A stretch of 51,075 nucleotides of DNA from the sequence record PZ871099.1; one strand, given 5' to 3'. Each line of letters begins with the position of its first letter. Positions within the stretch are counted from its first letter, which is position 1. Origin of the DNA: a phage. Below are positions 1-51,075 of this stretch, piece after piece. The translations under genes and the position numbers were made by a program. The notes under the pieces are model-generated. The model worked only from the letters and a program-made list of their open reading frames with translations, ran no database searches and was not told the origin of the DNA.

Positions 1-528
1 ATGGCTAAAAATGTTGAGCCTGCTGTAAAGGCATTAAATTTCAAAGAGTTATACAATAAAACTTATGGCGATATTGTTACGCTAAACAACCGCCACAAGT
101 ACACGCCGGAACAGGTTTTTGATATGGCGATCCGCTATTTCACTTGGGCCGAAGAGAATCACATCCAGGCGGCTGAAACTGCTTCCTTTCAGGGTGACGT
201 GTACGAGAGCAGAGTTTACAAGCCTCGCGTTTTCACGGTTAACGGATTCAGCTTGTATCTCGGCGTGACTGAGGCAGCCGTAAGCAAATGGCGTAAAGAG
301 CCTGGATTCTGCGATGTGATGGAGTTTGTTGATAAAGTAATTTACGAGCAAAAATTCCAGCTTGCGGCAAATAACATGATTAATGCTGGATTCATCGGTA
401 AAGAGATCGGAGTAGAGAAGCCAGCAACAGTGAGCGTTGAAGCGAGCGCGGCAGCTAATGCAAGCATTGACGCAGTAACTGCCGATGAGGTGAAAGAGGC
501 TGTGATTGATATTCTGGAGCAACTTTAA
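1..528 (+). CDS. terS: terminase small subunit
   Basis: 175 aa; HTH-like segment GFSLYLGVTEAAVSKWRK; stop overlaps start of the large terminase; RBS AAGGAGG lies at the window end, consistent with permuted ends. Confidence 0.7.
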   Translation: MAKNVEPAVKALNFKELYNKTYGDIVTLNNRHKYTPEQVFDMAIRYFTWAEENHIQAAETASFQGDVYESRVYKPRVFTVNGFSLYLGVTEAAVSKWRKEPGFCDVMEFVDKVIYEQKFQLAANNMINAGFIGKEIGVEKPATVSVEASAAANASIDAVTADEVKEAVIDILEQL

Positions 529-2096
529 TGATCATATGGGAAGATTTGACGGCGGCGCAAAAGCGAGCCATTAAAGAAATCAGTGAGCATTCATTCGAAA
601 AGATGATCAGAATCTGGTTCCAATTATTGCAGGGGCAAAAATTCCAGAGCAACTGGCATTTTAGCTTATTGTGCAGTGAGGTAGAGAAGATCATCAATGG
701 AGAGTCGCAGAATGTGATTTTCAACATTACGCCAGGTAGCGGCAAGACTGAGATTTTCTCGATCCACATGTCACCCTACGCGTCATTGAAAAGCCGGAAA
801 GTGAGAAACCTTAACCTTTCGTTTAGTGATGGCCTTGTGCAGCAAAACAGCAACCGGATAAAGGAGATTATTGGTTCTCCTGAGTGGCAAGAGCTATGGC
901 CTGGAAAACTGGCAAAGGCGAGCGCTAAAGATCTGATAGTCACCGAAGGCGGCAAGGTTAAATTGCAGGTTAACTCACGTTCTATTGGCGGCCAGGTAAC
1001 AGGTTTGCGTGGCGGCTATATGGATGATGGTTTTACTGGTATGCTGGTTCTTGACGATCCAGACAAGCCGGATGATATGCTTTCTAAGGTCAAGCGCGAG
1101 GCTATTCACATGCGGTTAAAAAACACAGTGCGATCGCGTCGAATGAAAGACACCACGCCAATTGTTATGGTGCAACAGCGACTACACGTTAATGATTCCA
1201 CCTGGTTCATGCTTAATGGCGGGATGGGTGGTATTGAGTTTAAAGTCGTGAGCATTCCGGCGCTGGTTACAAAAGAATACCGCGAAACACTTCCTGATTG
1301 GTTGAAGCCTGAATTTGATCGTGATGTTCTGTCAAGTAAGCCAGTGATGATAGATGGCGTTGCTCATTATTCATTTTGGCCTGCGAAGGAAAGCGCGGAG
1401 GAGTTGCTTGCATTGCGCAATGCAGATCCTTACACGTTCGCCAGCCAATACCAACAGCAACCAATCGCGCTTGGCGGGAACGTGTTTAAAACAGAGTGGT
1501 TCCAGTATTACGGCAGCGGCGAAAAGTGCGCACTACCAAAACCGGATCGCTTTGAATACACATTTATTACTGGAGATACCGCGCAGAAGGCCGGAGAGCT
1601 TAACGACTATTCGGTTTTTTGTTATTGGGGGATGTATAAGAATCGCGTTTACTTCATTGATGGCATTCGCGGAAAGTGGGAAGCGCCGGATCTTGAATTA
1701 AATTTTATTGCCTTCGTTAACCAGTGCTGGAAGCGCAATAAGGAGTGTGGCAGCTTGCGACGTATCCACATTGAGGATAAGGCCAGCGGCACGGGTTTGA
1801 TTCAGGGGGCCAAAAAGAAGATCCCGATTGATATAAATCCCGTTCAGCGAAGCAATGACAAGGTGACGCGAGCAATGGACGCCGCGCCAGTAATGAGGGC
1901 CGGACGTGTGGCGCTGCCAGAAAATCACCCCATGCTGCCTGAGATACTGGCAGAGGTTGCAGCATTCACTTTTGATGATTCTCATCCCCATGATGATATT
2001 GTCGATAATATAGTTGATGCTGTTAACGTCGAAATGAATTTGGCAGATGATCCGGTAGCAAGGATGAAAAAGCTGGCAGGTCTACGCAATAAATAG
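528..2096 (+). CDS. terL: terminase large subunit
   Basis: 522 aa; Walker A-like ITPGSGKTE; acidic C-terminal nuclease-like region; sits between terS and portal. Confidence 0.85.
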   Translation: MIIWEDLTAAQKRAIKEISEHSFEKMIRIWFQLLQGQKFQSNWHFSLLCSEVEKIINGESQNVIFNITPGSGKTEIFSIHMSPYASLKSRKVRNLNLSFSDGLVQQNSNRIKEIIGSPEWQELWPGKLAKASAKDLIVTEGGKVKLQVNSRSIGGQVTGLRGGYMDDGFTGMLVLDDPDKPDDMLSKVKREAIHMRLKNTVRSRRMKDTTPIVMVQQRLHVNDSTWFMLNGGMGGIEFKVVSIPALVTKEYRETLPDWLKPEFDRDVLSSKPVMIDGVAHYSFWPAKESAEELLALRNADPYTFASQYQQQPIALGGNVFKTEWFQYYGSGEKCALPKPDRFEYTFITGDTAQKAGELNDYSVFCYWGMYKNRVYFIDGIRGKWEAPDLELNFIAFVNQCWKRNKECGSLRRIHIEDKASGTGLIQGAKKKIPIDINPVQRSNDKVTRAMDAAPVMRAGRVALPENHPMLPEILAEVAAFTFDDSHPHDDIVDNIVDAVNVEMNLADDPVARMKKLAGLRNK

Positions 2097-2113
2097 CACT
2101 AATTGCTAAAAAG
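2092..2113 (+). promoter_or_regulatory. conserved intergenic motif copy, degenerate (AATAGCACTAATTGCTAAAAAG)
   Basis: Overlaps terL stop; followed by TATATAAT and a terminator hairpin. Confidence 0.5.
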
Positions 2114-2125
2114 TTATATAATCAA

Positions 2126-2150
2126 GGCTGGATTTTTCCAGCCTTTTTTA
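2126..2150 (+). terminator. rho-independent terminator after terL
   Basis: GGCTGGAtttttCCAGCC plus T-run. Confidence 0.7.
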
Positions 2151-2166
2151 TTATGGAGATTTGACT

Positions 2167-3459
2167 ATGAGCGAAAAAACAAGGCTAGTTAAGGCCGATG
2201 GATACAACGAGATTTTCAAGGGTAGCAAGGGCAATGGGCGTGTGGAGTTGCCTTTCTTTATGCAAGGGTTCGAATACACCACGCACGCTGATTTTTACAT
2301 TCGCGACGGCCTAGCGAAACGAATCATCGACGTTGTTCCAGAAGAAATGGTGACACCTGGATTTAATATTGATGGCGTGGAAGATGAGGAGAGTTTTAGA
2401 TCTTTGTGGGATGAGAAGCGACTAAACGATAAAATCATTGATGCGCTTTGCTGGTCGCGTCTTTTTGGTGGCGCTGCAATCGTGGCAATCGTTCAGGATG
2501 GCAGGGCATTAAAGTCACCTGTAGCGCCTGGTGCAATCCTTGAAGATGTTCGCGTTTACGATCGCTTTCAGGTTCGCGTAGAAAAGCGAGAAACTAATCC
2601 ACGCAAGGTGCGATATGGTGAGCCATTAATTTACACCATTTCACCTGGTGCGGACTTGCCAGAATATCAGGTTCACTATTCGCGAGTCTGTATTATCGAC
2701 GGTGAGCGGCTACCAAATCAGCGACGTCAGTCAAATGATGGTTGGGGTGAGTCAATCCTGAATAAGCGATTGGTTGAGGCTATTTGTGATTACAACTACT
2801 GCGAAAACTTAGCAACTCAATTGTTGCGACGTAAGCAACAGGCAGTATGGAAAGCTAAAGGACTTGCCGATCTTTGTGATGATGATGATGGTGTTAACGC
2901 CGCACGTTTGCGCCTTGCTCAAGTTGATGATGAGGGTGGCGTGGGCCGTGCGATCGGCATTGATGCGGAAGATGAGGAATATGATGTTTTAAATTCTGAT
3001 ATTTCCGGCGTCGATTCATTTCTGGAAAAGAAGATGGATCGCATTGTATCTCTTTCCGGTATCCATGAAATCATCCTCAAAAACAAGAACGTTGGCGGTG
3101 TTAGCGCGAGCCAAAACACGGCGCTTGAAACCTTCTACAAGCTGATCGACCGAAAGCGAAAGGAAGAATACAAACCAATCCTTGAATTTCTGATCCCGTT
3201 CCTGATTCAAGAGCAAGAATGGAGTATTCAGTTTGCGCCGTTAAGCGTTCCCAGCGAAAAGGACCAGGCCGAGATCTTGAACAAGAATATTGATTCTTTG
3301 AGCAAGGCTATTGACGGTCAATTCATGGATACAGAGGAGGCGCGCGACACATTGCGAGCCATTGCGCCTAACGTTAAACTAAAAGACGGCAATAACATTA
3401 AATTACCTGAGCAGGACGTAGAGCCGGAGCCAGGAACAACCGAGGGTAACGATCAATGA
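2167..3459 (+). CDS. portal protein
   Basis: about 430 aa directly after terL; ATG at 2167 follows RBS GGAG (the track start at 2161 is TTG); acidic C-terminus. Confidence 0.7.
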   Translation: MSEKTRLVKADGYNEIFKGSKGNGRVELPFFMQGFEYTTHADFYIRDGLAKRIIDVVPEEMVTPGFNIDGVEDEESFRSLWDEKRLNDKIIDALCWSRLFGGAAIVAIVQDGRALKSPVAPGAILEDVRVYDRFQVRVEKRETNPRKVRYGEPLIYTISPGADLPEYQVHYSRVCIIDGERLPNQRRQSNDGWGESILNKRLVEAICDYNYCENLATQLLRRKQQAVWKAKGLADLCDDDDGVNAARLRLAQVDDEGGVGRAIGIDAEDEEYDVLNSDISGVDSFLEKKMDRIVSLSGIHEIILKNKNVGGVSASQNTALETFYKLIDRKRKEEYKPILEFLIPFLIQEQEWSIQFAPLSVPSEKDQAEILNKNIDSLSKAIDGQFMDTEEARDTLRAIAPNVKLKDGNNIKLPEQDVEPEPGTTEGNDQ

Positions 3460-4211
3460 TAGTGAAAGGCGTCGTTAAACAATGGCGCTTTCCTGAAGCA
3501 AGCGAGCGGCAATTGCGCCGCTCAATTCAGGAGGCGATAAGGGATCTTGTTGTGCTGATGCGCAGCAAAACAAAGGAAATGAAATTTGACGCGGACACCG
3601 AAGAAATCAACGCCGCAGAGGATGAGATTAGTAGCTTCGCGTTAAAGCTAATAGCTGGCATCGCCGCATCACTTCCGGTTATCGGCCTTGCTGTTTATAA
3701 ATTCAACGCAAAGCAATTTATTAACGTAGCGAAATCAACGGGAGGCAAGTCAAATTCCGCCGTTATCATCCTTATGGCTATTGGGGTCAATGCGAATGAG
3801 AGTTGGTATAGGACGCTATACGGTCAATGGCATGACATGACGATCGCATCTCTTCAAAAACTATTTGGAAACATCGTGTCTGACTGGTCAACCAATATTA
3901 GATCGGCAAACTTTCGCGGAATGAGAGATAGTCAGGTTAATGAATTGGCTGGTAAGAGATTTGCAGTGTATAGCTCTTGGGGTAAGACAAGGGCTGAAAA
4001 TATCATAGGTGCTTGGAATAGTAGACTCATGCGCCAGCGTCTTTATGATGCAAAAGTAACTCATTATTTTTGGCATGGTATGCTTGATGACAGAGAACGA
4101 TTGCAGCATGTACAATGGGAGGGTAAGCGCATTGCGCTAGATTCTGAACATGATTTTCCTGGTGAGCCTTTCGGTTGTCGTTGTTGGGCCATACCAGATT
4201 GGAACAGTTAA
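3456..4211 (+). CDS. minor head / head morphogenesis protein (SPP1 gp7 / Mu F-like, putative)
   Basis: 251 aa, ATGA overlap with portal stop; position typical of this family. Confidence 0.5.
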   Translation: MIVKGVVKQWRFPEASERQLRRSIQEAIRDLVVLMRSKTKEMKFDADTEEINAAEDEISSFALKLIAGIAASLPVIGLAVYKFNAKQFINVAKSTGGKSNSAVIILMAIGVNANESWYRTLYGQWHDMTIASLQKLFGNIVSDWSTNIRSANFRGMRDSQVNELAGKRFAVYSSWGKTRAENIIGAWNSRLMRQRLYDAKVTHYFWHGMLDDRERLQHVQWEGKRIALDSEHDFPGEPFGCRCWAIPDWNS

Positions 4212-4221
4212 GAGGTGTTAA

Positions 4222-5337
4222 ATGAAGGCAAAACAAAGATTTGATAGCGCCAAAGTAAAGGCGCACTTTGATGATAACGGGTTTTTAGTTGATCGCCCTA
4301 TCGTGGCGCGAATTGGTTTGCAAGTCTATCAGACTCCTTTCGGTGAGCGCAGAGAATTTCGTCCGGCGTCCGAAGTATTCAAGGCAGACTCACTCGTCAC
4401 CTTCGCAGGGAAGCCAGTCACGGTTGGTCACGTCACGGTAACGCCAGAAAACGCAGAAAAGGTTGTGGTTGGTTCTTGTGCTGGCGCTGGCGTGCCGAAC
4501 GGGATCGGCGTAGAGGTTCCGTTAAGCATTTACTCAAAACGAGCAATCGAAAGCGCGAAGAAGCGAGACACGGCGGAAATTTCAGTTGGTTACACATCGG
4601 TTGATATTGATAAACCAGGCTGGGGCAATAATAAAACTGGTGAGTACGTTTTCGATGAGGATGTTAGCGAAGACTGGAAGCCTGATTCTCCTGATTGGGT
4701 TAAGTTTGATGCAATCCAGACTGAAATCAAGGTAAACCACATCGCGTTAGTTTTCCGAGGTCGAGCTGGCATTGCAAAATTAAACCTTGATAGCCAGCAA
4801 GATTTTCCGTATAGTGACGATGTTATTAACAACAAAGAGGATCAAATCATGACTGTAAAAATTAAACTGGATGGCGCTGTAGAATTTGATGTGCCGAAAG
4901 CAGTTGCGGATCACATTGAAACGCTTAAAGCTGATGCCAAAGCACAGAAAGAAAAGGCGGATGGCCTGGAAGCTGAGCGCGATGCGCTGCAAACCAAAGT
5001 AGATGGCATTCAGGATCAGATTGATGCCGCAGTCAAGAAGGCCAAAGAAGATGCCGAGCAATATGCTCAATTAGTGGCAGACGCTAAAGAGTTAGGCATC
5101 AAGTGCGACGGCCTGGATGCGAAAGCAATCAAGGTTGCATACATCAAAGAAGTTATGGGCAATGACGTTTCCGATAAAACTGATGCCTATATCGAAACAG
5201 CTTTCGACATCGCCAAAAACTCTGATAAAATGGCGGCGCAGCGTAAGAGCATTAAGGGTGACTCTTTCGCGAATGAAAAACAGGATGAAGCAGGTTCTAA
5301 GCTGAATCCTAACGCTCGTTTTGAGAAACTGAAATAA
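4222..5337 (+). CDS. scaffolding-like protein (possible prohead protease/scaffold)
   Basis: 371 aa; C-terminal half is charged coiled-coil-like (KADAKAQKEKADGLEAERDALQTK...); precedes capsid genes. Confidence 0.45.
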   Translation: MKAKQRFDSAKVKAHFDDNGFLVDRPIVARIGLQVYQTPFGERREFRPASEVFKADSLVTFAGKPVTVGHVTVTPENAEKVVVGSCAGAGVPNGIGVEVPLSIYSKRAIESAKKRDTAEISVGYTSVDIDKPGWGNNKTGEYVFDEDVSEDWKPDSPDWVKFDAIQTEIKVNHIALVFRGRAGIAKLNLDSQQDFPYSDDVINNKEDQIMTVKIKLDGAVEFDVPKAVADHIETLKADAKAQKEKADGLEAERDALQTKVDGIQDQIDAAVKKAKEDAEQYAQLVADAKELGIKCDGLDAKAIKVAYIKEVMGNDVSDKTDAYIETAFDIAKNSDKMAAQRKSIKGDSFANEKQDEAGSKLNPNARFEKLK

Positions 5338-5349
5338 GGAGTAATTAAA

Positions 5350-5859
5350 ATGGCTAAAATTGGAGCAAGTTATTTTGACACTATGGCGCGTGCGCTTCCT
5401 GGTCAGGTATCCGACACGTCAGCATATAACATCGACGGCGCTTACGTTCTTGACAAGGAAGACGGCATCCCAATCCTGGTTGGCGTGGCTGTTAAGCTAA
5501 AAGGCGTTGACTCAATGGGTAATAAGCTGATCGACGCTATTTCTGGTGGTGGTGATGTTCCTTATGGCGTTGGCGTTCGTTCGCACTTTCAAACTACGGC
5601 TGATAATGGTCGAATGGTTTATGAGGCTGGCGGCGGAATCAACGTTATGACTGAGGGCCGTGTCTGGATGATTGGCGATGATTCCGATAAAAGCAAAAAG
5701 CCAGAATATCGTGAGCCTGTAAAAATTGATGAAAACTCTGGCAAGGTGAAAAGTGCTGGCGCTATCAATACAAACTGGGTTTACACTGGCGATAAAACCA
5801 CTTTTGGAACTGGCAATAATATGTTGACTTTGTTTGAAGTTCAGGTCTTCCCAAGCTAA
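5350..5859 (+). CDS. capsid-associated structural protein (decoration-like, putative)
   Basis: 169 aa; shares YNIDG / GVAV / VW segments with next gene; strong terminator follows. Confidence 0.35.
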   Translation: MAKIGASYFDTMARALPGQVSDTSAYNIDGAYVLDKEDGIPILVGVAVKLKGVDSMGNKLIDAISGGGDVPYGVGVRSHFQTTADNGRMVYEAGGGINVMTEGRVWMIGDDSDKSKKPEYREPVKIDENSGKVKSAGAINTNWVYTGDKTTFGTGNNMLTLFEVQVFPS

Positions 5860-5865
5860 AATCAA

Positions 5866-5890
5866 GGCGCTCACTTGAGCGCCTTTTTTA
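5866..5890 (+). terminator. rho-independent terminator
   Basis: GGCGCTCActtGAGCGCC plus TTTTTT. Confidence 0.75.
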
Positions 5891-5909
5891 TTATGTAAGG
5901 AGAAATGAA

Positions 5910-6692
5910 ATGGCTAAAGATTATTCATCTGTTATGGGTCTTTCTTGCCCTGGTTGTTTGGTTGATTCTACTCGCTACAATATTGATGGTACTGGCGTTT
6001 GTGGTTCTGAATCGATCATTGCTGGTAAGGTTGTTTTCTTTAAGGAGAGAATCGGCGGTTACAACATATTTGTTGACCACAAAGAGGAGGGCGCTGTGGT
6101 TGCGGGTGTTGCGCTAAGGAGCAACATAACAACGACAGTTAACGAGGAAGACGGGTATTCCGACTACAAGGAAGGAGACGCCATCAACATTTTGACAAGA
6201 GGTGTTGTATGGTGTGTAACTCAAACAATTGAATCTCCCCCTGAGCATGGGGATCTTGTTTATGTTAACAATGATGGTTTTGTAGCAAAGAGTGATGGCG
6301 ATGAAATCGTCGATGGCTGGATTTTTACTGGTGACTTCTACAAGTTTGATGAAACAATAAACATAGTCGGAGTCAGAATAACGCCGCTTTATCATAGAAA
6401 ATATCTTCTCACTGGTGCGATCATTGAGGCTGAAAATGGATACATAGAGGGAACAGAGACGATCAATAACGTTCAATTAAAGGTAACAGTTGTTCCGACT
6501 TGGGCTGATGACAAAACGGGTCAGTGGACAATTACAAATCCACAAGATCCAAGTGTTGCCAGTGTTAGCCGCACAGGTCTTGTTGTTCCTACTGGTGTAG
6601 GAGGCAGAGTTAACGTCAACTGGACTGCTAATGATGGTTCTGGAGTTGCTAACCAGTTTGATATTGTATTTACGAAAACCGCTGGCGAATAA
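5910..6692 (+). CDS. capsid-associated structural protein with Ig-like C-terminal domain (paralog of previous)
   Basis: 260 aa; N-terminal part similar to 5350..5859; C-terminus beta-rich Ig-like (VTVVPT...VNVNWTANDGSG). Confidence 0.35.
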   Translation: MAKDYSSVMGLSCPGCLVDSTRYNIDGTGVCGSESIIAGKVVFFKERIGGYNIFVDHKEEGAVVAGVALRSNITTTVNEEDGYSDYKEGDAINILTRGVVWCVTQTIESPPEHGDLVYVNNDGFVAKSDGDEIVDGWIFTGDFYKFDETINIVGVRITPLYHRKYLLTGAIIEAENGYIEGTETINNVQLKVTVVPTWADDKTGQWTITNPQDPSVASVSRTGLVVPTGVGGRVNVNWTANDGSGVANQFDIVFTKTAGE

Positions 6693-6718
6693 CTAATAGC
6701 ATAAAAAAACATTGCACG

Positions 6719-6737
6719 TTTAACAAAAAGTGCTATC
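6719..6737 (-). promoter_or_regulatory. conserved intergenic motif copy (plus strand reads TTTAACAAAAAGTGCTAT)
   Basis: Upstream of the capsid gene. Confidence 0.5.
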
Positions 6738-6742
6738 ATCTA

Positions 6743-6769
6743 GGCCGTTACATTTAACGGCCTTTTTTA
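6743..6769 (+). terminator. rho-independent terminator
   Basis: GGCCGTTAcattTAACGGCC plus TTTTTT. Confidence 0.75.
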
Positions 6770-6782
6770 TGGAGGAAGCAAA

Positions 6783-7754
6783 ATGGCTAAAAAATATGAT
6801 GAACTAGATGCTACGATTGTAGCGAATCATTTGCAGATTCAGGGTGTTAAGACCGACGCTTCTGATATGGGTATTTGGACCGCTCAAGAGCTACACAAGA
6901 TCCGCTCTACCGCATACGAGAAAGAGTATCCGGCAGGTTCCGCGCTTCGCGTATTCCCTGTAACAAACGAGCTTTCTGATACTGACAAGACTTTCGAATA
7001 TCAGACTTTTGATAAGGTTGGCTACGCGAAAATTATCGCCGACTACACCGATGATCTGCCGACTGTGGACGCGTTGATGACTTCTGAGTTTGGCAAAGTG
7101 TTCCGCCTGGGTAACGCTTATCTGATCTCCATTGATGAGATTAAAGCAGGTCAGCGAACTGGCAAGAGCCTGTCAACTCGCAAGGCTAACGCTGCGCAAA
7201 ATGCACATGATCAGTTGATTAACTTCCTGGTGTTCAAAGGTTCCAAGCCTCACAAGATCGTTTCCGTTTTCGATCATCCTAACCTTGCGAAAATTGTTTC
7301 TGAAGGCTGGATGAGCAAGGACGGCAATACCAAGTTCCCGGAAGTGGCAAGCGATGAACTGGAGGCCGCAATCGAAACGATCGAGGAAGTAACCAAAGGT
7401 CAGCACCGCGCGACCAACATCCTGATCCCGCCGTCCATGCGTAAAGTCCTAACGGTTCGAATGGAAAATACCACTGAAAGTTATCTGGAATACTTCCAGA
7501 AGCAAAACGGCGGTATCACTATCGACTCTATCGCAGAGCTTGAGGATATTGACGGCAAAGGTACGAAAGGTTGCTTGGTTTACGAAAAAGATCCAATGAA
7601 CATGAGCATTGAGATTCCAGAAGCGTTTAACATGCTTCCGGCGCAGCCAAAAGACCTGCATTTCAAAGTTCCTTGCACTTCCAAGTGTACTGGCCTTACG
7701 ATTTATCGTCCGTTTACGATGGTGCTTATTACTGGCTTGAAAAAGTCAGCTTAA
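6783..7754 (+). CDS. major capsid protein (putative)
   Basis: 323 aa, size and position typical of an HK97-fold capsid protein; strong RBS and terminator. Confidence 0.55.
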   Translation: MAKKYDELDATIVANHLQIQGVKTDASDMGIWTAQELHKIRSTAYEKEYPAGSALRVFPVTNELSDTDKTFEYQTFDKVGYAKIIADYTDDLPTVDALMTSEFGKVFRLGNAYLISIDEIKAGQRTGKSLSTRKANAAQNAHDQLINFLVFKGSKPHKIVSVFDHPNLAKIVSEGWMSKDGNTKFPEVASDELEAAIETIEEVTKGQHRATNILIPPSMRKVLTVRMENTTESYLEYFQKQNGGITIDSIAELEDIDGKGTKGCLVYEKDPMNMSIEIPEAFNMLPAQPKDLHFKVPCTSKCTGLTIYRPFTMVLITGLKKSA

Positions 7755-7765
7755 TCAGATAACAT

Positions 7766-7794
7766 GGGGAGCCTTAAGGGTTCCCCTTTTTTTA
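7766..7794 (+). terminator. rho-independent terminator after the capsid gene
   Basis: GGGGAgccttaagggTTCCCC plus T7. Confidence 0.75.
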
Positions 7795-7811
7795 TTTATG
7801 GAGTACACAAA

Positions 7812-8078
7812 ATGAGCAAAACTTTAAAACTTAAAGTAACTGGCATTTGCATGATTATTATGGACGGTAAGCGTTATCATCCTGGTGATGAAATTGAAAT
7901 TGAATCTGAACGCATTAATGATTCCGCAATTGAATACCTGATCGCTCGCGGTGATGTGGAAGTTAAAGACAATTCCGAAATTAACGAGCAAATCAAGGCG
8001 AAAGCGGAGAAGAAGCGCAAAAAAGATCCTACCGAGGGCAAGAGCCGCAAAGAGCTAGAGGACGGCGGCGAATATTAA
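7812..8078 (+). CDS. hypothetical structural protein
   Basis: Track start 7764 lies inside the upstream terminator hairpin; ATG at 7812 follows RBS GGAG; lysine-rich C-terminus. Confidence 0.35.
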
Positions 8079-8124
8079 TAATTGGGGCGCTTATGCGCCC
8101 TTTGTCACATCTGGAGAAAACAAA

Positions 8125-8544
8125 ATGGTAGATGAATTTTACACAGACGCTGAAATCATGCAGCAAATCGTAAAGTTAGCGCCGCCAATGCAACAAGTTG
8201 ATCCCGATTTAATTGTGGCATGGATTGAGCTTGCTAAAGAGTTTGTTTGCAAAAAACGGTTTAAAAACTCATATCCTAAAGCGGTTGCGCTTTACACTCT
8301 TCACCTTATGACCTTAGACGGGGCAATGAAACAGGAAGGTGAAAGCGTAGAAAGCTACTCCCGCCGCGTCGCCTCGTTCACTCTGACTGGTGAGTTTAGT
8401 CAGACGTTTGATCGAATCTCTTCCGATACAAGCGGAAAGCAGATCCGACAAACGCCGTGGGGCAAAATGTACGAAGTGTTAAACCGTAAGCACGGTGGCG
8501 GCTTTGGCCTTGTGACTGGATTGCGCCGGAGATGCTGCCGATGA
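8125..8544 (+). CDS. head-tail connector / adaptor (putative)
   Basis: 139 aa, in the head-tail joining block. Confidence 0.4.
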
Positions 8545-8912
8545 ACTACAATGAGATTGCAAGAATGGCTACGGCTGGGATTAACTTTTTCAGCGACGCT
8601 AACGGTATGTTTAAGTGCATCACGCAGCAGGGAGGGGTTGAGATTATCGGCGGAGAGGAAGTTACCAAGCCGGAGATTTCAGTGATGATAAAGGGGCTTG
8701 TTAGATCTCCGAGGACTAGAGAGGTTGACGGTGAAACAATCCGAGTAACAGACAAGTTGGGGATATTCACCAATGAAACTGAGATCAAAAATGGTTATCA
8801 GATTGAAATTGATGGCGAACGTTATGTTGTCGTTGAAGCAAGGCCAGTCAGGCAGACTAACATCACGGCGGCTTATCGTCCGATATTAAGGAGGATTGCT
8901 GTGCATGGCTGA
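8532..8912 (+). CDS. head-tail joining protein (putative)
   Basis: 126 aa, overlaps neighbours, position. Confidence 0.35.
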
Positions 8913-9348
8913 TAACTATAAGATCAGGGAATTTCACGGTGATATAAGCAGGTGGATTGATTCAGTAAGCAGCGGCCTTGTTGATTGCGTTGAAATGTTC
9001 GCGACAAACGTCCACGAGGATCTTGTAAATCGCTCGCCAGTTGATACGGGCCGATATAAAGCCAACTGGCAGATAACAGCAAACAAGCCGCCGCTATATG
9101 CGCTCAACCAATACGATCGCGATGGTAGTAAAACCATTGCAGAAGGTAAGCGAGCAATATATGCAATTATGCGTGGCGGTGGCGCTGTGCGGTCAATCTA
9201 TTTTTCAAACATGCTCATTTACGCAAACGCGCTTGAATACGGGCATTCAAAACAAGCGCCGTCCGGCGTACTTGGAATCGTGGCGGTAAAGCTGCGATCT
9301 TATATGGCTAAGGCAATAAAGGATTCGAGGGCAAAAAATGCACTATGA
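8905..9348 (+). CDS. neck / tail-terminator-like protein (putative)
   Basis: about 147 aa from MADNYK; position. Confidence 0.35.
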   Translation: MADNYKIREFHGDISRWIDSVSSGLVDCVEMFATNVHEDLVNRSPVDTGRYKANWQITANKPPLYALNQYDRDGSKTIAEGKRAIYAIMRGGGAVRSIYFSNMLIYANALEYGHSKQAPSGVLGIVAVKLRSYMAKAIKDSRAKNAL

Positions 9349-9739
9349 TTTAATGTTGGCGGCAAGAAAGGCGCTGGCGGCTGAATATGAATCACGATTT
9401 AAGATAGCCTATGAAAACGTTGATTTTGTGCCGCCTGGAGATGGTTCTATGTGGTTAAAATTTAACTACATGGAAGCGGACACGGATCGCATATCTCTTG
9501 ATAGAAAATGTGTTTCTTACATCGGTTTGGTTCAGGTTGGAATTGTTATTCCTCCTGGTGGTGGCACTGATAAAGCGCGTTTGCTGGCTAAAGAGATTGC
9601 GAGATTTTTCTATGATGGTAGAATGTTTGAAACTGGCTATATTAGCGAGGGAGCAAACGTCCACGCATTACTAAAAAGTGAAACAGGTTGGTTCTTGCCG
9701 ATCCGTTTCAGTGTTAGGCTTGACACAAAGGAGGAATAA
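9338..9739 (+). CDS. tail completion protein (putative)
   Basis: 133 aa, immediately upstream of the major tail gene. Confidence 0.35.
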   Translation: MHYDLMLAARKALAAEYESRFKIAYENVDFVPPGDGSMWLKFNYMEADTDRISLDRKCVSYIGLVQVGIVIPPGGGTDKARLLAKEIARFFYDGRMFETGYISEGANVHALLKSETGWFLPIRFSVRLDTKEE

Positions 9740-9741
9740 TC

Positions 9742-10404
9742 ATGCACTTGCCTAATGGTTCTCAAATTTTCATCGGCGTTAATATGGGTGAGCCAATTAG
9801 CGCGACTCAAATCAGCAATGCTGATAATCCTGTTTTTACAACCAAAAACACTCAAAGCATCAAAAAAGGCGCTTATGTTCTTATTGAAACATCTTCTTGG
9901 GGAAAACTTGTTAGTCGAGTGCTTCGAGTTAAGGAAGTATCAGATAATGTAAGTGTTACTCTTGAGGGTGTTAGCACTAAAGATACAAACGTATTTCCAG
10001 AAGGACAGAACACAGCAACTTTCCGAGAAGTGAAATCTTGGGTAGAGGTTCCTTGCGTACAGGATCTTGCGCAGGACGGCGGCGAGCAACAGTATTACAC
10101 TTATCAGTGTTTGGCTGATGACCAGGAACAGCAGTTGCCGACCTACAAGAGCGCCGTTTTTCTTACCTATACTTTCGCGCATGAATATGATAATCCGATT
10201 TATCCGATCTTGCGCGAGGCTGAGGAATCCGGCGACGTAACCGCTTTGCGTATGTACGTGCCGAAAGCTAAAGAGATGCGTTGCTGGGCTGGCGTATTGT
10301 CTTTTAATGACATTCCGCAAACCACTATGAACGAAATGGAAACTGTTTCCCTTTCCGTATCTCTGAAAGGTCGATTCACGTTCTTACCTTCTGACGTTAA
10401 GTAA
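9742..10404 (+). CDS. major tail protein (putative)
   Basis: 220 aa, RBS AAGGAGG, strong terminator after it, directly upstream of the G/GT chaperone and tape measure. Confidence 0.55.
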   Translation: MHLPNGSQIFIGVNMGEPISATQISNADNPVFTTKNTQSIKKGAYVLIETSSWGKLVSRVLRVKEVSDNVSVTLEGVSTKDTNVFPEGQNTATFREVKSWVEVPCVQDLAQDGGEQQYYTYQCLADDQEQQLPTYKSAVFLTYTFAHEYDNPIYPILREAEESGDVTALRMYVPKAKEMRCWAGVLSFNDIPQTTMNEMETVSLSVSLKGRFTFLPSDVK

Positions 10405-10409
10405 AACAA

Positions 10410-10431
10410 GGGGCGTTGCGCCCCTTTTTTC
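10410..10431 (+). terminator. rho-independent terminator after the major tail gene
   Basis: GGGGCGttGCGCCCC plus TTTTTT. Confidence 0.8.
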
Positions 10432-10470
10432 ATTCCTGTAAAATCAATCTATCAAATAAATTAATTCCAC

Positions 10471-10490
10471 TTTTAACAAAAAGTGCTATA
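10471..10490 (-). promoter_or_regulatory. conserved intergenic motif copy (plus strand reads TTTTAACAAAAAGTGCTATAAGGAG)
   Basis: Abuts the RBS of the tail chaperone gene; contains TGcTATAAG. Confidence 0.5.
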
Positions 10491-10503
10491 AGGAGATCTT
10501 GAG

Positions 10504-10821
10504 ATGGCAAAGATGAAACTAACGTTAGGCCCACTGCCTGATTTTAAACTGCCTGTTTCTTTCGTGCTTCCAAATGGTGATGAGCAAGTTATTGTTTTCA
10601 CTGTGCGCCACAAGAAGGCAAGCGAGATTCACGAACGATACACGGCAGAAAAGCCGATGAGCGACGTAGAAATGATCACCTTCCTTGCTTCCGGTTGGGA
10701 TCTGGAAGATGAATTTAACGAGGAAAACGTTGCTAAATTGCTGGATTATTACCCTTCTGCGTCATTATCGCTGACTGGTCATTATATGAAAGCACTTGCG
10801 GGGCAGCGGGTAAAAAACTAA
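10504..10821 (+). CDS. tail assembly chaperone (lambda G-like)
   Basis: 105 aa, ends at slippery site A AAA AAC immediately before the stop; precedes tape measure. Confidence 0.7.
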   Translation: MAKMKLTLGPLPDFKLPVSFVLPNGDEQVIVFTVRHKKASEIHERYTAEKPMSDVEMITFLASGWDLEDEFNEENVAKLLDYYPSASLSLTGHYMKALAGQRVKN

Positions 10822-11138
10822 AGCGGGCGGTTTACCTGTTTTACCTCAAGCCGCCAACTGACGCACAATTAGAGGCCGTCGGCCTATCCCGTTCAGACTA
10901 CGAAGGGGAGGAGCCGCCGGAGGTAATTTTTGATGAATCAATGTTTCAATCTTGGGATCTGTTTTGCGCCATGCAGACGCAATGGAGATCGACTAGCGGC
11001 AGCGTGTATGGGTTCGACTATAACGTTTTGCCCATGCTTTTTGACATTTACAAGATTGATGATCGTGAGATGGCGCTAAATGATTTGCGCATCATGGAAC
11101 AAAAGGCGCTAGAAATGATTCATTCAAACAAAACATAA
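10504..11138 (+). CDS. tail assembly chaperone frameshift product (lambda GT-like, -1 PRF)
   Basis: The -1 frame from 10818 is open and continues into ORF 10941..11138 (frame checked base by base). Confidence 0.6.
10812..10818 (+). promoter_or_regulatory. -1 programmed ribosomal frameshift slippery heptamer AAAAAAC
   Basis: Codons GTA AAA AAC TAA; heptamer fits X XXY YYZ in the zero frame. Confidence 0.6.
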
Positions 11139-11159
11139 GCGCCGCGAGGCGCTTTTTTA
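11139..11159 (+). terminator. terminator-like hairpin after the GT frame
   Basis: GCGCCgcgaGGCGC plus TTTTTT. Confidence 0.6.
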
Positions 11160-11177
11160 ATATCTGGAGGTTTTAAA

Positions 11178-13859
11178 ATGGCTGAAAAATACGCTGGCCT
11201 AACGCTAGGCGTTGACGTGTCGCAGGTCAACAATGCTGTTAAATCATTGCAGCAATTCAAGAAGGCAAACGACGACGCAAAAAAAAGCGTTAATGAATTT
11301 GTTGATTCTGAGGTTGTTGCCCGACAGCAAGCAAAACAGCTTGCCGAAGAACTGGCGCGCCAGAAAGCAGAATTTAAGAAAATCCAGGAGTCAATTGATC
11401 CCACTGCATCAAAGATGGATAAGCTGCGAAAGGCAGCGACACAGCTTGATGCGCTATGGAAAAAGGGCGTTGTTCCTGATCAGACTTTTTTTGAGCTTGG
11501 GGCAATTCTTGAGACGCAGCAAAACAAGCTGATCGCAACCAAAAAAGCGATGACAGAGGAAGGTCGCGCGGCGCTTGAGGAATCAAAGAACAAGGCGCGT
11601 GCAGCGGAAGAGGCTAAAAAATTCATCCAGGCTTTGCGTGAGCAGGAAGAAGCAGCCGGAAAAAGCAAGTCTGAATTGCTGGAAATGAAAGCGGCACAGC
11701 TTGGAGTTAGCCAGGAGGCAGCACCTTACATCGCAAGGCTGAAAGAGCAGGAAAAGCAGATCCAGAAACTTGGGATTTCTACAGGCCAATACAAACAAGC
11801 AATGGCGCAATTGCCAATGCAGATCACAGACGTGGTGACTTCACTTGCTTCTGGTATGCCCGTTTGGTTGGTCGCAGTCCAGCAGGGTGGACAGATCAAG
11901 GATTCTTTTGGTGGCGCATCCAATGCTTTAAAAGCGTTGCTATCTTTCCTGAATCCGGTAAACGTGGCGTTTGGTTTGCTTTCCGGCACGCTGGCAATTG
12001 CTGCATATAATGCCCACAAAGCACAGACAGAGCTTGAAGCAATTAAAAAAACCGTTCAGGAAACAACTGGCTTGAGTGGTGAGTTTGCCGAAAAGATTGC
12101 TATAGGAATCCAGGAGCTTTCCGACAAGACAGGCGAAAGCGCCGAAGATCTGGCAAAGGCTTACATCACCACGAAAGACGGCGCGAGCGAGGCGATTAAA
12201 AAACTGGTTGACGTTGGAATGACTTATGATGACGCGAAAAAGAAAGTCAACGAGTACAAGGGCGCGTCTAGCTTTGTCAGCTTGAATAACGAAATTGCAA
12301 ACCACAAAAACAAAGTCCTTGAGTTGGGCGAGTCGTGGTATGAAGTTTTGAAAGCTAAGCGTGATTACGCTTCCCCGTCCGGCGGCCTGTTAGGTAAAGA
12401 GCTTGGCTATGTTAATCCTATGCTTAAGTTTGCACTTAACACTTATGAAGACATTGGAAAGGTCGTAAAAGATGCGAATAAGGACATGGCGGAGCGAGCG
12501 GAGCGAATCGACAAAGAAAACCTGTCATTAAACAGAGTGAGAGCGGCGCAAGAGGCTTTAAACAAAGCCATTGAGGATCAGAAGGGCGTGGCGCGTTCGG
12601 CTGATGAAGAACTGAAAAAGCGCGCGGCTGAAAACGTGGAGTTCAGACGCAAAGAGCTTGAGGAGATCAAGAAGCAGGAGCAGAAAAAGAAAGAGGCTAA
12701 AGGGGGAATAGTTCGCGGCCCTACTGAGCAGCTTGATAAAGAGTTGTACGTTTTAAAAGCGCAACTGGAAACTCTTAAAGAGCATCGCACTGTTAACGAT
12801 GTTATTTCTCGCCAGCGTAAATCTTTATGGAGCATCGAAAAGCAAATCGAGATCCTGGAGAATGCGCAGAGCAAGCGTAAATTGACCGGAGCGGAACAGG
12901 CGCTACTAAACGAGCAAAAAGCCGTTCTTGAAATGGCAAGACAAAAAGCGGAGCTAGGGGATCAGATTGTTTTGCAGGAGCGCAAAAACAAGCTGGAGCA
13001 AGATAGTCTTAAGTTTATCCGTGAAACGGAGGCGGCTATTGATGCGATTGGCCTTAAGCAACTTGGCTACACTGAAAAGCAGATCGAGCGTGAGCTAGAG
13101 TTGCGCAAGCTGCGCACCGACTACGAGGCGCAAGGCGGAAGCGTTAGCGACGAAGTTTTTCAGCAAATGGAGACGAAACTTAAGCTGTATTACCAGGCAC
13201 AAGACGAGGCGCAAGGCAACTGGTTAGCCGGAGCAAAGAACGCATGGGAGCTATTCGCGGAAGATGCAAACAATGCCTATGGCAATGTTCAGCAGATCGC
13301 AAGCGAGGCGTTAAACGGCCTTACAAACCAATTAGCGAATTTTATCGCTACTGGCAAGGCAAACTTTAAAGACTTCTCGACTGCTATCATCAAAATGATT
13401 ATTCAGATGATCACGAAAATGGTTGTCTTTAATGCGTTATCTGGCCTGATGGGTGGTCAAACCTGGACGATGGGGAGCTTGCTTAAGAATATTGGCGGAT
13501 TTGCTGGCGGTGGATACACTGGCGACGGCGGGAAGTATGAGCCAGCCGGAATTGTTCATAAGGGTGAATTTGTCATGACGAAGGAGGCAACGCAGCGTAT
13601 CGGAGTAGGCAACTTGTACCGCATGATGCGAGGCTATGCTAACGGCGGCGTTGTTGGTGGTTCCGGCTATACTGGCGGTGGCACTGTCACTGGTGGAGCA
13701 CCTCAATTTAACATCGGTGGGATTGATGTTAGCATCAATAACGGCAATGATCCGAAGGGTATCGAAACTGGTGTTAAGATGATCTTTACTGATATGATTA
13801 GACGTTCCTGTATGCAGGGCGGGGAGGTTTACGAATTTGTTATGAGCAAGCGAGGTTGA
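11178..13859 (+). CDS. tail tape measure protein
   Basis: 893 aa, extensive coiled-coil, Gly-rich C-terminal region, directly after G/GT. Confidence 0.9.
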   Translation: MAEKYAGLTLGVDVSQVNNAVKSLQQFKKANDDAKKSVNEFVDSEVVARQQAKQLAEELARQKAEFKKIQESIDPTASKMDKLRKAATQLDALWKKGVVPDQTFFELGAILETQQNKLIATKKAMTEEGRAALEESKNKARAAEEAKKFIQALREQEEAAGKSKSELLEMKAAQLGVSQEAAPYIARLKEQEKQIQKLGISTGQYKQAMAQLPMQITDVVTSLASGMPVWLVAVQQGGQIKDSFGGASNALKALLSFLNPVNVAFGLLSGTLAIAAYNAHKAQTELEAIKKTVQETTGLSGEFAEKIAIGIQELSDKTGESAEDLAKAYITTKDGASEAIKKLVDVGMTYDDAKKKVNEYKGASSFVSLNNEIANHKNKVLELGESWYEVLKAKRDYASPSGGLLGKELGYVNPMLKFALNTYEDIGKVVKDANKDMAERAERIDKENLSLNRVRAAQEALNKAIEDQKGVARSADEELKKRAAENVEFRRKELEEIKKQEQKKKEAKGGIVRGPTEQLDKELYVLKAQLETLKEHRTVNDVISRQRKSLWSIEKQIEILENAQSKRKLTGAEQALLNEQKAVLEMARQKAELGDQIVLQERKNKLEQDSLKFIRETEAAIDAIGLKQLGYTEKQIERELELRKLRTDYEAQGGSVSDEVFQQMETKLKLYYQAQDEAQGNWLAGAKNAWELFAEDANNAYGNVQQIASEALNGLTNQLANFIATGKANFKDFSTAIIKMIIQMITKMVVFNALSGLMGGQTWTMGSLLKNIGGFAGGGYTGDGGKYEPAGIVHKGEFVMTKEATQRIGVGNLYRMMRGYANGGVVGGSGYTGGGTVTGGAPQFNIGGIDVSINNGNDPKGIETGVKMIFTDMIRRSCMQGGEVYEFVMSKRG

Positions 13860-14212
13860 TAATGAAGCTGGATCAGTTTAAGTGGTGTACGCAGGTTCAG
13901 AACGGCGGCGGGGCAATGACGTCATCGAATAACGATCGAGAGATTGCATTCGGTAACGGATACACACAGGTAGCATCTGGAGGTTTTAACACAATCCGGC
14001 GAGAGTTTAGCATTGTTTACGCTGGGCTTGATTACAGAGATGTTGTCAAGTTCCTGAATGAGCACAGGCTAAAGCCTTTCTTGTGGATCATGCCTGATGG
14101 AAGCCCTGGATTGTTCAGGGTGAAAAGCGGCAGCGTCGGCCTTACTCCACTGTCGCCAACCGTTCAGGAAGTAAAAGCCACTTTTACGGAGCAATTTACA
14201 TCAATGCAATAA
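13856..14212 (+). CDS. minor tail protein (lambda M-like)
   Basis: 118 aa, ATGA overlap with tape measure stop. Confidence 0.55.
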   Translation: MIMKLDQFKWCTQVQNGGGAMTSSNNDREIAFGNGYTQVASGGFNTIRREFSIVYAGLDYRDVVKFLNEHRLKPFLWIMPDGSPGLFRVKSGSVGLTPLSPTVQEVKATFTEQFTSMQ

Positions 14213-14216
14213 TTTA

Positions 14217-14241
14217 AAGCCGCCTTTGTGCGGCTTTTTTC
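14217..14241 (+). terminator. rho-independent terminator
   Basis: AAGCCGCctttgtGCGGCTT plus T-run. Confidence 0.7.
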
Positions 14242-14274
14242 TTGATGTTACAATGAGCAAAAAGGAGGTAGAAA

Positions 14275-15036
14275 ATGGCTAATAAAGAATCAGGTAGAGT
14301 TGAATTTGAGAACTGCCTACAAAGTTTATACCCAGGCGAAATTATAACGCTCGTAGAGATTGATGGGACGAAGTTCGGAGCAAGTATTTACCGATTTCAC
14401 AATGAGAACATCTCTTATACTGCCGAAGAATTAATGCAAGCGCAGCAAACCGGAATCTTGCCGCCGAAAGATATTATTTTTCAGGGTGAGGTTTACGGAG
14501 CGCGGCCTTTCGGTGTGAGCGGGATTAACTTCACAAGTAACGGCAGGGCAGATAAGCCTCAGCTTATAGTGTCAAACCTTGACAGCAGGGTTAGCGCCAT
14601 GATCAGAAATTACAATGGCATGATGCAAGCAAAGGTGACTTTCTGGATTACGGCAAAGGAATTTATAGGAGAAGGCGGAGCAATCAAAGATGGCGCTTAC
14701 AGAAAATTGGTTTATTACATTGAGCGCCCAAGCCAGTATAATAGAGAGGTGGCGAAATTTGATCTGACATCGCCTTACGATATGGATGGATTAATGATCC
14801 CGCCGCGCATCACTCAAAGCGTTTGCTATTGGGCGCAAAGGGGGTGGTACAGGAGCGGAAAGGGTTGCTCTTATAACGGATCGGCAATGTTCGATAAAGA
14901 CAATAAGCCAGTAACAGATCCATCACAAGACTATTGCGCCGGAACTGTAACGGCTTGCAAATTGAGATTCGGTCAGCAAAACGAGTTGGATTTCGGCGGT
15001 TGCGCGGTGGCGTCACTGCTACGGAGGAATCAATAA
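14275..15036 (+). CDS. minor tail protein (lambda L-like)
   Basis: 253 aa; C-terminal cysteine cluster as in gpL-type proteins; position. Confidence 0.6.
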   Translation: MANKESGRVEFENCLQSLYPGEIITLVEIDGTKFGASIYRFHNENISYTAEELMQAQQTGILPPKDIIFQGEVYGARPFGVSGINFTSNGRADKPQLIVSNLDSRVSAMIRNYNGMMQAKVTFWITAKEFIGEGGAIKDGAYRKLVYYIERPSQYNREVAKFDLTSPYDMDGLMIPPRITQSVCYWAQRGWYRSGKGCSYNGSAMFDKDNKPVTDPSQDYCAGTVTACKLRFGQQNELDFGGCAVASLLRRNQ

Positions 15037-15767
15037 TGATTAGTGCAAAAATTAAACTTGAAATAATGCAGCACGTTAAAGAGGAATACCCTAAAGAGGC
15101 TTGCGGTGTCATAACTCAAAAGTCACGGGTACAGAAATATCACCGCATAACCAACGTGCATGATGATCCAGAAAATCATTTTGAAATGGACGCCGTAGAA
15201 TACGCTGAATCGCTCGACAAAGGCGAATTAATCGCGGTGGTGCATTCCCATTGCGGGGATGGTGCTAGCACGATACCGAGCGCGCACGACTCATGTATGT
15301 GCGATGAAATGGGTGTGTCGTGGATTATAGTGTCATGGCCAGAAGGTGATATGAGAATTGTCGAGCCGCAGGAGAGGCCGCTTATCGGTCGCCCGTGGTC
15401 GCTGGGGTCGTTCGATTGCTGGGGTCTTATCATGGCATGGCATAAACAGCACGGAGTAGTATTGAATGACTTCCGAAAGCCTTACGAGTGGTGGAAGTCA
15501 GAATATGGTGAAAATCTTTACCAGGATAATTATTTGAAAGAGGGATTTGTTGAAACTAACGAGCCTCCAAAACCTGGTGATATGGTGATTATGCAGCTAT
15601 CATCGCCAGTCTGGAATCATGCGGGGATTTATTTGGGTAACAATCAGCTATTACATCATGCGTTTGGAAAGCTATCTCGCATTGACTTGTATTCTGGATG
15701 GTATCAGGAGCACACTGTAAAAATTTGCCGACATAAGGATCTGAAATATGACATTGAAAGTAATTAA
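15037..15767 (+). CDS. tail assembly protein (lambda K-like, MPN/JAB + NlpC/P60)
   Basis: JAMM-like HSH...S..D segment (VVHSHCGDGASTIPSAHD) and NlpC/P60-like Cys (FDCWGLI); start at MISAKIK. Confidence 0.7.
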
Positions 15768-16344
15768 GCTATCTGGTTCCCTGGGGCGTAGATTTGGCGT
15801 CTTTCACAAAATGGCGGTTGACTCATACCCCGAAGCAATACGCGCGTTATCTTCCCAGGTTGAAGGGTTCAAAGACTACATGCAAAGCGAAGTTGGATCG
15901 CGCATGAAGTATGCTATATTCGTTGACGGTAAAAACATTGGTCAGCATGATGAAAAATCATGGAAGTGCGCGCGAGAGGTTAGAATAGTTCCTGTTCCAA
16001 CTGGTTCTAAGTCCGGCGGCCTGTTCAATGTTGTTTTTGGTGCTGTAATTATGGCTACTGCGTTCATTACTGGCGGTGCAAGCCTGGCGGCTATGGGCGC
16101 TTTTGCATCTTCCGCATTTATGATGGGTGGTGCTATCGCGCTTGGCGGTGTCATGCAAATGATCTCTCCGCAGCAGGGCGGAATGAAACTGCAAAGCCAA
16201 TCAGCAGAAAACAAGCCTTCTTACGCTTTCGGCGGTGCAGTAAATACCACGGCGGCAGGCTATCCGGTTCCTTTGCCATATGGATATAGGACAGTAGGCG
16301 GCGCGATCTGGTCGGCTGGCAGCTACGCAGAGGACAAAGCATAA
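15748..16344 (+). CDS. tail assembly protein (lambda I-like)
   Basis: 198 aa, Gly/Ala-rich hydrophobic C-terminal half, position between K-like and J-like. Confidence 0.55.
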   Translation: MTLKVIKLSGSLGRRFGVFHKMAVDSYPEAIRALSSQVEGFKDYMQSEVGSRMKYAIFVDGKNIGQHDEKSWKCAREVRIVPVPTGSKSGGLFNVVFGAVIMATAFITGGASLAAMGAFASSAFMMGGAIALGGVMQMISPQQGGMKLQSQSAENKPSYAFGGAVNTTAAGYPVPLPYGYRTVGGAIWSAGSYAEDKA

Positions 16345-16364
16345 ATAGCACAATATGTTAAAGC
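16344..16364 (+). promoter_or_regulatory. conserved intergenic motif copy, degenerate (AATAGCACAATATGTTAAAG)
   Basis: Starts at the stop of the I-like gene, upstream of the HNH gene. Confidence 0.45.
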
Positions 16365-16405
16365 GAAAACGGATTTTCGCTTTACAATTAATTAAGGAGG
16401 TGATC

Positions 16406-16882
16406 ATGTGGCGTGATATTTTTTATTATAATGACGGTAAGTTATTTTGGGCTGTAGACGTAGGAAGAAGGATAAAGAAAGGAAGTGAGGCAGGAAGCGT
16501 AAGCAAAAGCAAGAAGAGTGGAGAAAGGGTTAGAATATCAATTGATGGAGAAAGATACTACAGGAGCAGGATAGTTTGGGAAATTCATAATGGAGAAATA
16601 CCGCATGGAATGCAAGTTGATCACATAGATCACAACACAATGAACGACAATATTTCAAACTTAAGACTTGTTAGAATGAGTGTTAACAACAAGAATAAGT
16701 CGCTTTACAGGAACAGCAAGACGGGAATTACTGGGGTAAACTTTAGTCGCGGAAAATGGATTGCAAGAGCAAAGATTGATGGTGTTAGGCATGAATTTTA
16801 CTTTGATTCATTTCAGGATGCGGCAGAAAAGAGGATAGAGATTGAAGTTTTAAACAAATTCCACATAAACCACGGAAAGTAG
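16406..16882 (+). CDS. HNH homing endonuclease with AP2-like DNA-binding domain
   Basis: HNH segment DHIDHNTMNDNISNLRLV; AP2-like GVNFSRGKWIARAKIDGVRHEFYFDSF; flanked by terminators; RBS AAGGAGG before ATG 16406. Confidence 0.7.
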   Translation: MWRDIFYYNDGKLFWAVDVGRRIKKGSEAGSVSKSKKSGERVRISIDGERYYRSRIVWEIHNGEIPHGMQVDHIDHNTMNDNISNLRLVRMSVNNKNKSLYRNSKTGITGVNFSRGKWIARAKIDGVRHEFYFDSFQDAAEKRIEIEVLNKFHINHGK

Positions 16883-16888
16883 ATTTAA

Positions 16889-16911
16889 CCAGCATTGCGC
16901 TGGTTTTTTTG
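16889..16911 (+). terminator. rho-independent terminator after the HNH gene
   Basis: CCAGCattGCGCTGG plus T7. Confidence 0.75.
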
Positions 16912-16959
16912 TGCCTTTATAATGTGCAAACCAAGAAACAGCACAAAGGGTTAAAAGTC

Positions 16960-19900
16960 ATGGCTAAATATATGATAAGCGGCAGTAAGGGCGGAAGCAA
17001 AAAGCCATACGTGCCAAAAGAGATGGAAGATAACCTGATCTCGATAAACAAGATTAAAGTTTTGCTGGCTGTATCTGATGGCGAGTGCGATCCAAATTTC
17101 ACGTTGCGCGATCTTTATCTTGATGATGTTCCGGTTATTGCCAGCGATGGCACTGTTAACTACGAGGGAGTTACGGCTGAATATCGACCAGGTACGCAGA
17201 CGCAAGATTACATCCAGGGGTTTACTGACACATCAAGCGAGGTGACAGTTTCGCGAGATATTACAGCAGACAATCCCTATATTATCTCTGTAACAAACAA
17301 AAATCTTTCCGCAATCAGAATCAAGATTCTGATGCCAACTGGCATAAAGCAGGAGGATAACGGCGATCTTGTTGGTGTAAGGGTTCAATATGCCGTAGAT
17401 ATGGCTGTTGATGGCGGTTCTTATAGCGAGGTTATGAGAGATGTAATTGACGGCAAGACAAGATCAGGATATGACCGCAGCAGAAGGATTGATCTTCCTA
17501 AGTTTGATGAGCGCGTTTTAATCAGGGTCAAGCGACTGACTCCAGACAGCACATCTTCAAAGGTGACTGATAAAATCAAACTGCAAAGTTACGCTGAGGT
17601 TGTGGATGCAAAATTCCGTTATCCTCTGACTGGCCTTGTATTCGTAGAATTTGACAGCGAATTGTTTCCTACGCAAATCCCTAACATTTCTATAAAAAAG
17701 AAATGGAAGATTATTAACGTGCCAAGCAACTACGATCCAATATCAAGAGAATATCACGGGTCATGGGATGGTACTTTTAAAAAAGCGTGGTCAAATAATC
17801 CTGCTTGGGTGCTTTATGATCTGGTAACGAATCAGCGTTATGGGCTTGACCAGCGAGAGCTAGGAATACAGATCGACAAGTGGAGCTTATATGAGGCAGG
17901 AGTTTACTGTGATCAGAAAGTTCCAGACGGTAAAGGCGGTACAGAGCCTCGCTACCTATGCGATGTTGTGATTCAGAATCAAGTTGAGGCTTATCAGCTA
18001 ATCCGTGACATTTGCTCAATCTTTCGCGGAATGAGCTTTTGGAATGGTGAGAGCTTATCAATCGTGATTGATAAGCCGCGCGATCCATCATACGTGTTTA
18101 CTAATGAAAACGTCATCAACGGTGATTTTCAGTACACAACCGCAAGCGAAAAAAGCATGTACACGCAGTGTAACGTGACGTTTGACGACGAACAAAACAT
18201 GTATCAACAGGACGTAGAGGGGGTTTTTGATACTGAGGCGGCATTACGATTTGGATACAATCCAACAAGCATTACAGCGATCGGGTGTACACGCAGGAGC
18301 GAAGCGAATCGTCGCGGTCGGTGGGTTTTGAAAACAAACCTTAGAAGCACTACTGTAAACTTTGCTACTGGACTGGAGGGGATGATTCCATCAATAGGTG
18401 ATGTGATTGCTATCGCCGATAATTTTCAGAGCAGCAACCTAACGTTAAACCTATCGGGCCGAGTGATGGAAGTTTCAGGATTGCAGGTTTTCGTTCCGTT
18501 TAAGGTTGATGCTCGTCCTGGTGATTTTATTATCATCAACAAGCCGGACGGCAAGCCAGTTAAGCGCACGATTTCAAAGGTGAGCGCAGACGGAAAAACC
18601 ATTGAGTTAAATATTGGATTTGGTTTTGATGTTAAGCCTGATACTGTTTTTGCGATTGACCGTACTGACCTTGCGTTGCAGCAATACGTTGTGACAACTA
18701 TCAGCAAGGGTGATGACGAAAATGAGTTTACCTATTCAATAACGGCTGTAGAGTACGATCCGAACAAATACGACGAGATTGATTATGGAGTAAACATTGA
18801 TGACAGGCCGACTTCAATTGTTCAGCCTGACGTAATGGCAGCGCCTGAGAACGTGCAAATCTCATCTTATTCTCGCGTCGTGCAGGGTGTCAGCGTTGAG
18901 ACTATGGTTGTGTCGTGGGAAAAAGTGCCTTATGCGTCACTGTATGAAATGCAATGGCGAAAAGGTGATGGCAACTGGCTGAATACGCCGCAGACAGCTA
19001 ACAAAGAGATAGAGGTAGAAGGAATTTATTCTGGTAACTACCAAGTAAGGGTTAGATCTGTTTCTGCAAGCGGTAACACTTCCCCGTGGTCAAAGATTGC
19101 AACCGCAACCCTGACAGGTAAAGTTGGCGAGCCAGGAGCGCCGATTAATCTTACAGCTTCTGATAATGAAGTTTTTGGCATTCGTGTTAAATGGGGTATG
19201 CCGGAAGGATCAGGCGATACGGCTTACATTGAGCTTCACCAATCGCCAGACGGAACGGTTGAAAACTCAAGCCTGCTTACGCTGATTCCATATCCTCAAT
19301 ATGAGTATTGGCATAGCACGTTACCAGCGGGTCAAGTTGTATGGTATAGAATCCGTAGCGTTGACAGGATCGGCAATGTTTCCGGCTGGACTGACTTTGT
19401 TCGCGGCATGGCGTCAGATGATGTTGAATCTGTTTTAGGCGACATTCTGGACAAGATTTTTGATACCGAAGCGGGTCAAGAAATCAAAGAGAACGCCATA
19501 GACAGTGCCAACAAAATCAAAGACCAGGCGCAATCAATCATCCAGAACGCATTGGCAAACGATGCTGATGTGAAATGGACGAGAGTACAAAACGGAAAGC
19601 GAAAGGCTGAATATGGTCACGCTCTTGAGCTTATCGCCAACGAAACGGAGGCGCGAGTAACTCAAATCGAAGAGTTAAAGGCTTCAATTGATGACGATAT
19701 AGTTTCAAGTATCAAAACCGTTCAGGAAGCGATTGCCAACGAATCAGAGACGCGAGCTACTCAAGTTCAGCAGCTTGATTCTAAATTTACGAAGGAAATA
19801 GACGGCGTAAAACGAGATACGGCTGCAAGCATTGGCGAGGTAAGGCAAACCATTACCAATGAATCAGAAGCGCGCGCTCAGGCCGTTCAGCAGCTTGACG

Positions 19901-20538
19901 CTAAGTTCACGAAAGAGATAAACGACCTTGACGGAGTTATCAAAACAGAAGTCGAGGCTAACATCTCAGAAGTGAAACAGGCGATCGCCAATGAGACAGA
20001 GGCAAGGGTTCAGGCTGACCAGGCTTTAACAGCTAAATTCGGAGACGTTGAGTCAGCACTAGCAGAAAAACTTGATTCGTGGGCTAACGTTGATTCGGTT
20101 GGCGCTAAGTACGCTATGAAATTGGGCCTTAATTACAAGGGGCAGAAGTACAGCGCAGGAATGGTAATGCAGCTATCGCAATCGTCGCAGGGGTTGATCT
20201 CACAAATCCTTTTCGATGCTAACCGATTTGCAATTATGACCAGTTCGGCAGGTGGCGTTTACACATTGCCGTTTGTAGTAGAAAATAACCAGGTGTTTAT
20301 CAACAGTTTGTTGGTGAAAAACGGGTCCATTACTAACGCAATGATTGGTAACGTGATTCAGTCAAATAACTTTGTTCAGAATCAGCAAGGATGGAGGCTT
20401 GATAAAAATGGTAACTTTGAGAACTACGGAACGAGAGCTGGGGAAGGAGCTACAAAATTCAATAACGAAGGCTTAAAAGTGAAAGATGCAAATGGACGAT
20501 TGAGAGTTGAGATAGGGAGAATAACCGGAAGTTGGTAA
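16960..20538 (+). CDS. tail tip / host specificity protein (lambda J-like)
   Basis: about 1190 aa after L/K/I; C-terminal tandem repeats; start moved to MAKYM at 16960. Confidence 0.8.
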   Translation: MAKYMISGSKGGSKKPYVPKEMEDNLISINKIKVLLAVSDGECDPNFTLRDLYLDDVPVIASDGTVNYEGVTAEYRPGTQTQDYIQGFTDTSSEVTVSRDITADNPYIISVTNKNLSAIRIKILMPTGIKQEDNGDLVGVRVQYAVDMAVDGGSYSEVMRDVIDGKTRSGYDRSRRIDLPKFDERVLIRVKRLTPDSTSSKVTDKIKLQSYAEVVDAKFRYPLTGLVFVEFDSELFPTQIPNISIKKKWKIINVPSNYDPISREYHGSWDGTFKKAWSNNPAWVLYDLVTNQRYGLDQRELGIQIDKWSLYEAGVYCDQKVPDGKGGTEPRYLCDVVIQNQVEAYQLIRDICSIFRGMSFWNGESLSIVIDKPRDPSYVFTNENVINGDFQYTTASEKSMYTQCNVTFDDEQNMYQQDVEGVFDTEAALRFGYNPTSITAIGCTRRSEANRRGRWVLKTNLRSTTVNFATGLEGMIPSIGDVIAIADNFQSSNLTLNLSGRVMEVSGLQVFVPFKVDARPGDFIIINKPDGKPVKRTISKVSADGKTIELNIGFGFDVKPDTVFAIDRTDLALQQYVVTTISKGDDENEFTYSITAVEYDPNKYDEIDYGVNIDDRPTSIVQPDVMAAPENVQISSYSRVVQGVSVETMVVSWEKVPYASLYEMQWRKGDGNWLNTPQTANKEIEVEGIYSGNYQVRVRSVSASGNTSPWSKIATATLTGKVGEPGAPINLTASDNEVFGIRVKWGMPEGSGDTAYIELHQSPDGTVENSSLLTLIPYPQYEYWHSTLPAGQVVWYRIRSVDRIGNVSGWTDFVRGMASDDVESVLGDILDKIFDTEAGQEIKENAIDSANKIKDQAQSIIQNALANDADVKWTRVQNGKRKAEYGHALELIANETEARVTQIEELKASIDDDIVSSIKTVQEAIANESETRATQVQQLDSKFTKEIDGVKRDTAASIGEVRQTITNESEARAQAVQQLDAKFTKEINDLDGVIKTEVEANISEVKQAIANETEARVQADQALTAKFGDVESALAEKLDSWANVDSVGAKYAMKLGLNYKGQKYSAGMVMQLSQSSQGLISQILFDANRFAIMTSSAGGVYTLPFVVENNQVFINSLLVKNGSITNAMIGNVIQSNNFVQNQQGWRLDKNGNFENYGTRAGEGATKFNNEGLKVKDANGRLRVEIGRITGSW

Positions 20539-20568
20539 AAAAAAGGGGGCATAGCCCCCTTTAATTTT
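20537..20568. terminator. bidirectional terminator between the J-like gene and the convergent minus cassette
   Basis: A-run, GGGGGCataGCCCCC, T-rich. Confidence 0.75.
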
Positions 20569-21181
20569 AATCATAGTGTGATGAATTTATAACCAAAACA
20601 GATGAAGCCGTGTAAATACCAACAGGACCAGAAGTTTGTGCAACCTGCCTAGATAAAGAATATACCCCGTTGCCATACGCGGCAGCTTGAGACTCAAATA
20701 TCATGAATCCACCTAAAGACGGATTACGCACAGAGTTTAAAGCTGTTAGTGATGGCATGATGGCGCAAGGGTATCCCAAGTTAACGTCAAAAGTGATCCC
20801 GCTTACAGATACAAGTTTTGCATCCAAAGGCTTCATCTTTCCATGATAAACCATCTCACCATTAGCATTATAAAAAGCTATTCCGTGACTACCAGGAGGA
20901 GTAACCATATTGCTAAAAGCATAAACAAATACCTCACCTTGATTGTCGGACTTTTCTATCTTTATTGCGTGCTTCCCACCATTATTAAACTGAGTAAATG
21001 CTATGTATGATTTTGATGTTAATCTTACAAAAAAGAAGCACGGTCTATTTATTGGTATAGAAGTATTAAAAACGGTTCCTGTTTTTGCTGATATTTTACC
21101 TTTATCTATAAGGTTAACAGGAGTGAAATCTGGACTTAACCACAATGATCCGTCTGGTTTTTTTATGCTCATCCCGTACAT
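20567..21181 (-). CDS. hypothetical protein (candidate receptor-binding or tail accessory protein)
   Basis: about 204 aa from ATG 21181 (track start 21193 is TTG); last gene of a three-gene minus cassette ending at a bidirectional terminator. Confidence 0.3.
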   Translation of the reverse strand: MYGMSIKKPDGSLWLSPDFTPVNLIDKGKISAKTGTVFNTSIPINRPCFFFVRLTSKSYIAFTQFNNGGKHAIKIEKSDNQGEVFVYAFSNMVTPPGSHGIAFYNANGEMVYHGKMKPLDAKLVSVSGITFDVNLGYPCAIMPSLTALNSVRNPSLGGFMIFESQAAAYGNGVYSLSRQVAQTSGPVGIYTASSVLVINSSHYD

Positions 21182-21183
21182 TA

Positions 21184-21462
21184 TTACCCCCAAAAAGTAT
21201 ATATATATCTTGAGTCAGATCCAGAAAGTCCGCTCCATGTAACGGTATCACCACTTACACCTAAACTTGGAGCGCCAGGATCTCCTCCGCGCCACGAATT
21301 CATTCCAACATATATTGCTTTCAACGACTTACCTGGCGGCCTGTTTGAGTAGGTCTTACTGCCAGATGATTGAGTAAATTTATCCAAGAAAAAAACTGGA
21401 GTTAAAAGGCCAGTAACATTTCTACCTTGCTCATCATATATTGCATACCCATATTCAGCCAT
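21184..21462 (-). CDS. hypothetical protein
   Basis: 92 aa; shares G(Y/I)A(I/F)Y motif with the downstream gene; stop 2 nt before the next ATG. Confidence 0.3.
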   Translation of the reverse strand: MAEYGYAIYDEQGRNVTGLLTPVFFLDKFTQSSGSKTYSNRPPGKSLKAIYVGMNSWRGGDPGAPSLGVSGDTVTWSGLSGSDSRYIYTFWG

Positions 21463-21736
21463 TTTTGCACCTCAAATCAATGAATTTTCTTTCATCTTGC
21501 CAACGGTTGATAAATTTAACTTCTTTATTGTCAACGCTCAACCTGTATTGCTTTTGGCTGAATCTGTTTTCGCGTACCGCATTAATTTTAACTTCATGGA
21601 ATCCGTTAACAGGGAATGTTTTAACGTTAAATTTTGCCGTGCAATCGATCTCCTTGAAGTTGCCAGTAGGCGAAGAAGAACATCCGGTCAGGGCGGCTAC
21701 GGTGGCGATAACTGCGATTAATTTTTTCATCTTCAA
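21455..21736 (-). CDS. lipoprotein (candidate Cor/Llp-like superinfection exclusion protein)
   Basis: Signal peptide with lipobox LTGC (MKMKKLIAVIATVAALTGCSS); own upstream motif copy. Confidence 0.5.
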   Translation of the reverse strand: MKMKKLIAVIATVAALTGCSSSPTGNFKEIDCTAKFNVKTFPVNGFHEVKINAVRENRFSQKQYRLSVDNKEVKFINRWQDERKFIDLRCKNG

Positions 21737-21787
21737 TACTCCTTAGTTGTTGTTGGCTGTAACTATACACGATCCGGCAAGCCGAGT

Positions 21788-21806
21788 TTAGCAAAAAGTG
21801 CTACTT
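21788..21806 (-). promoter_or_regulatory. conserved intergenic motif copy, degenerate
   Basis: Minus strand reads AGTAGCACTTTTTGCTAAAC, then TATAGT, upstream of the lipoprotein gene. Confidence 0.5.
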
Positions 21807-21879
21807 GTTATTTTTTGTTTTACGGTGTTATCGGATTTAAGACGGCGTAAATTTAGCGCAAATTTTATCCAACATAAGA

Positions 21880-22170
21880 ACAATAAATAATCAATAAAAT
21901 AGGTATATACATATAAAATCAATAGTTTATTTATTTATGTATGTATATTTGTTTTTTCTTGTTATCTGTGTTTCTTGTGGTTTTGGTTGTTTGTGGTGAT
22001 TTTTCTTTCTGAGTATCTGTATGTGCCATCATTCATGTGTATGTATATAATCCGGCGTATATGAGAGAACAAGGGAACAAGAAAAATAACACATATTAAT
22101 CATTAACTTACGCGTCAAATTTGTTTTATTGCCATCTGAGAACGTTTAGAAAACAGAAAAAACAAAACAA
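21880..22170. repeat. GT/AT-rich non-coding module, copy A
   Basis: Shares TTATTTATTTAT, GTTTTTTCTTGTT, TGGTTTTGGTTGTTTGTGGTG, TGTATGTATATAAT, AAAAATAACA with copy B. Confidence 0.6.
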
Positions 22171-22173
22171 CTA

Positions 22174-22201
22174 TTGACTAAATCAACCAAATGGCTACAA
22201 T
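22174..22201 (+). promoter_or_regulatory. canonical sigma70 promoter (TTGACT-16-TACAAT)
   Basis: Read directly; about 30 nt upstream of the recombination module start. Confidence 0.6.
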
Positions 22202-22231
22202 GCACACACAAAGCAACGAGGAGCATTAAAG

Positions 22232-23287
22232 ATGAGTGATTTTAACGCCTATACTAGCGAAGAAATGAGCAATGAGCTTTATCATGATCCTAACGCGTGG
22301 ACGGCTGAATACGTCAGCGGTTCCAGCTTGGCGGAGATTTACAGCACTTGCCCGGCGTACTGGAAGTACAAGCCTCGCCAGGAAACCAAAGCACTTGTTT
22401 TCGGTACGCAGTCGCATACCAATTTTGAAAGCAAGGAGTTATTCGAAAAAACATATCGCCGCGCACCGTCGCAGGATGATTTTAAAGATCTGATCACAAG
22501 TCAAACGGCGTTGGCCTCAAAGCTGAAATCTTTTGGCCTGAAAGGTACGACGGGTAAGCAATACCCCGAATTGCTGGAAATGCTGTACAAGTGCGGTGAG
22601 GATCTCAATGTATGGTGGCTTATCGAAATGATGGCAGAATGCCAGGCCGCAGCGGACGGCGTGCAGCTAATCGACGCGAAAGATTATGATGCCTGTGTAG
22701 CGATGCGGCGCGTACTTGAGGCAATACCTGAGCATAATGCTTGCATGAATAGCCCAACCGCGCAGCGTGAAATGTCAATATTCGGGATCATCAATGGCGT
22801 AAAAGTTAAAGTGCGCCTTGATCACGTTGACGTAAACAAGGATGTAAAGGCCACAATCATTAACGGTTACGACGAAAAAGGCCGACCGATTTATGAAGAA
22901 GTCATCTATCCAGAAGCTGTGATTATCACTGACTATAAAACAACGGTTAGCGCAAATCCTGTTGACTTCCAGCGCCTGGCTTACAATCACGGCTATTATC
23001 TCAAAATGGCTTTGCAGCATGATTTATTTAAAAAGGCGTATCCAGACGAGGAAAGACCAGTAATTGTGAGATTGCTTGCTCAAGAGAAGAAAGAGCCTTA
23101 CTTGCCGCTCGCATTCCGCATGAACATTGAGCAATTGAAGATCGGGCGTATCCAGTACATGAGCGTGATCAACAAGTTCAACGTTTGCCAGCAGTTAGAT
23201 GAATGGCCTTCGTATGCAAACGGACAACCAGAAATTGATCTTGATACTCCTGATTGGGTCCGCGCTCAATTCAGGCAGTATCTATGA
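22232..23287 (+). CDS. PD-(D/E)XK family exonuclease (RecB/RecE-like)
   Basis: 351 aa; RecB-type motif III-like IITDYKTT; first gene of nuclease-annealase-SSB module. Confidence 0.55.
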   Translation: MSDFNAYTSEEMSNELYHDPNAWTAEYVSGSSLAEIYSTCPAYWKYKPRQETKALVFGTQSHTNFESKELFEKTYRRAPSQDDFKDLITSQTALASKLKSFGLKGTTGKQYPELLEMLYKCGEDLNVWWLIEMMAECQAAADGVQLIDAKDYDACVAMRRVLEAIPEHNACMNSPTAQREMSIFGIINGVKVKVRLDHVDVNKDVKATIINGYDEKGRPIYEEVIYPEAVIITDYKTTVSANPVDFQRLAYNHGYYLKMALQHDLFKKAYPDEERPVIVRLLAQEKKEPYLPLAFRMNIEQLKIGRIQYMSVINKFNVCQQLDEWPSYANGQPEIDLDTPDWVRAQFRQYL

Positions 23288-23348
23288 CAAACCAAACAAA
23301 TAGCTAAACTTTTATAATGGTTGGTGATATAATTCGCCAACCAGATAA

Positions 23349-24017
<669 letters not shown>

Positions 24018-24022
24018 TAAAC

Positions 24023-24044
24023 GGGGCGCTTGCGCCCCTTTTGT
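24023..24044 (+). terminator. terminator-like hairpin between annealase and ssb
   Basis: GGGGCGCttGCGCCCC plus TTTTG. Confidence 0.6.
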
Positions 24045-24060
24045 CATAGGAGAAAACAAA

Positions 24061-24513
24061 ATGCACGTTATTACAGGTGAGATCCGAAAAGAGCCAAAAG
24101 TAAAGCAAATGCCTAACGGCAGCACGCTATATATTGTTGAGCTTTCAGAACGATATAAAGACCGTGAAGGCAATTGGCAGTATACAAACTATGTATTTTT
24201 CTTTAACGCGAAAACAGACGGCCTGAATGGTTGGTATGCTGAGGCTTTCCAAGTAGGAAAGGTTATTTCTGTTTCCTGCGATACCTTGCGAGTTGAAACG
24301 CGAGAATACAACGGAAAGATTTACAGCACCGTGCAGCCTGGCGGATTTGCAAACCTGATATTTAGCCAGCGCGGAGAAAGCCAGCAACAATATCAGCAGC
24401 GAACGCAAGGAGGCTGGGGGCAACCACAACAGCAACAGCAACAAAATACTCAACAGCAGCCACAGCAAAGCAATCAGCCGCCGATTGACTTTGACGATGA
24501 TATACCATTCTAA
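24061..24513 (+). CDS. ssb: single-stranded DNA-binding protein
   Basis: OB-fold-like N-terminus, Gln/Gly-rich linker, acidic tail DFDDDIPF; start moved to 24061 because the track extension covers a terminator hairpin. Confidence 0.85.
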   Translation: MHVITGEIRKEPKVKQMPNGSTLYIVELSERYKDREGNWQYTNYVFFFNAKTDGLNGWYAEAFQVGKVISVSCDTLRVETREYNGKIYSTVQPGGFANLIFSQRGESQQQYQQRTQGGWGQPQQQQQQNTQQQPQQSNQPPIDFDDDIPF

Positions 24514-24514
24514 T

Positions 24515-24550
24515 AACAAAAAGCCCCGCATATGCGGGGCATTTTTATTT
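24515..24550. terminator. bidirectional terminator between ssb and the convergent tail fiber gene
   Basis: AAAAAGCCCCGCatatGCGGGGCATTTTT. Confidence 0.8.
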
Positions 24551-27163
24551 GAGATCAACAAGTTTTGCAACCATCGACTTTAATTCGTCAACCTCACTTC
24601 TTAGCGATCGCAATTCCTCCTCCTGCTCTTTGCAAACTTGCAATATGTATGCAGTTACCGCTGAGTAGTCAACTTGTAGAAATCTTTCCTTCCCAATAAG
24701 TTCGCTACCGTCTTTTGTTGGGCCATGCAATTGCTGATAATCCTCAAAAGAACTAATAGCCTCCGGCACAACCTCCATGATCTCTTGAGCTATAACTCCA
24801 GCATAAGGCATACCATCTTTCTTTAACGTGTATGTATACCCACTAACTTTCTCAAGACCTAGCCTTGCATTTTCAATTGGTTTAATGTCAGTTTTCAAAT
24901 CTCTGTCTGACCCCTGGTTAAATGCTGTTGCGTTCACAGGTCCGTTAACTTGCAGGTGTTTAGAGTTATTTGAGTTTAACTGAGCATAGAACACCCACCC
25001 AGGGCCGTTATCAAAACCCCACTCAATAACCGACGCCCTATCAGACCCGTTACCCCATAATTTGAATGTTGCAGGGTGCGACGAGTTGCCGTCGTTAAGC
25101 ATTTTGAAATACTTGCCACTCGGACGGTCGATCTCTAAACTTGCGGCCTGTACATATGCTTTCCCCGCGAAATTCTTAGTTCCGAGTACGACGCCGTCGG
25201 TGATCAATTCAACCTTAGAAGACGTGATGTTGTTCATAAACAGGGCGCCCGTTCCGGTGTCCTTCCCTAAAAACCAAAGACGCGTTCCTGCGGAGTTGTA
25301 CCCTGTTACATGCAGTGGTTGGTTGTTTGTTGACGCCGTTCCGTCGATACGAAAACCGCCATTGGCTGTTGTAACTTTAAGGCTGGGTACGGTCATAGCG
25401 AATGCGCCACTGGCCGCAAGGCCGTTATACGCGATCAGCTTGTTGTCATACGCAAACTCACCATTGTCGCGCATTTGTAGCACTTTCTGCGACGTCCTGT
25501 TGCGAATGCCAACATCAGATCCGCCAACAAACATCTCAACAATTCTAGACCCGCTTTTAGCTCTTACATAAGCATTAAATTCAGGAGATGACCCCGCGTT
25601 ATACAACTCGTACCATTGCGACCAGTTGCCAGTAGCAGCGTTACTAAGCCATCGCATAAAACGACGCCCGCTGCTGAATGTTGTATACGTCTGTATGCAG
25701 CTTTTAGGATCGTTAGCGCCAGTGCGCTGAACAAGTAGGCAGCCTGCCTCCTGAATGGGATAATTACGCTCCGGCGTTGCGCTGGCAGACGTGCTAGTAT
25801 AATAAAATCCAGCCTTATCGCCCTGAAGAACGTTAAGATCTTCGCTTACCAACGATGCCTGTCGCTCGTGCATTACCTGAAGGTTTTTTCTCGCTCCCTG
25901 GTCGTTCGATGCTCCTGTCCCGCCGTCCCCGATCGCCACGTCACCGTTAGCACCCAGCTTCGCCAGTTCAATAGCGCCCACATTTCCAGATGAGCCGTTA
26001 ATCGCGGCATTGTTTCCAGCGAAAACCTTCACGCGAGATGTCTGGTAGTCAACGTTAAACGCAAAAAATGTGTCACCAGCCCCGCCGCACACCCCTGGAC
26101 CATACCTGAACGGCGTCATCTCGCCAGAAGGGAACTGCGTAATATCATGGACGCGCCAGAATCCTCCTTTGACAGTATCGCGCAACCGCTTGAGCATATC
26201 CCTTACGCCAGTAGGCGCAGGTAATGTTACACCAGCATACGGCACTCTATTCTGAGCCTCTGAGCTTCCAGCAGCAGCCGCTGCGCGATCAGCCTCTGTT
26301 TTAGCCTTGTTTGCACTGTTTGCAGCATTAGTTTCAGATGTCTTGGCGTTTGTCTCAGAAGTCTTCGCGGCACTAGCCGAGTTAGCAGCATTAGTTTCCG
26401 ATGTTTTAGCCGCATTCTTACTTGCATTAGCTGCATTTTCAGATGCTTTGGCATTAGTTTCCGATGTTTTAGCAGCAGATGCAGAATTAGCAGCAGCAGC
26501 CTTGTTTGCGCTTGAGTTTGTCTCTGATTCCTTTGCGTTAGCTGCCGCGGCTGAAGCCTCATTCCTGAAATTTTCAGACTCGTATCTATACCTTTGGGCG
26601 TCTGTTTTGCTGGCATTTGCTGAAGTTTCAGATGCTTTTGCATTAGTTTCCGATGTTTTAGCCGCATTCTTACTTGCATTGGCTGCATTTTCAGATGCTT
26701 TGGCATTAGTTTCCGATGTTTTAGCGTTTGTTTCAGAAGTCTTTGCAGCACTAGCGCTTTGTTTTGCTGATTCAGCGCCTTGTTTCACCTGATTTACAAG
26801 ATCTTTCAACCCATCAAGATCGAAATCTCTAAAAAATTCAAGTGCGTCAGCGATCTCCGTTTCCTTGCTTTGATAGTAACGCAGTGTTTCCGCTACGTCC
26901 TGCGCCAGCCCGTCAACCGTTAACGAGTCATGAAGCAAGATCAGGTAATTTGTCTTTTGGACTGCCGCGCCGCCAGTAGTAATTGCGCGAATGCTTGTAT
27001 CGCTAATCACCTCTGTAATCACAGCAGCTTGCAAAGGTTGAGTAAGAAAGAAAATAGTTGCACCTGGGCGAATCAAGGTTAATTGCTCACGCCATTTTGT
27101 ATCGTAACCAGTTACATAACCTTGCGCGTCCATAGACGCTTGGCCTTGTCTGTAAATCGCCAT
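24545..27163 (-). CDS. tail fiber protein with C-terminal intramolecular chaperone (S74-like) domain
   Basis: About 870 aa; Ala/Ser/Thr/Asn-rich repeats ([21 protein letters not shown]...); C-terminal chaperone-like region (...[16 protein letters not shown]...); RBS AGGAGG before ATG 27163. Confidence 0.8.
26388..26725 (-). repeat. direct repeats inside the tail fiber gene (two 86-bp copies differing at one position, plus partial copies)
   Basis: Copies begin near 26388 and 26640 (GCATTAGTTTCCGATGTTTTAGCCGCATTCTTACTTGCATT...); encode the Ala/Ser/Thr/Asn-rich region. Confidence 0.8.
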
Positions 27164-27179
27164 TTGTAAAATCCTCCTA

Positions 27180-27200
27180 AATAGCACTTTTTGCTAATGA
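27180..27200 (+). promoter_or_regulatory. conserved intergenic motif copy, degenerate (AATAGCACTTTTTGCTAATG)
   Basis: Its complement TTAGCAAAAAGTGCTATTTAGGAGG abuts the tail fiber RBS. Confidence 0.45.
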
Positions 27201-27228
27201 CAATGCAGATAATAGCATTTTCAAGTGC

Positions 27229-27254
27229 AAAAAAAAACCCCGCATAAGCGGGGC
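27229..27254 (-). terminator. rho-independent terminator after primase
   Basis: On minus: CCCCGCttatGCGGGG plus T8. Confidence 0.75.
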
Positions 27255-27269
27255 AATACTAGCGGAGTT

Positions 27270-28199
27270 TTATAGCAGTGATTCGGGCTTGTAGAGTTTT
27301 CTTTCTACGCCCTGTTTAAAATTATCGTTAACAGGCATCATTATGTCAAGACCTCTTTCCTCTGCCGCGATTATCACATCACGATCATCTTTCCGGCAGA
27401 CTACGCGCATTCTTCTTTCTCCTTTATATCTATGCGCAACCATTTCAAGATTTGAAGGAGTAAAACAGGCCCACACCTCTTGACCAGTTGATAAATGAAC
27501 GTGTTGGGAGTCAACCCAATCAAGGCACAAATAGATCGTCTTATCCGTGCTACCTGTTTTAACAACAGATCCGCGCGTGTAGTCGCGAGCTAAAAACCAA
27601 TCCTTTCCATCCTCATCAATGAAAAGCACGTTACACATTTCATCATCCAGCCCGTCATCATGCACCAGGTGACAAGGTAGCGCGTGAATGTATCGACCAT
27701 CCTTGACGCCGCAATCATAATAACAATCTTCCGGCGGATATATCCCCTCATAAACGCTTAAGGGTGTGCGATCGAATTTTAATGTTTTTGCCATCACTTT
27801 TTCGCAGCATTCATGACTTGCCTGTTTCCCGAACGAGTAGCCAGAAGAACGTGAAGCGCGCTTGTTTGCTCTGATCCTGTAATCTTGTGGCACTTTGCCG
27901 AGGAAGCGGCCCAAAATGTTGATGGCCTCGCTGTAAGGTTCGCCAGTTAATTTCATTAACCAACCGATTCCAGTGTCGTTACCGCACACGTTGCAGATCG
28001 CGCCGCCGTCGCCCTCTTCATTTAGCTTATCAGTCCATCTAAAACGATCCTTACCGCCGCAGTGTGGGCAAGGCTGATGCTTTTTGTTGAAAACATCGCT
28101 ATGCAGTCCGCAAATGCTTTGTAGTGCTTCACGCCATAACCCCTTCATATATGGCAAAACATCTTCTTTCTGATAGGTCATAAAGTTTTCAGTATTCAT
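27270..28199 (-). CDS. DNA primase (zinc-binding, putative)
   Basis: Cys motif CPHCGG...CNVCGN, acidic DEDG/DD segments; start trimmed to MNTENF because the track start 28277 lies beyond a terminator hairpin. Confidence 0.5.
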   Translation of the reverse strand: MNTENFMTYQKEDVLPYMKGLWREALQSICGLHSDVFNKKHQPCPHCGGKDRFRWTDKLNEEGDGGAICNVCGNDTGIGWLMKLTGEPYSEAINILGRFLGKVPQDYRIRANKRASRSSGYSFGKQASHECCEKVMAKTLKFDRTPLSVYEGIYPPEDCYYDCGVKDGRYIHALPCHLVHDDGLDDEMCNVLFIDEDGKDWFLARDYTRGSVVKTGSTDKTIYLCLDWVDSQHVHLSTGQEVWACFTPSNLEMVAHRYKGERRMRVVCRKDDRDVIIAAEERGLDIMMPVNDNFKQGVERKLYKPESLL

Positions 28200-28212
28200 G
28201 GCAAACCTCAAT

Positions 28213-28247
28213 AAAAAAGCCCAGCAAATATTATCATTTCGCTGGGC
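28213..28247 (-). terminator. terminator-like hairpin after the HTH gene
   Basis: On minus: GCCCAGCgaaatgataatatttGCTGGGC plus T6; lies inside the track N-terminus of primase. Confidence 0.55.
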
Positions 28248-28254
28248 CTTATCA

Positions 28255-28731
28255 TTAGCTATTCGTGCTGTTATCACCTTTGTAGAATCTTCCGCCTGGT
28301 TCGTAGTCTGAATTTTTGACTACGCGCAACATTTCGTATTTGTCGCAACGGGTAGTAAGAGGCTTGCCGTTAGAATCAAACCGCAGATCTGGACGACAAA
28401 ACGAGGCGCGGTATCCTTTGCATCCATTATATTTGTAGTCGTTATGCACCTTTTGTGCTCCAGCGGCTGAAATCATACCACGCTTTCGCCATTGGTTAAC
28501 TACTTGCTGAGATACGCGTAGACGTCGAGCCATAGCAGGAACACCGCCGTAATACTCGATCAGAATGTCAAGGCGAGATTTCAGGCTTGCTTTTACCTCA
28601 TCTCGCAGGATAAGAAATCCGGTTCGGTGTTTTCGTGGCTTTTTGTCTTTACCTCGTCGCGTTCCGTTGTTACCGTTAATAATGCGCTTGTCGATCTCAC
28701 CCGTAGATACTGCAATTCGTGCATCTTTCAT
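28255..28731 (-). CDS. HTH DNA-binding protein (putative transcription regulator)
   Basis: HTH-like segment MARRLRVSQQVVNQWRKRGMIS; Cys-containing C-terminus. Confidence 0.45.
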   Translation of the reverse strand: MKDARIAVSTGEIDKRIINGNNGTRRGKDKKPRKHRTGFLILRDEVKASLKSRLDILIEYYGGVPAMARRLRVSQQVVNQWRKRGMISAAGAQKVHNDYKYNGCKGYRASFCRPDLRFDSNGKPLTTRCDKYEMLRVVKNSDYEPGGRFYKGDNSTNS

Positions 28732-28742
28732 CTAGTCACCTC

Positions 28743-28763
28743 ATAGCATTTTTTGTTAAAACA
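28743..28763 (+). promoter_or_regulatory. conserved intergenic motif copy between divergent genes
   Basis: ATAGCATTTTTTGTTAAAAC, then 22 nt, then TATTAT before the helicase; complement abuts the RBS of the minus HTH gene. Confidence 0.55.
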
Positions 28764-28818
28764 GTTTATTGTAATGAGTCTATTATATACTCCAAATGGC
28801 ATTTTTTAAAGGTTTAAG

Positions 28819-30816
28819 ATGATTCCAAATATCGAAAAACAAATATCAGCGTTAGGCGAGGCAGTAATAAAAAGCATCCAAGAGCGATTCACTGTTGGCA
28901 ATATAGTGCCATATCCTTATCAGTGCGTTGCGTATGCCGAGATCGCAAAGCGCATGAAAAACTATGAGCATCCTTTCTTCGTTAAGGCTTCTGTGTCGGC
29001 TGGCAAAACTTTGATGTTTGCAATGGTTGCGGCGCAATGCCGCAAAATGGGGTTGAAAATGATGGTCCTTGCTCGCCAGGCTGAAATTGTTGATCAGGAT
29101 TCGGAAGAGATCAGCAATCTTGGCGTGCCAAACTCAATCTATTGCGCAGGACTGAAAACAAAAAGCGCATACTTTCCGATCGTAGTCGGTTCTGAGGGCA
29201 CTGTAGTAAACGGATTGTTTAAGTCGTTAGGTGACTATGTTCCGCACGTTATCGGTATTGATGAATGTCACCAGGTGGATTGGGAGGATCTCGCGGACGC
29301 GATAGAAAATAATGAATCTTACCAGCAGATGACCACTAAGAAGGATTTGCCTGTACTGATTGGAGAAGAACAGCAATTTGATTCCAATGGCGATCCAATG
29401 TTCGGAACAGGGCGCACACAGTACACCGTAATAATCATGGAAATGATGCGCAGGTGTCGCGAGGCATACGGGCACGAATTGCGAATATTCGGTATGACTG
29501 GATCTGAGTTTCGCGGCGTGGTTCCAATACTGGTTGAAGATAAGAACAAAAAGGGATTCTGGCGTGAGCAGGTGACTAACATAGACACAAACTACTTAAT
29601 AAAATTCGGTTCGGTAGTGCCAACAAATTTCGGCGACGTAGGCGACCTGGGGTATGACCTTTCAGAGTTCGAAGCCAGTAGCGAGGATGGCGTTTCAGAC
29701 TTTGACGCTAAAACATTGCGCAAGATGGAAGAAAAGATCCATCAAGACGCAACAATGACACAGAAAATCATGGCTAAAGTCCATGAGATATGCAAAGACA
29801 GGAACGGAGTTTTAGTTACATGCGCAGGGGAAAGACACTGCAAGGAGGCCGCCGCCGCACTGCCGCAAGGCGTTGAATACAGGATCATAACTGGAAAAAC
29901 TGGAGATAATCAGCGTAAAGAGTGGCTGAGGGAGGCATACGAGGGGAAAGTAAAATACATCTTCCAGGTACAGGCGCTTACCACTGGCGTTAACGTTCCG
30001 TTTTGGGATACTTCGGTAATACTTAGAAAGATAGGATCTCTAACATTGCTTATCCAGCTTTTGGGGCGCGGTATGCGACTGCTTAAGCAATGGCACATTG
30101 AGCAGGGATTCAAGAAAAAAGACCATCTTGTATTGGATTTTGCCGGTACTATGGATGAGTTAGGGGATTTGTATTTCGATCCAATCCTTGAGCAAGCGCA
30201 ATTCCAAAAGAGATTTACAAACGGGAAAGAGCCTAAGACTTGTCCGATATGTGGAACGCTAAACAGCTTTTACGCTCGCCGATGTATGCACGTAGACGAT
30301 AACGGGAAGAGATGCGAGCATTTTTGGACTTACAGAATTTGCGAGGACCAGGTAGATCCGAGAACGAAAAAGATAATCAAGCGCGGTTGCGGAACAAAAA
30401 ACGACGTGGTGGCGAGGGTGTGCCGTTGTTGCGATATTTCTCTTGTCGATCCTAACGAGAAGTTAAGCGGTAAGCACTACACCAAAAACGATTGGTGCAA
30501 CGTTAAATCTTTCCGCGTTGATATGACGAAAAATCAGAAAGGAATTGTTTTTTGCTATGAGCTTGAGGCCAACGGCGACACGTTCAAGGCATACGAAAGA
30601 TTTTTCCCTGAGTCAGAAAGCAACATTTGCCGGACGATATGGAGAAAAATAGCATTGCAGCACATACCGGATCGCAAGATTGCTGGTATGGTGGCGAGCT
30701 ATAGAAATGCGCGTAAAATAATGTCATACGCTCATCACATCATGCCGCCTGTACGCGTAACGCACCGCAAAAACGGCAAAGGTGAGGATAACATTGCAAA
30801 ACGGGAGTTTGTTTAA
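28819..30816 (+). CDS. SF2 DNA helicase (DEAD/DExH-like)
   Basis: Walker A SVSAGKTL, DExH-like GIDECHQV, Cys4 cluster near the C-terminus. Confidence 0.8.
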   Translation: MIPNIEKQISALGEAVIKSIQERFTVGNIVPYPYQCVAYAEIAKRMKNYEHPFFVKASVSAGKTLMFAMVAAQCRKMGLKMMVLARQAEIVDQDSEEISNLGVPNSIYCAGLKTKSAYFPIVVGSEGTVVNGLFKSLGDYVPHVIGIDECHQVDWEDLADAIENNESYQQMTTKKDLPVLIGEEQQFDSNGDPMFGTGRTQYTVIIMEMMRRCREAYGHELRIFGMTGSEFRGVVPILVEDKNKKGFWREQVTNIDTNYLIKFGSVVPTNFGDVGDLGYDLSEFEASSEDGVSDFDAKTLRKMEEKIHQDATMTQKIMAKVHEICKDRNGVLVTCAGERHCKEAAAALPQGVEYRIITGKTGDNQRKEWLREAYEGKVKYIFQVQALTTGVNVPFWDTSVILRKIGSLTLLIQLLGRGMRLLKQWHIEQGFKKKDHLVLDFAGTMDELGDLYFDPILEQAQFQKRFTNGKEPKTCPICGTLNSFYARRCMHVDDNGKRCEHFWTYRICEDQVDPRTKKIIKRGCGTKNDVVARVCRCCDISLVDPNEKLSGKHYTKNDWCNVKSFRVDMTKNQKGIVFCYELEANGDTFKAYERFFPESESNICRTIWRKIALQHIPDRKIAGMVASYRNARKIMSYAHHIMPPVRVTHRKNGKGEDNIAKREFV

Positions 30817-31235
30817 TGGCTATAACTGATAAAGGCGATTATCTTGAGTTTTACGAAAGAGATCCAACCGACACTAGAAAGGAAGTTAATCACCAGATAG
30901 ATAGTTTTCAGTGGTTGACTTATGCTCATCCTTATTTGCTGGCGTGGCATACGGTAAACGAGAATGAGAAGTCTAAAGCAACGGCGATGATTGATCAGCA
31001 GTCCGGCTTGGTTAAGGGAGTAAGCGATTTCATCATCCTGATTGGTTTAAACGGAAAATACCCCTTTGCAGCGATTGAGATCAAACGAGTTAATAAATCA
31101 GGCAAGGGGAAAGCATCACCAGTCAGCGATGAACAAAAGGCTTTTTTGCGTCGAGTTCGCAGCTTAGGAGGATTCGCTGCGGTCGCCTACGGATTTAATC
31201 AGTTTAAGTTGGCTATTGAATACATGCTTAAATAG
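30816..31235 (+). CDS. VRR-NUC domain nuclease
   Basis: 139 aa; PD-(D/E)XK-like core GVSDFIILIGLNGKYPFAAIEIK...DEQKAFLRRVRSLGGFAAVAY. Confidence 0.65.
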   Translation: MAITDKGDYLEFYERDPTDTRKEVNHQIDSFQWLTYAHPYLLAWHTVNENEKSKATAMIDQQSGLVKGVSDFIILIGLNGKYPFAAIEIKRVNKSGKGKASPVSDEQKAFLRRVRSLGGFAAVAYGFNQFKLAIEYMLK

Positions 31236-31251
31236 CACTTTTTGTTAAAAC
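31231..31251 (+). promoter_or_regulatory. conserved intergenic motif copy
   Basis: Stop TAG of upstream gene embedded; 22-nt spacer with inverted repeat; CATAAT; upstream of dam. Confidence 0.6.
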
Positions 31252-31314
31252 TGGCGCGATGGATTGCGCCATAATTCAATAACACGAGATAACTTTTAAT
31301 AGCGGAGAAATGAA

Positions 31315-32040
31315 ATGGCTAAAGATATTTTAGATAAAGACACCCATGACGCATTCGTTAGCTTTGAGCAGTTGGAGAGAGAAACATTTATAGGGAATGC
31401 CCTTGCAACTGGAGGCCATTACCAGGCAGTAAAGCCAAATCAATATTATAAGGTAAGCGGCAACCGATACGCTGGAAGCACCACGCCGGACGTTGTGCGC
31501 GATATGTGGAGCACGCCTCAAGAGATTGTGGAGTGGATGGAATCAGAATTTGGTGAATACGATCTCGACGCGGCAGCAAGCCAGGAAAACGCAGTTTGCG
31601 AGAAGTTCTATAGCAAGAAAACAAACTGCTTAAAGCGTTGGTGGGGTAGCAACAAGCACGTATGGCTTAACCCGCCGTACATCAACCCAACTCCATTTAT
31701 CAAGAAAGCAATTGAGCAAATGGAGCACAACAACCAAATTGATGTTTTGTTGCCAGCCGACAACTCTACAGCATGGTTTTATGAGGCGCAGAAAAACGCG
31801 GCTGAAATCATCTGGATCACTGGTGAGGTTTACGAAGAGGGTGGAGTAGAATACTCCCGCACCGGAAGAATCGCCTTTGTGTCTGGATTGACTGGCGAGC
31901 CTGTACAGGGCAACAACAAGGGGAGCGTGATTTTTGTCATGCGAAAACTTAAAGAAGGCGAGGAGCAGAAAACGCGATACGTTAAGATCAGCGATATTTG
32001 CCCTTCTGTAACCGAACGCCGCGCGCGCAAACGGAGCTAA
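31315..32040 (+). CDS. dam: DNA N6-adenine methyltransferase (Dam-like)
   Basis: 241 aa; catalytic NPPY motif (HVWLNPPYINP). Confidence 0.8.
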   Translation: MAKDILDKDTHDAFVSFEQLERETFIGNALATGGHYQAVKPNQYYKVSGNRYAGSTTPDVVRDMWSTPQEIVEWMESEFGEYDLDAAASQENAVCEKFYSKKTNCLKRWWGSNKHVWLNPPYINPTPFIKKAIEQMEHNNQIDVLLPADNSTAWFYEAQKNAAEIIWITGEVYEEGGVEYSRTGRIAFVSGLTGEPVQGNNKGSVIFVMRKLKEGEEQKTRYVKISDICPSVTERRARKRS

Positions 32041-32044
32041 CACG

Positions 32045-32302
32045 ATGAAAAAAGAGAGAAGCGTTTATTTAAATGAAACTGGCGAATGGTTGTTATTTCG
32101 CGCTATGGTGTGCGATGCACTTGATAAAAATCCTAACGTGAAAAAGATGATTGATTGCGATCCGTGGGAATTTTCAAGCGCATTAGATATGAGCTTTGAG
32201 GAGACAAGAAAACTCCCGCTTGAAAAATGGCACGAACAAATCAGAAATGACATGCAAGAGTTTGTCGATTCGTGGAATTTTCAGCACGGAATGATCCACT
32301 AA
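32045..32302 (+). CDS. hypothetical protein
   Basis: 85 aa; stop runs into a motif copy. Confidence 0.3.
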   Translation: MKKERSVYLNETGEWLLFRAMVCDALDKNPNVKKMIDCDPWEFSSALDMSFEETRKLPLEKWHEQIRNDMQEFVDSWNFQHGMIH

Positions 32303-32321
32303 TAGCACTTTTTGTTAAAAC
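32301..32321 (+). promoter_or_regulatory. conserved intergenic motif copy
   Basis: Followed by hairpin GCCCGGCCTAGTGTCGGGC and CATAAT. Confidence 0.6.
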
Positions 32322-32377
32322 GCCCGGCCTAGTGTCGGGCATAATTATTTCAACGAAGCAAACATGAGGAAATAAAA

Positions 32378-32557
32378 ATGGTGGTATTCGATAAACGCGC
32401 TTTTAATCTTGCTCAAGAAGTAGCAAAAGGTTCAGTGGATGGCGGTTCAAAGGAAGGATTTCAGTTTGATTGGGAGATCGCAATGTTTTTACTGAAAGTT
32501 GCATACGGTCACGCACCAATTGAACAAGCGGAGGCATATTATAAGCATGAAGGTTGA
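32378..32557 (+). CDS. hypothetical small protein
   Basis: 59 aa ORF not in the track; preceded by motif copy, -10-like box and RBS GAGGAAA. Confidence 0.3.
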   Translation: MVVFDKRAFNLAQEVAKGSVDGGSKEGFQFDWEIAMFLLKVAYGHAPIEQAEAYYKHEG

Positions 32558-32789
32558 GCAAGGAAGAGATGCGGTATGGAATCACGCTAAAGAATGCGGT
32601 ATTGCCGACGATATAAAGAAGATCGCGCAATACTTTGATATTGCAGATGTGAGCATAATTAGCGGCGACAAGATGACTTTCCTCAAGGAAAGGCCGCGAA
32701 AAATGGTAAGAGTTCCAGCAGTTCCAACAAAAATTGATTTCAAAGAGGCAATGGCTAAAATCCGAGAGCCTCGCAAATATTATAAATGA
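32547..32789 (+). CDS. hypothetical protein
   Basis: Start moved to MKVEQGRD. Confidence 0.3.
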   Translation: MKVEQGRDAVWNHAKECGIADDIKKIAQYFDIADVSIISGDKMTFLKERPRKMVRVPAVPTKIDFKEAMAKIREPRKYYK

Positions 32790-32883
32790 GGATAGTTATC
32801 ATGTGGCGCTTGTTTGTTCTACCGTTACCAGTTATCATCGCTGTTACAGTTATGTACCATATAGTGATGAGATAGGTAGCAGA

Positions 32884-33999
32884 ATGAAAAATGTAAAAAT
32901 TACAGATGAGCAATTCAAGATCGAACGGGCGGCAGGTAAGACATATAAACAGATCGCTCAAGAGTACGGAATGAATGTGAGAAGCGTCGAGCGTCGCGCG
33001 GCGCGTCTTGCAAAGCAAGGACAGTTATCGACCATCGGAGCGCCTGGTTTTGGTGTTCATGGTGAGTCAGTAATGACTGACAAAGAAGGAAATATAATCC
33101 TCAAGTGGACCAAAACCAGCAAGGATAAAGAGCAATTAGAGGCACTGATGCGCGCAGCTATGGAGGCGTTTAGCGAGGAAGTGCCGCGATTAGATCCAGT
33201 TCCATTGCAGGAGCGTAATTATAATGAAACGCTTTCATTGTATCCGATCTTTGACATGCACTTAGGCGCTATGGCCCATAAGCACGAATGCGGCGAAAAT
33301 TGGGATACTGCGACGGCAGAGCGCGTTATGAATAACTTTATCGACTATGCTTTGATGTGCGCGCCGGACAGCGAAAAGGCTGTTATCCTGATTGGTGGCG
33401 ATATGCTTCATAGCGATGGCCTGGAGGCTGTGACACCTGCAAGCGGTCACGTACTTGATCAAGATAGCCGATATGCAAAATTGGTTTACGTTGCAATCCG
33501 TGCAATGCGTCGCGCAATTAATAAAATGCTGTTAAAGCATAAACATGTTGAGGTTCAGGTCGTTGAGGGCAATCACGACCAATCAGGAATGATTTGGCTA
33601 CGCGCAGCAATGGCGTCAGCATATGAGAACGAGCCGCGCGTTTACGTTGATGTTTCTCCTCGCGTTGTTCACCACACGCAATACGGAAAAACTTTCCTTG
33701 CGTACCATCACGGGCACACAGTGCGCAAACCTGAAACTTTGCTAATGATGTGCGCGTCCGATTGGCGGGAGGACTTCGGAAACTCAAAAACGATGTATGC
33801 GCACGTAGGGCATTGGCATCACCAGACCGTAACGGAAACGTCGCTTGGCATCGTGGAAGTACATAGCACCCTGGCGGCAAAAGACGCATACGCCGCGCGC
33901 GGTGGCTGGCGATCTCGACGCCGTGCGGCGGTTATCATTTACGACAAAGAGCATGGAGAAGTCGGGCGATTTGTTCACTATCCAGAAATGATGAATTGA
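32884..33999 (+). CDS. calcineurin-like metallophosphoesterase with N-terminal HTH-like region
   Basis: Motifs DMH, GGDMLHSDG, EGNHDQ, HHGH, GHWHH in canonical order; N-terminal YKQIAQEYGMNVRSVERRAARLAKQG. Confidence 0.65.
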   Translation: MKNVKITDEQFKIERAAGKTYKQIAQEYGMNVRSVERRAARLAKQGQLSTIGAPGFGVHGESVMTDKEGNIILKWTKTSKDKEQLEALMRAAMEAFSEEVPRLDPVPLQERNYNETLSLYPIFDMHLGAMAHKHECGENWDTATAERVMNNFIDYALMCAPDSEKAVILIGGDMLHSDGLEAVTPASGHVLDQDSRYAKLVYVAIRAMRRAINKMLLKHKHVEVQVVEGNHDQSGMIWLRAAMASAYENEPRVYVDVSPRVVHHTQYGKTFLAYHHGHTVRKPETLLMMCASDWREDFGNSKTMYAHVGHWHHQTVTETSLGIVEVHSTLAAKDAYAARGGWRSRRRAAVIIYDKEHGEVGRFVHYPEMMN

Positions 34000-34143
34000 T
34001 GAATTTTTATTTAAATCAATGACAAATTAAATCAAAAACTTGCAAAGGGGCGGCGTTTGTCGCCTCTTTTTTTGTTTAATTTTTTACCATGTGCGTTTAT
34101 CATGCGATCAATATATTGACTTTAATTAATATGGAGAATAAAA

Positions 34144-34359
34144 ATGAAAGATTTTATTAACGCAGCTACCGCCGGATCTGGCGGTTCATCTATCGCAAGC
34201 GCCGCTACAGGGCAGTTAACCATTGCTATTGCCAGTTTTATTTTAATGGCTGCATTCGGTGCGTGGGGCGCTTACCTTCGCTGGCGTGATAGTAAAAAAT
34301 TCCACGAGGCGATCGAAAAAGGTGATATTCAAAAAGCTATTGAGATCAGGGGCAAGTAA
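34144..34359 (+). CDS. holin (pinholin-like, putative)
   Basis: 71 aa, hydrophobic core [21 protein letters not shown], charged C-terminus, immediately upstream of endolysin. Confidence 0.55.
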
Positions 34360-34850
34360 TGAGCATAAAGAACAGGGTAGCGGCTGCGGCCTTTGGCGTT
34401 GCGGTTGCCTTGACTTCTCCACTTCTTGAAGAGATCGAAGGGGTAAGATACAAGCCATACAAAGATATTGCGGGGGTATGGACGGTTTGCGCAGGAATCA
34501 CCGGACCCGATGTTATCCTGGGGAAAACGTACACTAAAAAAGAGTGTGATGCTTTGTTGGCTAAGCATATCCAGGTTGCCAAAAAGGAAGTTGACAAGCA
34601 AGTTAAGGTTGACATTCCTGATAGTATGCGTGCAGCAATGTACTCATTCACTTACAATGCAGGTGTGGGAGCTTTCAGAAATTCAACAATGCTTAAACTC
34701 ATCAACCAGGGGAAACTAAAAGATGCTTGCGATCAGCTTTATCGTTGGACGTATTACCACAACCCCAAAACAGGAAGGCGCGAGAAGTCTAAAGGCTTAC
34801 TTAACAGGCGCAAGGTCGAATACAAATATTGCACAATGGATCTGAAATGA
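34359..34850 (+). CDS. SAR endolysin (phage lysozyme)
   Basis: N-terminal Ala/Gly-rich signal-anchor-release-like segment, then lysozyme-like [23 protein letters not shown]. Confidence 0.8.
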
Positions 34851-35242
34851 TGAAGAAATTTTTACTTACACCAATCGCAATGGCGGTGATCTTGTCTGGA
34901 TGTTCAAGCGTTACGCCACTGACAGGATTAATCGGCAGTAAGCCGGAAATCACAGCACAGGCTGGCGCGGAGAACGTGAAGCAGACAGTTGGCATTACAG
35001 CAAAGCAGGACGCCAGCACAAAACAGAAAACCACAATAAAGGAATCTGCGGTTGACAAGGTGGACACGTCCAGCAAGAAGGATTTCACAACATCAACCAT
35101 TCAGGCCAATACCATCAAGGCAGACAAAATTCAGGTCGTGCAGGGTAATAACGGCAGATGGTACGATCCAATAATCATATGCGTGGTTGTGTTAATTGTG
35201 CTGATTTGTCTTTACTGGAGGGAAAAGAAAAAGGAGGCTTAA
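34847..35242 (+). CDS. unimolecular spanin (T1 gp11-like)
   Basis: Lipobox LSGC plus C-terminal transmembrane helix [16 protein letters not shown]; ATGA overlap with endolysin stop. Confidence 0.6.
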
Positions 35243-35260
35243 TGCCTCCTTTATTTTTAT
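35232..35260 (+). terminator. rho-independent terminator after the spanin gene
   Basis: AGGAGGCttaatGCCTCCT plus T-rich. Confidence 0.7.
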
Positions 35261-35481
35261 GCGTCGGGCCACATATGAGTTTCGTTTGTTGGCTTGTTCG
35301 ATTCGTCGTACTGCCTTACTTCAATGCTGCAAGTGTCGCCGTACAGTTCTGCAATCTTGCGCTCATTTTCAACCGCCGATTGCTCACTCCATCCAAAATC
35401 CCTGTCGTAAATTGTCGGTATTTCAGCAGAAGATCCGTTGTCATGATTATATACGCGAACTACTAAAAACTTGCTGGACAT
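35257..35481 (-). CDS. hypothetical protein
   Basis: 74 aa, own upstream motif copy at 35543. Confidence 0.3.
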   Translation of the reverse strand: MSSKFLVVRVYNHDNGSSAEIPTIYDRDFGWSEQSAVENERKIAELYGDTCSIEVRQYDESNKPTNETHMWPDA

Positions 35482-35542
35482 AATTTTACCTTTTGGTTGT
35501 TTCGTTTCGATGAAACAAATATACCCGACACTAGGCCGGGCG

Positions 35543-35563
35543 TTTTAACAAAAAATGCTATTC
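35543..35563 (-). promoter_or_regulatory. conserved intergenic motif copy
   Basis: Same hairpin as the 32301 copy, inverted; TATATT box. Confidence 0.6.
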
Positions 35564-35678
35564 CATACGCTTTACCGTAACCAGTAATACACCATCATCA
35601 TTGCATAAAACATGTTCAGTGGTGCTAAAAGCGCGCATATCTGAATAAAGCAGTGTAAGTAACGCATGAATAAAATCC

Positions 35679-36074
35679 TCATGTGATATTGAATTTACGG
35701 CGCAGTGCTTCAAGATCTTGTCTATTAGCTTTTGCCTGGAACAATTCATCATCGCCCATCTCCCCTATTCTAGCCATATCCCTGATCCAGTCGTTGCGCA
35801 TACCATCCAGGCTATACAATTCGAATCCGAAAGGCCGCTTTGACGATCCTTTGGACCAGTATTTACCGCATACCCCATCTATATAGCCAGCCGTCATCAT
35901 TCTTGCGCAAAATTCCTTAGATGCAAGGCTGGCGAACATTCGCGGCGTAAGTCCGGCGGCACGTGCGAGCCGCTCGCATTCTCTATGCTGATAGATAAAT
36001 TTGGCTATGTGCTGCCTGTTAAACCAGTCGTATGACTCACACCATTTATACAGATCAAGCAAAAACATAATCAT
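35679..36074 (-). CDS. hypothetical protein (translationally coupled to upstream ATPase)
   Basis: 131 aa, ATGA overlap with the stop of 36071..37651. Confidence 0.4.
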   Translation of the reverse strand: MIMFLLDLYKWCESYDWFNRQHIAKFIYQHRECERLARAAGLTPRMFASLASKEFCARMMTAGYIDGVCGKYWSKGSSKRPFGFELYSLDGMRNDWIRDMARIGEMGDDELFQAKANRQDLEALRRKFNIT

Positions 36075-37651
36075 CCCAGCAGTATTGGATTTACAAAAAT
36101 AACACCATTAATCACACAAACATAATTTCTCTCTTCCAGCATTGGCAGCAAGTGCCCTTCTATCCTCTTCATTACGCCAGCTTGACCAACGAAAGGTTTT
36201 ACCTTTCTCGCTGATTCGTACAGGGCGCGGATATTCAGAATCCCTTTATTAGCCTTGCCGTGTCTAGTGATCAATTCAATCAATTTACCCATTTCAGCAT
36301 CATCACCAGCATAACCAGAAGCATTGGCGGCGCTAATGTATGTTTTGCTCAATTCCTGAAACATGATCAGCGCCTCTTGCATTGTTTCCACGTCGATCTC
36401 TTTCGACTTCTGCGGGTATCCAGCAGGATTAAACCAGTTGCGGATAACATGCAGGACGGAAGCAAGCCTGATCACCTGTTTATCCATTTTACCCAGCGCA
36501 CCGCGTAACATTGTATGAGAATACTTTCCGCCGTCTGCAAGATGCGGTTCCATATCCTGGCGAGCAATGTTGAGCACTCGCATAGCTGAACGGCTTATTT
36601 TCAGCGATACATTTGATTCGCTCATGATGTTATGCACCAATTGATAATATTGGGCCTTCAATTCAGAATCCACCGCCTCATAGGTAGAATCACCATTTTC
36701 ATCAATGAATGAGCGACGGCCTAAGAATGATTCCTCGCGGACCAACAAAAAGCGCTCACTAACACCGATACCGCGCGATCCAGCGTCCATGATTCCGCTT
36801 ATCGTTTCATCCTGGGCTATAACGCTCATACATCCAAGCGCGCGAAAACTCATGTTATTGTCAGCATTAGCACGGGCAATTGATACGTGACCATTATCCC
36901 ACGCCTTAAGCACTAGCTCACTGTTAGTCTTCCTTTCGCTATTTGCATAGGTCAAGCCTAACAAACTGTTAATACTTGTTGCTTCGTCAGATATTACGGC
37001 AAAGTTACCTTGCTTGTTGTTGATTTTCGCCAGGCCTTCTGGAGTTGTATCTGAAACAGGGAAAGTTATATCACACATCTTTTCCAGCTTCTCCTCCAGA
37101 TCCTCTTTTTCCTGGTATAGAGATTCCATATCAGCGCCTGATCTTTCGCTTTTCATCTCCTTTGCAAGACCTGCCAACTTTGCCTGTATTTTCTTTCTTT
37201 CCTTGCGGCGTTGCTCGTTGATCTTCTCAACTTCCGCAATCATCGGAGCAATAGCCATACTGTTGATCGCAGATTTACCAGTTGACGGCGGCTGGCTTGT
37301 AACGACGTAAAGCGCAGTCGGCTGATCGGTCCCGTGATAGTCAACCGTAAAGCGTCCAAGCATGGCGGCAGAAATGCAGCCGATAAAGTGCATGTAAGCC
37401 GATGATTCAGGGAATTGAACGGATCGCGCAATACTGCGTGATAACTTTCCGACAACATCAATATCATTACCAAGAGAAATTACGGGGTAGCGATCGTGAC
37501 CGCTATTTACATCTTTCACTTCGCCCCAAAAGCTGGACGACTGGCGATAGCCGTTAGCCTGAATTGATACGCGAACTGGCGAAAGGTTCTGGCTTTCAGC
37601 CATAGCGATTATTTGCTGTGGAGTTAATTTGTTCGTTTCTAATGAAAACAT
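36071..37651 (-). CDS. P-loop NTPase of unknown function
   Basis: 526 aa; Walker A QPPSTGKSA, Walker B-like FAVISDEA; family not assignable by eye. Confidence 0.5.
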   Translation of the reverse strand: MFSLETNKLTPQQIIAMAESQNLSPVRVSIQANGYRQSSSFWGEVKDVNSGHDRYPVISLGNDIDVVGKLSRSIARSVQFPESSAYMHFIGCISAAMLGRFTVDYHGTDQPTALYVVTSQPPSTGKSAINSMAIAPMIAEVEKINEQRRKERKKIQAKLAGLAKEMKSERSGADMESLYQEKEDLEEKLEKMCDITFPVSDTTPEGLAKINNKQGNFAVISDEATSINSLLGLTYANSERKTNSELVLKAWDNGHVSIARANADNNMSFRALGCMSVIAQDETISGIMDAGSRGIGVSERFLLVREESFLGRRSFIDENGDSTYEAVDSELKAQYYQLVHNIMSESNVSLKISRSAMRVLNIARQDMEPHLADGGKYSHTMLRGALGKMDKQVIRLASVLHVIRNWFNPAGYPQKSKEIDVETMQEALIMFQELSKTYISAANASGYAGDDAEMGKLIELITRHGKANKGILNIRALYESARKVKPFVGQAGVMKRIEGHLLPMLEERNYVCVINGVIFVNPILLG

Positions 37652-37704
37652 TCGTTAGCTTCTCCTTTGTGGGCCGTAAATTTTAACGGCCCAATACTAC
37701 CCCG

Positions 37705-37726
37705 TTTTGTCAAAAAGTGCTATTTG
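37705..37726 (-). promoter_or_regulatory. conserved intergenic motif copy (TTGACA variant)
   Basis: AAATAGCACTTTTTGACAAAAC, 22 nt, TAAAAT inside a hairpin; upstream of the ATPase gene. Confidence 0.6.
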
Positions 37727-37941
37727 ATCCGCTCTATTGCAACCAGAAGTCGATCAGGCTGGCGGTCGCTGTAGCATTCTCCTGTAATCCCATCCTTAAA
37801 CGTAAAGTAAAGCGCCTTATGATATGAAAAACCAATCAGCCAACCTACCGCCGTTTTTTTGATGGGCCTGACTATATCGCCAGGCTTGAAAGTCTTTGTG
37901 GTAGAATGCGTTACTTTGTAACGGTTTTCACTGTTTATCAC
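37720..37941 (-). CDS. hypothetical protein
   Basis: 73 aa. Confidence 0.3.
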   Translation of the reverse strand: MINSENRYKVTHSTTKTFKPGDIVRPIKKTAVGWLIGFSYHKALYFTFKDGITGECYSDRQPDRLLVAIERIK

Positions 37942-38324
37942 AGATATTTGCCCTCAAAAAGATAACAGCCGCCAGCAGAGAATCCGACCTCTTCACGGTA
38001 CAGGTTCCAGCGGTCGCCGCACTCATCAAAAACATAACCCGCAACGCTTCCAAGCGGTCGCCCTTTCTCGATCTGGTATCTCTTGCCCTGCTTAAAGTGC
38101 TTTTTGCACGGCATGTTATGATCTACAAACGTGCAAAGAACGGTTTTTGTGTTAATGGCGCGGTAATCATCTCGGTTTGCTGGAAGCCAGCGGCTACCCT
38201 TAACAAGCGTCTTAACCTGGAATTCTTCCACCTCGATCACATCATTACTTCCTGCAATCTTCTGATAAACCGTTTTAAAACGGCCTTTCATCAATACGTT
38301 GGTTTCATTACAGATAACATTCAT
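37938..38324 (-). CDS. hypothetical protein
   Basis: 128 aa; own motif copy, hairpin and CATAAT upstream. Confidence 0.35.
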   Translation of the reverse strand: MNVICNETNVLMKGRFKTVYQKIAGSNDVIEVEEFQVKTLVKGSRWLPANRDDYRAINTKTVLCTFVDHNMPCKKHFKQGKRYQIEKGRPLGSVAGYVFDECGDRWNLYREEVGFSAGGCYLFEGKYL

Positions 38325-38377
38325 GATCAGATCTCCTTTGTTTGTTCGATGTGATTATGCCAGGTTTTTACACCTGG

Positions 38378-38400
38378 CTTTTAACAAAAAGTGCTATTTT
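38378..38400 (-). promoter_or_regulatory. conserved intergenic motif copy
   Basis: Hairpin CCAGGTgtaaaaaCCTGG then CATAAT. Confidence 0.6.
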
Positions 38401-39110
38401 GAGTTTGACTCAAAGACGGCGCGAGCAAATCCGCGCGGAGTGAGGGAGCGGATCATCTTTGTGCGCGATGACTTGCCGCCAGTTTTGGCCCATCCTGGAT
38501 TATCTTTGTCTTCCTCTTTCGGCAGGATTAAAGCGCGCGGAGGAATAACAAAGCCGTTGCCAGTCCAGAGGCACGTTTTCTTAAAATAGCGATCCCGTGC
38601 CGGAATAATATCAGGGAAGTCGGGATGTTTATCATCTTCCGGCAGATAGCCAGCGTAATCGCACGGATGGAACGTATAATCAGGCTTTCGCCATAACGTT
38701 GACAACTTGCCAACCGGATTTTCGATCATGTAAGGAACACCGAAATAATCAGCTATATCAGCCGCGATTCTGCAAGTGTCGGCGGCCTCATCTTGGAACG
38801 ATGGATTCTCAAGGCGTTTTTTGGCCCAATGGCGAGATCCGCTATTTGCAAGGTCGGTGCATGGTGGGAAGGCCATAATAAAATCAGGATTGCCCCACTC
38901 ATTATTGATTGCCTTAACATAAAAAGCATCATCAATCCAGACGTTAACGTATTCGATATTCTCATGCTGTATGCGCACTGACTGGTAATCACCGTGATCG
39001 CCGCCGTCAGCATTAAAGCAAATGCACTTATAGCCATTATCAGCCCAATCTTTAACGGCCTTACCAGATCCATCAAATAGGGAGAATATTAAACCTTTAT
39101 ACATCGTCAT
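38394..39110 (-). CDS. compact DNA cytosine-C5 methyltransferase-like protein (putative)
   Basis: Motif I-like FSLFDGSG, motif IV-like AFPPCTD, motif VI-like IENPVG in the expected order; no obvious target recognition domain. Confidence 0.45.
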   Translation of the reverse strand: MTMYKGLIFSLFDGSGKAVKDWADNGYKCICFNADGGDHGDYQSVRIQHENIEYVNVWIDDAFYVKAINNEWGNPDFIMAFPPCTDLANSGSRHWAKKRLENPSFQDEAADTCRIAADIADYFGVPYMIENPVGKLSTLWRKPDYTFHPCDYAGYLPEDDKHPDFPDIIPARDRYFKKTCLWTGNGFVIPPRALILPKEEDKDNPGWAKTGGKSSRTKMIRSLTPRGFARAVFESNSK

Positions 39111-39114
39111 TACC

Positions 39115-39339
39115 TCAAAACGGAAAACAGCGCGCACAACCAGGATCGAAATCGCATCCACAATCATTAACAATCATAGTGGGATCTGCAAATATTGCGC
39201 TTGATTCAAGATCCATATCCATATCACCTAAAGCCTCATCAAGAGTCTTAATTTTATATGCCACTTCAAGCGCCGACTCTTTATTTAGTCCGGCATCTTC
39301 TGCCATTTGAAGGCGCTCAAAAAAACCGTCTTGACTCAT
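39115..39339 (-). CDS. hypothetical acidic protein with C-terminal Cys cluster
   Basis: 74 aa; CGCDFDPGCARC near the C-terminus. Confidence 0.3.
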   Translation of the reverse strand: MSQDGFFERLQMAEDAGLNKESALEVAYKIKTLDEALGDMDMDLESSAIFADPTMIVNDCGCDFDPGCARCFPF

Positions 39340-39450
39340 CGCATAATCCCCTTAATAACAGCCAAGATAATAGCCAGACCAGCAGCAGTAACCAAAAAAC
39401 CAACCGCGCCAATAATAGAATAAAAAAAGAAATCAATAGCTTTATCTATC
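39337..39450 (-). CDS. small hydrophobic protein (single transmembrane helix, putative)
   Basis: 37-aa ORF MIDKAIDFFFYSIIGAVGFLVTAAGLAIILAVIKGIMR, not in the track; stop overlaps next ATG. Confidence 0.3.
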
Positions 39451-39494
39451 ATTTTCCACCTCATTTAAAAGGCGGCAAAACGCCGCCAGATTAA

Positions 39495-39722
39495 TTAAAG
39501 AGCGCGCCAACTTTGAATATAGAAAGCGTTTTCTTCCAGTAATTCTTTTACCTGATCTTTATTGTATTTGCGCACCTTACCGCCTGGATGGATACCAATA
39601 AGATAGCCTCCTTTGCCCTCGGTGATAGTGATTTGGCTAATTCCGCAGGACTTATCAAGTTTTACAGCCACGCGGTGATGAGCGTCAATAGTTGCCATAA
39701 TGTTTAAAACTTTTGCTTTCAT
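39495..39722 (-). CDS. hypothetical protein
   Basis: 75 aa. Confidence 0.3.
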   Translation of the reverse strand: MKAKVLNIMATIDAHHRVAVKLDKSCGISQITITEGKGGYLIGIHPGGKVRKYNKDQVKELLEENAFYIQSWRAL

Positions 39723-39830
39723 TTAAATATCCTCAATTGAAATATGAATGACGTGGCGCTCTTTTTCCGTCGCCGCCGTAATGGTCATTTGCAACCGCCA
39801 CCATCCAGGCATTTTTGAAAATAAATAGCC

Positions 39831-40043
39831 TCATTTCTTATTTTTCAGCTTAAATTTATGACCTGGAACACCAGCGCCAATATAGCCATCGTTGTATTCC
39901 ATCAAATAAAGGTGAAGACCATTATCTGAAATTACATGAGGATCTTCTTTGAGATTTCCCATTAGTGGATATTCTTTTCCGCGCGTAAATTTCCAAATTG
40001 AGTTATAAGTTTCTACGCATTTAAGTTTTAATTGCTTTGCCAT
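39831..40043 (-). CDS. hypothetical protein
   Basis: 70 aa. Confidence 0.3.
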   Translation of the reverse strand: MAKQLKLKCVETYNSIWKFTRGKEYPLMGNLKEDPHVISDNGLHLYLMEYNDGYIGAGVPGHKFKLKNKK

Positions 40044-40240
40044 TAAATGATCTCCATGTATGTTTCAAAGCCATTTAACTTGAACAGGCCGTTTTCACAT
40101 TTGCGCACGTTCCAAGTTAGCCCTGAGTGGTACGCATCCATATCATCAAGGTCAATGGTGATTTCAGCGCCTTTCTTAAACAAACCTTTTTCGTGAGACT
40201 TGTCGCGCTTAACAACTTTAACATCAACTTGATTTTCCAT
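40043..40240 (-). CDS. hypothetical protein
   Basis: 65 aa; motif copy and conserved leader upstream. Confidence 0.35.
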   Translation of the reverse strand: MENQVDVKVVKRDKSHEKGLFKKGAEITIDLDDMDAYHSGLTWNVRKCENGLFKLNGFETYMEII

Positions 40241-40295
40241 CTTTAAATCCTAGTTCGTTGTCGATGGGTGTAATATACCATTCAGGCGCACATCG

Positions 40296-40316
40296 TTTTT
40301 AACAAAAAGTGCTATT
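40296..40316 (-). promoter_or_regulatory. conserved intergenic motif copy
   Basis: 22 nt then TATATT, then conserved leader ACACCCATCGACAACGAA. Confidence 0.6.
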
Positions 40317-40602
40317 CAACAACTTTTCCAGTTAAAGAGATAAGTTGCCTTGTAATCTTGTGGCGGCGATACTTACGCGCAACAACAGGAAGGCTTTCAC
40401 CGCTTTGATGACCAAAGCAGATCGGCAATTCACCTTCAATGGAGCGGAAGCCACCAAATTCAAGATCCCGCACTGGCTTAGCGCGCCAGGCTTCAATAAA
40501 TCCGCGCTCGTCACGAGTGATGTAGCGGTATATGTTCGGGAGGGGCAATTGTATCCCCTCAAAATCCACGGTATCGGTATAGCTATAAAACTTAGAACTC
40601 AT
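40312..40602 (-). CDS. hypothetical protein
   Basis: Start trimmed to MSSKFYS. Confidence 0.3.
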   Translation of the reverse strand: MSSKFYSYTDTVDFEGIQLPLPNIYRYITRDERGFIEAWRAKPVRDLEFGGFRSIEGELPICFGHQSGESLPVVARKYRRHKITRQLISLTGKVVE

Positions 40603-40744
40603 AGTCAACAACTCCAAACTCGTTAACGATTTGCGCCTTATAGAAGCCACCATTTTTCGCCAGGTTGTAACAAGCGGCTACGGTTTCAAATTCGCGCGCT
40701 TCCGGCTGGCTGTTTTCGTGTTCCCAGGTAATCAGAGTAACCAT
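40592..40744 (-). CDS. hypothetical small protein
   Basis: About 50 aa ORF (MVTLITWEHENSQPEAREFETVAACYNLAKNGGFYKAQIVNEFGVVDYEF) not in the track; sits after the 40802 motif copy and conserved leader. Confidence 0.3.
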   Translation of the reverse strand: MVTLITWEHENSQPEAREFETVAACYNLAKNGGFYKAQIVNEFGVVDYEF

Positions 40745-40800
40745 TTTCAAATCCTCGCATTCGTTGTCGATGCGTGTAATGTACAGGAATGCGAGGATTG

Positions 40801-40823
40801 AGTTTTAACAAAAAGTGCTATTT
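40801..40823 (-). promoter_or_regulatory. conserved intergenic motif copy
   Basis: 22 nt then TACATT, then leader ACACGCATCGACAACGAA. Confidence 0.6.
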
Positions 40824-41085
40824 AGTCCAGGAATTCGATTTCACGCTCGCCAGTTAACGGATCCACAAGCCAGAATCCGAGCGGTTCGCCGTGAACACCG
40901 CCATAGAATCCAAGCGCCGTCAGATCTTCACCTTTAACGAATACCAGGTTTCCGCTACGGCTTACGTGAGACACGTTAACGATAACCGGAAATGTGCGAT
41001 CCTTAAATGCGGGCCGCAGGGCGTAACATCCGTTATTGAGCAAACGTGCTTTGCGCTTAACTGGAATAGGTGCATTAATTTTCAT
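40822..41085 (-). CDS. hypothetical protein
   Basis: 87 aa. Confidence 0.3.
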   Translation of the reverse strand: MKINAPIPVKRKARLLNNGCYALRPAFKDRTFPVIVNVSHVSRSGNLVFVKGEDLTALGFYGGVHGEPLGFWLVDPLTGEREIEFLD

Positions 41086-41097
41086 GGTTATTACTCC

Positions 41098-41310
41098 TTA
41101 TCGTAAAGATTTAAAGACGTATAGTTTATTGCGGTAACTATATATCCGCATTGTTATTTCCCGCAGTGCAATATATTCCTTCCTGTTTTCCGGCATCCTG
41201 GCGAGCAATAACAGGCAGTATTTATAAGCGCGGTCAAGATTCCTTTCCGTGCCCCTGCAATATCCCTTGTTGCGCCTGGAGCGGTACAGCAATAACAATT
41301 TCTTGAACAT
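41098..41310 (-). CDS. hypothetical basic protein
   Basis: Start trimmed to MFKKLLLL, 2 nt after upstream stop. Confidence 0.25.
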   Translation of the reverse strand: MFKKLLLLYRSRRNKGYCRGTERNLDRAYKYCLLLLARMPENRKEYIALREITMRIYSYRNKLYVFKSLR

Positions 41311-41311
41311 T

Positions 41312-41521
41312 TCAGATACGCCCATACAGATCACAGACTTCGTTGATAAAATTGCTTTGCGCCCCTTTGTTGTCACGCTCAAGAATTGCGCGGCATTCAA
41401 ACTTATGATTATGCACGATGACTACAACCATGTTTTCAGGCATTGAGCGGTTATAGCGTTGCGCATCACTGATTGAAACGTCCATACCCATTTCATGTGC
41501 CTTCTTGATCACATCCAACAT
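41312..41521 (-). CDS. hypothetical protein (paralog of 41509..41775)
   Basis: Shares FINEVCDLYG vs FINDVCLLQ with neighbour; RBS AGGAGA. Confidence 0.35.
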   Translation of the reverse strand: MLDVIKKAHEMGMDVSISDAQRYNRSMPENMVVVIVHNHKFECRAILERDNKGAQSNFINEVCDLYGRI

Positions 41522-41775
41522 TTTTTCTTCTCCTGCAATAAGCAAACATCATTGATAAAATCAGCACGGCCCTTAATGTTGCTGATGTGGAACGTCTTTT
41601 CAGCGTACAGGCCATCACCTTCAATCACGATCATTACGCGAGTCGGTTTATTCACGGGCGCACATGAAAAGAGTGGGCGCGCCGGAAGAAATTTAGTAGC
41701 CACATCCAGGTTAGCCCTGGCGGCCCTGCAAAACGCCTCCGCCAGATCCAAATCATTTTCGGTAATCACCGCCAT
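41509..41775 (-). CDS. hypothetical protein (paralog of 41312..41521)
   Basis: 88 aa. Confidence 0.35.
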   Translation of the reverse strand: MAVITENDLDLAEAFCRAARANLDVATKFLPARPLFSCAPVNKPTRVMIVIEGDGLYAEKTFHISNIKGRADFINDVCLLQEKKKCWM

Positions 41776-42047
41776 TACTTCTTGATCTCCTCACTGATAA
41801 ATTTCAGCACCTGACGCAAGAAAACCTCGTTGTTGATAGTCGCTGGCAATTCTTCTTTCACTTCTTGCGGCAGATAGATATTGCCGTGCCAGGTCAAGCA
41901 ATCGTAGTTGATACGATAAGAGCAAAGCCACTCGCAATCGTTATCTGCTTCCCAAATGCAGAGTTGCAGAACATCGCCGAAGTCTTCAACAGTCAGATCC
42001 AGACCGTGACGCTTAGCGAAGTTGAAAGTGGTTTTGCTGATGTTCAT
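41775..42047 (-). CDS. hypothetical protein
   Basis: 90 aa; first gene after the 42106 motif copy. Confidence 0.35.
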   Translation of the reverse strand: MNISKTTFNFAKRHGLDLTVEDFGDVLQLCIWEADNDCEWLCSYRINYDCLTWHGNIYLPQEVKEELPATINNEVFLRQVLKFISEEIKK

Positions 42048-42105
42048 TGCTATCTCCTGAGCGGTTCGTTTCGATGTGTGTAATGTACCCGATCAGACGG
42101 CCTGA

Positions 42106-42127
42106 GTTTTAACAAAAAGTGCTATTT
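42106..42127 (-). promoter_or_regulatory. conserved intergenic motif copy
   Basis: 22 nt then TACATT, then leader ACACACATCGAAACGAA. Confidence 0.6.
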
Positions 42128-42149
42128 GACGGTTAGCGCCAGGATTGCG

Positions 42150-42250
42150 ATCGAAATAATCAAAAGTAATCATTCGTAATCAAATCACGTCAAAATGATG
42201 ATTGCCTTTGCAAATTTGATGAGAAAAGTAATCACGTTTAATCATTGGTT
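42150..42250. repeat. iteron-like array of TAATCA repeats
   Basis: AATAATCAAAAGTAATCATTCGTAATCAAATCACG ... AAAGTAATCACGTTTAATCATTGG; five copies spaced about 10 bp. Confidence 0.5.
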
Positions 42251-42399
42251 GCAGGGGAGATAGTGAAACCCTCCCCTCTTGCCTCACTTTTCCGCCTGGC
42301 TGTCAGTGGTTGTTGTCTTTTGTTCACCCCTGTTACCGATTTCAGGCGGCGTGTTTCCGCGCGGTTTTCCGGTGTAGCGAAAACGGAAAAAACAAAGAA

Positions 42400-42680
42400 A
42401 ATCCTCTATAATACATTGAAAATAAAGATTATTTATTTATATATATCTATAATGTTTTCTTTTTGTTCTCACTGTTACAGTGCTTTTTGTTGGTTATGGT
42501 GTGGTTGTGTGTGGGCATATATGGATAGTTGCGCGCGCGGCGGATTGCATATGTATATATACTTTTTCCGGCGGATTGCGTTAACAGCGTGAACAGAAAA
42601 ATAACAGCCCTGAAATCAACAACTTGCGCATGATTTTGTAGTTTTTCGATATTGGTAACGTTTTGAATACAACAAAAACA
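42400..42680. repeat. GT/AT-rich non-coding module, copy B
   Basis: Same blocks in the same order as copy A; spurious ORF 42245..42592 overlaps it. Confidence 0.6.
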
Positions 42681-42708
42681 TTGACACGCACCAAATAGCT
42701 TTTATAAT
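42681..42708 (+). promoter_or_regulatory. canonical sigma70 promoter (TTGACA-16-TATAAT)
   Basis: Read directly; start of the plus-strand early cluster; track ATG at 42707 lies in the -10 box so the gene start is placed at 42740. Confidence 0.65.
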
Positions 42709-42739
42709 GAGCCAACAGTCAACAACTGGAGGAAAGGAA

Positions 42740-43204
42740 ATGGAACAGAAAACCACTAAGGACTATTGCGATTGGCTTCGCGAGCTTGGTCGCCGCCTGG
42801 CTAGTGGCGATATTGAAGAGTATAAAATGTCACTAATTGACCTGGCCGGAATGTTAAGCGGTGACGACTGCTACAAGATCACGCGCAGTTCATCCTACAG
42901 CCGGACCATTATCAACCGCGTTCCAGAAGTAAGGGCCGCAGGTCGGGTAAGCATCAAGGTAGAGGAAACGGAAGATGATAAATTTTACGTTTTCCGCATG
43001 GTCCGCGAATCGAAAAGGAAAATCATCACACCCGAAGAATTGCCAGCCATCAAGGCAAGGGCGATCAAAAAGTTTGCCGATCGCTTACTGGCAGCAATCC
43101 CGAACATCGTGGACCTGGAAGGGGATAAACTGGCTGGAGCTTGTGAGGGCGTAAGCCGCTACCAGGATATGATCCGAGAAATCATCAAAGAGGAGGAGCA
43201 ATAA
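42740..43204 (+). CDS. hypothetical early protein
   Basis: RBS GGAGGAAAGG before ATG 42740. Confidence 0.35.
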   Translation: MEQKTTKDYCDWLRELGRRLASGDIEEYKMSLIDLAGMLSGDDCYKITRSSSYSRTIINRVPEVRAAGRVSIKVEETEDDKFYVFRMVRESKRKIITPEELPAIKARAIKKFADRLLAAIPNIVDLEGDKLAGACEGVSRYQDMIREIIKEEEQ

Positions 43205-43464
43205 TGAAAAAGGCATTAATCGGCGTTTTGGCGGCAATGACACTCCTGACCGGATGCGAAAAGGCATCAGAATCAACTGTTGTCGTAGGCGTGGAGTCAG
43301 ATTTCAAAGTCGGCCGCCTGTTCACTGTTGACGGATGCACAGCATACAGATTCTATGATAACGGTCGCGCGATCTATTACACCAACTGCAAAGGCGCAAC
43401 GGATAGCACGTACAACAGCGGAAAGAACGTAATGCACCAGCAAGTCACAACAGATATTAAATAG
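43204..43464 (+). CDS. lipoprotein (putative)
   Basis: Signal peptide with lipobox LTGC (MKKALIGVLAAMTLLTGCEK). Confidence 0.5.
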   Translation: MKKALIGVLAAMTLLTGCEKASESTVVVGVESDFKVGRLFTVDGCTAYRFYDNGRAIYYTNCKGATDSTYNSGKNVMHQQVTTDIK

Positions 43465-43480
43465 CACTTTTTGTTAAAAC
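43460..43480 (+). promoter_or_regulatory. conserved intergenic motif copy
   Basis: Stop TAG embedded; hairpin GCCAGGCgcaaaGCCTGGC; CATAAT; leader CATCGAAACGA. Confidence 0.6.
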
Positions 43481-43536
43481 GCCAGGCGCAAAGCCTGGCA
43501 TAATAGCCTCATCGAAACGAGATTGAGGAAACAAAA

Positions 43537-43722
43537 ATGGCACGTCGCATCACCAAAGACCTTAAAGTCCTGAACAAAGAAAACGTAGTTAAAATCCTGG
43601 TTATCTGGGGCTACAACGAAGAAACAGCAAAGCAGAAGGTCGAGGCGGGTTACGACCTGGCTGTAAAAGCAATGCCAAACGACGACGCAAAAGGCATTGC
43701 AAACTATGTGGCTTTCTTTTAA
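43537..43722 (+). CDS. hypothetical protein
   Basis: 61 aa, motif copy upstream. Confidence 0.3.
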   Translation: MARRITKDLKVLNKENVVKILVIWGYNEETAKQKVEAGYDLAVKAMPNDDAKGIANYVAFF

Positions 43723-43737
43723 TTAGCGGGTGAATAA

Positions 43738-43923
43738 ATGAAAACGAAATTAGTCCATAAATCAGAAATCAAGATCGGCGATACTGTGATTCACAACGGA
43801 GAGCTTAGAACGGTTGGCAAAGAGTCAATAAGCCACGATGAATTTATGGGGATCTTGTTGTTCGGTGACTCTTATCGTCTTGGTTACAAGATGGTTGAGC
43901 TTGTGGAAGAAGTAAAATTCTAA
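43738..43923 (+). CDS. hypothetical protein
   Basis: 61 aa. Confidence 0.3.
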   Translation: MKTKLVHKSEIKIGDTVIHNGELRTVGKESISHDEFMGILLFGDSYRLGYKMVELVEEVKF

Positions 43924-43943
43924 ATAGCACTTTTTGTTAAAAC
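43923..43943 (+). promoter_or_regulatory. conserved intergenic motif copy
   Basis: 22 nt then CATAAT. Confidence 0.55.
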
Positions 43944-44021
43944 TCGAAAACGATAACCAGACATAATAAATCACATAGGGCGGCACGGCGTCGCCCACAA
44001 AACCAATCAGGAGAAATCACC

Positions 44022-44915
44022 ATGTTAAAACTTGCTGACATTAAATTCCCGATCACCTTCGAATCTCGCGGCATTGGTCATTACATTTTTACCGATGAAA
44101 AAACATGCCATAAGGTTGATATGAATAGCGACAAACTAAGCCCATCAACAATGGAGATTGAACACTTTATTGATGCGCACAATACGCATTACAACGCACT
44201 TAAAGACTATGGCTACGCAATGCCAGGCTACACATGCTTGCACTACAAACCATATAAGGGCCAAGTGTTACCAGTGCGCTCACCGGAACGCGCAGAGATT
44301 CCGATGGTCAATATGAAAACCTGCGACTACAAAAAGCTGTGGTGCTTAAGTCTGGACAATATCAAGTATCCGATCACGTTCCACACGACTGGTAAGTCAA
44401 CGATTCGCTACACATCGCGCGACAATGGCGTTTATAGCGATGGTACGAAATCAGAGTTGAAAGTTGATTTCTTTGTCAACGGTCACAACAAATTCAATCC
44501 GCACAACGAAGAGGATAAAGTGTATTACGTGGAAGACATTACAAAACACTTGTTTGGAGAAACACCATTCGGCGGCGGAAAGACGTCAATTCAAAAAATC
44601 ATTGGCGAGGAGATCCACAAAGCGGCTACCGAAATGAAAGCGCCTGGAGGATGGCGTATTGATAAGAGCGCCTTTGCAAATCAAGAAATCGTAACGCAGG
44701 GCGCAATTGAAGATATTCCAGTTGCAGCCACGCTAAAAGGAGTCCGGCTTGATGATGGCACCTGGTATGAACTAACAGCGAAACCAAAGACGATCGAAAT
44801 TCATGATGACGTTGTTATCCTCCTGCTTCACTATGGCAGCACAAAAAACCGTACCGTTGCGGGTGAGATCAACATCAAGCGCGGAACGATGGTTAAGTGG
44901 AAGGTCAAAGTGTAA
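44022..44915 (+). CDS. hypothetical protein with internal tandem duplication
   Basis: Two related segments LADIKFPITFESRG... and LDNIKYPITFHTTG... Confidence 0.4.
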   Translation: MLKLADIKFPITFESRGIGHYIFTDEKTCHKVDMNSDKLSPSTMEIEHFIDAHNTHYNALKDYGYAMPGYTCLHYKPYKGQVLPVRSPERAEIPMVNMKTCDYKKLWCLSLDNIKYPITFHTTGKSTIRYTSRDNGVYSDGTKSELKVDFFVNGHNKFNPHNEEDKVYYVEDITKHLFGETPFGGGKTSIQKIIGEEIHKAATEMKAPGGWRIDKSAFANQEIVTQGAIEDIPVAATLKGVRLDDGTWYELTAKPKTIEIHDDVVILLLHYGSTKNRTVAGEINIKRGTMVKWKVKV

Positions 44916-44935
44916 ATAGCACGAATTGTTAAAAC
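44915..44935 (+). promoter_or_regulatory. conserved intergenic motif copy, GAATTG variant
   Basis: AATAGCACGAATTGTTAAAAC, then TATAAT inside a hairpin loop. Confidence 0.55.
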
Positions 44936-44988
44936 TCAAATGTGGGGCCAGGTATAATGGCCTCACTTTCAACGAGAGGGGAAACGCG

Positions 44989-45216
44989 ATGGAAAGTTTA
45001 ATCATCCAGAAGAAAATGAAGTGCGTCAGTGTAGCGCCAGGTTGCGGCTTTATGTTCACGGTGGGAAATATCTACTCCGCGCAGAAGATGAGAACATCAA
45101 CCGGATCGTTTTACGTCAATAATAATCAGGGATTCCGCATGTTCCTGAACGGTCAAAGTGGCAACGAAATTTGCGCTTACGCCGACCTTATCGCAACCTT
45201 TGAGGAAGTGAAATAA
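44989..45216 (+). CDS. hypothetical protein
   Basis: Start at MESLIIQ after motif copy and RBS. Confidence 0.3.
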   Translation: MESLIIQKKMKCVSVAPGCGFMFTVGNIYSAQKMRTSTGSFYVNNNQGFRMFLNGQSGNEICAYADLIATFEEVK

Positions 45217-45218
45217 TC

Positions 45219-45428
45219 ATGGACCAGAACAAAACAGCAAAATATAAATTCACTGACGACTACGGAGACGCTATCGACGTTTATCAGCGTGGGAATCAGA
45301 TCTTCATAGATGGCACTTTCGAATATGGGCGGATGCCAGACTTTCGGGGAATACTTTCGGCAGAGAGCGCTCGCCGCATGGCGAACGTGTTAAATAAACT
45401 GGCGGCAAAGATTGAGCAATTGCAATAA
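45219..45428 (+). CDS. hypothetical protein
   Basis: 69 aa. Confidence 0.3.
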   Translation: MDQNKTAKYKFTDDYGDAIDVYQRGNQIFIDGTFEYGRMPDFRGILSAESARRMANVLNKLAAKIEQLQ

Positions 45429-45449
45429 AATTTAACAAGCGAGAATGCA

Positions 45450-45629
45450 ATGGAAGATTTTACTATTATTGTGTTGTGCTGGGCGTTATTCATTTTTACA
45501 TGGCTTATCCACGCGGCGCGGCATAGATTCCTGCTGAATTACGACAATTCGTTTGCGGAAGTGTTTTGGAGCATTCCAGCATTTTCCTTGCTAATAGTTA
45601 TCACGGCTGAATATATCCATAGAGCATAA
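45450..45629 (+). CDS. small membrane protein (putative)
   Basis: 59-aa ORF not in the track; two hydrophobic segments. Confidence 0.3.
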   Translation: MEDFTIIVLCWALFIFTWLIHAARHRFLLNYDNSFAEVFWSIPAFSLLIVITAEYIHRA

Positions 45630-45641
45630 CAGGGGCGATAG

Positions 45642-46181
45642 ATGAAAAAGTATACTTTTGAACTGTGGGGAAAGAAGTACGAATTAATAACCAGCAAGCC
45701 GATTGTTATCGTTGACCTGGACGGCACATTATCGGACGGATCGCATCGTTTGCACTTGCTGCCAACTGAAGACTTGCACCTTACGGAATCGTGGAGCGAA
45801 TTTAACAGGGCCGCCGCCGGAGATTCACCGATTAAAAGCACTATCGCGGTTATTAACGGTTTATGGGTGTCGGGATTTGCCATCGTCATCTTGACCGGAC
45901 GCAGCGACGAGGTGCGCTATGAAACCTGCAAATGGTTGAACGAGAACGGCGTGAAGTTTGACGAAATCATCATGCGCCGCCAGGAGGACAACCGAAAGGA
46001 TACGGTTATTAAAGAAGAAGCCTTGCGCGCTATTGGCCTGGACAACATTGTTTGCGCCTTTGACGATTCGCCGAACGTGGTTAAGCACTTCCGCAGCTTG
46101 GGGATCACAACCTATCAGGTCACGGAATACGACAAGCCACACGCTCACCTGCAATCTCACGGCGTGGAGTGTTTAAAATGA
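45642..46181 (+). CDS. HAD-superfamily phosphatase (nucleotidase or polynucleotide 3-phosphatase-like)
   Basis: HAD motif I IVDLDGTLSDG; later DD segment. Confidence 0.55.
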   Translation: MKKYTFELWGKKYELITSKPIVIVDLDGTLSDGSHRLHLLPTEDLHLTESWSEFNRAAAGDSPIKSTIAVINGLWVSGFAIVILTGRSDEVRYETCKWLNENGVKFDEIIMRRQEDNRKDTVIKEEALRAIGLDNIVCAFDDSPNVVKHFRSLGITTYQVTEYDKPHAHLQSHGVECLK

Positions 46182-46337
46182 CTTGGTTGCTTTTAATCTT
46201 TGTCACAAGTTACAACTCCGCAGCTATTGAGTCGCAGGAGTTCCACGGCGAATCAAGATGCCAGGAAGCGCGAAAGCAAGTTATTCTCCACATGTCAGAT
46301 AGCGGGAAGGATGTAACAGCGTTATGCGTTCGTAAAT
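46178..46337 (+). CDS. small secreted/membrane protein (putative)
   Basis: About 52 aa ORF not in the track, hydrophobic N-terminus; ATGA overlap with HAD gene stop. Confidence 0.25.
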
Positions 46338-46355
46338 AGCACTTTTTGCAAAAAC
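46335..46355 (+). promoter_or_regulatory. conserved intergenic motif copy, variant
   Basis: AATAGCACTTTTTGCAAAAAC, then a hairpin with TATAGT in the loop. Confidence 0.5.
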
Positions 46356-46410
46356 AGATTATCGGGCTTGCGGTATAGTAAGCCCATCAACAACAAACGA
46401 GGATTAAATC

Positions 46411-46674
46411 ATGGCTAACAAGATCGAATTTTTTAAAGCGGTAGACATTATTGATGGCGCTCCGAGCTTCTTTGCGATCCATTCTATTGACGGCAAGGAT
46501 ATTGGGTATAACGTTATCCTTAGCGATGGAGTATCAAAACTTAGTGACCTGGTGGGTCGAGTTGCGTCAGACGGCAAATGCTCATGCCCCGATTCGCAAC
46601 GAGAGCCACGCCGCCGCGACATGGTAGAGCCTGTTCTGCTTTACACCCTGGTAGTAGAAGGAGAAAATAAATGA
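46411..46674 (+). CDS. hypothetical protein
   Basis: 87 aa. Confidence 0.3.
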   Translation: MANKIEFFKAVDIIDGAPSFFAIHSIDGKDIGYNVILSDGVSKLSDLVGRVASDGKCSCPDSQREPRRRDMVEPVLLYTLVVEGENK

Positions 46675-46856
46675 TTTGGTTACTTGCTTTTTTGGTTGTT
46701 TTTCTTTACATTTCAGGCTTGTTTACGTTCCGCGCGTTGGTGAAATATTCTGACGCGACAGACAAAGACGATAAAATCGTTCTCGCTTTCTGGTTTGTTT
46801 GGGTGTGGTTAGCAATTTACGAGATCATCAGAGACAAACAGAAATTTGAGTGGTGA
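46671..46856 (+). CDS. small membrane protein (putative)
   Basis: 61 aa, two hydrophobic helices. Confidence 0.3.
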   Translation: MIWLLAFLVVFLYISGLFTFRALVKYSDATDKDDKIVLAFWFVWVWLAIYEIIRDKQKFEW

Positions 46857-46865
46857 TTCTTGCTA

Positions 46866-46892
46866 TGGCGCATTCATGCAGTGCGCCATTTT
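46866..46892 (+). terminator. terminator-like hairpin
   Basis: ATGGCGCAttcatgcagTGCGCCAT plus TTTTG. Confidence 0.5.
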
Positions 46893-46912
46893 GAGAAAAC
46901 CTAAAGGGGGAA

Positions 46913-47065
46913 ATGATGCGTAACTTTGAAAAAATCATTACCAAAAAGAAGCGTCGCGGGTACGATGAGCATGTGGAGCTTGTGAAAAAGCAACGCAAGA
47001 AGCGCAACGAAGACAAGAAGCGTGGGAAAAAATTTAATGCGATTTTTCGCTATGGAGATCATTAA
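46913..47065 (+). CDS. small highly basic protein (putative)
   Basis: 50-aa Lys/Arg-rich ORF not in the track. Confidence 0.25.
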   Translation: MMRNFEKIITKKKRRGYDEHVELVKKQRKKRNEDKKRGKKFNAIFRYGDH

Positions 47066-47067
47066 TC

Positions 47068-47658
47068 ATGAAACGAGACATTATCATCCTTAATGGGCCG
47101 CCAGGTTGCGGGAAGGACACTATTGCAGCTTACCTAACGGGCCATCGTTACCCTGCTGTAAAGGCGTCATTCAAACAGCCGATGTTCGATATTGCTTTTT
47201 CTATGCTTGGCGTGTACCGATACGATGAATTTATGGACCTGTACAACGACCGAGAGCAAAAAGAAAAGCCTCAAGTTATCTTGGGCGGCAAGTCACCTCG
47301 ACAATTCATGATCTGGATTAGCGAGGATGTAATGAAGCCAGTTTTTGGGGATCACTATTTCGGGCGTCGAATGGTTGAAGAGATTCACGAGATGTACCGA
47401 GATTTGGCGGTTGTGATCAGTGATGGCGGATTCCCCGAAGAAATCAAGCCGCTCGTTAAGGCGGGGCATGAGGTGCATATTTGCCGATTGCATCGCGACG
47501 GCTTCACGTTTGCTGGCGATTCGAGAGACTACATTGACCTGAGCGGTTATCACTATCGAATCCATCACTATGATTTCCACTTGCAGGACGGAAAGCCGGA
47601 ACTGGCTGTAAGCGAGATCGTCAATGCAGTCAAATGGAAGCACACACAGATTAAATAG
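47068..47658 (+). CDS. P-loop kinase (dNMP kinase-like, putative)
   Basis: Walker A ILNGPPGCGKDT at the N-terminus. Confidence 0.5.
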   Translation: MKRDIIILNGPPGCGKDTIAAYLTGHRYPAVKASFKQPMFDIAFSMLGVYRYDEFMDLYNDREQKEKPQVILGGKSPRQFMIWISEDVMKPVFGDHYFGRRMVEEIHEMYRDLAVVISDGGFPEEIKPLVKAGHEVHICRLHRDGFTFAGDSRDYIDLSGYHYRIHHYDFHLQDGKPELAVSEIVNAVKWKHTQIK

Positions 47659-47674
47659 CACGAATTGCTAAACG
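47654..47674 (+). promoter_or_regulatory. conserved intergenic motif copy, GAATTG variant
   Basis: AATAGCACGAATTGCTAAAC, hairpin GCGGGGttatcgGCCCCGC, then TATAAT. Confidence 0.55.
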
Positions 47675-47728
47675 CGGGGTTATCGGCCCCGCTATAATGC
47701 TTGCATCAACAATCAAGAGGAAATCACA

Positions 47729-48109
47729 ATGGTTAACATCCGAAAAATCCGCGTCGGCACTAAATTCTTAGTTACTTATGCCATTCCAGATAGCGGAATG
47801 AAGAAGGGCCAGATTGTTAAGGTTGATAGCAAAAGATTCGGAATCCCTGGTATCAATGGCTATCTAATCAATAAAGATCTTGGATTTGACGGATTCGCCA
47901 TCCGTGCGCTTGAGGGTATTGTTGCCACTCTTAAACGAATCACTAATCATCGCGGTTGTCCAATCAAGACGATTAAAGCGCCAATAAATTACGGCAAACT
48001 GGATAATCGTCGAATCCGCCGCCTGGCGCGTAACGCGTTAAAATTCCGTGGCGTAGGCGATGATTTCTACTATGGATACAAGAGGATTGCGCGCAATGCT
48101 GGGAAATAA
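47729..48109 (+). CDS. hypothetical protein
   Basis: 126 aa, basic C-terminus. Confidence 0.3.
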   Translation: MVNIRKIRVGTKFLVTYAIPDSGMKKGQIVKVDSKRFGIPGINGYLINKDLGFDGFAIRALEGIVATLKRITNHRGCPIKTIKAPINYGKLDNRRIRRLARNALKFRGVGDDFYYGYKRIARNAGK

Positions 48110-48208
48110 CAATAACGCAACGAATCCTAAGCCACCTTTTGATTTTCATTCCGCAATGATTGCGGTATTATCAATGCTACTTTTTCTTTATAGCATGAGG
48201 GCGCTACT

Positions 48209-48457
48209 ATGGTTTTTAACGCATTGAAACGACTGTTTAAGCCGGAATACCGGATCGTATTTTGCCGCGACTGTTCTACTTATCATGTGCAGCGACGCAG
48301 CTTAGGCGGCAATTGGCACTATGTTACAGACGACTTTTTCGGCATCATTGCCACTGAATTTAAGTATTACAGTGATGCTTATATGTACGTGAAGAAGCGC
48401 CACCGCTTACGCAAGTGTCGTTTTTCCGTGCTGATTCACGTTAATGATTGTTACTGA
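48209..48457 (+). CDS. hypothetical protein
   Basis: 82 aa, Cys-containing. Confidence 0.25.
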   Translation: MVFNALKRLFKPEYRIVFCRDCSTYHVQRRSLGGNWHYVTDDFFGIIATEFKYYSDAYMYVKKRHRLRKCRFSVLIHVNDCY

Positions 48458-48464
48458 GGTGAAA

Positions 48465-48647
48465 ATGAAAACTGGTATTATTATTCTTTTCCTGATCCTT
48501 TTCGGTAGCCATTTAACCATTAACTATGAGGGTATTATGGCCTTTTGGGGCAACTTGATGATTTTTGCCGCTGGTTCAATTACTGGCTACTCTGACGGGA
48601 AAAAGGACGGCGTTCGCAAGATGCTGATGGGACTTAAACAAAAATAA
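48465..48647 (+). CDS. small membrane protein (putative)
   Basis: Start at MKTGIIILF after RBS GAGGTGA. Confidence 0.3.
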   Translation: MKTGIIILFLILFGSHLTINYEGIMAFWGNLMIFAAGSITGYSDGKKDGVRKMLMGLKQK

Positions 48648-48658
48648 GGGGATCTGAA

Positions 48659-48949
48659 ATGGCAAACAAAACTTACCGCAAACTACTGGTTAACGCTTTT
48701 GAAAACATCGCGCAGTGTAACAAGTGGAACGACTCTAAACACTCGCCAGTCACAATGAAGCGCGCCGGATTCAAAAATGCTCGTTCATGGGCGAGAGCTT
48801 TCGCAGCTTGCTATATGCCGGATGGTGGACTAGGAGCGATGAACGATTTTTTGATCAACATGATAGAGGAAGCTGCGCGAGAGGATCGACCGCTGACACA
48901 GCGAGATTTTGATGATTTCGCGCGCGATGAGCTTTACTATCTGGGCTAA
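48659..48949 (+). CDS. hypothetical protein
   Basis: 96 aa. Confidence 0.3.
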   Translation: MANKTYRKLLVNAFENIAQCNKWNDSKHSPVTMKRAGFKNARSWARAFAACYMPDGGLGAMNDFLINMIEEAAREDRPLTQRDFDDFARDELYYLG

Positions 48950-48968
48950 TAGCACTTTTTGTTAAAAC
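48948..48968 (+). promoter_or_regulatory. conserved intergenic motif copy
   Basis: Hairpin AAGGGCAtttggtaaagTGCCCTT. Confidence 0.55.
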
Positions 48969-49024
48969 TTCCGCAAGGGCATTTGGTAAAGTGCCCTTAT
49001 TGAAGCGAAACAGAGGAAAGCGCA

Positions 49025-49237
49025 ATGAAAATCAAAATCACCAAAATCGACACTATCAACGGCGACGGATCAATCACTCTTGAGCAATGCGGTTTGGTTG
49101 TTGGTGATGTGCTGGAAGTTGACGGTCATTTCAGCGACGGATCTTATTGTGTTATTGCGCCGCGTAACAGCGAGTTTATCAAGGCTGGCGACAATATTAG
49201 TGTTAACCATGACGAATGCGAGGTAGTGGAAGAATGA
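49025..49237 (+). CDS. hypothetical protein
   Basis: 70 aa. Confidence 0.3.
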   Translation: MKIKITKIDTINGDGSITLEQCGLVVGDVLEVDGHFSDGSYCVIAPRNSEFIKAGDNISVNHDECEVVEE

Positions 49238-49497
49238 TCACGATTAACCTGTCAGAGCAGCAAGCGCGCATTATGTTAGCGGCCTTTGGCTGGCGAGATG
49301 ATGACGGCATCCAGGCAACGGTTAAAATTCCTGAGCCAGTGGCGCGTGAAGTTTTCAGCCAGCTAGAACACGCATTTGATCCTGCTGGGACTGAGCAAGC
49401 GGAAACTGCCGCATGGTTCGGAGAGAACGGATACAGAGATCAGCAAGTCGAAAACTGGAAGCGCATAAACGAGACTATGGAGGAATCAGGTTTATGA
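49234..49497 (+). CDS. hypothetical protein
   Basis: Start at MITINLS, ATGA overlap. Confidence 0.3.
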   Translation: MITINLSEQQARIMLAAFGWRDDDGIQATVKIPEPVAREVFSQLEHAFDPAGTEQAETAAWFGENGYRDQQVENWKRINETMEESGL

Positions 49498-49566
49498 TTT
49501 ACATTCACTACTACCAAATCGGAACTAACGAGAACAAAAAAAGAGCATCGTTTCATCCACGATGAT

Positions 49567-49809
49567 TTGGACAAGGCAAAGGCCCAGCAACAGGTTTTAG
49601 GCGGCGTCATTCAGGCTTTTGAGCCTGTAGAAGATATTGAGTACCGCGAGCATTTAAAAGATGTTGTTATTGATGAGATCTCTTGCTTGATTGATGATAT
49701 GACAAATCACGGCCCTGGTTCCCCGTGGGAAGATGCAGGATCTGTAACGTGGGATAAGGCCAAAGTTAAGACGCTAAACAACTTTCGAGAGATTCTCGAC
49801 GGTTTTTAA
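49567..49809 (+). CDS. hypothetical acidic protein
   Basis: 80 aa. Confidence 0.25.
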   Translation: MDKAKAQQQVLGGVIQAFEPVEDIEYREHLKDVVIDEISCLIDDMTNHGPGSPWEDAGSVTWDKAKVKTLNNFREILDGF

Positions 49810-49879
49810 TTAAAAACGCATAGCCGTTAGAGCGCCTCAATCGCATTCTAACGAGCTATTTTTCTGGTAAGGTGATTTA

Positions 49880-50008
49880 ATGGATGAGTACAAACAACCT
49901 TCGCAGTGGTGCAAAGAGAAGCAAGAAGAGGCACTGGAGCGCGGAGATGTGGAAGAAGCTATGAACTATTTCAAACTTGCGGAAGAATGGAAGGGGAGAG
50001 GATACTGA
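49880..50008 (+). CDS. hypothetical small protein
   Basis: 42-aa ORF not in the track; stop overlaps next ATG. Confidence 0.25.
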   Translation: MDEYKQPSQWCKEKQEEALERGDVEEAMNYFKLAEEWKGRGY

Positions 50009-50238
50009 TGTTCGGCATGAATGAGGCGCAATTCAACGCAGCTAAACGCCAGGCTAAAAAGTGCGGCGAGGCGATGAAAGCGGATGTGGAAAAGCGCGGG
50101 AAGTATGTTGATGAAGTAATGAAGGGCATCATTGCAGAACACTACCAGCCAATCGCGCCAATGTTGACGATCACTCAATTCATTTGGCTATGTGGTTACT
50201 TGCGTGGACGTTGGGGGAACGCTTTCGACAGGGAATGA
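50008..50238 (+). CDS. hypothetical protein
   Basis: Trimmed from track ORF 49906..50238 to MFGMNEAQ. Confidence 0.3.
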   Translation: MFGMNEAQFNAAKRQAKKCGEAMKADVEKRGKYVDEVMKGIIAEHYQPIAPMLTITQFIWLCGYLRGRWGNAFDRE

Positions 50239-50400
50239 TTAACAACTCTTTCCTGATTGGTTAGCATGGCGTCGTTTACATAAGAGCGGCTTAGTCCGAA
50301 CGCGTGACGCGATAGTCACACAACAACGGCGATATGCAGGAGGTTTTTGCAATGCAAAATAATCCGTAAGACGTATCGCCTTTTTTAATGGAGATCCAAA

Positions 50401-50634
50401 ATGATTAAATACAAATTAACCGTTTCTTTCCGTGATACCGTTATCCATCCTTTCTACAATAGCTTTGTTAACAGCTTTACAGTAGAAGCGACAGAGGATC
50501 AGCTAGACGGTGACGAAACTTGCATTTCTATTGGAAATGTTGCTTACCCGATTCACAACATTACCAGCATTAAGCGTGAGGTTGTCGCTGATGAATTACA
50601 AAGTGAAGATGACGATCCGGCGAATGGGGCGTAA
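50401..50634 (+). CDS. hypothetical protein
   Basis: 77 aa; terminator-like hairpin and RBS GGAG upstream. Confidence 0.3.
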   Translation: MIKYKLTVSFRDTVIHPFYNSFVNSFTVEATEDQLDGDETCISIGNVAYPIHNITSIKREVVADELQSEDDDPANGA

Positions 50635-50772
50635 TTGCCAATCATGCAAACAGGAATATGAATGCGTAGTTGATGCTCTTGATGAACTGGAAGCAGTAGC
50701 AAAAGCAAAAGAGCAATCGGGCGCTAATCCTGAAACACATCAATTTTCAATTAACCTTGTGAGGGCTTTACA

Positions 50773-50997
50773 ATGATCGCATTATCTTTCTGCATTGGTT
50801 TTATCATGGCTATCATTATCTTTTCCGTTGTCATGCGCTTTGCTTATAAGTTCGTTATTAATAAAGGCTGGTACGCTTCTGCAATCTGGAGCGAAAAACA
50901 AAAGAAATGGCTTGTACGTGGTCAATACCTGATGATCGGCAGCAAGATCCTAAATTCCATTCGAGCCAAAGATGGAAAAGTAAAATATACAGCTTAA
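50773..50997 (+). CDS. membrane protein (putative)
   Basis: N-terminal transmembrane helix; strong terminator follows. Confidence 0.3.
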   Translation: MIALSFCIGFIMAIIIFSVVMRFAYKFVINKGWYASAIWSEKQKKWLVRGQYLMIGSKILNSIRAKDGKVKYTA

Positions 50998-51002
50998 AAA
51001 TT

Positions 51003-51027
51003 ACCCGCCGCACGGCGGGTTTTTTAT
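51003..51027 (+). terminator. rho-independent terminator at the window end
   Basis: ACCCGCCGcacgGCGGGT plus TTTTTT. Confidence 0.8.
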
Positions 51028-51038
51028 TGCCCGTTGTC

Positions 51039-51047
51039 TGGTATAAT
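51039..51047 (+). promoter_or_regulatory. extended -10 promoter element (TGgTATAAT) upstream of terS across the permuted ends
   Basis: Read directly, followed by RBS AAGGAGG at the window end. Confidence 0.4.
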
Positions 51048-51075
51048 CAGGAATCTAACTAAAGGAGGATTAATA

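Follow-up and report, generated by a model that had tools for sequence, protein, structure and literature searches.

A host-like translation start context at gene starts of the T1-like coliphage genome PZ871099.1

Start regions of highly expressed E. coli genes and of phage T7

The codons that follow the initiator AUG are biased in highly expressed genes of Escherichia coli. Tats, Remm and Tenson (2006) found the second codon of highly expressed genes to be GCU in 15% and GCA in 11%, each of the two standing at 3% over the full gene set, with GCC and GCG absent from the highly expressed set; Ala was residue 2 in 26% against 9%, and Lys residue 3 in 23% against 11% (PMC1397820). In the authors' conclusion the selection is for Ala as a residue and not for any one of its codons; they also discussed cleavage of the initiator Met (PMC1397820). 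A-richness in the first six codons enhances expression in E. coli, together with 70S initiation-complex formation and the stability of the mRNA (Liponska et al. 2025, PMC12661326), and second codons of the ANN and GNN types are favoured in initiation complexes (PMC4962057).

Among phages, the unrelated T7 offers a likeness, with Ala as residue 2 (Ala-2) in 11 of its 51 genes, always encoded by GCT or GCA; the genes for the capsid, the scaffold and the ssDNA-binding protein are among them. The products of the T7 Ala-2 genes 0.3, 2.5, 9 and 10 are abundant. Genes 10 (ATGGCTAGC) and 2.5 (ATGGCTAAG) have strong start regions, and the gene 10 leader is used in expression vectors. The combination of GCT or GCA with a following AAN codon (GCW-AAN) begins only 2 of 51 genes in T7, whereas it begins 11 of 83 in PZ871099.1.

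The start context of PZ871099.1 resembles that of the E. coli genes in the use of GCU or GCA, and not GCC or GCG, at codon 2, of Lys at codon 3 and of A-rich codons thereafter; Ala-2 reaches 22% of all phage genes and 41% of the structural module, to be compared with the 26% and 9% quoted above for highly expressed and all E. coli genes (PMC1397820). It differs in that Asn (AAT/AAC) takes part at codon 3, while E. coli has no Asn excess there, and in that the E. coli classes were defined by expression whereas the phage pattern is known from sequence alone (PMC1397820). The A-rich, G-poor and GC3-poor codons 2-6 of the phage likewise recall the A-rich enhancer of the first six codons, although that was established in reporter experiments (PMC12661326; flow-seq, PMC7337518) and the phage data are sequence statistics, to which a folding test limited to codons 2-3 adds no support. 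In the literature searched, no mention was found of this start context in Drexlerviridae.

The start pattern in the phage genome

The window, that is the whole stretch of DNA analysed, is the complete genome of a T1-like coliphage (PZ871099.1, 51,075 nt; Drexlerviridae, Warwickvirus). As the sequence of the record opens with the ATG of terS at position 1, the Shine-Dalgarno (SD) site of this gene lies at the far end of the window (Table 1). Two forms of the pattern were counted: a strict one, ATGGC(T/A)AA(A/C/T) or ATGGCWAAH, and a relaxed one, ATGGC(T/A)AAN, which is GCW-AAN after ATG. The strict form is present in 15 copies on both strands, compared with 5.1 +/- 2.4 in dinucleotide shuffles, and none of 100 shuffles reached 15. 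Hence, the recurrence proposed in the original prediction is real and not a product of chance, although the count of at least ten genes in the strict form was too high: nine of the 15 copies are gene starts, each with a properly spaced SD site. The relaxed pattern begins 11 of the 83 genes, and Ala is residue 2 in 18 of the 83. Among the genes that had been named as carriers, terS, the two capsid-associated genes, the capsid gene, the L-like and J-like genes and dam fit the strict form. The tail chaperone gene, although it encodes Met-Ala-Lys, departs from the strict form by a final G, and the tape measure gene, beginning with Met-Ala-Glu, falls outside both forms.

Table 1. Genes of PZ871099.1 with Ala as residue 2, and their start regions
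Product	Position	Strand	Start (residues)	Form	SD site and remarks
terS	1..9	+	ATGGCTAAA (MAK)	strict
terS SD site	about 51062-51068				AAGGAGG, at window end ...CTAAAGGAGGATTAATA
Capsid cement protein, 169 aa	5350..5358	+	ATGGCTAAA	strict	TAAGGAG, 7 nt upstream; Pfam Phage_cement
Second capsid cement protein, 260 aa	5910..5918	+	ATGGCTAAA	strict	TAAGGAG; Big_2 domain
Major capsid protein	6783..6791	+	ATGGCTAAA	strict	GGAGG
	8905..8913	+	ATGGCTGAT (MAD)	Ala-2 without AAN
Tail assembly chaperone	10504..10512	+	ATGGCAAAG (MAK)	relaxed only	TAAGGAG
Tape measure protein	11178..11186	+	ATGGCTGAA (MAE)	Ala-2 without AAN
L-like minor tail protein	14275..14283	+	ATGGCTAAT (MAN)	strict	AAGGAGG
J-like tail tip/fibre protein, 1192 aa	16960..16968	+	ATGGCTAAA	strict	AAGG, weak
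92-aa protein	21454..21462	-	ATGGCTGAA (MAE)	Ala-2 without AAN
Tail fibre, 872 aa	27155..27163	-	ATGGCGATT (MAI)	Ala-2 without AAN
VRR-NUC-like protein	30816..30824	+	ATGGCTATA (MAI)	Ala-2 without AAN
DNA adenine methyltransferase (dam)	31315..31323	+	ATGGCTAAA	strict	GGAG
Hypothetical protein, 70 aa	40035..40043	-	ATGGCAAAG (MAK)	relaxed only	GGAG
88-aa protein	41767..41775	-	ATGGCGGTG (MAV)	Ala-2 without AAN
61-aa protein	43537..43545	+	ATGGCACGT (MAR)	Ala-2 without AAN
Hypothetical protein, 87 aa	46411..46419	+	ATGGCTAAC (MAN)	strict
Hypothetical protein, 96 aa	48659..48667	+	ATGGCAAAC (MAN)	strict	TAAGG

The six remaining copies of the strict form are the number that chance predicts. Three of them are antisense (28151+ and 28198+, both opposite genes of the minus strand, and 45883-); the copies at 29770+ and 27794- encode in-frame Met-Ala-Lys triplets inside the helicase and primase, and 32751+ is out of frame with the phosphoesterase gene. 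Recurrence by itself could also be expected of a site in DNA or RNA that is recognized by a non-ribosomal factor (regulator, small RNA or nuclease) and happens to overlap gene starts. Away from the starts, however, the 9-mer occurs on both strands at chance frequency (8 of 1726 non-start ATGs carry the pattern), its degeneracy is that of codons, GCT or GCA followed by AAA, AAG, AAT or AAC, and in related phages other small-residue codons take its place, so that we consider such a site extremely improbable. Nor does the pattern behave as a discrete repeated element (binding site or mobile cassette), since non-start copies are at chance level and the flanks of the copies share only SD-like and A-rich features.

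Codon bias, Shine-Dalgarno strength and the structural module

Codon usage does not account for the frequency of these starts, which would have spoken against selection: GCW-AAN begins 11 genes where the internal codon pairs predict 0.67 (binomial p = 9e-11), and exact ATGGCTAAA begins six when 0.13 are expected (p = 4e-9). The pattern follows 11 of 83 initiator ATGs compared with 4 of 368 internal in-frame ATGs (p = 3e-6), and it exceeds the product of its parts, Ala-2 and AAN at codon 3 being combined 11 times where their separate frequencies give 4.6 (p = 3e-4). Ala itself occupies codon 2 in 22% of genes (18/83) against 8.0% of internal codons (p = 8e-5). The choice among synonymous codons is biased as well. 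The Ala-2 codons are GCT in 12 genes, GCA in four, GCG in two and GCC in none, which places GCT or GCA at 16 of 18 against 58% internally (p = 0.006) and GCT at 12 of 18 against 29% (p = 1e-3). Lys at codon 2 is encoded by AAA 15 times and by AAG three times. At codon 3, where Lys is found in 15 and any AAN codon in 24 of the 83 genes, AAA is used 11 times and AAG four times; internally, AAA accounts for 54%. Over codons 2-6 of the 83 genes, GC3 falls to 31% from an internal 47% (p = 1e-11) and A content rises to 41% from 29%, the stretch being also poor in G. The GCW-AAN start is thus part of a genome-wide A-rich and GC3-poor stretch.

Two further features of the phage genes go with the pattern. 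The pairing between SD and anti-SD is stronger in Ala-2 genes (p = 0.005), and the structural module is enriched in GCW-AAN starts, with 7/22 as compared with 4/61 elsewhere (p = 0.006); its carriers include the major capsid protein and both capsid cement proteins. The required abundance of the proteins is nonetheless not matched throughout: neither the abundant major tail protein (9742, MHL start) nor the portal has the motif, while low-copy terS, J-like and L-like proteins carry it, and so does dam.

The comparison with the host points in the same direction as that with the published expression classes. Ordinary K-12 genes have Ala-2 in 14 of 159 cases (p = 0.005 against the 18/83 of the phage) and GCW-AAN in a single one of the 159, whereas the translation genes of the E. 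coli str-S10-spc-alpha ribosomal-protein operons have Ala-2 in 12 of 32 and GCW-AAN in 4 of 32, and secY begins with exactly ATGGCTAAA. In this comparison with the host, which the original prediction had proposed, the phage rate of GCW-AAN equals the rate in the ribosomal-protein operons and exceeds that of ordinary host genes about 20-fold. The codon adaptation index computed against host translation genes did not distinguish motif genes from the others (p = 0.15).

A mutational bias at the 5' ends of genes could give A/T-rich first codons without any selection, and a 2025 paper (PMC12725619) reports that unusual 5'-end mutation rates in bacterial genes can mislead tests of selection. A general bias towards A/T would not, however, place G and C at bases 4-5 ahead of A-rich codons, nor would it yield the link to SD strength and to the structural module or the convergence on the pattern of highly expressed host genes, and we regard this origin as very unlikely. 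Avoidance of local mRNA structure was rejected as the cause of the GCT and AAA preference. In a folding test of the 11 motif genes (-30 to +33, with every synonymous alternative at codons 2-3), the native codons ranked between third and eighth of eight for low structure, no better than random. Since the native codons are not the least structured, simple folding energy does not account for the preference for GCT. As a whole, the start regions of motif genes are marginally less structured than those of other genes (p = 0.06).

Turnover among related phages and origin of the pattern

In orthologues, the first two or three codons behave as a variable addition in front of a conserved protein body, dam beginning with MAKD or MKD, the J-like protein with MAKYMISG or MISG and the 5910 product with MAKDYS or MSDY. 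Residue 2 either stays Ala or is exchanged with Ser or Thr: terS has Ala in 13 and Ser in 21 orthologues, the 5910 gene Ala in 13 and Ser in 16, the 14275 gene Ala in 25 and Thr in 13, and the major capsid protein Thr in 36, Ser in seven and Ala in three. Of the 58 distinct start regions among orthologues of the tail fibre at 27163 on the minus strand, 57 have Ala-2, and orthologues of the 8905 gene mostly have ATGGCTAAT/AAC starts. Where Ala is present across the relatives, its codon is GCT in 289 cases, GCA in 175, GCG in 24 and GCC in eight, which makes GCT or GCA 94% (464/496). Structural-module starts with GCW-AAN number 7 of 22 in the window, 3-5 in related genera and 1-2 in distant ones. 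A lineage-specific peculiarity was not retained, because with such small counts the excess over relatives is probably not significant and Ala-2 stands at about 30% in all clades.

Common descent or copying was considered as a source of the shared starts, either through paralogous genes or through a start region spread by recombination. The 5350 and 5910 proteins are indeed paralogous (phrog_1989, Pfam Phage_cement), and a 23-base sequence, GGAGAAATGAAATGGCTAAAGAT, is identical in the start regions of 5910 and dam. However, most orthologues of this pair have other starts (MAQ/MAI for the one, MSD for the other), and MAK was therefore not inherited by both; the remaining motif genes differ in their assigned functions or match no family. 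Paralogy, limited to this pair, was rejected as the cause. In the nearest relative, one base of the 23-mer is changed in the 5910 start region, and the identity is therefore read as a coincidence between two constrained sequences; in more distant orthologues the start regions are unrelated, and copying between 5910 and dam was likewise rejected. Descent or copying in general seems to us scarcely plausible.

A further alternative is a selection acting on the protein, not on the mRNA. Ala-2 would guarantee removal of Met by the methionine aminopeptidase and leave a stabilizing N-terminus, the Lys or Asn that follows being either incidental or of some N-terminal function in the mature protein. 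The Ala-2 of all 11 motif genes is among the small residues that permit Met excision by the known rule (Ala, Gly, Ser, Thr, Pro, Val or Cys at residue 2); the residues exchanged among orthologues all permit excision; about half of the structural-module starts in all clades have Ala, Ser, Thr or Gly at residue 2; and the amino-acid reading is the one preferred by Tats et al., who also discuss Met cleavage (PMC1397820). The rule is nevertheless silent on synonymous codons and on the third codon, both of which are biased in the phage, and leaves unexplained the wobble bias (94% GCT or GCA against 58% internally), the preference of AAA over AAG, the depletion of GC3 over codons 2-6 and the link with SD strength. 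By itself, we judge the protein-level effect unlikely to account for the pattern, and most likely it contributes alongside an effect on the mRNA and not in its place. A more particular version would see in the Ala-Lys/Asn N-terminus exposed by Met removal a signal common to T1-like virion and assembly proteins, for instance as a substrate of host N-terminal modifying enzymes or as an assembly mark, with the start codons shaped accordingly. Host enzymes of this type act on ribosomal proteins beginning with Ala-Lys. We give this version only a faint chance.

Taking into account: (i) the bias at codon level, (ii) the link with SD strength and (iii) the match with highly expressed host genes, we propose as the probable explanation a selection on the translation start region, to which a preference for small amino acids at residue 2 is likely added. 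ATG-GC(T/A)-AAN would be the sharpest part of an ordinary, host-adapted start region, consisting of a good SD, an A-rich spacer, the AUG, a GCU or GCA (Ala) codon and A-rich Lys or Asn codons, and not a discrete element. This phage lacks translation machinery, so that its genes compete for E. coli ribosomes, and many of them, those of the virion module especially, would have converged on the start pattern of the most highly expressed genes of the host. The A-rich and G-poor first codons may keep the start site single-stranded and favour formation of the 70S initiation complex; GCU or GCA at codon 2 may be favoured at initiation or at the first peptide bond, and would in addition supply the small residue that permits removal of the initiator Met. 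The pattern would presumably influence protein yield in this way. Efficient initiation, the cause put forward in the original prediction, accords with points (i) to (iii), but these are correlations that do not separate initiation from early elongation or from the preference for a small residue 2 linked to Met excision, and neither the folding nor the codon-adaptation results add to it.

The pattern is real but ordinary, being already known from highly expressed E. coli genes, and it opens no new question about translation. It illustrates that a virulent coliphage copies the start pattern of highly expressed host genes while its first codons turn over fast between related phages. Its practical value is small and concerns the choice of start codons in the annotation of T1-like phages. 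It supports the ATG at 16960 as the start of the J-like gene, the product having the same length as the protein annotated in phage Poky, and for dam it supports the SD-led ATGGCTAAAGAT start over the upstream ATG annotated in that phage.

A separate observation concerns a 21-nt intergenic repeat of the phage family, at a fixed distance from which lies a -10-like hexamer; this arrangement suggests that the repeat may be part of a promoter.

Location and frequency of the start motif

The window is a complete T1-like genome that opens at the terS ATG. Its first 20 kb share 97-99% identity with three Escherichia phages, JLBYU10, Poky and atuna. Poky belongs to the genus Warwickvirus (Drexlerviridae, Tempevirinae), and its annotation follows the window collinearly with a shift of 58 bases. 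The last 40 bases hold the terS Shine-Dalgarno (SD) site AAGGAGG together with the -10-like GGTATAAT. Gene starts were taken from an 83-gene model covering 91% of the sequence, for which the ORF list was combined with strand blocks, SD scores and Poky's annotation.

Counted over both strands, the motif ATGGCWAAH is present 15 times; dinucleotide shuffles gave 5.1 +/- 2.4 and in no case 15, and chance is therefore rejected. Nine copies are true gene starts: terS (1), the two cement genes (5350 and 5910), the major capsid gene (6783), the L-like minor tail gene (14275), the J-like gene (16960), dam (31315) and the genes at 46411 and 48659. The other six copies lie off gene starts (see the table), where the 9-mer stays at background frequency; hence the motif excess lies wholly at gene starts, and a non-ribosomal recognition site is rejected. 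When the last base is left free (ATGGCWAAN, a GCW-AAN start), eleven genes carry the motif, among them 40043 (-), overlooked in the original prediction, and 18 of the 83 genes have Ala at position 2. The prediction was essentially right as to the pattern, but its 'at least ten' genes become 9 with the strict and 11 with the relaxed motif. The tail chaperone gene (10504), included there, starts with ATGGCAAAG and does encode MAK but lies outside the stated pattern, and the tape measure gene (11178), with ATGGCTGAA (MAE), is the one gene wrongly named.

The frequency of these starts is above that expected from codon usage, with 11 GCW-AAN starts against 0.67 derived from internal codon pairs (p = 9e-11) and 6 exact ATGGCTAAA starts against 0.13. 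GCW-AAN follows the initiator Met in 11/83 cases and an internal in-frame Met in 4/368 (p = 3e-6). Ala-2 and AAN-3 occur jointly in 11 genes while their separate start-site frequencies predict 4.6 (p = 3e-4), as expected if both mark one class of strong start regions.

Synonymous codon choice and comparison with the host

Selection at these starts clearly includes a synonymous-site component. Of the 18 Ala-2 codons, 12 are GCT, whose share among internal Ala codons is 29% (p = 1e-3), and 16 are either GCT or GCA, which together make 58% internally. AAA prevails over AAG by 15:3 at codon 2 (p = 0.009) and 11:4 at codon 3, the internal share of AAA being 54%. Along codons 2-6 of all 83 genes, GC3 is 31% vs 47% (p = 1e-11), G3 13% vs 24% and A content 41% vs 29%, and the motif is the peak of this genome-wide 5' coding bias. 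The commonest second codon among the 83 starts is AAA (15 genes), followed by GCT (12). SD/anti-SD pairing is stronger in Ala-2 genes (p = 0.005), and GCW-AAN starts are more frequent in the structural module (7/22), which takes in the major capsid protein and the two paralogous capsid cement proteins, than elsewhere (4/61; p = 0.006).

Among 159 ordinary gene starts from annotated E. coli K-12 regions, used as host background, Ala-2 amounts to 8.8%, GCW-2 to 5% and GCW-AAN to 0.6% (1/159). The translation genes of the str-S10-spc-alpha region have Ala-2 in 12/32 and GCW-AAN in 4/32, with secY starting exactly as ATGGCTAAA and rplE with GCG-AAA; Ala-2 was found in none of 24 low-expression genes neighbouring them. 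The phage GCW-AAN rate of 13% is at the level of the host ribosomal-protein operons and about 20 times that of ordinary host genes (p = 4e-5). The phage and K-12 results agree with those of Tats et al. 2006 on highly expressed E. coli genes, where codon 2 is GCU in 15% and GCA in 11%, against 3% each in all genes, and never GCC or GCG, where Ala-2 reaches 26% vs 9% and Lys-3 23% vs 11%, and where codons 3-5 are A-rich (PMC1397820). In experiments, A-rich first codons go with higher levels of 70S initiation complex and of protein (PMC12661326; PMC7337518), and initiation complexes prefer ANN/GNN second codons (PMC4962057). Earlier work has described this phenomenon both in the host and, throughout life, in highly expressed genes.

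The best-supported reading is ordinary selection on translation start regions in a phage that relies on host ribosomes, with a probable added contribution from a preference for a small second residue permitting Met removal. Enrichment, synonymous component and host match are established, and an effect of the motif on protein yield is inferred. Selection for efficient initiation, as originally proposed, is reasonable, although from sequence alone it is not separable from protein-level selection. Against a simple link with expression level stands the absence of the motif from the major tail protein and the portal, together with its presence on low-copy proteins. Both proxies were negative too: native codons 2-3 were not the least structured among their synonymous versions in folding, and codon adaptation to host translation genes did not differ between motif genes and the others. 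One report adds the caveat that mutation rates are unusual at gene 5' ends (PMC12725619).

Start regions in related phages

Orthologous starts were located for each window gene in 170 IMG/VR loci around the capsid, the helicase and one early gene. Among distinct start regions Ala-2 is nearly fixed in the genes 5350 (40/41), 8905 (56/56), 10504 (43/49), tail fibre 27163 (57/58) and 7812 (27/30), the last reading MSK in the window itself. Ala alternates with Ser in terS (A 13, S 21) and the 5910 gene (A 13, S 16), with Thr or Ser in the major capsid protein (T 36, S 7, A 3), and with Thr in the 14275 gene (A 25, T 13). Family-wide, Ala-2 codons are GCT 289, GCA 175, GCG 24 and GCC 8. The opening 2-3 codons are often an add-on ahead of a conserved protein body, as in dam (MAKD or MKD), the J-like gene (MAKYMISG or MISG) and the 5910 gene (MAKDYS or MSDY). 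Within the structural module, Ala-2 accounts for roughly 30% of starts whichever clade is taken, and GCW-AAN starts are most numerous in the lineage of the window (7), more distant clades having 3-5 and 1-2. In T7, a phage unrelated to these, 11/51 genes have Ala-2, always as GCT/GCA and including 0.3, 2.5, 9 and 10, but only 2 have GCW-AAN.

The start regions of the second cement gene (5899-5921) and dam (31304-31326) share 23 identical bases, GGAGAAATGAAATGGCTAAAGAT. In the nearest relative the cement copy differs by one base, so that the identity reflects convergence of two constrained start regions rather than recombination; copying or paralogy as the origin of the shared starts is rejected. 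In Poky, dam is annotated from an upstream ATG at 30756 (ATGGCTTTTAAT...), the counterpart in the window being 31315. That start is probably mis-annotated, since only an additional A in Poky's spacer brings it into frame, dam in the window lacks any upstream start, and the start conserved among relatives is ATGGCTAAAGAT, preceded by a GGAG SD in both window and Poky.

An intergenic repeat and other features of the genome

This genome has a feature of greater interest than the start motif, the 21-nt intergenic repeat AATAGCACTTTTTGTTAAAAC, with 16 copies at <=3 mismatches where chance predicts none. It usually lies 73-84 nt 5' of a start codon, in the direction of the downstream gene, and a weak copy precedes the HNH_3 gene. 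In the genome paper on TLS this repeat appears as aaATAGCACnnnTTGnTAAAA, about 76 nt 5' of starts, with its function named among the open questions (PMC11447400). The copies reported there are co-directional only. The window also has three inverted with respect to adjacent late genes, two of them facing into nearby bidirectional terminator hairpins.

Coordinates of repeat copies, motif copies off gene starts and selected genes
Feature	Position	Strand	Remark
21-nt repeat	28742, 31231, 32301, 43460, 43923, 44915, 46335, 48948	+
21-nt repeat	21805, 35562, 37724, 38398, 40316, 40822, 42126	-
21-nt repeat, weaker copies	2092, 16344	+
Inverted repeat copy	6717-6737	-	just 5' of major capsid gene, before hairpin and T-run
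Inverted repeat copy	10470-10490	-	abuts SD of tail chaperone gene
Inverted repeat copy	27180-27200	+	abuts SD of tail fibre gene 27163(-)
Non-start motif, antisense (n=2)			opposite primase and regulator genes
Non-start motif, internal in-frame Met-Ala-Lys (n=2)			in helicase and primase
Non-start motif, out of frame	near 32751
Non-start motif, antisense	45883
HNH_3 endonuclease gene	16406-16882	+	Pfam E = 1e-15; between tail assembly genes and J-like gene
Adjacent paralogous capsid cement/decoration genes	5350-5859, 5910-6692		Pfam Phage_cement, XM1_gp53; phrog_1989

The window and its relatives together gave 341 distinct copies of the repeat. Of these, 74% have a -10-like hexamer with A in position 2 and T in position 6 (CATAAT, TATTAT, TATATT, TATAGT) exactly 19 nt past ...TAAAA; other offsets reach about 5%. 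This fixed distance suggests that the repeat is the 5' half of a promoter class whose -35 region is non-canonical. In many copies a conserved CA-rich leader (CATCGAAACGA...) comes next.

The HNH_3 gene is probably a free-standing homing endonuclease insertion; it is absent from Poky, where the J-like gene comes directly next. The second cement protein bears an extra C-terminal Big_2 Ig-like domain, and the family matches give no support to scaffolding proteins, the label of both genes in Poky. Two stretches, 21900-22010 and 42420-42470, are rich in T, low in GC and carry short direct repeats (TTTATTTATTTATGTATGTATATTTG...). They lie at the two divergent strand-switch regions of the window and could be replication or regulatory regions; GC is 0.39 across 20-22 kb. 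The tail fibre gene (-) contains degenerate internal repeats at 26283-26750 with unit spacing in multiples of 21 nt, and the C-terminal part of the J-like gene (19727-19939) a degenerate 93-nt duplication, 120 nt apart, with 71% identity.

Follow-up and report, generated by a model that had tools for sequence, protein, structure and literature searches.

Phage promoters that keep a sigma-70 −10 hexamer but have a conserved box where the −35 would be, in many copies that mark one temporal class of genes, are familiar from T4, whose middle promoters pair a MotA box with AsiA, and from Mu, whose Pm and late promoters use Mor and C at a dyad near −43.5. T4-type phages also carry PeSL (promoter-early stem-loop) cassettes, reportedly described by Arbiol et al. 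in 2010, in which a repeated early promoter and a stem-loop lie beside small variable ORFs as plausible substrates for cassette shuffling. A host parallel is provided by the class II promoters of the MarA, SoxS and Rob activators, where a forward-oriented marbox overlaps the −35 region and clusters near −41 ahead of a canonical −10 and start, no −35 hexamer is recognisable (a mean of 1.9 matches) and sigma region 4 is displaced (PMC10268841, PMC12052159, PMC6900184, PMC8811837). The published marbox consensus is AYnGCACnnWnnRYYAAAY (PMC3709825).

In close relatives of the phage considered here, 21-nt direct repeats have been described in TLS and noted also in T1, Rtp and Rogue1; the authors suggested that they might be stoperators, enhancer sites or UP elements, compared them with the stoperators of mycobacteriophage L5 (asymmetric repeats in short intergenic gaps, oriented with transcription) and left the question of function open (PMC11447400). 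The element found in our 51,075-nt stretch of phage DNA (PZ871099.1; hereafter the window) is the same as the TLS repeat aaATAGCACnnnTTGnTAAAA, likewise intergenic and oriented with transcription, about 76 nt ahead of start codons and divisible into TTT, GAA and AAA sub-types (PMC11447400). The repeat itself is thus already published; what is new is its identity, as read from sequence, as a near-consensus marbox, and neither this link nor the fixed −10 appears in the TLS paper (PMC11447400).

The likeness to class II sites, and to E. coli micF in particular, extends to an asymmetric box of 20 bp whose GCAC and (Y)AAA recognition elements are separated by 7 bp, its forward placement over the −35 region near −41, an 18-bp distance to the −10, the lack of a usable −35, and a −10 and start of canonical type. 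In micF the box is followed by 18 nt (the distance shared by the phage modules), TAGAAT, 7 nt and the annotated +1, and the micF box agrees with the phage variant ATAGCACGAATTGTTAAAAC at 15 of 20 bases, the trailing AAAAC included. The phage sites differ from the host ones in occurring in a virulent phage at 17–18 copies per 51 kb, in boxes much nearer to consensus than most host boxes (the upstream regions of sodA and inaA hold no consensus match within 2 mismatches), in the upstream gene's stop codon held within the box, and in the hairpin carried by the spacer. Whereas the T4 middle and Mu activators are phage-encoded, here the box matches a host activator site, and a phmmer search (--max) with MarA and the Rob N-terminal domain found no MarA-like protein among 2,347 six-frame ORFs of four phage genomes (best E-value 0.19). 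Unlike the box modules, T4 early promoters consist of −35, −10 and UP elements used by unaided host polymerase, and L5 stoperators, which belong to a temperate phage, are bound by a phage repressor and stand in no fixed relation to a −10.

Marbox identity and promoter module geometry

Looser scans of the window recovered about 22–23 copies of ATAGCAC-NNN-TTG-N-TAAAA between 2093 and 48968, which bears out the claim of a preliminary description that a roughly 21-bp intergenic element is present in at least 21 copies; strict scans gave 16 matches to AATAGCACTTTTTGTTAAAAC with up to 3 mismatches (0.01 expected) and 17 matches to the 17-mer core with up to 2 mismatches (0.02 expected). A −10 hexamer stands at a fixed distance after the box in 17–18 copies (Table 1), where about 12 promoter-type copies had been counted before, and a correctly placed −10 is absent at 5 or 6 others. 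The spacing of 22 nt between TTGNTA and the −10 holds (it equals 18 nt after the terminal AAAAC), except that two copies, 44916 and 21804, rather than one are 1 nt shorter. If TTGNTA is read as part of an activator site and not as a −35 hexamer, this seemingly odd spacing needs no special explanation. Element and spacing recur across genera in related T1-like genomes, where the preliminary description had suggested looking for them: the invariant A and T of the −10 fall at exactly the micF spacing in 78% of 409 modules, and mostly within 1 nt in the rest.

All constrained positions of the marbox consensus except one fit the phage element. Among 319 non-redundant phage modules, 45 have no mismatch to the consensus and 230 have one, which is nearly always an A at position 19, where the micF marbox also has A. 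Over the 409 modules, W10 is kept in 98%, R13 is G in 100%, Y14 and Y15 are kept in 93% and 97%, and GCAC and AAA in 96–100%. When a matrix built from phage copies only was run on 28 kb of E. coli K-12, the micF marbox ACAGCACTGAATGTCAAAAC (13.6 bits, forward) and the mar marbox ATGCCACGTTTTGCTAAATC (12.3 bits, reverse to marR) were the lone top matches, the next score being 5.0. Boxes with at most one consensus mismatch number 20 in the window, 21 in T1, 13 in KP36 and 9 in Vc1, against none in an unrelated Klebsiella siphophage and 1.2 in the shuffled window. The element is invariant across subfamilies while the spacers have completely diverged, which argues for selection on each copy, and nothing is conserved upstream of −52 in the 409 modules. 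The earlier suggestion that a phage or host factor binds the element is supported and can be made specific, in that the sequence points to a near-consensus marbox in class II position.

The rest of the module is that of a sigma-70 promoter, with a −10 that agrees with TATAAT at 4.8 of 6 positions, G at −14 in 86%, TG in 45%, and CA at −1/+1 in 63%, the predicted start lying at this conserved CA 7 nt after the −10; at a spacing of 17 bp, TTGACA is matched at 1.63 positions on average. Canonical sigma-70 promoters are few in the genome (42681-42708, with 12/12 matches, and those of recE, the regulator gene and the capsid gene), and they show that the phage does use ordinary −35/−10 promoters, so that the box promoters form a distinct class.

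Table 1. Box-containing modules, other copies of the element and associated features of the window
Feature	Position	Strand	Details
Forward copy, TerL/portal junction	2093..2112	+	without correctly spaced −10; terminator 2124-2145 follows
Major-capsid promoter	6702..6762	+	A-tract, TTGCAC (6712-6717), 16 bp, TGcTATCAT (6731-6739)
Reversed copy, tail chaperone gene 10504	10439..10489	-	adjoins ribosome-binding site; own correctly spaced TAGATT (10451..10446)
Promoter module	16345..16395	+	box ATAGCACAATATGTTAAAGC, 18 nt, TACAAT, predicted +1 16395; HNH endonuclease gene 16406-16882
Degenerate forward copy	16938..16957	+	ACAGCACAAAGGGTTAAAAG; start of large tail-tip protein gene; without −10; counterparts at same position TLS DR8, T1 25021
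Promoter module	21755..21804	-	box GTAGCACTTTTTGCTAAACT, 17 nt, TATAGT; small lipoprotein-like ORF from near 21730
Tail-fibre leader	27181..27217	-	extended −10 TGcTATTAT (27217..27209), from partial second copy
Probable 18th module	28221..28271	-	degenerate box ACAGCACGAATAGCTAATGA, 18 nt, TAATAT; primase gene start 28199; box inside 3′ end of regulator gene; position also occupied in T1 and KP36
Regulator gene	28255..28731	-	conserved 158-aa Cro-like helix-turn-helix protein; T1 gp23, Rtp52
Promoter module	28743..28793	+	box ATAGCATTTTTTGTTAAAAC, 18 nt, TATTAT; helicase gene 28819-30816
Promoter module	31232..31282	+	perfect box, spacer hairpin GGCGC/GCGCC, CATAAT; gene 31315-32040 (methyltransferase annotation in close relative)
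Promoter module	32302..32352	+	perfect box, terminator-like hairpin 32322-32340, CATAAT; gene 32378-32557
Promoter module	35511..35561	-	box ATAGCATTTTTTGTTAAAAC, terminator-like hairpin 35541-35523, TATATT; gene 35481-35257
Promoter module	37673..37723	-	box ATAGCACTTTTTGACAAAAC, hairpin loop holds TAAAAT; gene 37651-36071 (helicase annotation in close relative)
Promoter module	38347..38397	-	box, hairpin GCCAGG/CCTGGC, CATAAT; gene 38324-37938
Promoter module	40265..40315	-	box, no clear hairpin, TGgTATATT; gene 40240-40043
Promoter module	40771..40821	-	perfect box, TACATT; gene start 40744; spacer TCCTCGCATT able to pair with downstream Shine-Dalgarno region
Promoter module	42075..42125	-	perfect box, TACATT; first promoter of leftward early operon (gene 42047-41775)
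Promoter module	43461..43511	+	perfect box, hairpin GCCAGGC/GCCTGGC, CATAAT; gene 43537-43722
Promoter module	43924..43974	+	perfect box, CATAAT; gene 44022-44915
Promoter module	44916..44965	+	box ATAGCACGAATTGTTAAAAC, 17 nt, hairpin loop holds TATAAT; gene 44989-45216
Promoter module	46336..46386	+	box ATAGCACTTTTTGCAAAAAC, hairpin loop holds TATAGT; gene 46411-46674
Promoter module	47655..47705	+	box ATAGCACGAATTGCTAAACG (0 mismatches to marbox consensus), hairpin GCGGGG/CCCCGC, TATAAT; gene 47729-48109
Promoter module	48949..48999	+	perfect box, hairpin loop holds TGgTAAAGT; gene 49025-49237

Reversed copies at late genes

Reversed copies do adjoin the ribosome-binding site at 6783, 10504, 27163 and 28731, as the preliminary description had it, and they are a mixed set. 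The further proposal that TGcTAT acts there as an extended −10 is supported only for the capsid gene and may also apply, through a separate partial copy further upstream, to the tail-fibre gene; at 10504 and 28731 the hexamer lacks its final T and overlaps the Shine-Dalgarno sequence. In the capsid promoter, the reversed box (6717-6736) fills the spacer and the predicted start falls within the 5′ arm of a terminator hairpin (6743-6762); TGcTATCAT placed 16 bp past TTGCAC, together with the A-tract, is conserved in six genomes. In the tail-fibre leader, the extended −10 is followed by a full reversed box (27200..27181), which adjoins the fibre gene's Shine-Dalgarno sequence (ATG 27163). The copy at the tail chaperone gene, an arrangement conserved in T1, has its own spaced TAGATT and would thus fire antisense into a bidirectional terminator (10408-10426), and the copy at 28743 doubles as the normal forward module of the helicase gene at 28819.

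Alternative readings of the element

The inverted repeats earlier placed in the 22-nt spacer are real and strongly enriched (mean MFE −12.3 kcal/mol against −6.5 for shuffles), if not always contained within those 22 nt. Two roles had been offered for them, a change in the effective spacing, which extrusion would achieve by bringing TTGNTA into −35 range, or a hairpin at the transcript 5′ end with the element itself as extended −10 promoter. Such roles seem barely plausible: the linear spacing is fixed while the hairpin register varies (two main classes, no consistent pairing columns), a stable hairpin is missing from about 12% of modules, of the hairpins some third to a half have the −10 within their loop, micF has identical spacing without a hairpin, and in the forward modules the conserved CA start 7 nt past the downstream −10 speaks against the element as −10. 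Several spacer hairpins are annotated or scored as terminators, and they look like terminators or 3′ stabilisers of the upstream gene, which ends inside the box and so uses up the intergenic space, squeezing its hairpin into the promoter spacer. That an upstream stop codon lies inside the element was noted before and is true of about 85% of 287 non-redundant modules drawn from many T1-like genomes (the TAG of ATAGCAC in 51%, the TAA of TTGNTAAAA in 13%). Such ends, by TAA, TAG or TAA in three frames, would suit a cassette boundary that supplies stop codons in all three frames and a PeSL-like recombination site for shuffling small genes, or else a roadblock to read-through, the stoperator idea raised by the TLS authors (PMC11447400). 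The HNH endonuclease cassette, which carries its own copy and is missing from a 96%-identical relative, and the copies without a −10 at gene starts in the late region point the same way; we nevertheless consider a boundary function very unlikely as the explanation, since it does not account for the fixed distance to the −10, the CA start or the marbox match, and is best seen as a by-product of having a repeated promoter. It is also decidedly unlikely that RNA polymerase alone uses these sites as extended −10 promoters, the upstream 21 bp being UP-like (UP elements were among the TLS authors' suggestions, PMC11447400) or an odd −35 region, and the cassettes being duplicated and kept alike by recombination. 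The good −10 hexamers with their frequent G at −14 and TG agree with this reading, as does (T/C)TAAAA at 19-bp spacing, which matches TTGACA at 3.2 of 6 positions; yet the invariant, G+C-rich GCAC is foreign to UP elements, conservation stops at −52, the element has stayed the same across subfamilies and beside completely diverged spacers, and its agreement, position by position, with a known protein-binding site is left unexplained. In a Keio screen, the TLS-like phage LL5 required only LPS genes, tolC, secB and ppiB, and the words rob, marA and soxS are absent from the main text of that paper (PMC7229145), so none of the three appears singly essential for plating. This outcome is also what a promoter independent of host factors would give, and could be explained by redundancy among rob, marA and soxS or by basal extended −10 activity.

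There is also some chance, though we think it unlikely, that the phage's own regulator uses the element as its operator, binding a TAGCA-N5-TGCTA core centred at −42 so as to activate early promoters, in the manner of lambda cI at OR2, C-proteins or Mu Mor, or to shut them off like Cro. Wietzorrek et al. (2006), in describing the Rtp genome, reportedly put forward conserved inverted repeats ahead of genes as the target of Rtp52. With 10 copies in T1, 6 in KP36 and 4 in the window, the core palindrome, perfect in the TTGCTA variant, is the commonest of the 5-N5-5 type in each; the regulator belongs to the core genes, with 830 phage records containing it, and the fold of its core resembles the all-alpha Cro proteins Xfaso-1 and N15 Cro, which bind as dimers (target TM-score 0.66-0.73). 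A reversed box lies 10-13 nt ahead of its start codon in every genome examined, and the −10 of its canonical sigma-70 promoter (TTTAAA-17-TATAAT, 28810..28782, minus strand) overlaps that of the divergent box module at 28743..28793, a switch-like layout. Against this, the palindrome is imperfect in most window copies and the box has a conserved asymmetry unlike that selected by a symmetric dimer: C7 and T11 are not mirrored, AAAAC is on the right flank only, and the right half-site has C or T about equally, exactly as the marbox consensus prescribes. Moreover, Vc1 keeps the same box although its regulator shares only 49% identity and differs in the recognition helix, a pattern that fits a host-imposed constraint. 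Box positions 3, 11 and 12 are more conserved than the marbox consensus demands, and with the palindromic core this makes a second, phage-encoded binder possible; an operator is compatible with the marbox reading, in that the phage protein could compete with a host activator for the sites.

Proposed role of host activators

The box modules are probably early promoters activated by host MarA, SoxS or Rob (RamA in Klebsiella), monomeric stress regulators of the AraC family for which the marbox is the asymmetric binding site. The box in 17–18 copies would form the upstream half of a sigma-70 promoter of about 55 bp with the class II layout of micF, spanning about −50 to −31 (centre near −41) in place of a −35 hexamer, and would be followed by 18 bp, a good −10, in most cases with G at −14 and in many with TG, and a start at the CA 7 nt beyond, the spacer hairpin playing no part in recognition. 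A host activator on the box would contact sigma-70 region 4 and the alpha C-terminal domain and so recruit RNA polymerase. Rob, being constitutive and abundant, would be the likeliest activator in unstressed cells, with MarA, SoxS or RamA serving under stress. Every small cassette of early, accessory or replication genes would in this way possess its own activator-dependent promoter. Against this, Rob is reported to be kept mostly in inactive clusters under standard growth conditions, and MarA and SoxS are scarce without stress (PMC10268841). For the reversed or embedded copies of the late genes, class II promoter function should be impossible, and at the capsid gene, where the box occupies the spacer of a canonical promoter, a bound protein would be expected to repress.

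The searchable literature holds no binding, footprint or start-site data for T1-like phages. If activation by host MarA, SoxS or Rob is correct, a host activator drives about 17 early promoters of a T1-like coliphage, which would answer, in a simple and testable way, a question that the literature leaves open.

The repeated element as the upstream half of a probable promoter module

The window phage is a Warwickvirus (Drexlerviridae, Tempevirinae) whose closest relatives, ExeQuayColi, Poky, vB_EcoS-95 and tunus among others, share 94–97% identity with it. Its repeated element, first noticed from the sequence alone in a preliminary description, is real and beyond chance: the 21-mer has 16 matches with up to three mismatches against 0.01 expected, the 17-mer core has 17 with up to two mismatches against 0.02 expected, and looser scans yield about 22–23 copies on both strands spanning 2093-48968. 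The element as such is not new, since a 2024 re-annotation of the relative TLS reported 21 copies of aaATAGCACnnnTTGnTAAAA, noted similar repeats in T1, Rtp and Rogue1, and suggested stoperators, enhancer sites or UP elements while leaving the function as an open question (PMC11447400). What is new here is the fixed -10 and the identity of the repeat as a marbox, the binding site of the host activators MarA, SoxS and Rob. Neither appears in the searchable literature, where work on marboxes and phage promoters held nothing on T1-like phages, and our literature searches found no start-site or RNA-seq data for these phages and no account of MarA, SoxS or Rob binding to the repeat. An Rfam search with the element at gathering thresholds returned no match.

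When the copies in the window are aligned on the element, 17–18 of them carry a -10-like hexamer at a fixed distance, and all of these promoter-type copies are oriented toward that hexamer and a downstream gene; an A/C-rich leader, a Shine-Dalgarno sequence and a start codon 61–98 nt from the element follow. For the wider family, 409 non-redundant copies were collected by an exact-pattern scan of IMG/VR and five complete genomes and numbered from the A of ATAGCAC (offset 0). Offsets 0-6 (ATAGCAC), 10-12 (TTG) and 14-17 (TAAA) are 94–100% conserved, offsets 8-9 are A/T in 98% and offset 13 is C/T in 93%; offsets 20-32 are without conservation, followed by G at offset 36 (78%), TAtaaT at offsets 38-43, with the invariant A-11 and T-7 in 84% each, and CA at offsets 49-50 (66% and 76%). 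The fixed spacing between box and -10 seen in the window thus holds across T1-like genomes, being exact in 78% of the 409 copies and mostly within one nucleotide otherwise. Among the 319 promoter-type modules, a subset chosen for having both A-11 and T-7, G-14 is present in 86% and CA at -1/+1 in 63%. Judged from these sequences, the downstream half of the module is a sigma-70 -10 with a partial extended -10 and a predicted start 7 nt further on, so that the element would span -50 to -31.

The transcribed parts of the modules have features of their own. The initial transcribed sequence CAUCGAAACGA is conserved at +1 to +10 of each module (e.g., 43511-43521), and the leaders end in ACGAGGAG; because the same style is found in the recE leader, downstream of a canonical promoter, the leader pattern seems to be a general feature of phage leaders or translation rather than part of the box promoter. 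At the module at 40821 (40744-40800, minus strand), the spacer TCCTCGCATT can pair with AATGCGAGGA, a stretch spanning the downstream gene's Shine-Dalgarno sequence, so read-through RNA could mask the ribosome-binding site and transcripts from the module's own promoter could not. An HNH endonuclease cassette at 16345-16905 (Pfam HNH_3, E = 1e-15), lying between two tail genes, has its own box promoter and terminator; since it is absent from the 96%-identical ExeQuayColi, it looks like a mobile cassette that brings its promoter module along.

Marbox identity and class II geometry

The published consensus of the MarA/SoxS/Rob site is AYnGCACnnWnnRYYAAAY (PMC3709825), and the phage element fits all of its constrained positions except Y19, where it has A. 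Of the 319 promoter-type modules, 45 have no mismatch to this consensus and 230 have one, so that 275 lie within one mismatch. Boxes of this quality number 20 in the window, 21 in T1, 13 in KP36 and 9 in Vc1, against none in an unrelated Klebsiella siphophage and 1.2 in the shuffled window. A weight matrix built from phage copies only was then scanned over 28 kb of E. coli K-12 regions. Its sole positive match in the marRAB region is ATGCCACGTTTTGCTAAATC, the mar marbox, reverse-oriented to marR (12.3 bits; next -8.9), and its sole positive match in the micF region is ACAGCACTGAATGTCAAAAC, in forward orientation and likewise with A at position 19 (13.6 bits; next -6.6); the next best score over the 28 kb is 5.0. 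Degenerate host boxes score poorly, the fumC box reaching -5.1 despite having no mismatch to the consensus, which indicates that the phage boxes resemble the mar/micF type specifically. On the strength of these sequence comparisons, the phage element is a marbox.

The arrangement of the module points the same way. In class II Mar/Sox/Rob/RamA promoters a forward box, clustered near -41, overlaps the -35 position, a canonical -10 and start are present, a recognisable -35 is absent (mean 1.9 matches), and in micF complexes sigma region 4 is displaced from the DNA (PMC10268841, PMC12052159, PMC6900184, PMC8811837). The phage modules share with these promoters a 20-bp asymmetric marbox in forward orientation, with AAA on the promoter side and GCAC further away, and the CACT-7X-AAA of micF runs in the same sense. 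At 17-bp spacing the modules match TTGACA at a mean of 1.63 of six positions, against the published class II mean of 1.9, the phage start sites being predicted ones. At micF, 18 nt separate the box from TAGAAT, and the annotated +1 comes after a further 7 nt; the gap of 18 nt recurs in the phage modules. The 22-nt spacing once regarded as a non-canonical oddity is therefore the normal class II distance: TTGNTA belongs to the activator site and is not a -35 hexamer. By sequence and geometry we class the modules as putative class II Mar/Sox/Rob-type promoters, agreeing with them in every feature that can be read at the sequence level.

Other recognition systems were considered and rejected. A canonical sigma-70 promoter needs a TTGACA-like hexamer 16–18 bp from the -10, and TTGNTA lies 22 bp away; a scan with the canonical consensus misses the modules except for one accidental TTAAAA-18 match. 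A sigma-54 promoter (-24/-12; TGGCAC-N5-TTGC) requires a GG-to-GC distance of exactly 10 bp, whereas TAGCAC-N3-TTGC falls 2 bp short of this and carries AG in the place of GG; a sigma-70 -10 follows at a fixed distance. The element fits none of the CRP, FNR, IHF, Fis and UP-element consensus sequences, which were compared by eye.

Which protein, then, reads the box? Among 2,347 six-frame ORFs from four genomes there is no MarA/Rob homologue (best E-value 0.19), which makes host proteins the natural candidates. Rob is constitutive, MarA and SoxS are induced by stress, and RamA is a further candidate in Klebsiella. From the sequence match, we consider it probable that these proteins activate the box promoters. 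Strict host dependence is another matter, since under standard conditions Rob is held mostly in inactive clusters (PMC10268841). In a Keio screen of single knock-outs with the TLS-like phage LL5, the genes found to be required did not include rob, marA or soxS (PMC7229145), a result that argues against strict dependence on any single one of the three.

The main reader might instead be the phage's own regulator, a 158-aa Cro-like protein with an all-alpha helix-turn-helix (HTH) core, an invariant basic N-terminal arm and a conserved C-terminal extension, encoded at 28255..28731 (minus strand). The box does contain a palindrome, TAGCA-N5-TGCTA, a reversed box stands 10–13 nt before the regulator ATG in every genome examined, and the -10 of the regulator's canonical promoter overlaps that of the divergent box promoter of the helicase gene. 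The 5-N5-5 palindrome is perfect in the TTGCTA variant, but the conserved positions 7/11 show no symmetry, nor do the flanks, and the right half-site takes either C or T; such asymmetry agrees with the marbox consensus and would be less expected of a site selected by a symmetric dimer. Nor do regulator and box covary: the Vc1 box is unchanged, yet the Vc1 regulator shares only 49% identity and differs in its recognition helix. The unrelated phage VLCpiS13c, which encodes a distant HTH homologue, has no boxes in its genome and is uninformative here. We regard the regulator as an unlikely main reader, though it may coexist with a host activator, for instance as a later competitor.

Several observations on phage proteins and records arose alongside. 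Within the regulator family, conservation is highest outside the HTH, in the Gly/Asn-rich basic arm (DKRxxNGNNGTRRGxDxxxRK), which does not vary among 26 diverse homologues and for which disorder is predicted. Twenty "Campylobacter phage" records hold a T1-like regulator at 79% identity together with T1-like DNA, and resemble enterobacterial Drexlerviridae, which makes the host label doubtful. The conserved T1 gp16 family protein at 32884-33999, a calcineurin-like phosphoesterase annotated as "DNA repair exonuclease", has an N-terminal HTH weakly resembling sigma-70 region 4, as the KP36 annotation also notes.

Reversed copies, ordinary promoters and hairpins

Ordinary promoters are few in the window, comprising those of the rightward early operon, recE, the regulator and the capsid gene and the extended -10 of terS (see the table); in the early and replication regions, most promoters thus belong to the box class. 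In TLS, too, no more than three sigma-70 promoters are predicted, and they include homologues of the early-operon, recE and regulator ones (PMC11447400). The divergent early operons are separated by about 550 bp of non-coding DNA (42126-42708) with GTAATCA-type repeats (~42150-42240), an AT-rich "tatatat" stretch (42400-42560) and the early-operon promoter at its end; the whole region may be an origin, a pac site or a control region for host takeover. A second AT-rich non-coding stretch, 21900-22201, has "tatgtatata" repeats like those of 42400-42560 ahead of the recE promoter.

Ordinary promoters and reversed or -10-less copies of the box in the window
Feature	Sequence and position	Strand	Remark
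Rightward early operon head	TTGACA-16-TATAAT, 42681-42708		12/12 match
recE-like exonuclease promoter	TTGACT 22174-22179, 16 bp, TACAAT 22196-22201		canonical
Regulator gene promoter	TTTAAA-17-TATAAT, 28810..28782	-	canonical
terS	extended -10 TGGTATAAT upstream		
Capsid promoter	A-tract, TTGCAC 6712-6717, 16 bp, TGcTATCAT 6731-6739	+	canonical extended -10, kept in six genomes
Tail fibre gene	TGcTATTAT 27217..27209	-	from partial second copy; full reversed box then in leader
Regulator gene	box within leader	-	
Tail chaperone gene	reversed box at 10489 with correctly spaced TAGATT 10451..10446	-	arrangement common to T1
Copies 2093 and 16938			without -10

The reversed boxes at late genes are heterogeneous. 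The proposal that their TGcTAT serves as an extended -10 is supported only at the capsid gene; at the tail fibre gene it may apply through a partial second copy. At the capsid gene the reversed box occupies the promoter spacer, and the predicted start falls within the 5′ arm of a terminator hairpin (6743-6762). A protein bound to this box should repress the promoter; a possible parallel is repression of rob, purA and hdeA by MarA through boxes between -35 and -10. The E. coli rob promoter, a candidate model for this placement, gave no match within two mismatches. At the tail chaperone gene, the reversed box and TAGATT would give an antisense RNA of about 35–40 nt (10400-10451, minus strand). 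This RNA would stop at bidirectional terminator 10408-10426 and would face the region where the major tail gene transcript has its 3′ end; T1 and other genomes conserve the extended -10 and the sequence downstream of it. Late-gene junctions at 2124-2160, 5864-5895, 6742-6775 and 7766-7795 share a strong terminator hairpin followed by a T-run and, immediately ahead of the next gene, ATTATGGAG(G)A, which raises the question of how downstream late genes are transcribed.

Hairpins also mark the box promoters, whose spacer and -10 region folds at -12.3 kcal/mol, compared with -6.5 for shuffles, with 80% of modules at or below -8. They fall into two classes, with the loop centre near offset 29 or near offset 37-38, the latter enclosing the -10, and the stems vary by site yet stay complementary (AAGGCC/GGCCTT, AAGGGC/GCCCTT, TAACGTC/GGCGTTA). 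The pairing register is not fixed between modules, and for this reason the suggestion that the hairpin sets the effective promoter spacing was rejected. Several hairpins of this kind bear a rho-independent terminator annotation in T1 and KP36 or a terminator-like score in the window. In about 85% of modules the stop codon of the upstream ORF lies inside the box (TAG at offset 1 in 51%, TAA at offset 14 in 13%, TAA/TGA at offset -3/-2 in 15%), which leaves the promoter spacer as the only room for the upstream transcript's hairpin. We infer a role for the hairpins as terminators, 3′ stabilisers or insulators, with no part in recognition of the promoter.

A possible link to host resistance regulators

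Taken furthest, these observations would mean that T1-like phages (Drexlerviridae) place almost all of their early programme under the host Mar/Sox/Rob/RamA stress regulon, with the same box, reversed or embedded, restraining the capsid, tail and regulator promoters; this is a bold and rather doubtful reading. Were it true, early expression would report the antibiotic, oxidative or bile stress state of the host. The early-to-late switch would then come from loss of activator at the boxes, either because a finite pool is titrated by the multiplying phage boxes or because the phage Cro-like protein displaces it.

One would not expect a virulent phage to be tied to antibiotic-resistance regulators in this way, and the class II marbox reading turns a published open question about the repeat into a testable one. 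Klebsiella weberviruses, which are also Drexlerviridae, are used in phage therapy. If the reading is true, phage early genes would be expressed differently in marR or ramR clinical mutants and under exposure to salicylate, bile or redox drugs, with relevance to phage-antibiotic combinations and to selecting Klebsiella and E. coli phages for therapy, and about 300 natural, near-optimal class II marbox promoters would become available for activator studies. A large family of virulent enterobacterial phages would then depend on, or listen to, the multidrug-resistance regulators MarA, SoxS, Rob and RamA.

What the first reader, a model, noticed from the sequence alone, without database searches (positions are those of the whole stretch)
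16344..16911. Free-standing HNH/AP2 endonuclease inserted between tail genes with its own signals
A 159-aa HNH protein with an AP2-like DNA-binding domain sits between the I-like and J-like tail genes, preceded by a degenerate element copy and RBS and followed by a strong terminator. This self-contained layout is typical of homing endonuclease insertions and suggests a mobile gene that relatives may lack.
Basis: partly seen in the sequence, partly recalled or inferred. Interest (0 to 1): 0.45.

Follow-up and report, generated by a model that had tools for sequence, protein, structure and literature searches.

The report
Mobile HNH-AP2 homing endonuclease cassette
A small selfish nuclease gene with its own promoter-like signal sits between two tail genes of this T1-like E. 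coli phage, most close relatives lack it, and it looks like an ordinary homing endonuclease that has recently spread among these phages.

Summary

The gene lies in a 543-nt cassette (16345-16887) that replaces six bases (AAAAAT) between the stop codon of the lambda-I-like gene and that gene's terminator. Twelve database records (8 phages) carry the cassette, always at this site. Three records carry a copy gutted by a 323-nt deletion. About 44 records of close relatives have the empty site.

Carriers differ 15-fold less in the cassette than in the flanks (pi 0.002 versus 0.031). Presence is perfectly linked to only five SNPs within 15 nt of the junctions. That is the signature of recent site-specific homing.

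The promoter-like box and the RBS travel with the cassette. The terminator does not: it is a compensated allele of the terminator already present in empty sites.

This is a well-supported new member of the known HNH-AP2 free-standing homing endonucleases. Cleavage activity and target site are inferred, not shown.

The parts
16332..16335 (+). Left edge of the haplotype block. Two synonymous substitutions in the last codons of the I-like gene: GAG GAC in carriers, GAA GAT in empty-site phages.
   Evidence: Perfect association (r2=1.0) with cassette presence across 19 phages. Background levels return by 16305.
16345..16887 (+). Inserted cassette of 543 nt. It replaces AAAAAT of the empty site, between the gene I stop codon (16342-16344) and the terminator stem.
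   Evidence: Alignments with tonijn, XY3 and other phages. The net size difference of 537 nt matches the BLAST spans of 3501 and 2964 nt. GC is 36.7% against 44.9% for the window.
16344..16364 (+). Degenerate copy (17/21) of the phage's repeated 21-nt box AATAGCACTTTTTGTTAAAAC. Its first base overlaps the gene I stop codon.
   Evidence: Twenty copies at <=4 mismatches in the window, against about 0.05 in shuffles. Absent from empty sites.
16360..16383 (+). Hairpin AAAGCGAAAA-CGGA-TTTTCGCTTT. It overlaps the 3' end of the box and fills most of the 18-nt spacer (16365-16382).
   Evidence: Predicted fold. Other copies of the module have different hairpins at the same position.
16383..16388 (+). 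-10-like hexamer TACAAT, exactly 18 nt after the box, as in the other copies of the module.
   Evidence: Register comparison of 21 module copies. Promoter function is inferred, not shown.
16394..16402 (+). Shine-Dalgarno sequence AAGGAGGTG.
   Evidence: Sequence. Two of the five variable sites of the cassette fall in the GGAGG core, at 16399 and 16400.
16406..16882 (+). HNH-AP2 endonuclease ORF of 158 aa. Residues 1-50 form an N-terminal beta-rich region. The HNH_3 core is residues 51-95 (nt 16556-16690). The AP2-like domain is residues ~105-150 (nt ~16718-16855).
16887..16910 (+). Intrinsic terminator AACCAGC-ATTGC-GCTGGTT plus a T run. It is an allele of the gene-I terminator. The three carrier-specific bases are 16891, 16894 and 16901, and 16891/16901 form a compensated pair.
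16497..16819 (+). Segment deleted in the relic copies of phages tonn and ityhuna. The deletion is 323 nt, shifts the frame, and removes the HNH motif and most of the AP2 domain.
22232..24014 (+). The phage's own recombination genes: a PDDEXK exonuclease (RecE/ExoVIII-like) and an ERF annealing protein. They are the presumed repair machinery for homing.
   Evidence: Pfam DUF3799 E=3.9e-13 and ERF E=1.1e-20. Relatives annotate them as exonuclease VIII and Erf. Their role in homing is inferred.

Best explanation
This is a free-standing homing endonuclease gene of the HNH-AP2 type. It sits in the intergenic spot between the lambda-I-like and J-like tail genes of a Warwickvirus.

Proposed mechanism, all steps inferred:
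1. The cassette is transcribed from its own copy of the phage's repeated box/-10 module, and possibly also by read-through from the tail operon. It is translated from a strong SD.
2. In a cell co-infected with a relative that has the empty junction, the AP2-like domain recognises that site (...GAAGATAAAGCATAAAAAAATACCCGCCTTGCGCGGG...).
3. The I-HmuI-like HNH core nicks or cuts nearby.
4. The phage's Erf/ExoVIII-type recombination system repairs the break from the cassette-bearing genome. This copies the 543-nt cassette together with roughly 15 nt of flank on each side.
5. Carrier genomes are protected because the insertion splits the site and five flanking bases differ.

Shown here: domain content, the insertion polymorphism, site constancy, low cassette diversity, very short linked flanks, and a decayed copy.

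Not shown: cleavage, target identity, promoter activity, and super-Mendelian inheritance.
For: - Distribution: 12 records (8 phages) carry it at >=99.6% identity, always between I and J. All 6 metagenome contigs encoding P0001, a 99%-identical variant of this protein, show the same context. About 44 close records have the empty site.
- Diversity among the 9 carriers: pi is 0.0020 in the cassette against a median of 0.031. There are 5 singleton variable sites in the cassette against 28-68 in equal-sized flanking windows. Only windows overlapping the cassette reach this minimum in 12.5 kb.
- Linkage: r2=1 at only 16332, 16335, 16891, 16894 and 16901. Beyond them the highest value is 0.34, at 16260, and values return to background (<=0.16) within tens of bases.
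- Decay: tonn and ityhuna keep the five linked bases but have a 323-nt frameshifting deletion.
- Composition: GC is 37.5% against 44.9% for the window, the lowest 2.3% of windows.
- Relatives elsewhere: homologs at ~42% identity sit at unrelated loci in other Drexlerviridae, for example between a regulator gene and the primase gene in AugustePiccard. A different HNH-AP2 gene occupies the same I-J gap on the opposite strand in a Hanrivervirus lineage.
- Literature: HNH plus AP2 is a published homing endonuclease architecture (PMC10448857 and PMC5714182, both citing Magnani et al. 2004).
Against: - No biochemical or genetic test of cleavage or of biased inheritance exists for this protein.
- Pfam AP2 does not recognise the sequence itself.
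- These phages recombine heavily everywhere. Ordinary recombination could therefore move an indel between backgrounds without any nuclease.
- The sample of 20 genomes is small and partly redundant.
- Two carriers have substitutions in the SD core, so expression may already be decaying in some lineages.
- I-HmuI-type enzymes are nickases (from memory: Shen et al. 2004), so a double-strand break is not assured.
Confidence: 0.8

Rival explanations
1. Passive indel. The gene entered once and is simply reshuffled among Warwickviruses by their general homologous recombination. The nuclease is now inactive, or does not target the I-J junction.
For: Flanks are highly mosaic throughout the 12.5-kb region, so recombination alone can uncouple the cassette from its background. 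Relics and SD mutations show that decay is under way.
Against: A passively segregating old indel should have accumulated divergence comparable to its flanks. Instead it is 15-fold less diverse and is the minimum of the region. Phages from Denmark, Germany, the USA and UK sea water carry it at >=99.6% identity. The catalytic motif is intact.
Confidence: 0.12
2. Competition weapon or domesticated nuclease. The enzyme mainly serves the phage by cutting genomes of co-infecting relatives (marker exclusion). Alternatively, the AP2 domain acts as a regulator of tail or early genes. In either case, spread of the gene would be a by-product of selection on the phage.
For: The cassette carries a copy of the phage's own regulatory box, which suggests integration into the phage programme. 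Homing endonucleases at boundaries of genetic exchange are discussed in PMC10448857.
Against: Most close relatives do without it, and some have lost it by deletion, so it is dispensable. Nothing distinguishes this reading from plain homing in the sequence data. Marker exclusion is itself a consequence of homing-type cleavage.
Confidence: 0.06
3. Packaging-associated HNH. The protein would be an HK97 gp74-like cofactor of terminase, needed for genome cutting.
For: Many siphoviruses encode an HNH protein that assists terminase (general knowledge).
Against: The gene lies about 14 kb from the terminase genes (1-2096 in the window; annotation of atuna). It belongs to the HNH_3/I-HmuI group with an AP2 domain. 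Most viable close relatives lack it.
Confidence: 0.01

Closest known systems
HNH-AP2 homing endonucleases (Magnani et al. 2004 family; 'IPA-HNH' HEGs of ICP1-like phages, PMC10448857)
   Same: N-terminal HNH nuclease with a C-terminal AP2-type DNA-binding domain. Free-standing small gene next to essential phage genes. Patchy distribution.
   Different: The HNH core here is a canonical Pfam HNH_3. The ICP1 examples are too divergent for that profile. This member is specific to the I-J tail-gene junction of Warwickviruses. Its nearest homologs are only ~41-45% identical.
I-HmuI (PDB 1u3e), an intron-encoded HNH homing endonuclease of Bacillus phage SPO1
   Different: I-HmuI is encoded inside a group I intron. 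Its C-terminal DNA-binding region does not align with this protein's AP2-like domain (the profile match ends at about position 117). Here there is no intron (no Rfam hit).
Free-standing HEGs of T-even phages (Seg and Mob proteins) and F-CphI of cyanophages
   Same: Intergenic selfish genes that spread by cleavage of the gene-less allele and co-conversion of flanking markers ('intronless homing'). Carrier genomes are protected by sequence differences at the target.
   Different: Those enzymes are mostly GIY-YIG or other HNH subtypes. Their co-conversion tracts, measured in crosses, are often hundreds of bases (from memory). Here the fixed linked tract is only ~15 nt per side, and it comes from population data, not from crosses.

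Membership tests
HNH_3 / I-HmuI group of His-Me finger endonucleases | Match to Pfam PF13392 above the gathering score | tested here: met
   57.5 bits against a cut-off of 24.8, E=1e-15, residues 51-95.
HNH_3 / I-HmuI group of His-Me finger endonucleases | Conserved catalytic and metal-binding motif (D-H ... N ... N) | tested here: met
   D72, H73, N85, N94 and N97 are invariant in 20 homologs. The motif aligns with VDHKDGNKDNN...NLR...N of 1u3e.
HNH_3 / I-HmuI group of His-Me finger endonucleases | beta-beta-alpha-metal fold | tested here: met
HNH_3 / I-HmuI group of His-Me finger endonucleases | Site-specific DNA nicking or cleavage | not testable with these tools
   Needs purified protein and substrate DNA.
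AP2/ERF DNA-binding domain | Match of the sequence itself to Pfam PF00847 | tested here: not met
   No hit at E<=10 for the whole protein or for residues 96-158 alone.
AP2/ERF DNA-binding domain | Homology detectable at family level | tested here: met
   The profile of 20 homologs hits WRI1 at E=1.6e-4 and TEM1 AP2 at E=0.017. Eight of 20 homologs hit Pfam AP2, best E=2.6e-6.
AP2/ERF DNA-binding domain | Three-stranded antiparallel sheet packed on one helix | tested here: met
Free-standing homing endonuclease gene | Presence/absence polymorphism at one fixed site among close relatives | tested here: met
   12 records carry it, 3 carry the relic, and about 44 have the empty site. The position is always between I and J.
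Free-standing homing endonuclease gene | Evidence of recent horizontal spread into different genetic backgrounds | tested here: met
   Cassette pi is 0.002 against a flank median of 0.031. Beyond the five linked SNPs, r2 is at most 0.34 and falls to background (<=0.16) within tens of bases of the junctions.
Free-standing homing endonuclease gene | Co-converted or protective flanking differences at the target | tested here: met
   Five substitutions within 15 nt of the junctions are perfectly linked to presence. Whether they confer protection was not tested.
Free-standing homing endonuclease gene | Cleavage of the gene-less allele and biased inheritance in mixed infection | not testable with these tools
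   Requires phage crosses and in vitro assays.
Intron-encoded HNH endonuclease | Gene lies inside a self-splicing intron that interrupts a host gene | tested here: not met
   The cassette is intergenic and the I and J ORFs are intact. No Rfam family reaches E<=1 in 15700-17200.
Terminase-associated HNH (HK97 gp74 type) | Adjacent to terminase genes and conserved in all relatives | tested here: not met
   Terminase genes are at the start of the window, about 14 kb away. Most relatives lack the gene.

The most novel reading that the evidence does not exclude
The cassette may not be a bare nuclease gene. It may be a nuclease packaged with a captured copy of the host phage's own regulatory module: a 21-nt box, an 18-nt hairpin spacer and a -10-like hexamer. 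That module otherwise precedes the early and DNA-metabolism genes. If it is active, it would time endonuclease expression to the replication and recombination phase, even though the cassette sits in a late tail operon.

A second, only 42% identical HNH-AP2 gene has landed in the same I-J gap on the opposite strand in a sister genus. It carries a similar box variant. This would make the I-J gap a recurrent landing pad for this promoter-plus-nuclease unit.

The carrier-specific changes in the terminator stem (CCCGCC to CCAGCA) remove a GCC-like motif. They may define the AP2 recognition element and give a directly testable target.
Probability: 0.3. Interest if true: 0.4.

Novelty: new member of a known kind. 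Interest (0 to 1): 0.25.

Why it matters
The case has little general importance. It is a clean natural example of the homing endonuclease life cycle, with all stages present in one genus of easily grown coliphages: the empty site, the intact cassette and a decayed relic.

Three practical points follow:
- It offers a defined candidate target of about 40 bp for an HNH-AP2 enzyme. No structure or recognition code exists yet for the bacterial/phage form of the AP2 domain.
- It warns that the I-J junction should be masked in Warwickvirus phylogenies.
- People engineering tail-tip (J) genes of T1-like phages for host range should know that a site-specific nuclease gene sits immediately upstream in some strains.

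Tried and rejected
- Pfam AP2 on the protein and on its C-terminal 63 residues at E<=10: no hit. The AP2 claim therefore had to rest on family-level and fold evidence.
- phmmer of the single sequence against PDB sequences: nothing.
- NCBIfam: nothing.
- Exact 36-mer of the gene in IMG/VR viral contigs: no match.
- Literature searches for 'Warwickvirus' with 'HNH', and the papers describing mar001J1 and the Danish Warwickviruses: no mention of this gene.
- Does the promoter-like box accompany HNH-AP2 genes generally? No. The AugustePiccard homolog follows a terminator hairpin and has no box.
- Rfam scan for an intron or other RNA around the gene: nothing.
- A weak predicted hairpin covering the SD and ATG (z = -2.0 for the whole 86-nt stretch, which also contains the stronger spacer hairpin) was judged too marginal to interpret.
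- The packaging-HNH and intron-encoded readings were rejected on position and distribution.

Full report
**What the window is.** The 3.5 kb around the finding is 97-98% identical to Escherichia phages vB_Eco_mar001J1, atuna, brachmannus and other members of the genus Warwickvirus (Drexlerviridae, Tempevirinae; T1/Rtp-like virulent coliphages). The local gene order is tape measure, M-like, L-like (14275-15036), K-like JAB/NlpC (15036-15767), I-like (15748-16344), the ORF in question, then the J-like tip protein (16960-20538).

**The observation.**
- The ORF starts at ATG 16406, preceded by AAGGAGGTG at 16394-16402. It ends at TAG 16880-16882, giving 158 residues.
- Pfam HNH_3 matches residues 51-95 at E=1e-15, well above the curated cut-off. 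PHROG 99 (HNH endonuclease) matches the whole length at E=4e-49.
- Pfam AP2 does not detect the sequence, even at E<=10. Three indirect lines support an AP2-like C-terminus:
  - A profile built from 20 homologs hits the plant AP2 proteins WRI1 (E=1.6e-4) and TEM1 (E=0.017) with its C-terminal positions, and I-HmuI (E=2e-9) with its HNH part.
  - Eight of those 20 homologs hit Pfam AP2 on their own.
- The motif residues D72, H73, N85, N94 and N97 are invariant in the family alignment.

**The insertion.** Aligning the I-J junction of carriers and non-carriers shows two alleles.
- Empty allele: ...GAAGATAAAGCATAA-AAAAAT-ACCCGCCTTGCGCGGGTTTTTTT...
- Occupied allele: ...GAGGACAAAGCATAA-[543 nt, 16345-16887]-ACCAGCATTGCGCTGGTTTTTTT...
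- The cassette therefore lies between the stop codon of gene I and the terminator that already closes gene I in empty genomes.
It is an allele of the resident one. Its stem changes are compensatory (16891 A pairs with 16901 T, where empties have C-G), and there is one loop change (16894).
- The promoter-like box, the spacer hairpin, the TACAAT hexamer and the SD are inside the inserted DNA.

**Distribution.**
- A sensitive DNA search finds the cassette at >=99.6% identity in 12 records. These represent 8 phages: Kalemo, JLBYU10, JLBYU01, Phunderstruck, atuna, orkinos, brachmannus and mar001J1. They come from the USA, Denmark, Germany and sea water. The cassette is always between I and J.
- Six metagenome contigs encode P0001, a 99%-identical variant of this protein, and all have the same neighbours.
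- Three records (tonn twice, ityhuna) retain the cassette ends and all five linked flank bases. They have lost 323 nt (16497-16819), which shifts the frame and removes the catalytic motif.
- The other roughly 44 records with 95-99% identical flanks have the empty site.
- Across the 843 more distant Drexlerviridae records matched, only these 15 cover the cassette.
- The next protein homologs are at most about 45% identical and sit at other loci. One example lies between a regulator gene and the primase gene in AugustePiccard.

**Signature of movement.** I aligned 12.5 kb from the window, 8 carriers, 2 relic phages, 8 empty-site phages and BEK12A.
- The genomes are strongly mosaic. 500-nt bins differ from the window by 0 to more than 30 substitutions, in patterns that change from bin to bin.
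- The cassette bin differs by 0-2 substitutions in every carrier.
- Among the nine carriers, pi is 0.0020 in the cassette against a median of 0.031 for 542-nt windows. The only windows as low are those overlapping the cassette.
- The cassette has 5 singleton variable sites. Four equal-sized flanking windows have 28-68.
- Association of biallelic flank sites with cassette presence is complete (r2=1) at five positions only: 16332 and 16335 (synonymous, in the last codons of I), and 16891, 16894 and 16901 (terminator). The highest value elsewhere is 0.34, at 16260, and values return to background (<=0.16) within tens of bases of the junctions on either side.
- The unit 16332-16901 has therefore entered many different backgrounds recently, taking about 15 nt of flank with it. 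This is what repeated homing with short co-conversion tracts would produce.
- An old, passively recombining indel should be about as diverse as its surroundings.
- Cassette GC is 36.7% against 44.9% for the window. The ORF alone (37.5%) lies in the lowest 2.3% of 477-nt windows, which is consistent with foreign origin.

**The 'element copy'.**
- The window holds 20 copies (<=4 mismatches) of AATAGCACTTTTTGTTAAAAC, against about 0.05 expected by chance.
- In register, most copies show a box, an 18-nt variable spacer that usually forms a hairpin, and a -10-like hexamer (CATAAT, TATAAT, TATATT and similar). Often a CATCGAAACGA-like leader follows, then an RBS.
- Orientation follows gene direction in the early and DNA-metabolism regions.
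- The copy at 16344-16364 matches 17 of 21 positions and has the same geometry. TACAAT begins exactly 18 nt after the box, and the spacer holds a 10-bp hairpin.
- I infer that this is a promoter module that travels with the gene. No transcription data are available.

**A second occupant of the same gap.**
- In a Hanrivervirus lineage (seven records, deposited as 'Campylobacter phage' A113, E6 and others, unverified), the I-J gap holds a different HNH-AP2 gene. It is 42% identical in protein, lies on the opposite strand downstream of the I terminator, and is interrupted by an in-frame TAG.
- A box variant lies at the corresponding upstream position. It matches the window's HNH box at 17 of 21 positions.
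- BEK12A has an unrelated 107-nt filler at this site.
- The gap therefore appears to be a recurrent insertion point.

**Mechanism.**
- The best-supported reading is a free-standing homing endonuclease, as set out in the best explanation.
- The phage supplies a PDDEXK exonuclease and an ERF annealase (22232-24014) that could repair the break.
- I-HmuI-type enzymes nick one strand (from memory: Shen et al. 2004, cited in PMC5714182). The initiating lesion may therefore be a nick that replication converts to a break.
- The carrier-specific terminator bases change CCCGCC to CCAGCA. Because AP2 domains favour GC-rich sites (PMC10448857, citing Magnani 2004), this may be part of the recognition element. 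This is speculation.

**Comparison with known systems and novelty.**
- HNH plus AP2 is an established homing endonuclease architecture in phages, cyanobacteria and protists (PMC5714182; PMC10448857).
- GenBank records of relatives already annotate this ORF as 'HNH endonuclease'.
- I found no published description of its polymorphism or its target.
- It is therefore a new, well-documented member of a known kind. Interest is low to modest (0.25).
- The only less routine aspects are the captured phage regulatory box and the recurrent use of the I-J gap.

Noticed in passing
window, about 20 sites, e.g. 31231-31251(+), 32301(+), 43460(+), 43923(+), 48948(+), 40802(-), 42106(-): A conserved module recurs upstream of early and DNA-metabolism genes, oriented with them. 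It consists of the 21-nt box AATAGCACTTTTTGTTAAAAC, an 18-nt spacer that usually forms a hairpin of varying sequence, a -10-like hexamer, and often a CATCGAAACGA-like leader. The box often abuts the TAA stop of the preceding gene. It is probably the phage's early or middle promoter or a regulator site. I found no description of it.
   Followed up: partly
window 6717-6737(-) and 10470-10490(-): Two copies of the same box lie antisense within the late structural operon. One is just upstream of the 323-aa ORF at 6783-7754 (major head protein by synteny with atuna). The other lies between the major tail protein ORF (9742-10404) and the tape-measure chaperone ORF (10504-10821). Their function is unknown.
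   Followed up: no
L026 1162-1686 (-), Campylobacter phage A113 (Hanrivervirus) and 6 near-identical records: A different HNH-AP2 gene (42% aa identity) occupies the I-J gap on the opposite strand. It has an in-frame TAG after residue ~70, so it is a likely pseudogene or a sequencing error. These Drexlerviridae genomes are deposited as Campylobacter phages and flagged UNVERIFIED.
   Followed up: partly
L003 1846-2030 (BEK12A I-J gap); window-equivalent 10345-13800: BEK12A has an unrelated 107-nt filler at the I-J junction. Its tape-measure region is 25-50% divergent from the other Warwickviruses, while the L/K/I genes stay about 97% identical.
   Followed up: no
window 19345-21800: The C-terminal part of the J-like protein and the three small genes on the opposite strand downstream exist as at least two allele classes. 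They are about 11-30% divergent (55-132 differences per 500-nt bin), and the J gene is 3426 or 3579 nt long. The classes are distributed independently of the HNH cassette. This is a likely host-range/superinfection-exclusion module swap.
   Followed up: no
window 16399 and 16400: Two of the five variable sites in the cassette fall in the GGAGG core of its Shine-Dalgarno sequence. 16399 is G>T in mar001J1 and in both relic phages. 16400 is G>A in brachmannus. This hints at down-tuning or decay of expression.
   Followed up: no
window 16918-16923: A perfect TATAAT lies just after the I terminator and 37 nt before the J start codon. It is conserved in carriers and empty-site phages. It may be a separate promoter for J.
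   Followed up: no
window 26283-26750 (inside the minus-strand ORF 24545-27187): Degenerate direct repeats occur with 21/42/63-nt spacing, six copies of a 111-nt unit at 60-89% identity. They lie in the large ORF on the minus strand, which by synteny with atuna is a tail fibre gene.
   Followed up: no
L004 1249-1972 (phage vB_EcoS_XY3): The I-like gene is annotated as two CDS (306 and 441 nt) in XY3. This suggests a frameshift or a sequencing error in that record.
   Followed up: no

What the first reader, a model, noticed from the sequence alone, without database searches (positions are those of the whole stretch)
21840..22231. Duplicated GT/AT-rich non-coding module upstream of both canonical sigma70 promoters (second copy at 42380-42739)
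Two non-coding stretches of about 300 bp, 20 kb apart, share the same series of sequence blocks in the same order and orientation (TTATTTATTTAT, GTTTT(T)TC(TT)TTGTT, TGGTT..GGTGTGG/GTTTGTGGTG, (C)ATGTGTATGTATATAA, CCGGCG, GAACA(A)G, AAAAATAACA). Each ends in a near-consensus promoter (TTGACT-16-TACAAT at 22174; TTGACA-16-TATAAT at 42681) that also shares the spacer CCAAAT(A)GCT. Each opens a plus-strand gene cluster. Candidate roles are an upstream activating region, a small RNA, or a replication or packaging signal. The track ORF 42245..42592 over copy B is low-complexity and probably spurious.
Basis: seen in the sequence. Interest (0 to 1): 0.65.

Follow-up and report, generated by a model that had tools for sequence, protein, structure and literature searches.

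The report
Duplicated origin-like module in T1-like phage
This T1-like coliphage has two related copies of a roughly 430-bp non-coding module, each made of phased short repeats around the most easily melted DNA in the genome and fused to a strong early promoter; this looks like the family's still-unmapped replication origin, or else a large operator region.

Summary
Window 21804-22222 and 42309-42733 are true paralogues: local alignment scores 99 against 15.3+-2.1 for shuffles, and a profile of copy-A orthologues hits copy B end to end (E 3.7e-39). There is no third copy.

Each module has five arrays of about three TGTT(A/C/T) repeats at roughly 10-bp spacing. The arrays converge on a TA-rich centre. 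The two centres are the two least stable stretches of the genome, and the blocks that follow them are its two most G+T-rich stretches. An IHF-like site and a last array abut the -35 of a near-consensus sigma70 promoter.

The pair sits at the same two positions in Tempevirinae, T1 and Rtp. The repeat words differ by lineage, and paralogues within a genome resemble each other more than orthologues across subfamilies. That points to a phage-encoded binding protein.

My best reading (0.45) is replication origin(s) coupled to early transcription. It is analogous to P4 ori/crr but not a member of that family. The main rival (0.33) is a transcription-only operator or enhancer region. Small RNA, pac site and composition artefact are rejected.

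No held paper describes the module, and two papers state the T1-family origin has not been found.

The parts
21804..22173 (+). Module copy A (repeat arrays, TA-rich centre, GT block, IHF-like site), upstream of promoter PA
   Evidence: Local alignment to copy B; nhmmer E 5.5e-86; conserved in more than 120 phage records.
42309..42680 (+). Module copy B, upstream of promoter PB
   Evidence: The nhmmer profile of copy-A orthologues hits 42310-42681, E 3.7e-39.
21806..21832 (+). A array c1: three TGTT repeats at 10-bp spacing (TGTTATTTTTTGTTTTACGGTGTTATC)
   Evidence: Strict pattern search; site list; conserved columns.
21866..21890 (-). A array c2 (AACA orientation, degenerate)
21950..21976 (+). 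A array c3: TGTTTTTTCTTGTTATCTGTGTTTC
22064..22092 (-). A array c4: GAACAAGGGAACAAGAAAAATAACA, an inverted repeat of c1 and c3
22140..22173 (-). A array c5, A-rich, ending 1 nt before the -35 box
42311..42337 (+). B array c1: TGTTGTCTTTTGTTCACCCCTGTTAC
42376..42402 (-). B array c2
42453..42479 (+). B array c3: TGTTTTCTTTTTGTTCTCACTGTTAC
42580..42607 (-). B array c4: TAACAGCGTGAACAGAAAAATAACA, 80% complementary to c3
   Evidence: (I1).
42655..42682 (-). B array c5, overlapping the first bases of the -35 box
   Evidence: (I2).
21882..21941 (.). A TA-rich centre: the least stable 60-mer of the genome, inside the imperfect palindrome 21873-21979
   Evidence: Nearest-neighbour dG -57.9, z 4.8, rank 1; palindrome.
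42404..42463 (.). B TA-rich centre: the second least stable 60-mer, inside the palindrome 42386-42470. It holds a conserved TATAAT at 42407-42412.
   Evidence: dG -58.5, z 4.7, rank 2.
21944..22051 (+). A G+T-rich, C-poor block (G+T 0.77)
   Evidence: Highest G+T window of the genome.
42450..42567 (+). B G+T-rich block (G+T 0.73)
   Evidence: Second highest G+T window.
22052..22057 (+). CCGGCG block in A. A second CGGCG lies at 21843-21847 after c1.
   Evidence: Direct repeat D3; conserved in orthologues.
42568..42573 (+). CCGGCG block in B. A second CGGCG lies at 42347-42351 after c1.
22098..22110 (+). IHF-like site AATCATTAACTTA, one mismatch to WATCAANNNNTTR, between c4 and c5. A perfect match also lies at 21917-21929 in the centre.
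   Evidence: Conserved ATCA..ACTTA block in orthologues.
42614..42626 (+). IHF consensus AATCAACAACTTG between c4 and c5
   Evidence: The consensus is not enriched genome-wide (6 matches against 3.8 expected).
22174..22201 (+). Promoter PA: TTGACT-16-TACAAT, spacer word CCAAATGGC. It drives exoVIII (start 22232), erf and ssb.
   Evidence: The TLS equivalent is listed as P51.
42681..42708 (+). Promoter PB: TTGACA-16-TATAAT, spacer word CCAAATAGC. It drives DUF7174 (start 42740) and small early genes.
   Evidence: The TLS equivalent is listed as P01.
21786..21804 (-). Flanking known 21-nt T1-family repeat that heads the leftward genes. It is adjacent to the duplicated module, not part of it.
   Evidence: TLS paper.
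42107..42125 (-). Flanking known 21-nt repeat that heads the leftward early cluster
36071..37651 (-). Candidate trans factor: DUF3987 protein with a predicted MCM-like AAA+ helicase fold and a C-terminal winged helix
   Evidence: Pfam. AF2 pLDDT 88, and all top-50 PDB hits are MCM subunits. C-terminal winged helix pLDDT above 90. Binding to the arrays is not shown.
27270..28277 (-). Primase homologous to the primase domain of P4 alpha
   Evidence: tblastn E 2.5e-14 to alpha residues 20-263; Zn_Ribbon_Prim.
28255..28731 (-). Candidate trans factor: Cro/YdaS-like HTH protein encoded upstream of the primase
   Evidence: Binding is not shown.

Best explanation
The two stretches are paralogous copies of a cis-acting module on which a nucleoprotein complex assembles.

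**Layout of each copy.** Five arrays, each of about three TGTT(A/C/T) sites spaced one helical turn apart, are laid out as c1 (forward), c2 (reverse), TA-rich centre, c3 (forward), G+T-rich block, c4 (reverse), IHF-like site, c5 (reverse), then the promoter.

**Proposed mechanism (inferred, not shown).** A phage-encoded DNA-binding protein occupies the phased sites on one face of the helix in convergent arrays. IHF may add a bend. The TA-rich centre between the arrays then melts. The replication proteins enter there: the MCM-like helicase (36071-37651) and the P4-alpha-type primase (27270-28277).

Transcription may help opening or priming. It could come from the adjacent strong early promoter, or from the conserved TATAAT at the edge of the centre. 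A rightward transcript would leave the G-rich block on the non-template strand, which favours R-loops.

In short, the modules are most likely the replication origin(s) of this T1-like phage, present twice and coupled to the two main early promoters. Array c5 touches the -35 box, so the same protein probably also modulates those promoters.
For: **Shown**
- The paralogy is real, and there are exactly two copies.
- The strict pattern TGTT-N5-7-TGTT-N5-7-TGTT has 6 hits against 0.13 expected, and 5 of the 6 lie in the modules.
- All ten arrays share one 27-nt layout when oriented the same way.
- The cores of the arrays are the conserved columns across orthologues, while the spacers vary.
- The two centres are the two least stable segments of the genome at 40-, 60- and 100-nt scales (z 4-5).
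- In T1, 18 of the 20 genomic ATATATA words lie in its two modules.
- The G+T blocks rank first and second in the genome.
- The same two-copy architecture occurs at the same two positions in Hanrivervirus, Tlsvirus, T1 (A-B score 60) and Rtp (A-B score 88).
- The repeat words are lineage-specific although all hosts are E. coli. In T1, 6 of 6 genomic TGTWACA words lie in the modules. In Rtp, 6 of 6 TCCGCGG words do.
- Paralogues within a genome score higher than orthologues across subfamilies: 99, 60 and 88 against 16-48.
- The arrays are absent from the other two sigma70-like promoters, at 23962 and 28810.
- In TLS, copy A is not divergent, yet keeps all of its arrays.

**Context**
- The phage encodes a P4-alpha-type primase and an MCM-like helicase with a C-terminal winged helix.
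- The P4 record annotates two cis replication regions, ori and crr. Both hold TGTTCAC(C) repeats in both orientations at 10-11-bp spacing.
- Two papers state that no origin has been found in T1-like phages.
Against: - No experimental datum places initiation here.
- The trans-acting protein is not identified. The winged helix of the MCM-like helicase is about as similar between Rtp and the window (61%) as the rest of the protein, although their repeat words differ completely. The HTH protein varies between TLS and the window, which share TGTTC-type repeats. The covariation test is therefore inconclusive.
- The repeat core is short (TGTT plus weak flanks).
- The exact P4 heptamer TGTTCAC is not enriched: 7 hits against 5.8 expected.
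- The winged-helix fold matches are generic, with E of 0.03 or worse.
- The IHF consensus is not enriched genome-wide, and there are no DnaA boxes.
- The fixed position directly upstream of promoters, with c5 at -36 to -62, is what a transcription-control region would also look like.
- Two origins in a 51-kb virulent phage is unusual. P4 ori/crr is a precedent checked here. SPP1 oriL/oriR is one from my own knowledge.
Confidence: 0.45

Rival explanations
1. Transcription-only control region. The arrays are operators or enhancer sites for a phage-encoded regulator, such as the Cro/YdaS-like HTH protein or the fast-evolving DUF7174 product. This regulator would wrap about 370 bp of DNA and switch the two main early sigma70 promoters, and perhaps the divergent leftward units, on or off during the early-to-middle transition. 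The phi29 p4/p6 switch region is a comparable case, from my own knowledge.
For: - c5 abuts or overlaps the -35 box in every lineage.
- Both modules lie in regions that are divergent promoter regions in most lineages.
- TLS has only three predicted sigma70 promoters, and two of them are these.
- The phage encodes an HTH regulator.
- DUF7174 is always the first gene after module B and is only 25-42% identical between lineages, like the repeats.
- All four sigma70-like promoters share the spacer word CCAAATRGC, which suggests coordinated control.
Against: - A transcription switch does not need the genome's two least stable stretches or its two most strand-skewed stretches, 130-250 bp upstream of the promoter.
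- The arrays are absent from the other two sigma70-like promoters.
- Fifteen sites over 370 bp is far more than known phage operators carry.
- The HTH protein is at least 50% conserved across the whole family. That fits the family-wide 21-nt repeat better than the lineage-specific arrays.
Confidence: 0.33
2. Host-factor or DNA-shape upstream activating region. Phased T/A tracts give static curvature, and together with UP-element-like A-tracts and IHF (or an OmpR/ArcA-type host regulator that reads TGTTA direct repeats) they boost host RNA polymerase at the early promoters. No phage protein is involved.
For: - The T-rich repeats have 10-bp phasing.
- An A-rich stretch lies at -40 to -60.
- The IHF-like site is conserved in position.
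- From my own knowledge, ArcA boxes are TGTTA direct repeats about 11 bp apart.
Against: - T1, Rtp, TLS and the window phage all infect E. coli K-12, yet carry different repeat words at the same positions (TGTWACA, TCCGCGG/TTACGC, TGTTC). A host-factor site should be shared.
- Within-genome homogenisation of A and B points to a co-evolving partner.
- The G of TGTT is invariant in 28 of 28 sites, which curvature alone does not require.
Confidence: 0.1
3. A small or structured RNA, or a leader, is encoded in the GT-rich part.
For: - A promoter-like site GTGCCA-17-TATAAT lies at 22023-22051 in A.
- The folding z-score for A is -2.3.
Against: - There are no credible Rfam hits.
- The folding z-score for B is -1.2.
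- The alignment fold is -7.6 kcal/mol, and its only pairs are between invariant repeat cores.
- The internal promoter is not conserved in B or in orthologues.
- No terminator follows it.
Confidence: 0.03
4. Packaging (pac) signal recognised by the small terminase.
For: The T1, TLS and haarsle GenBank records start inside the intergenic region that holds copy B. The TLS authors map pac by restriction analysis and propose an AGATTT motif.
Against: - Those record starts fall in the B-specific segment (window 42126-42308, with TAATCA repeats), which has no counterpart in copy A.
- A headful phage with one defined pac fragment should not carry a second pac 20 kb away.
Confidence: 0.03
5. The similarity comes only from AT/GT composition bias.
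For: Both regions are AT- and GT-rich.
Against: Dinucleotide-preserving shuffles reach at most 23.5 against the observed 99. The profile hit is collinear and end to end.
Confidence: 0.01

Closest known systems
Satellite phage P4 ori plus crr (type 1 repeats bound by the alpha primase-helicase)
   Same: - Two separate cis regions in one genome share the same short repeat.
- The repeat core is TGTTC/GAACA, in both orientations, in runs of three at 10-11-bp spacing.
- The P4 ori also lies in a divergent promoter region.
- The phage primase is homologous to the alpha primase domain.
   Different: - The exact P4 word TGTTCAC(C) is not enriched here.
- No sequence homologue of the alpha helicase or origin-binding domain was found.
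- Here the helicase is a separate MCM-like protein.
- The modules are 20 kb apart and each is fused to a consensus promoter.
- A TA-rich centre and a G+T block are present.
Bacillus phage SPP1 oriL and oriR (from my own knowledge, not checked here)
   Same: It is a virulent siphovirus of similar size with two distant origin regions. They share initiator-binding boxes next to AT-rich DNA.
   Different: The initiator is different (G38P) and the sequences are unrelated. SPP1 oriL lies inside a gene. No link to consensus early promoters is known to me.
Lambda ori and plasmid iteron origins (established knowledge)
   Same: Phased repeats for an initiator lie next to an AT-rich unwinding element, with host bending proteins. 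Initiation depends on nearby transcription.
   Different: Lambda ori has four 18-19-bp iterons inside gene O, in a single copy. Here the sites are very short, arranged as convergent triplets, and non-coding. No O-like or Rep-like initiator is recognisable.
T7 primary origin and T4 oriF/oriG (promoter plus downstream unwinding element, R-loop priming; established knowledge)
   Same: A promoter-like -10 element sits at the edge of an easily melted stretch. The strand-skewed G-rich DNA that follows would be non-template for a rightward transcript. Strong promoters are adjacent.
   Different: No phage RNA polymerase or MotA-type factor is known here. The flanking repeat arrays have no counterpart in T7 or T4 origins. 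The transcript is hypothetical.
SV40 and papillomavirus core origins (inverted pentanucleotide sites for a helicase-initiator, flanked by an AT tract, inside a divergent promoter region; established knowledge)
   Same: Short sites in convergent orientation flank a melting region. The layout would suit head-to-head loading of a ring helicase that carries its own DNA-binding domain.
   Different: The proteins and host domain are unrelated. This is an analogy of logic only.
The 21-nt direct repeat of T1-like phages (aaATAGCACnnnTTGnTAAAA; TLS paper PMC11447400)
   Same: One copy flanks each module on the minus strand (21786-21804 and 42107-42125). This accounts for the leftmost shared block.
   Different: It is a separate, family-wide element with 23 copies per genome, each pointing at a gene start. 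It lies outside the duplicated module.

Membership tests
Iteron-type replication origin | Several copies of a short site, phased about one helical turn apart | tested here: met
   Ten arrays of about three TGTT sites. The strict pattern has 6 hits against 0.13 expected, 5 of them in the modules.
Iteron-type replication origin | Adjacent AT-rich DNA-unwinding element | tested here: met
   The centres are ranks 1 and 2 for lowest duplex stability in the genome, z 4-5.
Iteron-type replication origin | A cognate initiator protein binds the repeats | not testable with these tools
   Candidates are the MCM-like helicase winged helix, the HTH protein and DUF7174. The covariation test is inconclusive.
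Iteron-type replication origin | Replication initiates at the locus, or the locus supports replication in cis | not testable with these tools
   This needs marker-frequency analysis or an ori-plasmid assay. Two papers say the origin is unknown.
Iteron-type replication origin | Host factor sites (DnaA boxes, IHF) | tested here: inconclusive
   No DnaA-box enrichment and no exact box in the modules. The IHF-like site is conserved in position, but the consensus is not enriched.
P4 ori/crr system | Type 1 repeat TGTTCAC(C) in multiple copies | tested here: not met
   Only 2 exact heptamers, both in B, and no enrichment (7 against 5.8). Only the TGTT(C/A) core and the spacing are shared.
P4 ori/crr system | Two separate cis regions carry the same repeats | tested here: met
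   Copies A and B; P4 annotation.
P4 ori/crr system | Alpha-type primase | tested here: met
   tblastn E 2.5e-14 over alpha residues 20-263.
P4 ori/crr system | Alpha helicase and C-terminal origin-binding domain | tested here: not met
   There is no tblastn match beyond the primase domain. A phmmer search of PDB sequences with the DUF3987 protein found nothing at E below 0.5. That protein folds like MCM, and its winged helix gives only generic matches.
Known RNA family or small RNA | Match to a covariance model, or a conserved structure with covariation | tested here: not met
T1-family 21-nt direct repeat | Match to ATAGCACnnnTTGnTAAAA pointing toward a gene start | tested here: met
   Met only for the flanks, 21786-21804(-) and 42107-42125(-). 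It is not found inside the duplicated module.
Sigma70 promoter with UP element or upstream activating region | Near-consensus -35 and -10 boxes with an A/T-rich -40 to -60 region | tested here: met
   Promoters score 10/12 and 12/12, and A-rich c5 lies directly upstream. This covers only about 60 of the 430 bp.
pac site of a headful phage | A single site per genome, at the mapped first cut | tested here: not met
   There are two module copies. The starts of the T1 and TLS records lie in the B-specific segment outside the module.

The most novel reading that the evidence does not exclude
The modules are the long-sought replication origins of the T1 family. An MCM-like ring helicase would be loaded between convergent triplets of very short sites onto a TA-rich bubble, helped by IHF and by transcription through a G-rich, R-loop-prone block. 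The two origins, 20 kb apart, would be kept alike within each genome by gene conversion or by co-evolution with a rapidly changing initiator. That is a bacterial-virus origin with the logic of SV40 or archaeal MCM origins.
Probability: 0.35. Interest if true: 0.75.

Novelty: new variant of a known kind. Interest (0 to 1): 0.6.

Why it matters
T1 is one of the seven classical T phages, and its relatives (Drexlerviridae) are among the commonest coliphages and fermentation contaminants. Even so, the two papers held here that looked for an origin report finding none.

These two modules give a concrete, directly testable candidate. They also supply defined sites for identifying the initiator.

If they are instead pure transcription switches, they would define the control regions of the family's early promoters, which are equally uncharacterised.

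Either way, the pattern is a clean natural example of cis-trans co-evolution: two copies in syntenic positions, lineage-specific repeat words, and paralogues more alike than distant orthologues. It also warns annotators that the ORFs called across these regions in many GenBank records are spurious.

Tried and rejected
- **Rfam** on both regions at E up to 1 gave only two chance snoRNA hits.
- **RNA folding** of each module and of 12 orthologues showed no convincing structure.
- **DnaA boxes** are not enriched.
- **The exact P4 iteron word** is not enriched.
- **P4 alpha against the window** matched only the primase domain.
- **PDB sequence search with the DUF3987 protein** found nothing.
- **The Foldseek search with the C-terminal winged helix** gave only generic winged-helix matches, with no P4 origin-binding domain among the 50 listed.
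- **Covariation of repeat type** with the helicase winged helix, the HTH recognition helix or the primase across five genera gave no clean signal.
- **GC skew** follows gene orientation and says nothing about origins.
- **A second promoter at 22023-22051** is not conserved in B or in orthologues.
- **A Rho-utilisation site** on the C/A-rich minus strand was considered. No leftward transcript is known to cross it, and TLS copy A has no leftward genes, so it was left untested.
- **DUF7174 as an anchor for finding copy B** in other contigs returned only 2 loci because the gene is too divergent. The leftward neighbour gene worked instead.
- **Literature.** The Rtp genome paper is not held.

Full report
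**What the window is.** The 51,075-bp window is essentially a whole genome of a T1-like coliphage (Drexlerviridae, Tempevirinae, Warwickvirus). It is about 99% identical to phages Poky and tonijn across both regions of interest. Gene order matches phage FritzSarasin.

**Checking the observation.**
- Local alignment of the two intergenic regions scores 99, against 15.3 +/- 2.1 (maximum 23.5) for dinucleotide shuffles. It runs from 21804-22222 to 42309-42733 at about 65% identity.
- A profile built only from twelve orthologues of copy A hits copy B end to end (E 3.7e-39). It finds no third copy.
- ORF 42245-42592 has no family and a low-complexity product. A 97%-identical relative carries a 1-nt indel inside it.

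**Context.**
- In this phage both copies lie in divergent intergenic regions.
- Copy A sits between the leftward genes that occupy the position of T1's cor (exclusion) gene, which start at 21736, and exoVIII-erf-ssb, which start at 22232.
- Copy B sits between a leftward cluster of small genes (start 42047) and a rightward cluster that begins with a DUF7174 gene (true start 42740).
- A further shared block to the left of each copy (21786-21804 and 42107-42125, minus strand) is the known 21-nt direct repeat of T1-like phages. It has 23 copies here against 2.6 expected. It is a separate element.
- Copy B has an extra 180-bp segment (42126-42308) between that repeat and the module. Copy A has no counterpart.

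**Anatomy.**
- Each module contains five arrays of about three TGTT(A/C/T) sites spaced 9-11 bp apart.
- Oriented alike, all ten arrays share one 27-nt layout, for example TGTTTTCTTTTTGTTCTCACTGTTAC.
- The strict pattern TGTT-N5-7-TGTT-N5-7-TGTT occurs 6 times against 0.13 expected, and 5 of these hits are in the modules.
- The order is c1 (forward), a CGGCG word, c2 (reverse), a TA-rich imperfect palindrome, c3 (forward), a G+T-rich C-poor block, CCGGCG, c4 (reverse), an IHF-like site, c5 (reverse), and then the -35 box.
- The TA-rich centres (21882-21941 and 42404-42463) are the two least stable stretches of the genome at 40, 60 and 100 nt (z 4-5).
- The G+T blocks are the two most G+T-rich 108-nt windows (0.80 and 0.74, against 0.50 +/- 0.06).

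**Comparative evidence.**
- Copy A aligns across Warwickvirus, Hanrivervirus, Tlsvirus and other T1-like contigs (43 IMG/VR loci). The conserved columns are the TGTT/AACA cores, the ATCA..ACTTA block and the promoter.
- Copy B has the same architecture in the relatives recovered through its leftward neighbour gene.
- T1 (Tunavirinae) and Rtp (Braunvirinae) also carry a paralogous pair at the same two genomic positions. Their A-B scores are 60 and 88.
- Their repeated words differ. In T1 all 6 genomic TGTWACA words lie in the modules, together with GATTAAC and ATTACG. In Rtp all 6 TCCGCGG words do, together with TTACGC. TA-repeat words are concentrated there in every lineage (T1: 18 of 20 ATATATA).
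- Paralogues within a genome score higher (99, 60, 88) than orthologues across subfamilies (16-48, close to the shuffle background).
- All of these phages infect E. coli. Lineage-specific words at conserved positions, together with within-genome homogenisation, argue for a phage-encoded partner rather than a host factor. This step is an inference.

**The replication lead.**
- The GenBank record of satellite phage P4 annotates two cis replication regions, ori and crr. Both hold 'type 1 repeats' TGTTCAC(C/A) in both orientations. One run is GGTGAACAG three times at 10-11-bp spacing, and the ori lies in a divergent promoter region.
- The window's primase is homologous to the primase domain of P4 alpha (E 2.5e-14). 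Nothing matches alpha's helicase or origin-binding domain.
- The exact P4 heptamer is not enriched here.
- This is therefore a resemblance of logic and of a 4-5-nt core. It is not membership of the P4 family.
- The DUF3987 protein (36071-37651) is predicted with pLDDT 88. All 50 best PDB matches are MCM subunits.
- Its C-terminal 70 residues form a confident winged helix, with only generic matches.
- A Cro/YdaS-like HTH protein is encoded just upstream of the primase.
- I could not tell which protein, if any, reads the arrays, because the five-genus covariation check was inconclusive.

**Literature.**
- The 2024 TLS paper lists only three sigma70 promoters in TLS. Two correspond to PA and PB, and the third drives the HTH-primase operon.
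- The SU57 paper also reports that no origin was found.
- No held paper describes the duplicated module.

**Rivals.**
- A transcription-only operator or enhancer region is the serious rival. Array c5 touches the -35 box, the regions hold the main early promoters, and all four sigma70-like promoters share the spacer word CCAAATRGC.
- Against that rival, the arrays are missing from the other two promoters. A switch also does not explain the extreme melting and strand-skew features 130-250 bp upstream.
- The host-factor or curvature, small RNA, pac and composition explanations are weighed in the rival list. The last three are effectively excluded.

**Verdict.**
- The feature is real, conserved across the family, and not described in the literature I could reach.
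- Its most likely role is a replication origin present in two copies and coupled to early transcription (0.45).
- A pure transcription-control role is next (0.33).
- The binding protein and the act of initiation are inferred, not shown.

Noticed in passing
window 2093-48967: 23 sites, e.g. 21786-21804(-), 42107-42125(-), 28743-28761(+): The known T1-family 21-nt repeat ATAGCACnnnTTGnTAAAA occurs 23 times against 2.6 expected, each copy pointing at a gene. At the two module flanks it is followed about 21 nt downstream by a conserved -10-like GATCGnGTAnAnTTAC (21759-21774 and 42080-42094, minus strand). That spacing is too long for a normal sigma70 promoter.
   Followed up: partly
window 22187-22195, 23970-23978, 28792-28800, 42691-42699: CCAAATRGC occurs four times (1.2 expected), and every copy lies in the spacer of a sigma70-like promoter. 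These are PA, PB, an internal promoter ahead of ssb (TTGACA-18-TAAAAT at 23962-23991), and the minus-strand promoter of the HTH-primase operon (28810-28782). It may be a shared operator.
   Followed up: partly
window 42126-42308: This B-specific segment has no counterpart in copy A. It carries TAATCA repeats (42154-42177 and 42226-42249). The T1 and TLS GenBank records start inside the equivalent segment, and TLS has AGATTT about 35 bp in, so it may hold the pac site.
   Followed up: partly
window 36071-37651 (-): The DUF3987 'helicase' is predicted (pLDDT 88) to fold like an MCM AAA+ helicase subunit with a C-terminal winged helix. All top-50 PDB matches are MCM2-7 or archaeal MCM.
   Followed up: yes
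window 28255-28731 (-): The Cro/YdaS-like HTH protein has a nearly invariant basic N-terminal arm (DKRxxNGNNGTRRGKDKKPRK). It is at least about 46% identical to the window protein across all 39 family members aligned. It is a plausible partner of the equally conserved 21-nt repeat.
   Followed up: partly
window 42740-43204 (+); also L049 469-936, L095 589-1035, L050 539-1111, L096 546-1061: A DUF7174 gene is the first gene after module B in all five genera examined, yet it is only 25-42% identical between them. This is far more divergent than the replication proteins.
   Followed up: partly
window 42407-42412; equivalent sites in T1, TLS and Rtp modules: A TATAAT hexamer sits at the left edge of the TA-rich centre in copy B, and matching hexamers lie at or near that position in most other lineages' modules. 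It has no recognisable -35 box and follows array c2. It may be a factor-dependent promoter firing into the unwinding region.
   Followed up: no
GenBank MG065636-MG065687 ('Campylobacter phage' records, hits H107-H119): These records of about 47-50 kb are labelled as Campylobacter phages. They carry module A at about 73% identity over its full length, like Hanrivervirus coliphages, so they are probably mislabelled T1-like coliphages.
   Followed up: no
relatives' annotation over both modules (e.g. OR896819, OR912983, ON716453): Several GenBank records 'hypothetical protein' genes across the non-coding modules. These calls are almost certainly spurious.
   Followed up: partly
window copy B 42406-42501 versus L012 (phage W011D) copy A: The c3 and centre part of the window's copy B is 85% identical to copy A of phage W011D, but only 75% identical to the window's own copy A. 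This suggests past exchange between the two loci across genomes.
   Followed up: no

Follow-up and report, generated by a model that had tools for sequence, protein, structure and literature searches.

Two long, near-identical direct repeats within a single phage gene raise the question of what such repeats do to the protein that carries them. The original prediction placed them in a tail-fibre gene and proposed that the fibre lengthens or shortens by recombination between them. We have examined this proposal in the 51,075-nucleotide stretch of phage DNA that contains the gene (sequence record PZ871099.1, hereafter ‘the window’) and in related genomes. We consider it likely that the repeats act as a length cassette in the DNA for the stalk of a side fibre, wherein recombination from one copy to the other would drop whole heptads from the protein. 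The features on which this reading is based are collected in Table 1.

Table 1. Features of the fibre gene and its neighbourhood, numbered on the plus strand of the window
Feature	Position	Strand	Basis
Lateral (side) tail-fibre gene, 872 aa, start MAIYRQ	24545..27163	-	ORF list, orthologue annotation, PHROG
N-terminal virion-anchor domain, ~aa 1-126, conserved across Drexlerviridae fibres	26786..27163	-	DpK2 match
Shaft, ~25 uninterrupted heptads, pattern AxxSExx, aa 127-304 (predicted helix)	26252..26785	-	Heptad table, AlphaFold2, homologues
N-terminus-proximal 86-nt copy	26640..26725	-	Repeat search
Unique shaft segment between copies, 166 nt (R-U-R layout)	26474..26639	-	Heptad table
C-terminus-proximal 86-nt copy	26388..26473	-	Repeat search
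252-nt unit (86-nt repeat + 166-nt unique; 84 aa, 12 heptads)	26388..26639	-	Protein and DNA alignments
63-nt segment (21 aa, 3 heptads) missing from Poky and A16a	26336..26398	-	Alignments, heptad table
C-terminal intramolecular chaperone (Peptidase_S74), from ..GSDRDLK..	24545..24910	-	Pfam PF13884; 6F45, 7DC3 matches
Alternative-frame ORF, 174 aa	26227..26751	- (gene’s strand, other frame)	ORF list
Antisense ORF, 161 aa	26307..26792	+	ORF list
Phage recombination module (context), adjoining the fibre gene	22232..24513	+	Pfam DUF3799, ERF; orthologue annotation
PDDEXK exonuclease	22232-23287	+	Pfam DUF3799 and ERF search; orthologue annotation
ERF-family annealing protein	23364-24017	+	Pfam ERF; orthologue annotation
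SSB	24010-24513	+	Orthologue annotation

The gene that carries the repeats

The ORF list confirms that the repeats are located within a tail-fibre gene on the minus strand. A mechanical reading of that list prolongs the gene to a GTG codon at 27187, but we prefer the MAIYRQ start, which is the annotated start of the tail-fibre orthologue in phages JLBYU26 and Poky. With this start, residue 1 of the protein aligns with residue 1 of DpK2, a depolymerase of Klebsiella phage RAD2. The protein matches 25 PHROG tail-fibre families and is absent, as an exact look-up, from a collection of 15 billion proteins. The repeat region of its product had been described as rich in Ala, Ser, Thr and Asn, which agrees with the composition of the stretch encoded there (32% Ala, 17% Ser, 13% Asn and 10% Thr, along with 10% Glu and 10% Lys).

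On the basis of sequence relationships, the phage is a T1-like, Warwickvirus-like coliphage of the Drexlerviridae, and the gene is a lateral tail-fibre gene of this family. The window is collinear with the Poky genome, and the two backbones are 98.5% identical. In both the window and the genomes of JLBYU26 and Poky, the fibre gene is flanked by the SSB and primase genes and runs opposite to SSB. No tRNA genes or Rfam matches are present anywhere in the window.

The fibre's N-terminal region is the portion held in common with other fibres of the family. Residues 1-174 match DpK2 (PDB 7LZJ) with an E value of 4e-61, and the anchor is shared by 34 IMG/VR loci at 43-88% identity over residues 1-128, with the remaining protein differing. 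These loci were used to assess stalk lengths in place of the 36 proteins recovered by a homologue search with the anchor, which are short or fragmentary and therefore unfit for this purpose. The BASEL paper likewise describes a conserved N-terminus and a differing remainder among Drexlerviridae fibres. The literature reports no direct demonstration that these fibres are incorporated into virions or bind surface glycans. At the opposite end of the protein, Pfam PF13884 is matched above the curated cut-off (E 1.6e-11), and the sequence GSDRDLK is found where this S74 domain begins, marking a putative site of self-cleavage, following trimer folding, at its conserved Ser. The stalk comes after the conserved N-terminal anchor and ahead of the portion that binds the receptor.

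The repeat pair and the heptad shaft

Two direct copies of 86 nt are present where they had been reported, and their starts are separated by 252 nt. The copies are distinguished by a single mismatch (A at 26429, G at 26681), which is synonymous in the protein (GCT versus GCC, both Ala). When up to three mismatches are allowed, the block is found in these two places only in the window, with an expectation of 0 from 100 shuffles. Identity in the same register is 98.8% inside the block, compared to 45% in the preceding 84 nt and 44% in the 45 nt that follow. In 38 other fibre genes that share the anchor, direct repeats inside the gene, when one mismatch at most is tolerated, usually have a maximum length of 12-32 nt and do not exceed 49 nt; JLBYU26 alone equals the window, at 87 nt. 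An exact-pattern scan with the 44-nt core of the repeat yielded no match in IMG/VR or the JGI metagenomes, and hence no additional alleles or three-copy variants.

The ‘further partial copies’ that were noted around this pair proved to be the trace of an underlying 21-nt period. Six copies were reported by a repeat finder (60-89% identity, at spacings of 21, 42, 63 and 189 nt), and Tandem Repeats Finder identified a period of 21 with 64% matches. The 21-nt units exhibit a mean pairwise identity of only 48% in DNA because most heptads are written with different codons, and the 86-nt pair, which encodes four heptads, is the exception.

This DNA period agrees with one unbroken heptad register of 25 units that extends from residue 130 to residue 304. 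One of the two core positions is occupied by Ala in 22 of the 25 units, and the other by Ser in 18 of them. Tyr and Phe each appear once at core positions, as Y192 and F199 of the 166-nt unique segment, which itself stays in the heptad register. The core is thus small and partly polar, unlike a classical core of Leu, Ile and Val. AlphaFold2 places helices at residues 116-219 and 224-303, with pLDDT values mostly between 70 and 87 that fall off towards either end of the region and around the predicted break, although this model is a single-sequence monomer whose chain folds back on itself at residues 220-223. The shaft is therefore predicted to be alpha-helical, and is most likely a parallel trimeric coiled coil, a state that we infer from DpK2 and from the LtfA fibre discussed below.

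The 166-nt segment between the copies is carried by only one other genome, that of JLBYU26, in a DNA search of 50,697 phage records that yielded no donor. This second genome bears on the possibility that mis-joined reads in a repetitive region produced the duplicated block during assembly. Repetitive fibre regions do trouble assemblies, and the record for JLBYU09 has ambiguous bases directly after these heptads. However, JLBYU26 is an independent isolate with its own assembly, and it shares the R-U-R layout in a gene that is equally long, with point differences scattered through it. Moreover, the unique sequence between the copies is in frame and keeps the heptad register. We therefore regard an artefact as very improbable.

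Two additional open reading frames in this region, both described previously as spurious, exist as reported and are indeed by-products of composition. No stop codon interrupts the frame at 26227..26751 in 62% of codon-order shuffles or in any synonymous resampling. The antisense frame at 26307..26792 survives codon-order shuffling without a stop in 3% of cases, and 19% of synonymous resamplings keep it open for 150 codons or more. The non-repetitive remainder of the fibre gene contains a longer antisense open run of 193 codons. Given their length, one of these ORFs might be taken for a real overlapping gene on whose account the repeat is conserved. We judge this to be most unlikely, since open frames of this size are expected from codon composition, relatives drop 84-105 codons of these ORFs without consequence, and the encoded proteins mirror the heptads and are of low complexity.

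Stalk length among relatives

A further expectation was that relatives would differ in repeat number, and such differences were found. Phages JLBYU41, Poky and A16a are without exactly one unit of 252 nt, a length equal to the repeat spacing, and two of these (Poky and A16a) are also without 63 nt. The DNA flanking these indels is 96-100% identical to the window. Placement of the 252-nt gap is ambiguous in that the boundary of the indel can fall anywhere within the 86-nt repeat. The 63-nt segment has a short imperfect repeat at its borders (..ACATC[G/T]GAAACTAATGCTGC..). Every indel measures a multiple of 21 nt and so alters the heptad count of the helical shaft. Thus, according to the alignments, shaft length differs among relatives by whole heptads.

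A series of steps may account for these differences. Homologous recombination from copy to copy, single-strand annealing or replication slippage would cause the loss of one 252-nt unit. Each chain would then be shorter by 84 residues, or 12 whole heptads, corresponding to roughly 12 nm of coiled coil, with no disturbance to the reading frame, the heptad register, the anchor or the receptor-binding domain. JLBYU41, Poky and A16a have precisely this shorter layout, and in Poky and A16a three more heptads are missing at the shorter imperfect repeat. The genes adjoining the fibre gene encode a phage recombination module, which may participate in recombination between the repeats. We infer this recombination mechanism, along with its direction and any effect on infection.

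The long form holds 166 nt that are unique to the window and JLBYU26, and so it is not a simple duplication of the short form. The change may thus have been either a deletion or an insertion. The same fact lends weight to a different history, in which two different fibre alleles once recombined out of register, inserting the 166 nt into a short ancestral gene, and the R-U-R layout is only the scar left by that one event. This account agrees with the length cassette on the identity of the region, but differs on the direction of change and on whether variation continues and the repeat has a role in it. Several observations fit such a scar: the long form is known from the window and JLBYU26 alone, and the fibre gene is visibly mosaic, given that the genome backbone is closest to Poky and the fibre gene is closest to JLBYU26. 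JLBYU41 has the allele that is most divergent in the flanks, yet it is short, and by parsimony this arrangement would favour one insertion over repeated deletions. Weighing against the scar are the lack of any donor for the unique segment among the phage records searched, and the presence of a second, independent in-register indel (63 nt) in the same stalk. Furthermore, near-perfect 86-nt repeats located 166 nt apart are a good substrate for deletion, whatever their origin. We consider the single-insertion history possible, although somewhat doubtful.

Given that two near-identical repeats with one A/G difference reside in a receptor-recognition gene, programmed variation was also considered, either by a diversity-generating retroelement, with its template and variable repeats, or by a slipped-strand contingency switch that turns the gene on and off. 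The single difference in 86 nt is synonymous and is located in the stalk rather than a ligand-binding tip. No reverse transcriptase is present among the 83 features annotated in positions 1-50,000 of Poky, the collinear relative. In addition, the array lacks the perfect short tandem units of such a switch, and because the indels observed are all multiples of 21 nt, they never turn the gene off. Programmed variation of either kind is scarcely credible on these grounds. A retroelement target was ruled out on finding one synonymous difference instead of many adenine sites, and a slipped-strand contingency locus was ruled out by units that are 48% identical and by indels that keep the frame. The earlier proposal of expansion and contraction that changes fibre length is thus upheld in regard to length differences among relatives, but ‘slipped-strand’ does not apply in the sense of a short-unit contingency locus.

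The length cassette that we favour could also operate in a stronger manner, wherein the R-U-R layout is a recombination-driven length switch, perhaps with annealing aided by the neighbouring ERF protein, exonuclease and SSB. We view this version as speculative and improbable. If it were true, a minority of the virions in every lysate would have side fibres whose stalk is ~12 nm shorter, and the population could thereby hedge against differences among hosts in the thickness of the O-antigen or capsule layer.

Variation in stalk length is evident across the same-anchor fibre family, wherein the stalk that follows the anchor ranges from ~0 to ~210 residues. One receptor-binding domain was found with stalks of ~174, 90 and 69 residues, and stalk length may therefore be near-neutral rather than functional. 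A search with the stalk and its flanks revealed hundreds of unrelated fibres that share AKTSETN heptads, and no close alleles were gained. By this measure, the AKTSETN heptad module is widespread. Stalk length is nearly constant in the largest other fibre family with the same heptads, and thus variable length is not general for this heptad type.

Known fibres and the meaning of stalk length

The shaft sequence matches segments of three known fibre proteins: residues 47-223 of LtfA from the T5-like phage DT57C (E 1.7e-7), residues 122-174 of DpK2, and residues 163-270 of T7 gp17 (E 8e-4). The closest comparison is with DpK2, from a T1-like siphovirus, whose homology over residues 1-174 includes the first heptads. 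The DpK2 paper describes an N-terminal extended triple helical bundle that precedes the receptor-binding part and lacks an atomic model in 7LZJ. However, the DpK2 stalk of ~50 residues leads to a beta-helix capsule depolymerase, whereas in the fibre of the window ~175 residues of stalk precede a different receptor-binding region and the S74 chaperone.

LtfA (PDB 8HQZ), considered here alongside pb1 of T5, has heptads with an Ala/Ser core and an ESExFRxxA stretch in common with our shaft, but it attaches by a lasso into the LtfC ring rather than by the Drexlerviridae anchor. No long repeat is known at the DNA level in LtfA or T5 pb1. A long helix of LtfA begins at T40 and trimerises as a three-helix coiled coil that points off the tail, with only the start of this helix resolved (PMC10713586).

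The match to the proximal half-fibre of T7 is weak; it is marginal and driven by composition, and gp17 belongs to another phage family with another anchor. The matching residues of gp17 follow the N-terminal tail-binding domain and form the rod-like coiled-coil part of the T7 fibre. T4 fibritin (gpwac) is reportedly a segmented coiled coil whose number of segments differs among T4-type phages. Fibritin resembles the fibre in the window in being trimeric, with a heptad rod that changes in length between relatives while the end domains are kept, but it is a different protein in sequence and in function (whisker/collar).

In fibre-like genes of other viruses, repeats are described as yielding in-frame deletions or duplications. 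Streptococcus thermophilus phages and the Guarani virophage do so through collagen-like repeats, and duplications are described in T4 gp37; some of the changes in these attachment genes alter host range (PMC7242381 and references therein). As in the window, internal DNA repeats of an attachment protein serve as the recombination sites, although these involve collagen-like triplets or adhesin-tip motifs rather than an alpha-helical heptad stalk. An effect on host range is demonstrated for these cases, whereas for the fibre in the window it would be conjectural. On duplicated or deleted heptads in tail fibres, our literature search turned up no directly relevant work.

That fibres are modular, that stalks are built of heptads and that repeats mediate in-frame indels is already well established, and our findings pose no new biological question. 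They do provide a warning for assembly and annotation, as this region yields long false ORFs and related records exhibit assembly trouble. A change in stalk length by means of repeats is an ordinary and familiar route of phage fibre evolution, and the locus offers a base-resolved example in which the reach of a side fibre would be altered by complete structural units, with no change to the anchor or to the end that binds the receptor. For those who engineer T1-like phages, the example may be useful because stalk length is apparently tolerant of change: stalks that differ by 12 to 15 heptads occur alongside one and the same binding domain.

The repeat pair and the reading frames across it

Judged from its sequence, the window appears to be a complete T1-like phage genome (Drexlerviridae, Tempevirinae), and its first 25 kb are collinear with and 98.5% identical to Escherichia phage Poky (a Warwickvirus). 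The lateral tail-fibre gene is flanked by the SSB and primase genes, as it is in Poky and in the related phage JLBYU26, whose fibre gene is the nearest match (95.7% identity, equal length). A mechanical ORF list runs the fibre ORF out to a GTG at 27187, and we prefer the ATG start (27163) because of the annotated orthologues and the alignment to residue 1 of the RAD2 depolymerase DpK2 (7LZJ). The encoded protein consists of an N-terminal anchor, the repeat region, a receptor-binding part and a C-terminal Peptidase_S74 intramolecular chaperone, in that order. The anchor (~126 aa) is common to all family members, and the BASEL paper likewise reports an N-terminal anchor that is conserved across Drexlerviridae fibres.

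Elsewhere, the window differs from the otherwise collinear Poky by a 542-nt insertion. Its ORF encodes an HNH_3 endonuclease domain (E 1.3e-15), is probably a homing endonuclease gene and precedes the gene for the central tail-tip protein (GpJ-like) immediately upstream. In addition, one segment is replaced relative to Poky, which carries an extra 258-nt gene (gp27) between its exonuclease and ERF genes (Poky 22888-23137). The Gln-rich tail at the C-terminus of SSB derives in part from a CAACAG hexamer repeat (2.8 copies), as is ordinary for such tails.

Coordinates of features in the window (+ strand numbering)
Feature	Position	Strand	Detail
Lateral tail-fibre ORF	24545-27163	minus	872 aa, start MAIYRQ
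86-nt copy	26388-26473		A at 26429
86-nt copy	26640-26725		G at 26681
Same-strand alternative-frame ORF	26227..26751
Antisense alternative-frame ORF	26307..26792
Antisense ORF in receptor-binding part	25062-25571	+	169 aa
Insertion relative to Poky	16346-16887		542 nt
ORF within insertion	16355..16882	+	175 aa, HNH_3
Segment replaced relative to Poky	around 38450-39107
SSB gene	24010-24513
CAACAG repeat	24427-24443

The two 86-nt copies within the fibre gene start 252 nt apart and, as originally noted, differ at a single nucleotide. A search of the window allowing up to three mismatches matched these two sites only, compared with none in 100 shuffles. Identity in the same register is 98.8% inside the copies, 45% in the 84 nt before them and 44% in the 45 nt after, and the copies are therefore an island of identity. 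The ‘further partial copies’ that had also been proposed reflect an underlying 21-nt periodicity, and the same search yields no third 86-nt copy. Identical heptad peptides mostly use different codons (AKTSETN, for example, is encoded by GCA AAG ACT TCT GAA ACA AAC and by GCT AAA ACA TCG GAA ACT AAT). Because the 86-nt copies are identical even at synonymous sites while the 21-nt units average only 48% identity to one another, the pair represents a recent DNA-level event rather than convergence on a peptide.

An internal repeat of this size is unusual for the Drexlerviridae fibre family. Allowing up to one mismatch, the longest direct repeat inside each of 38 further fibre genes carrying this anchor usually measures 12-32 nt and never exceeds 49 nt, except in JLBYU26, which has an 87-nt direct repeat in the same place. 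This independent genome shares the window's entire arrangement, wherein 166 nt of unique stalk sequence (U) is flanked by both copies of the repeat (R), and this makes an assembly artefact an unlikely source of the pair. In the related phage JLBYU09 (L039, 2757-3603), ambiguous bases directly follow the heptad repeats and the annotation splits the fibre gene into two short ORFs (207 and 95 aa), reflecting either a collapsed assembly at the repeats or a genuine large deletion.

Both alternative-frame ORFs over the repeats are present and, consistent with their earlier dismissal as spurious, are by-products of composition. When codon order is shuffled, the same-strand frame remains open over its whole length in 62% of cases and the antisense frame in 3%. 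In synonymous resamplings, the same-strand frame is always fully open, and the antisense frame is open for 150 codons or more in 19%. Nor are long antisense ORFs confined to the repeats, because an even longer open run (193 codons) occurs in the non-repetitive remainder of this gene. A 169-aa antisense ORF in the receptor-binding part belongs to that run.

The encoded stalk

Residues 130 to ~304 comprise 25 heptads in a single unbroken register with the pattern AxxSExx, wherein one core position is Ala in 22 of the 25 units and the other is Ser in 18. A non-repetitive stretch of 16 residues stays in this register, with Tyr192 and Phe199 at core positions. AlphaFold2 (single sequence, monomer) predicts helices at 116-219 and 224-303, with pLDDT mostly 70-87. 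A Pfam search of the fibre protein matched no family to the stalk. By sequence, the region does match three proteins of solved structure, namely the N-terminal helix of the DT57C lateral tail fibre LtfA (residues 47-223, E 1.7e-7), DpK2 residues 122-174 and, weakly, T7 gp17 163-270. According to the DT57C paper, the long LtfA helix from T40 trimerises to form a three-helix coiled coil directed away from the tail, and for DpK2 the RAD2 paper reports an ‘extended triple helical bundle’ at the N-terminus that was not modellable there. Given the heptads, the predicted helices, and the LtfA and DpK2 matches with their published descriptions, we read residues 127-304 as the fibre stalk, most likely a coiled coil whose Ala/Ser core is unusually small, and infer its trimeric state by analogy.

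Stalk length among relatives and its possible origin

The original prediction that the repeats could change fibre length is supported by comparison among relatives, because these do differ in repeat number. JLBYU26 is R-U-R, as is the window. In JLBYU41, Poky and ‘Campylobacter phage’ A16a there is only one R, and precisely 252 nt (84 aa, 12 heptads) are missing. The alignment gap fits equally at any position within the 86-nt repeat, as recombination between copies would give. A second gap, of 63 nt (21 aa, 3 heptads) and edged by a shorter imperfect repeat, is shared by Poky and A16a. Sequence flanking the indels matches the window at 96-100% identity. One receptor-binding region is thus found with three stalk lengths of ~174, 90 and 69 residues, or roughly 26, 13 and 10 nm by our calculation (0.148 nm rise per residue) if coiled coil. 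In the wider family, the helix-compatible segment that follows the anchor varies in length from ~0 to ~210 aa.

More repeat-bounded indels are found in stalks of the same fibre family, including, in the fibre gene of locus L032 (codons ~113-133), a 30-nt tandem duplication (NKLEQIVADM/NKLEQIVADV) where the anchor meets the stalk, and a large internal deletion between ARD motifs in L033 relative to L030. The A16a record (L003, MG065636.1, UNVERIFIED) is classified as Hanrivervirus, its fibre gene is 87% identical to that of the window, and the Campylobacter host given for it seems doubtful. Entries named ‘tail fibers protein’ in Drexlerviridae include some of just 151-216 aa. P0016 (phage T1, 151 aa) is simply short. 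In P0003 (EC147) and P0001, the anchor and one short coil lead into a second short coil that forms the C-terminus and resembles the very last part of the chaperone domain, and their whole receptor-binding part appears to be deleted. A dispensable fibre may have been lost during growth on rough laboratory strains.

Near-perfect 86-nt direct repeats separated by 166 nt are a good substrate for RecA-dependent recombination, single-strand annealing or replication slippage. The genes directly beside the fibre gene encode an ERF-family annealing protein, a PDDEXK exonuclease and SSB, which might participate in recombination between the repeats. A DNA search of 50,697 phage records found U in JLBYU26 only. 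Exact-pattern scans of IMG/VR and JGI metagenomes with the 44-nt repeat core, and an exact look-up of the fibre protein in a 15-billion-protein collection, returned no match. Because U is unique, the long form (R-U-R) is not obtainable from the short form (single R) by duplication. It is possible that the long form is ancestral and was deleted more than once, and simple parsimony on the flanks mildly favours a single origin of the long form by out-of-register recombination with an unsampled allele. Whichever direction holds, the present R-U-R structure should be prone to deletion.

Two other readings were rejected. For a diversity-generating retroelement, the sole difference between the copies is synonymous and located in the stalk, and the annotation of the near-identical Poky genome (83 features listed, positions 1-50,000) includes no reverse transcriptase. 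For a contingency locus, the 21-nt units are not near-perfect and every indel keeps the frame.

Parallels in other attachment proteins

Stalks with AKTSETN-type heptads are widespread, with more than 870 proteins with unrelated ends matching at E ≤1e-10, and hundreds of fibre proteins whose N-termini are unrelated carry such heptads (P0038-P0155). Stalk length is nearly constant in the largest such family. One family begins MDFDAIITGI, has a nearly constant stalk length (~121-133 aa) and includes some members with a Gp10_C domain. The coiled-coil rod of T4 fibritin differs in length between related phages, and the window's fibre resembles it in this respect. The fibre also resembles the attachment proteins in which, according to PMC7242381, internal repeats mediate in-frame changes, namely T4 gp37 and those of Streptococcus thermophilus phages and a virophage. 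The window adds a tidy further example to these known kinds of change.
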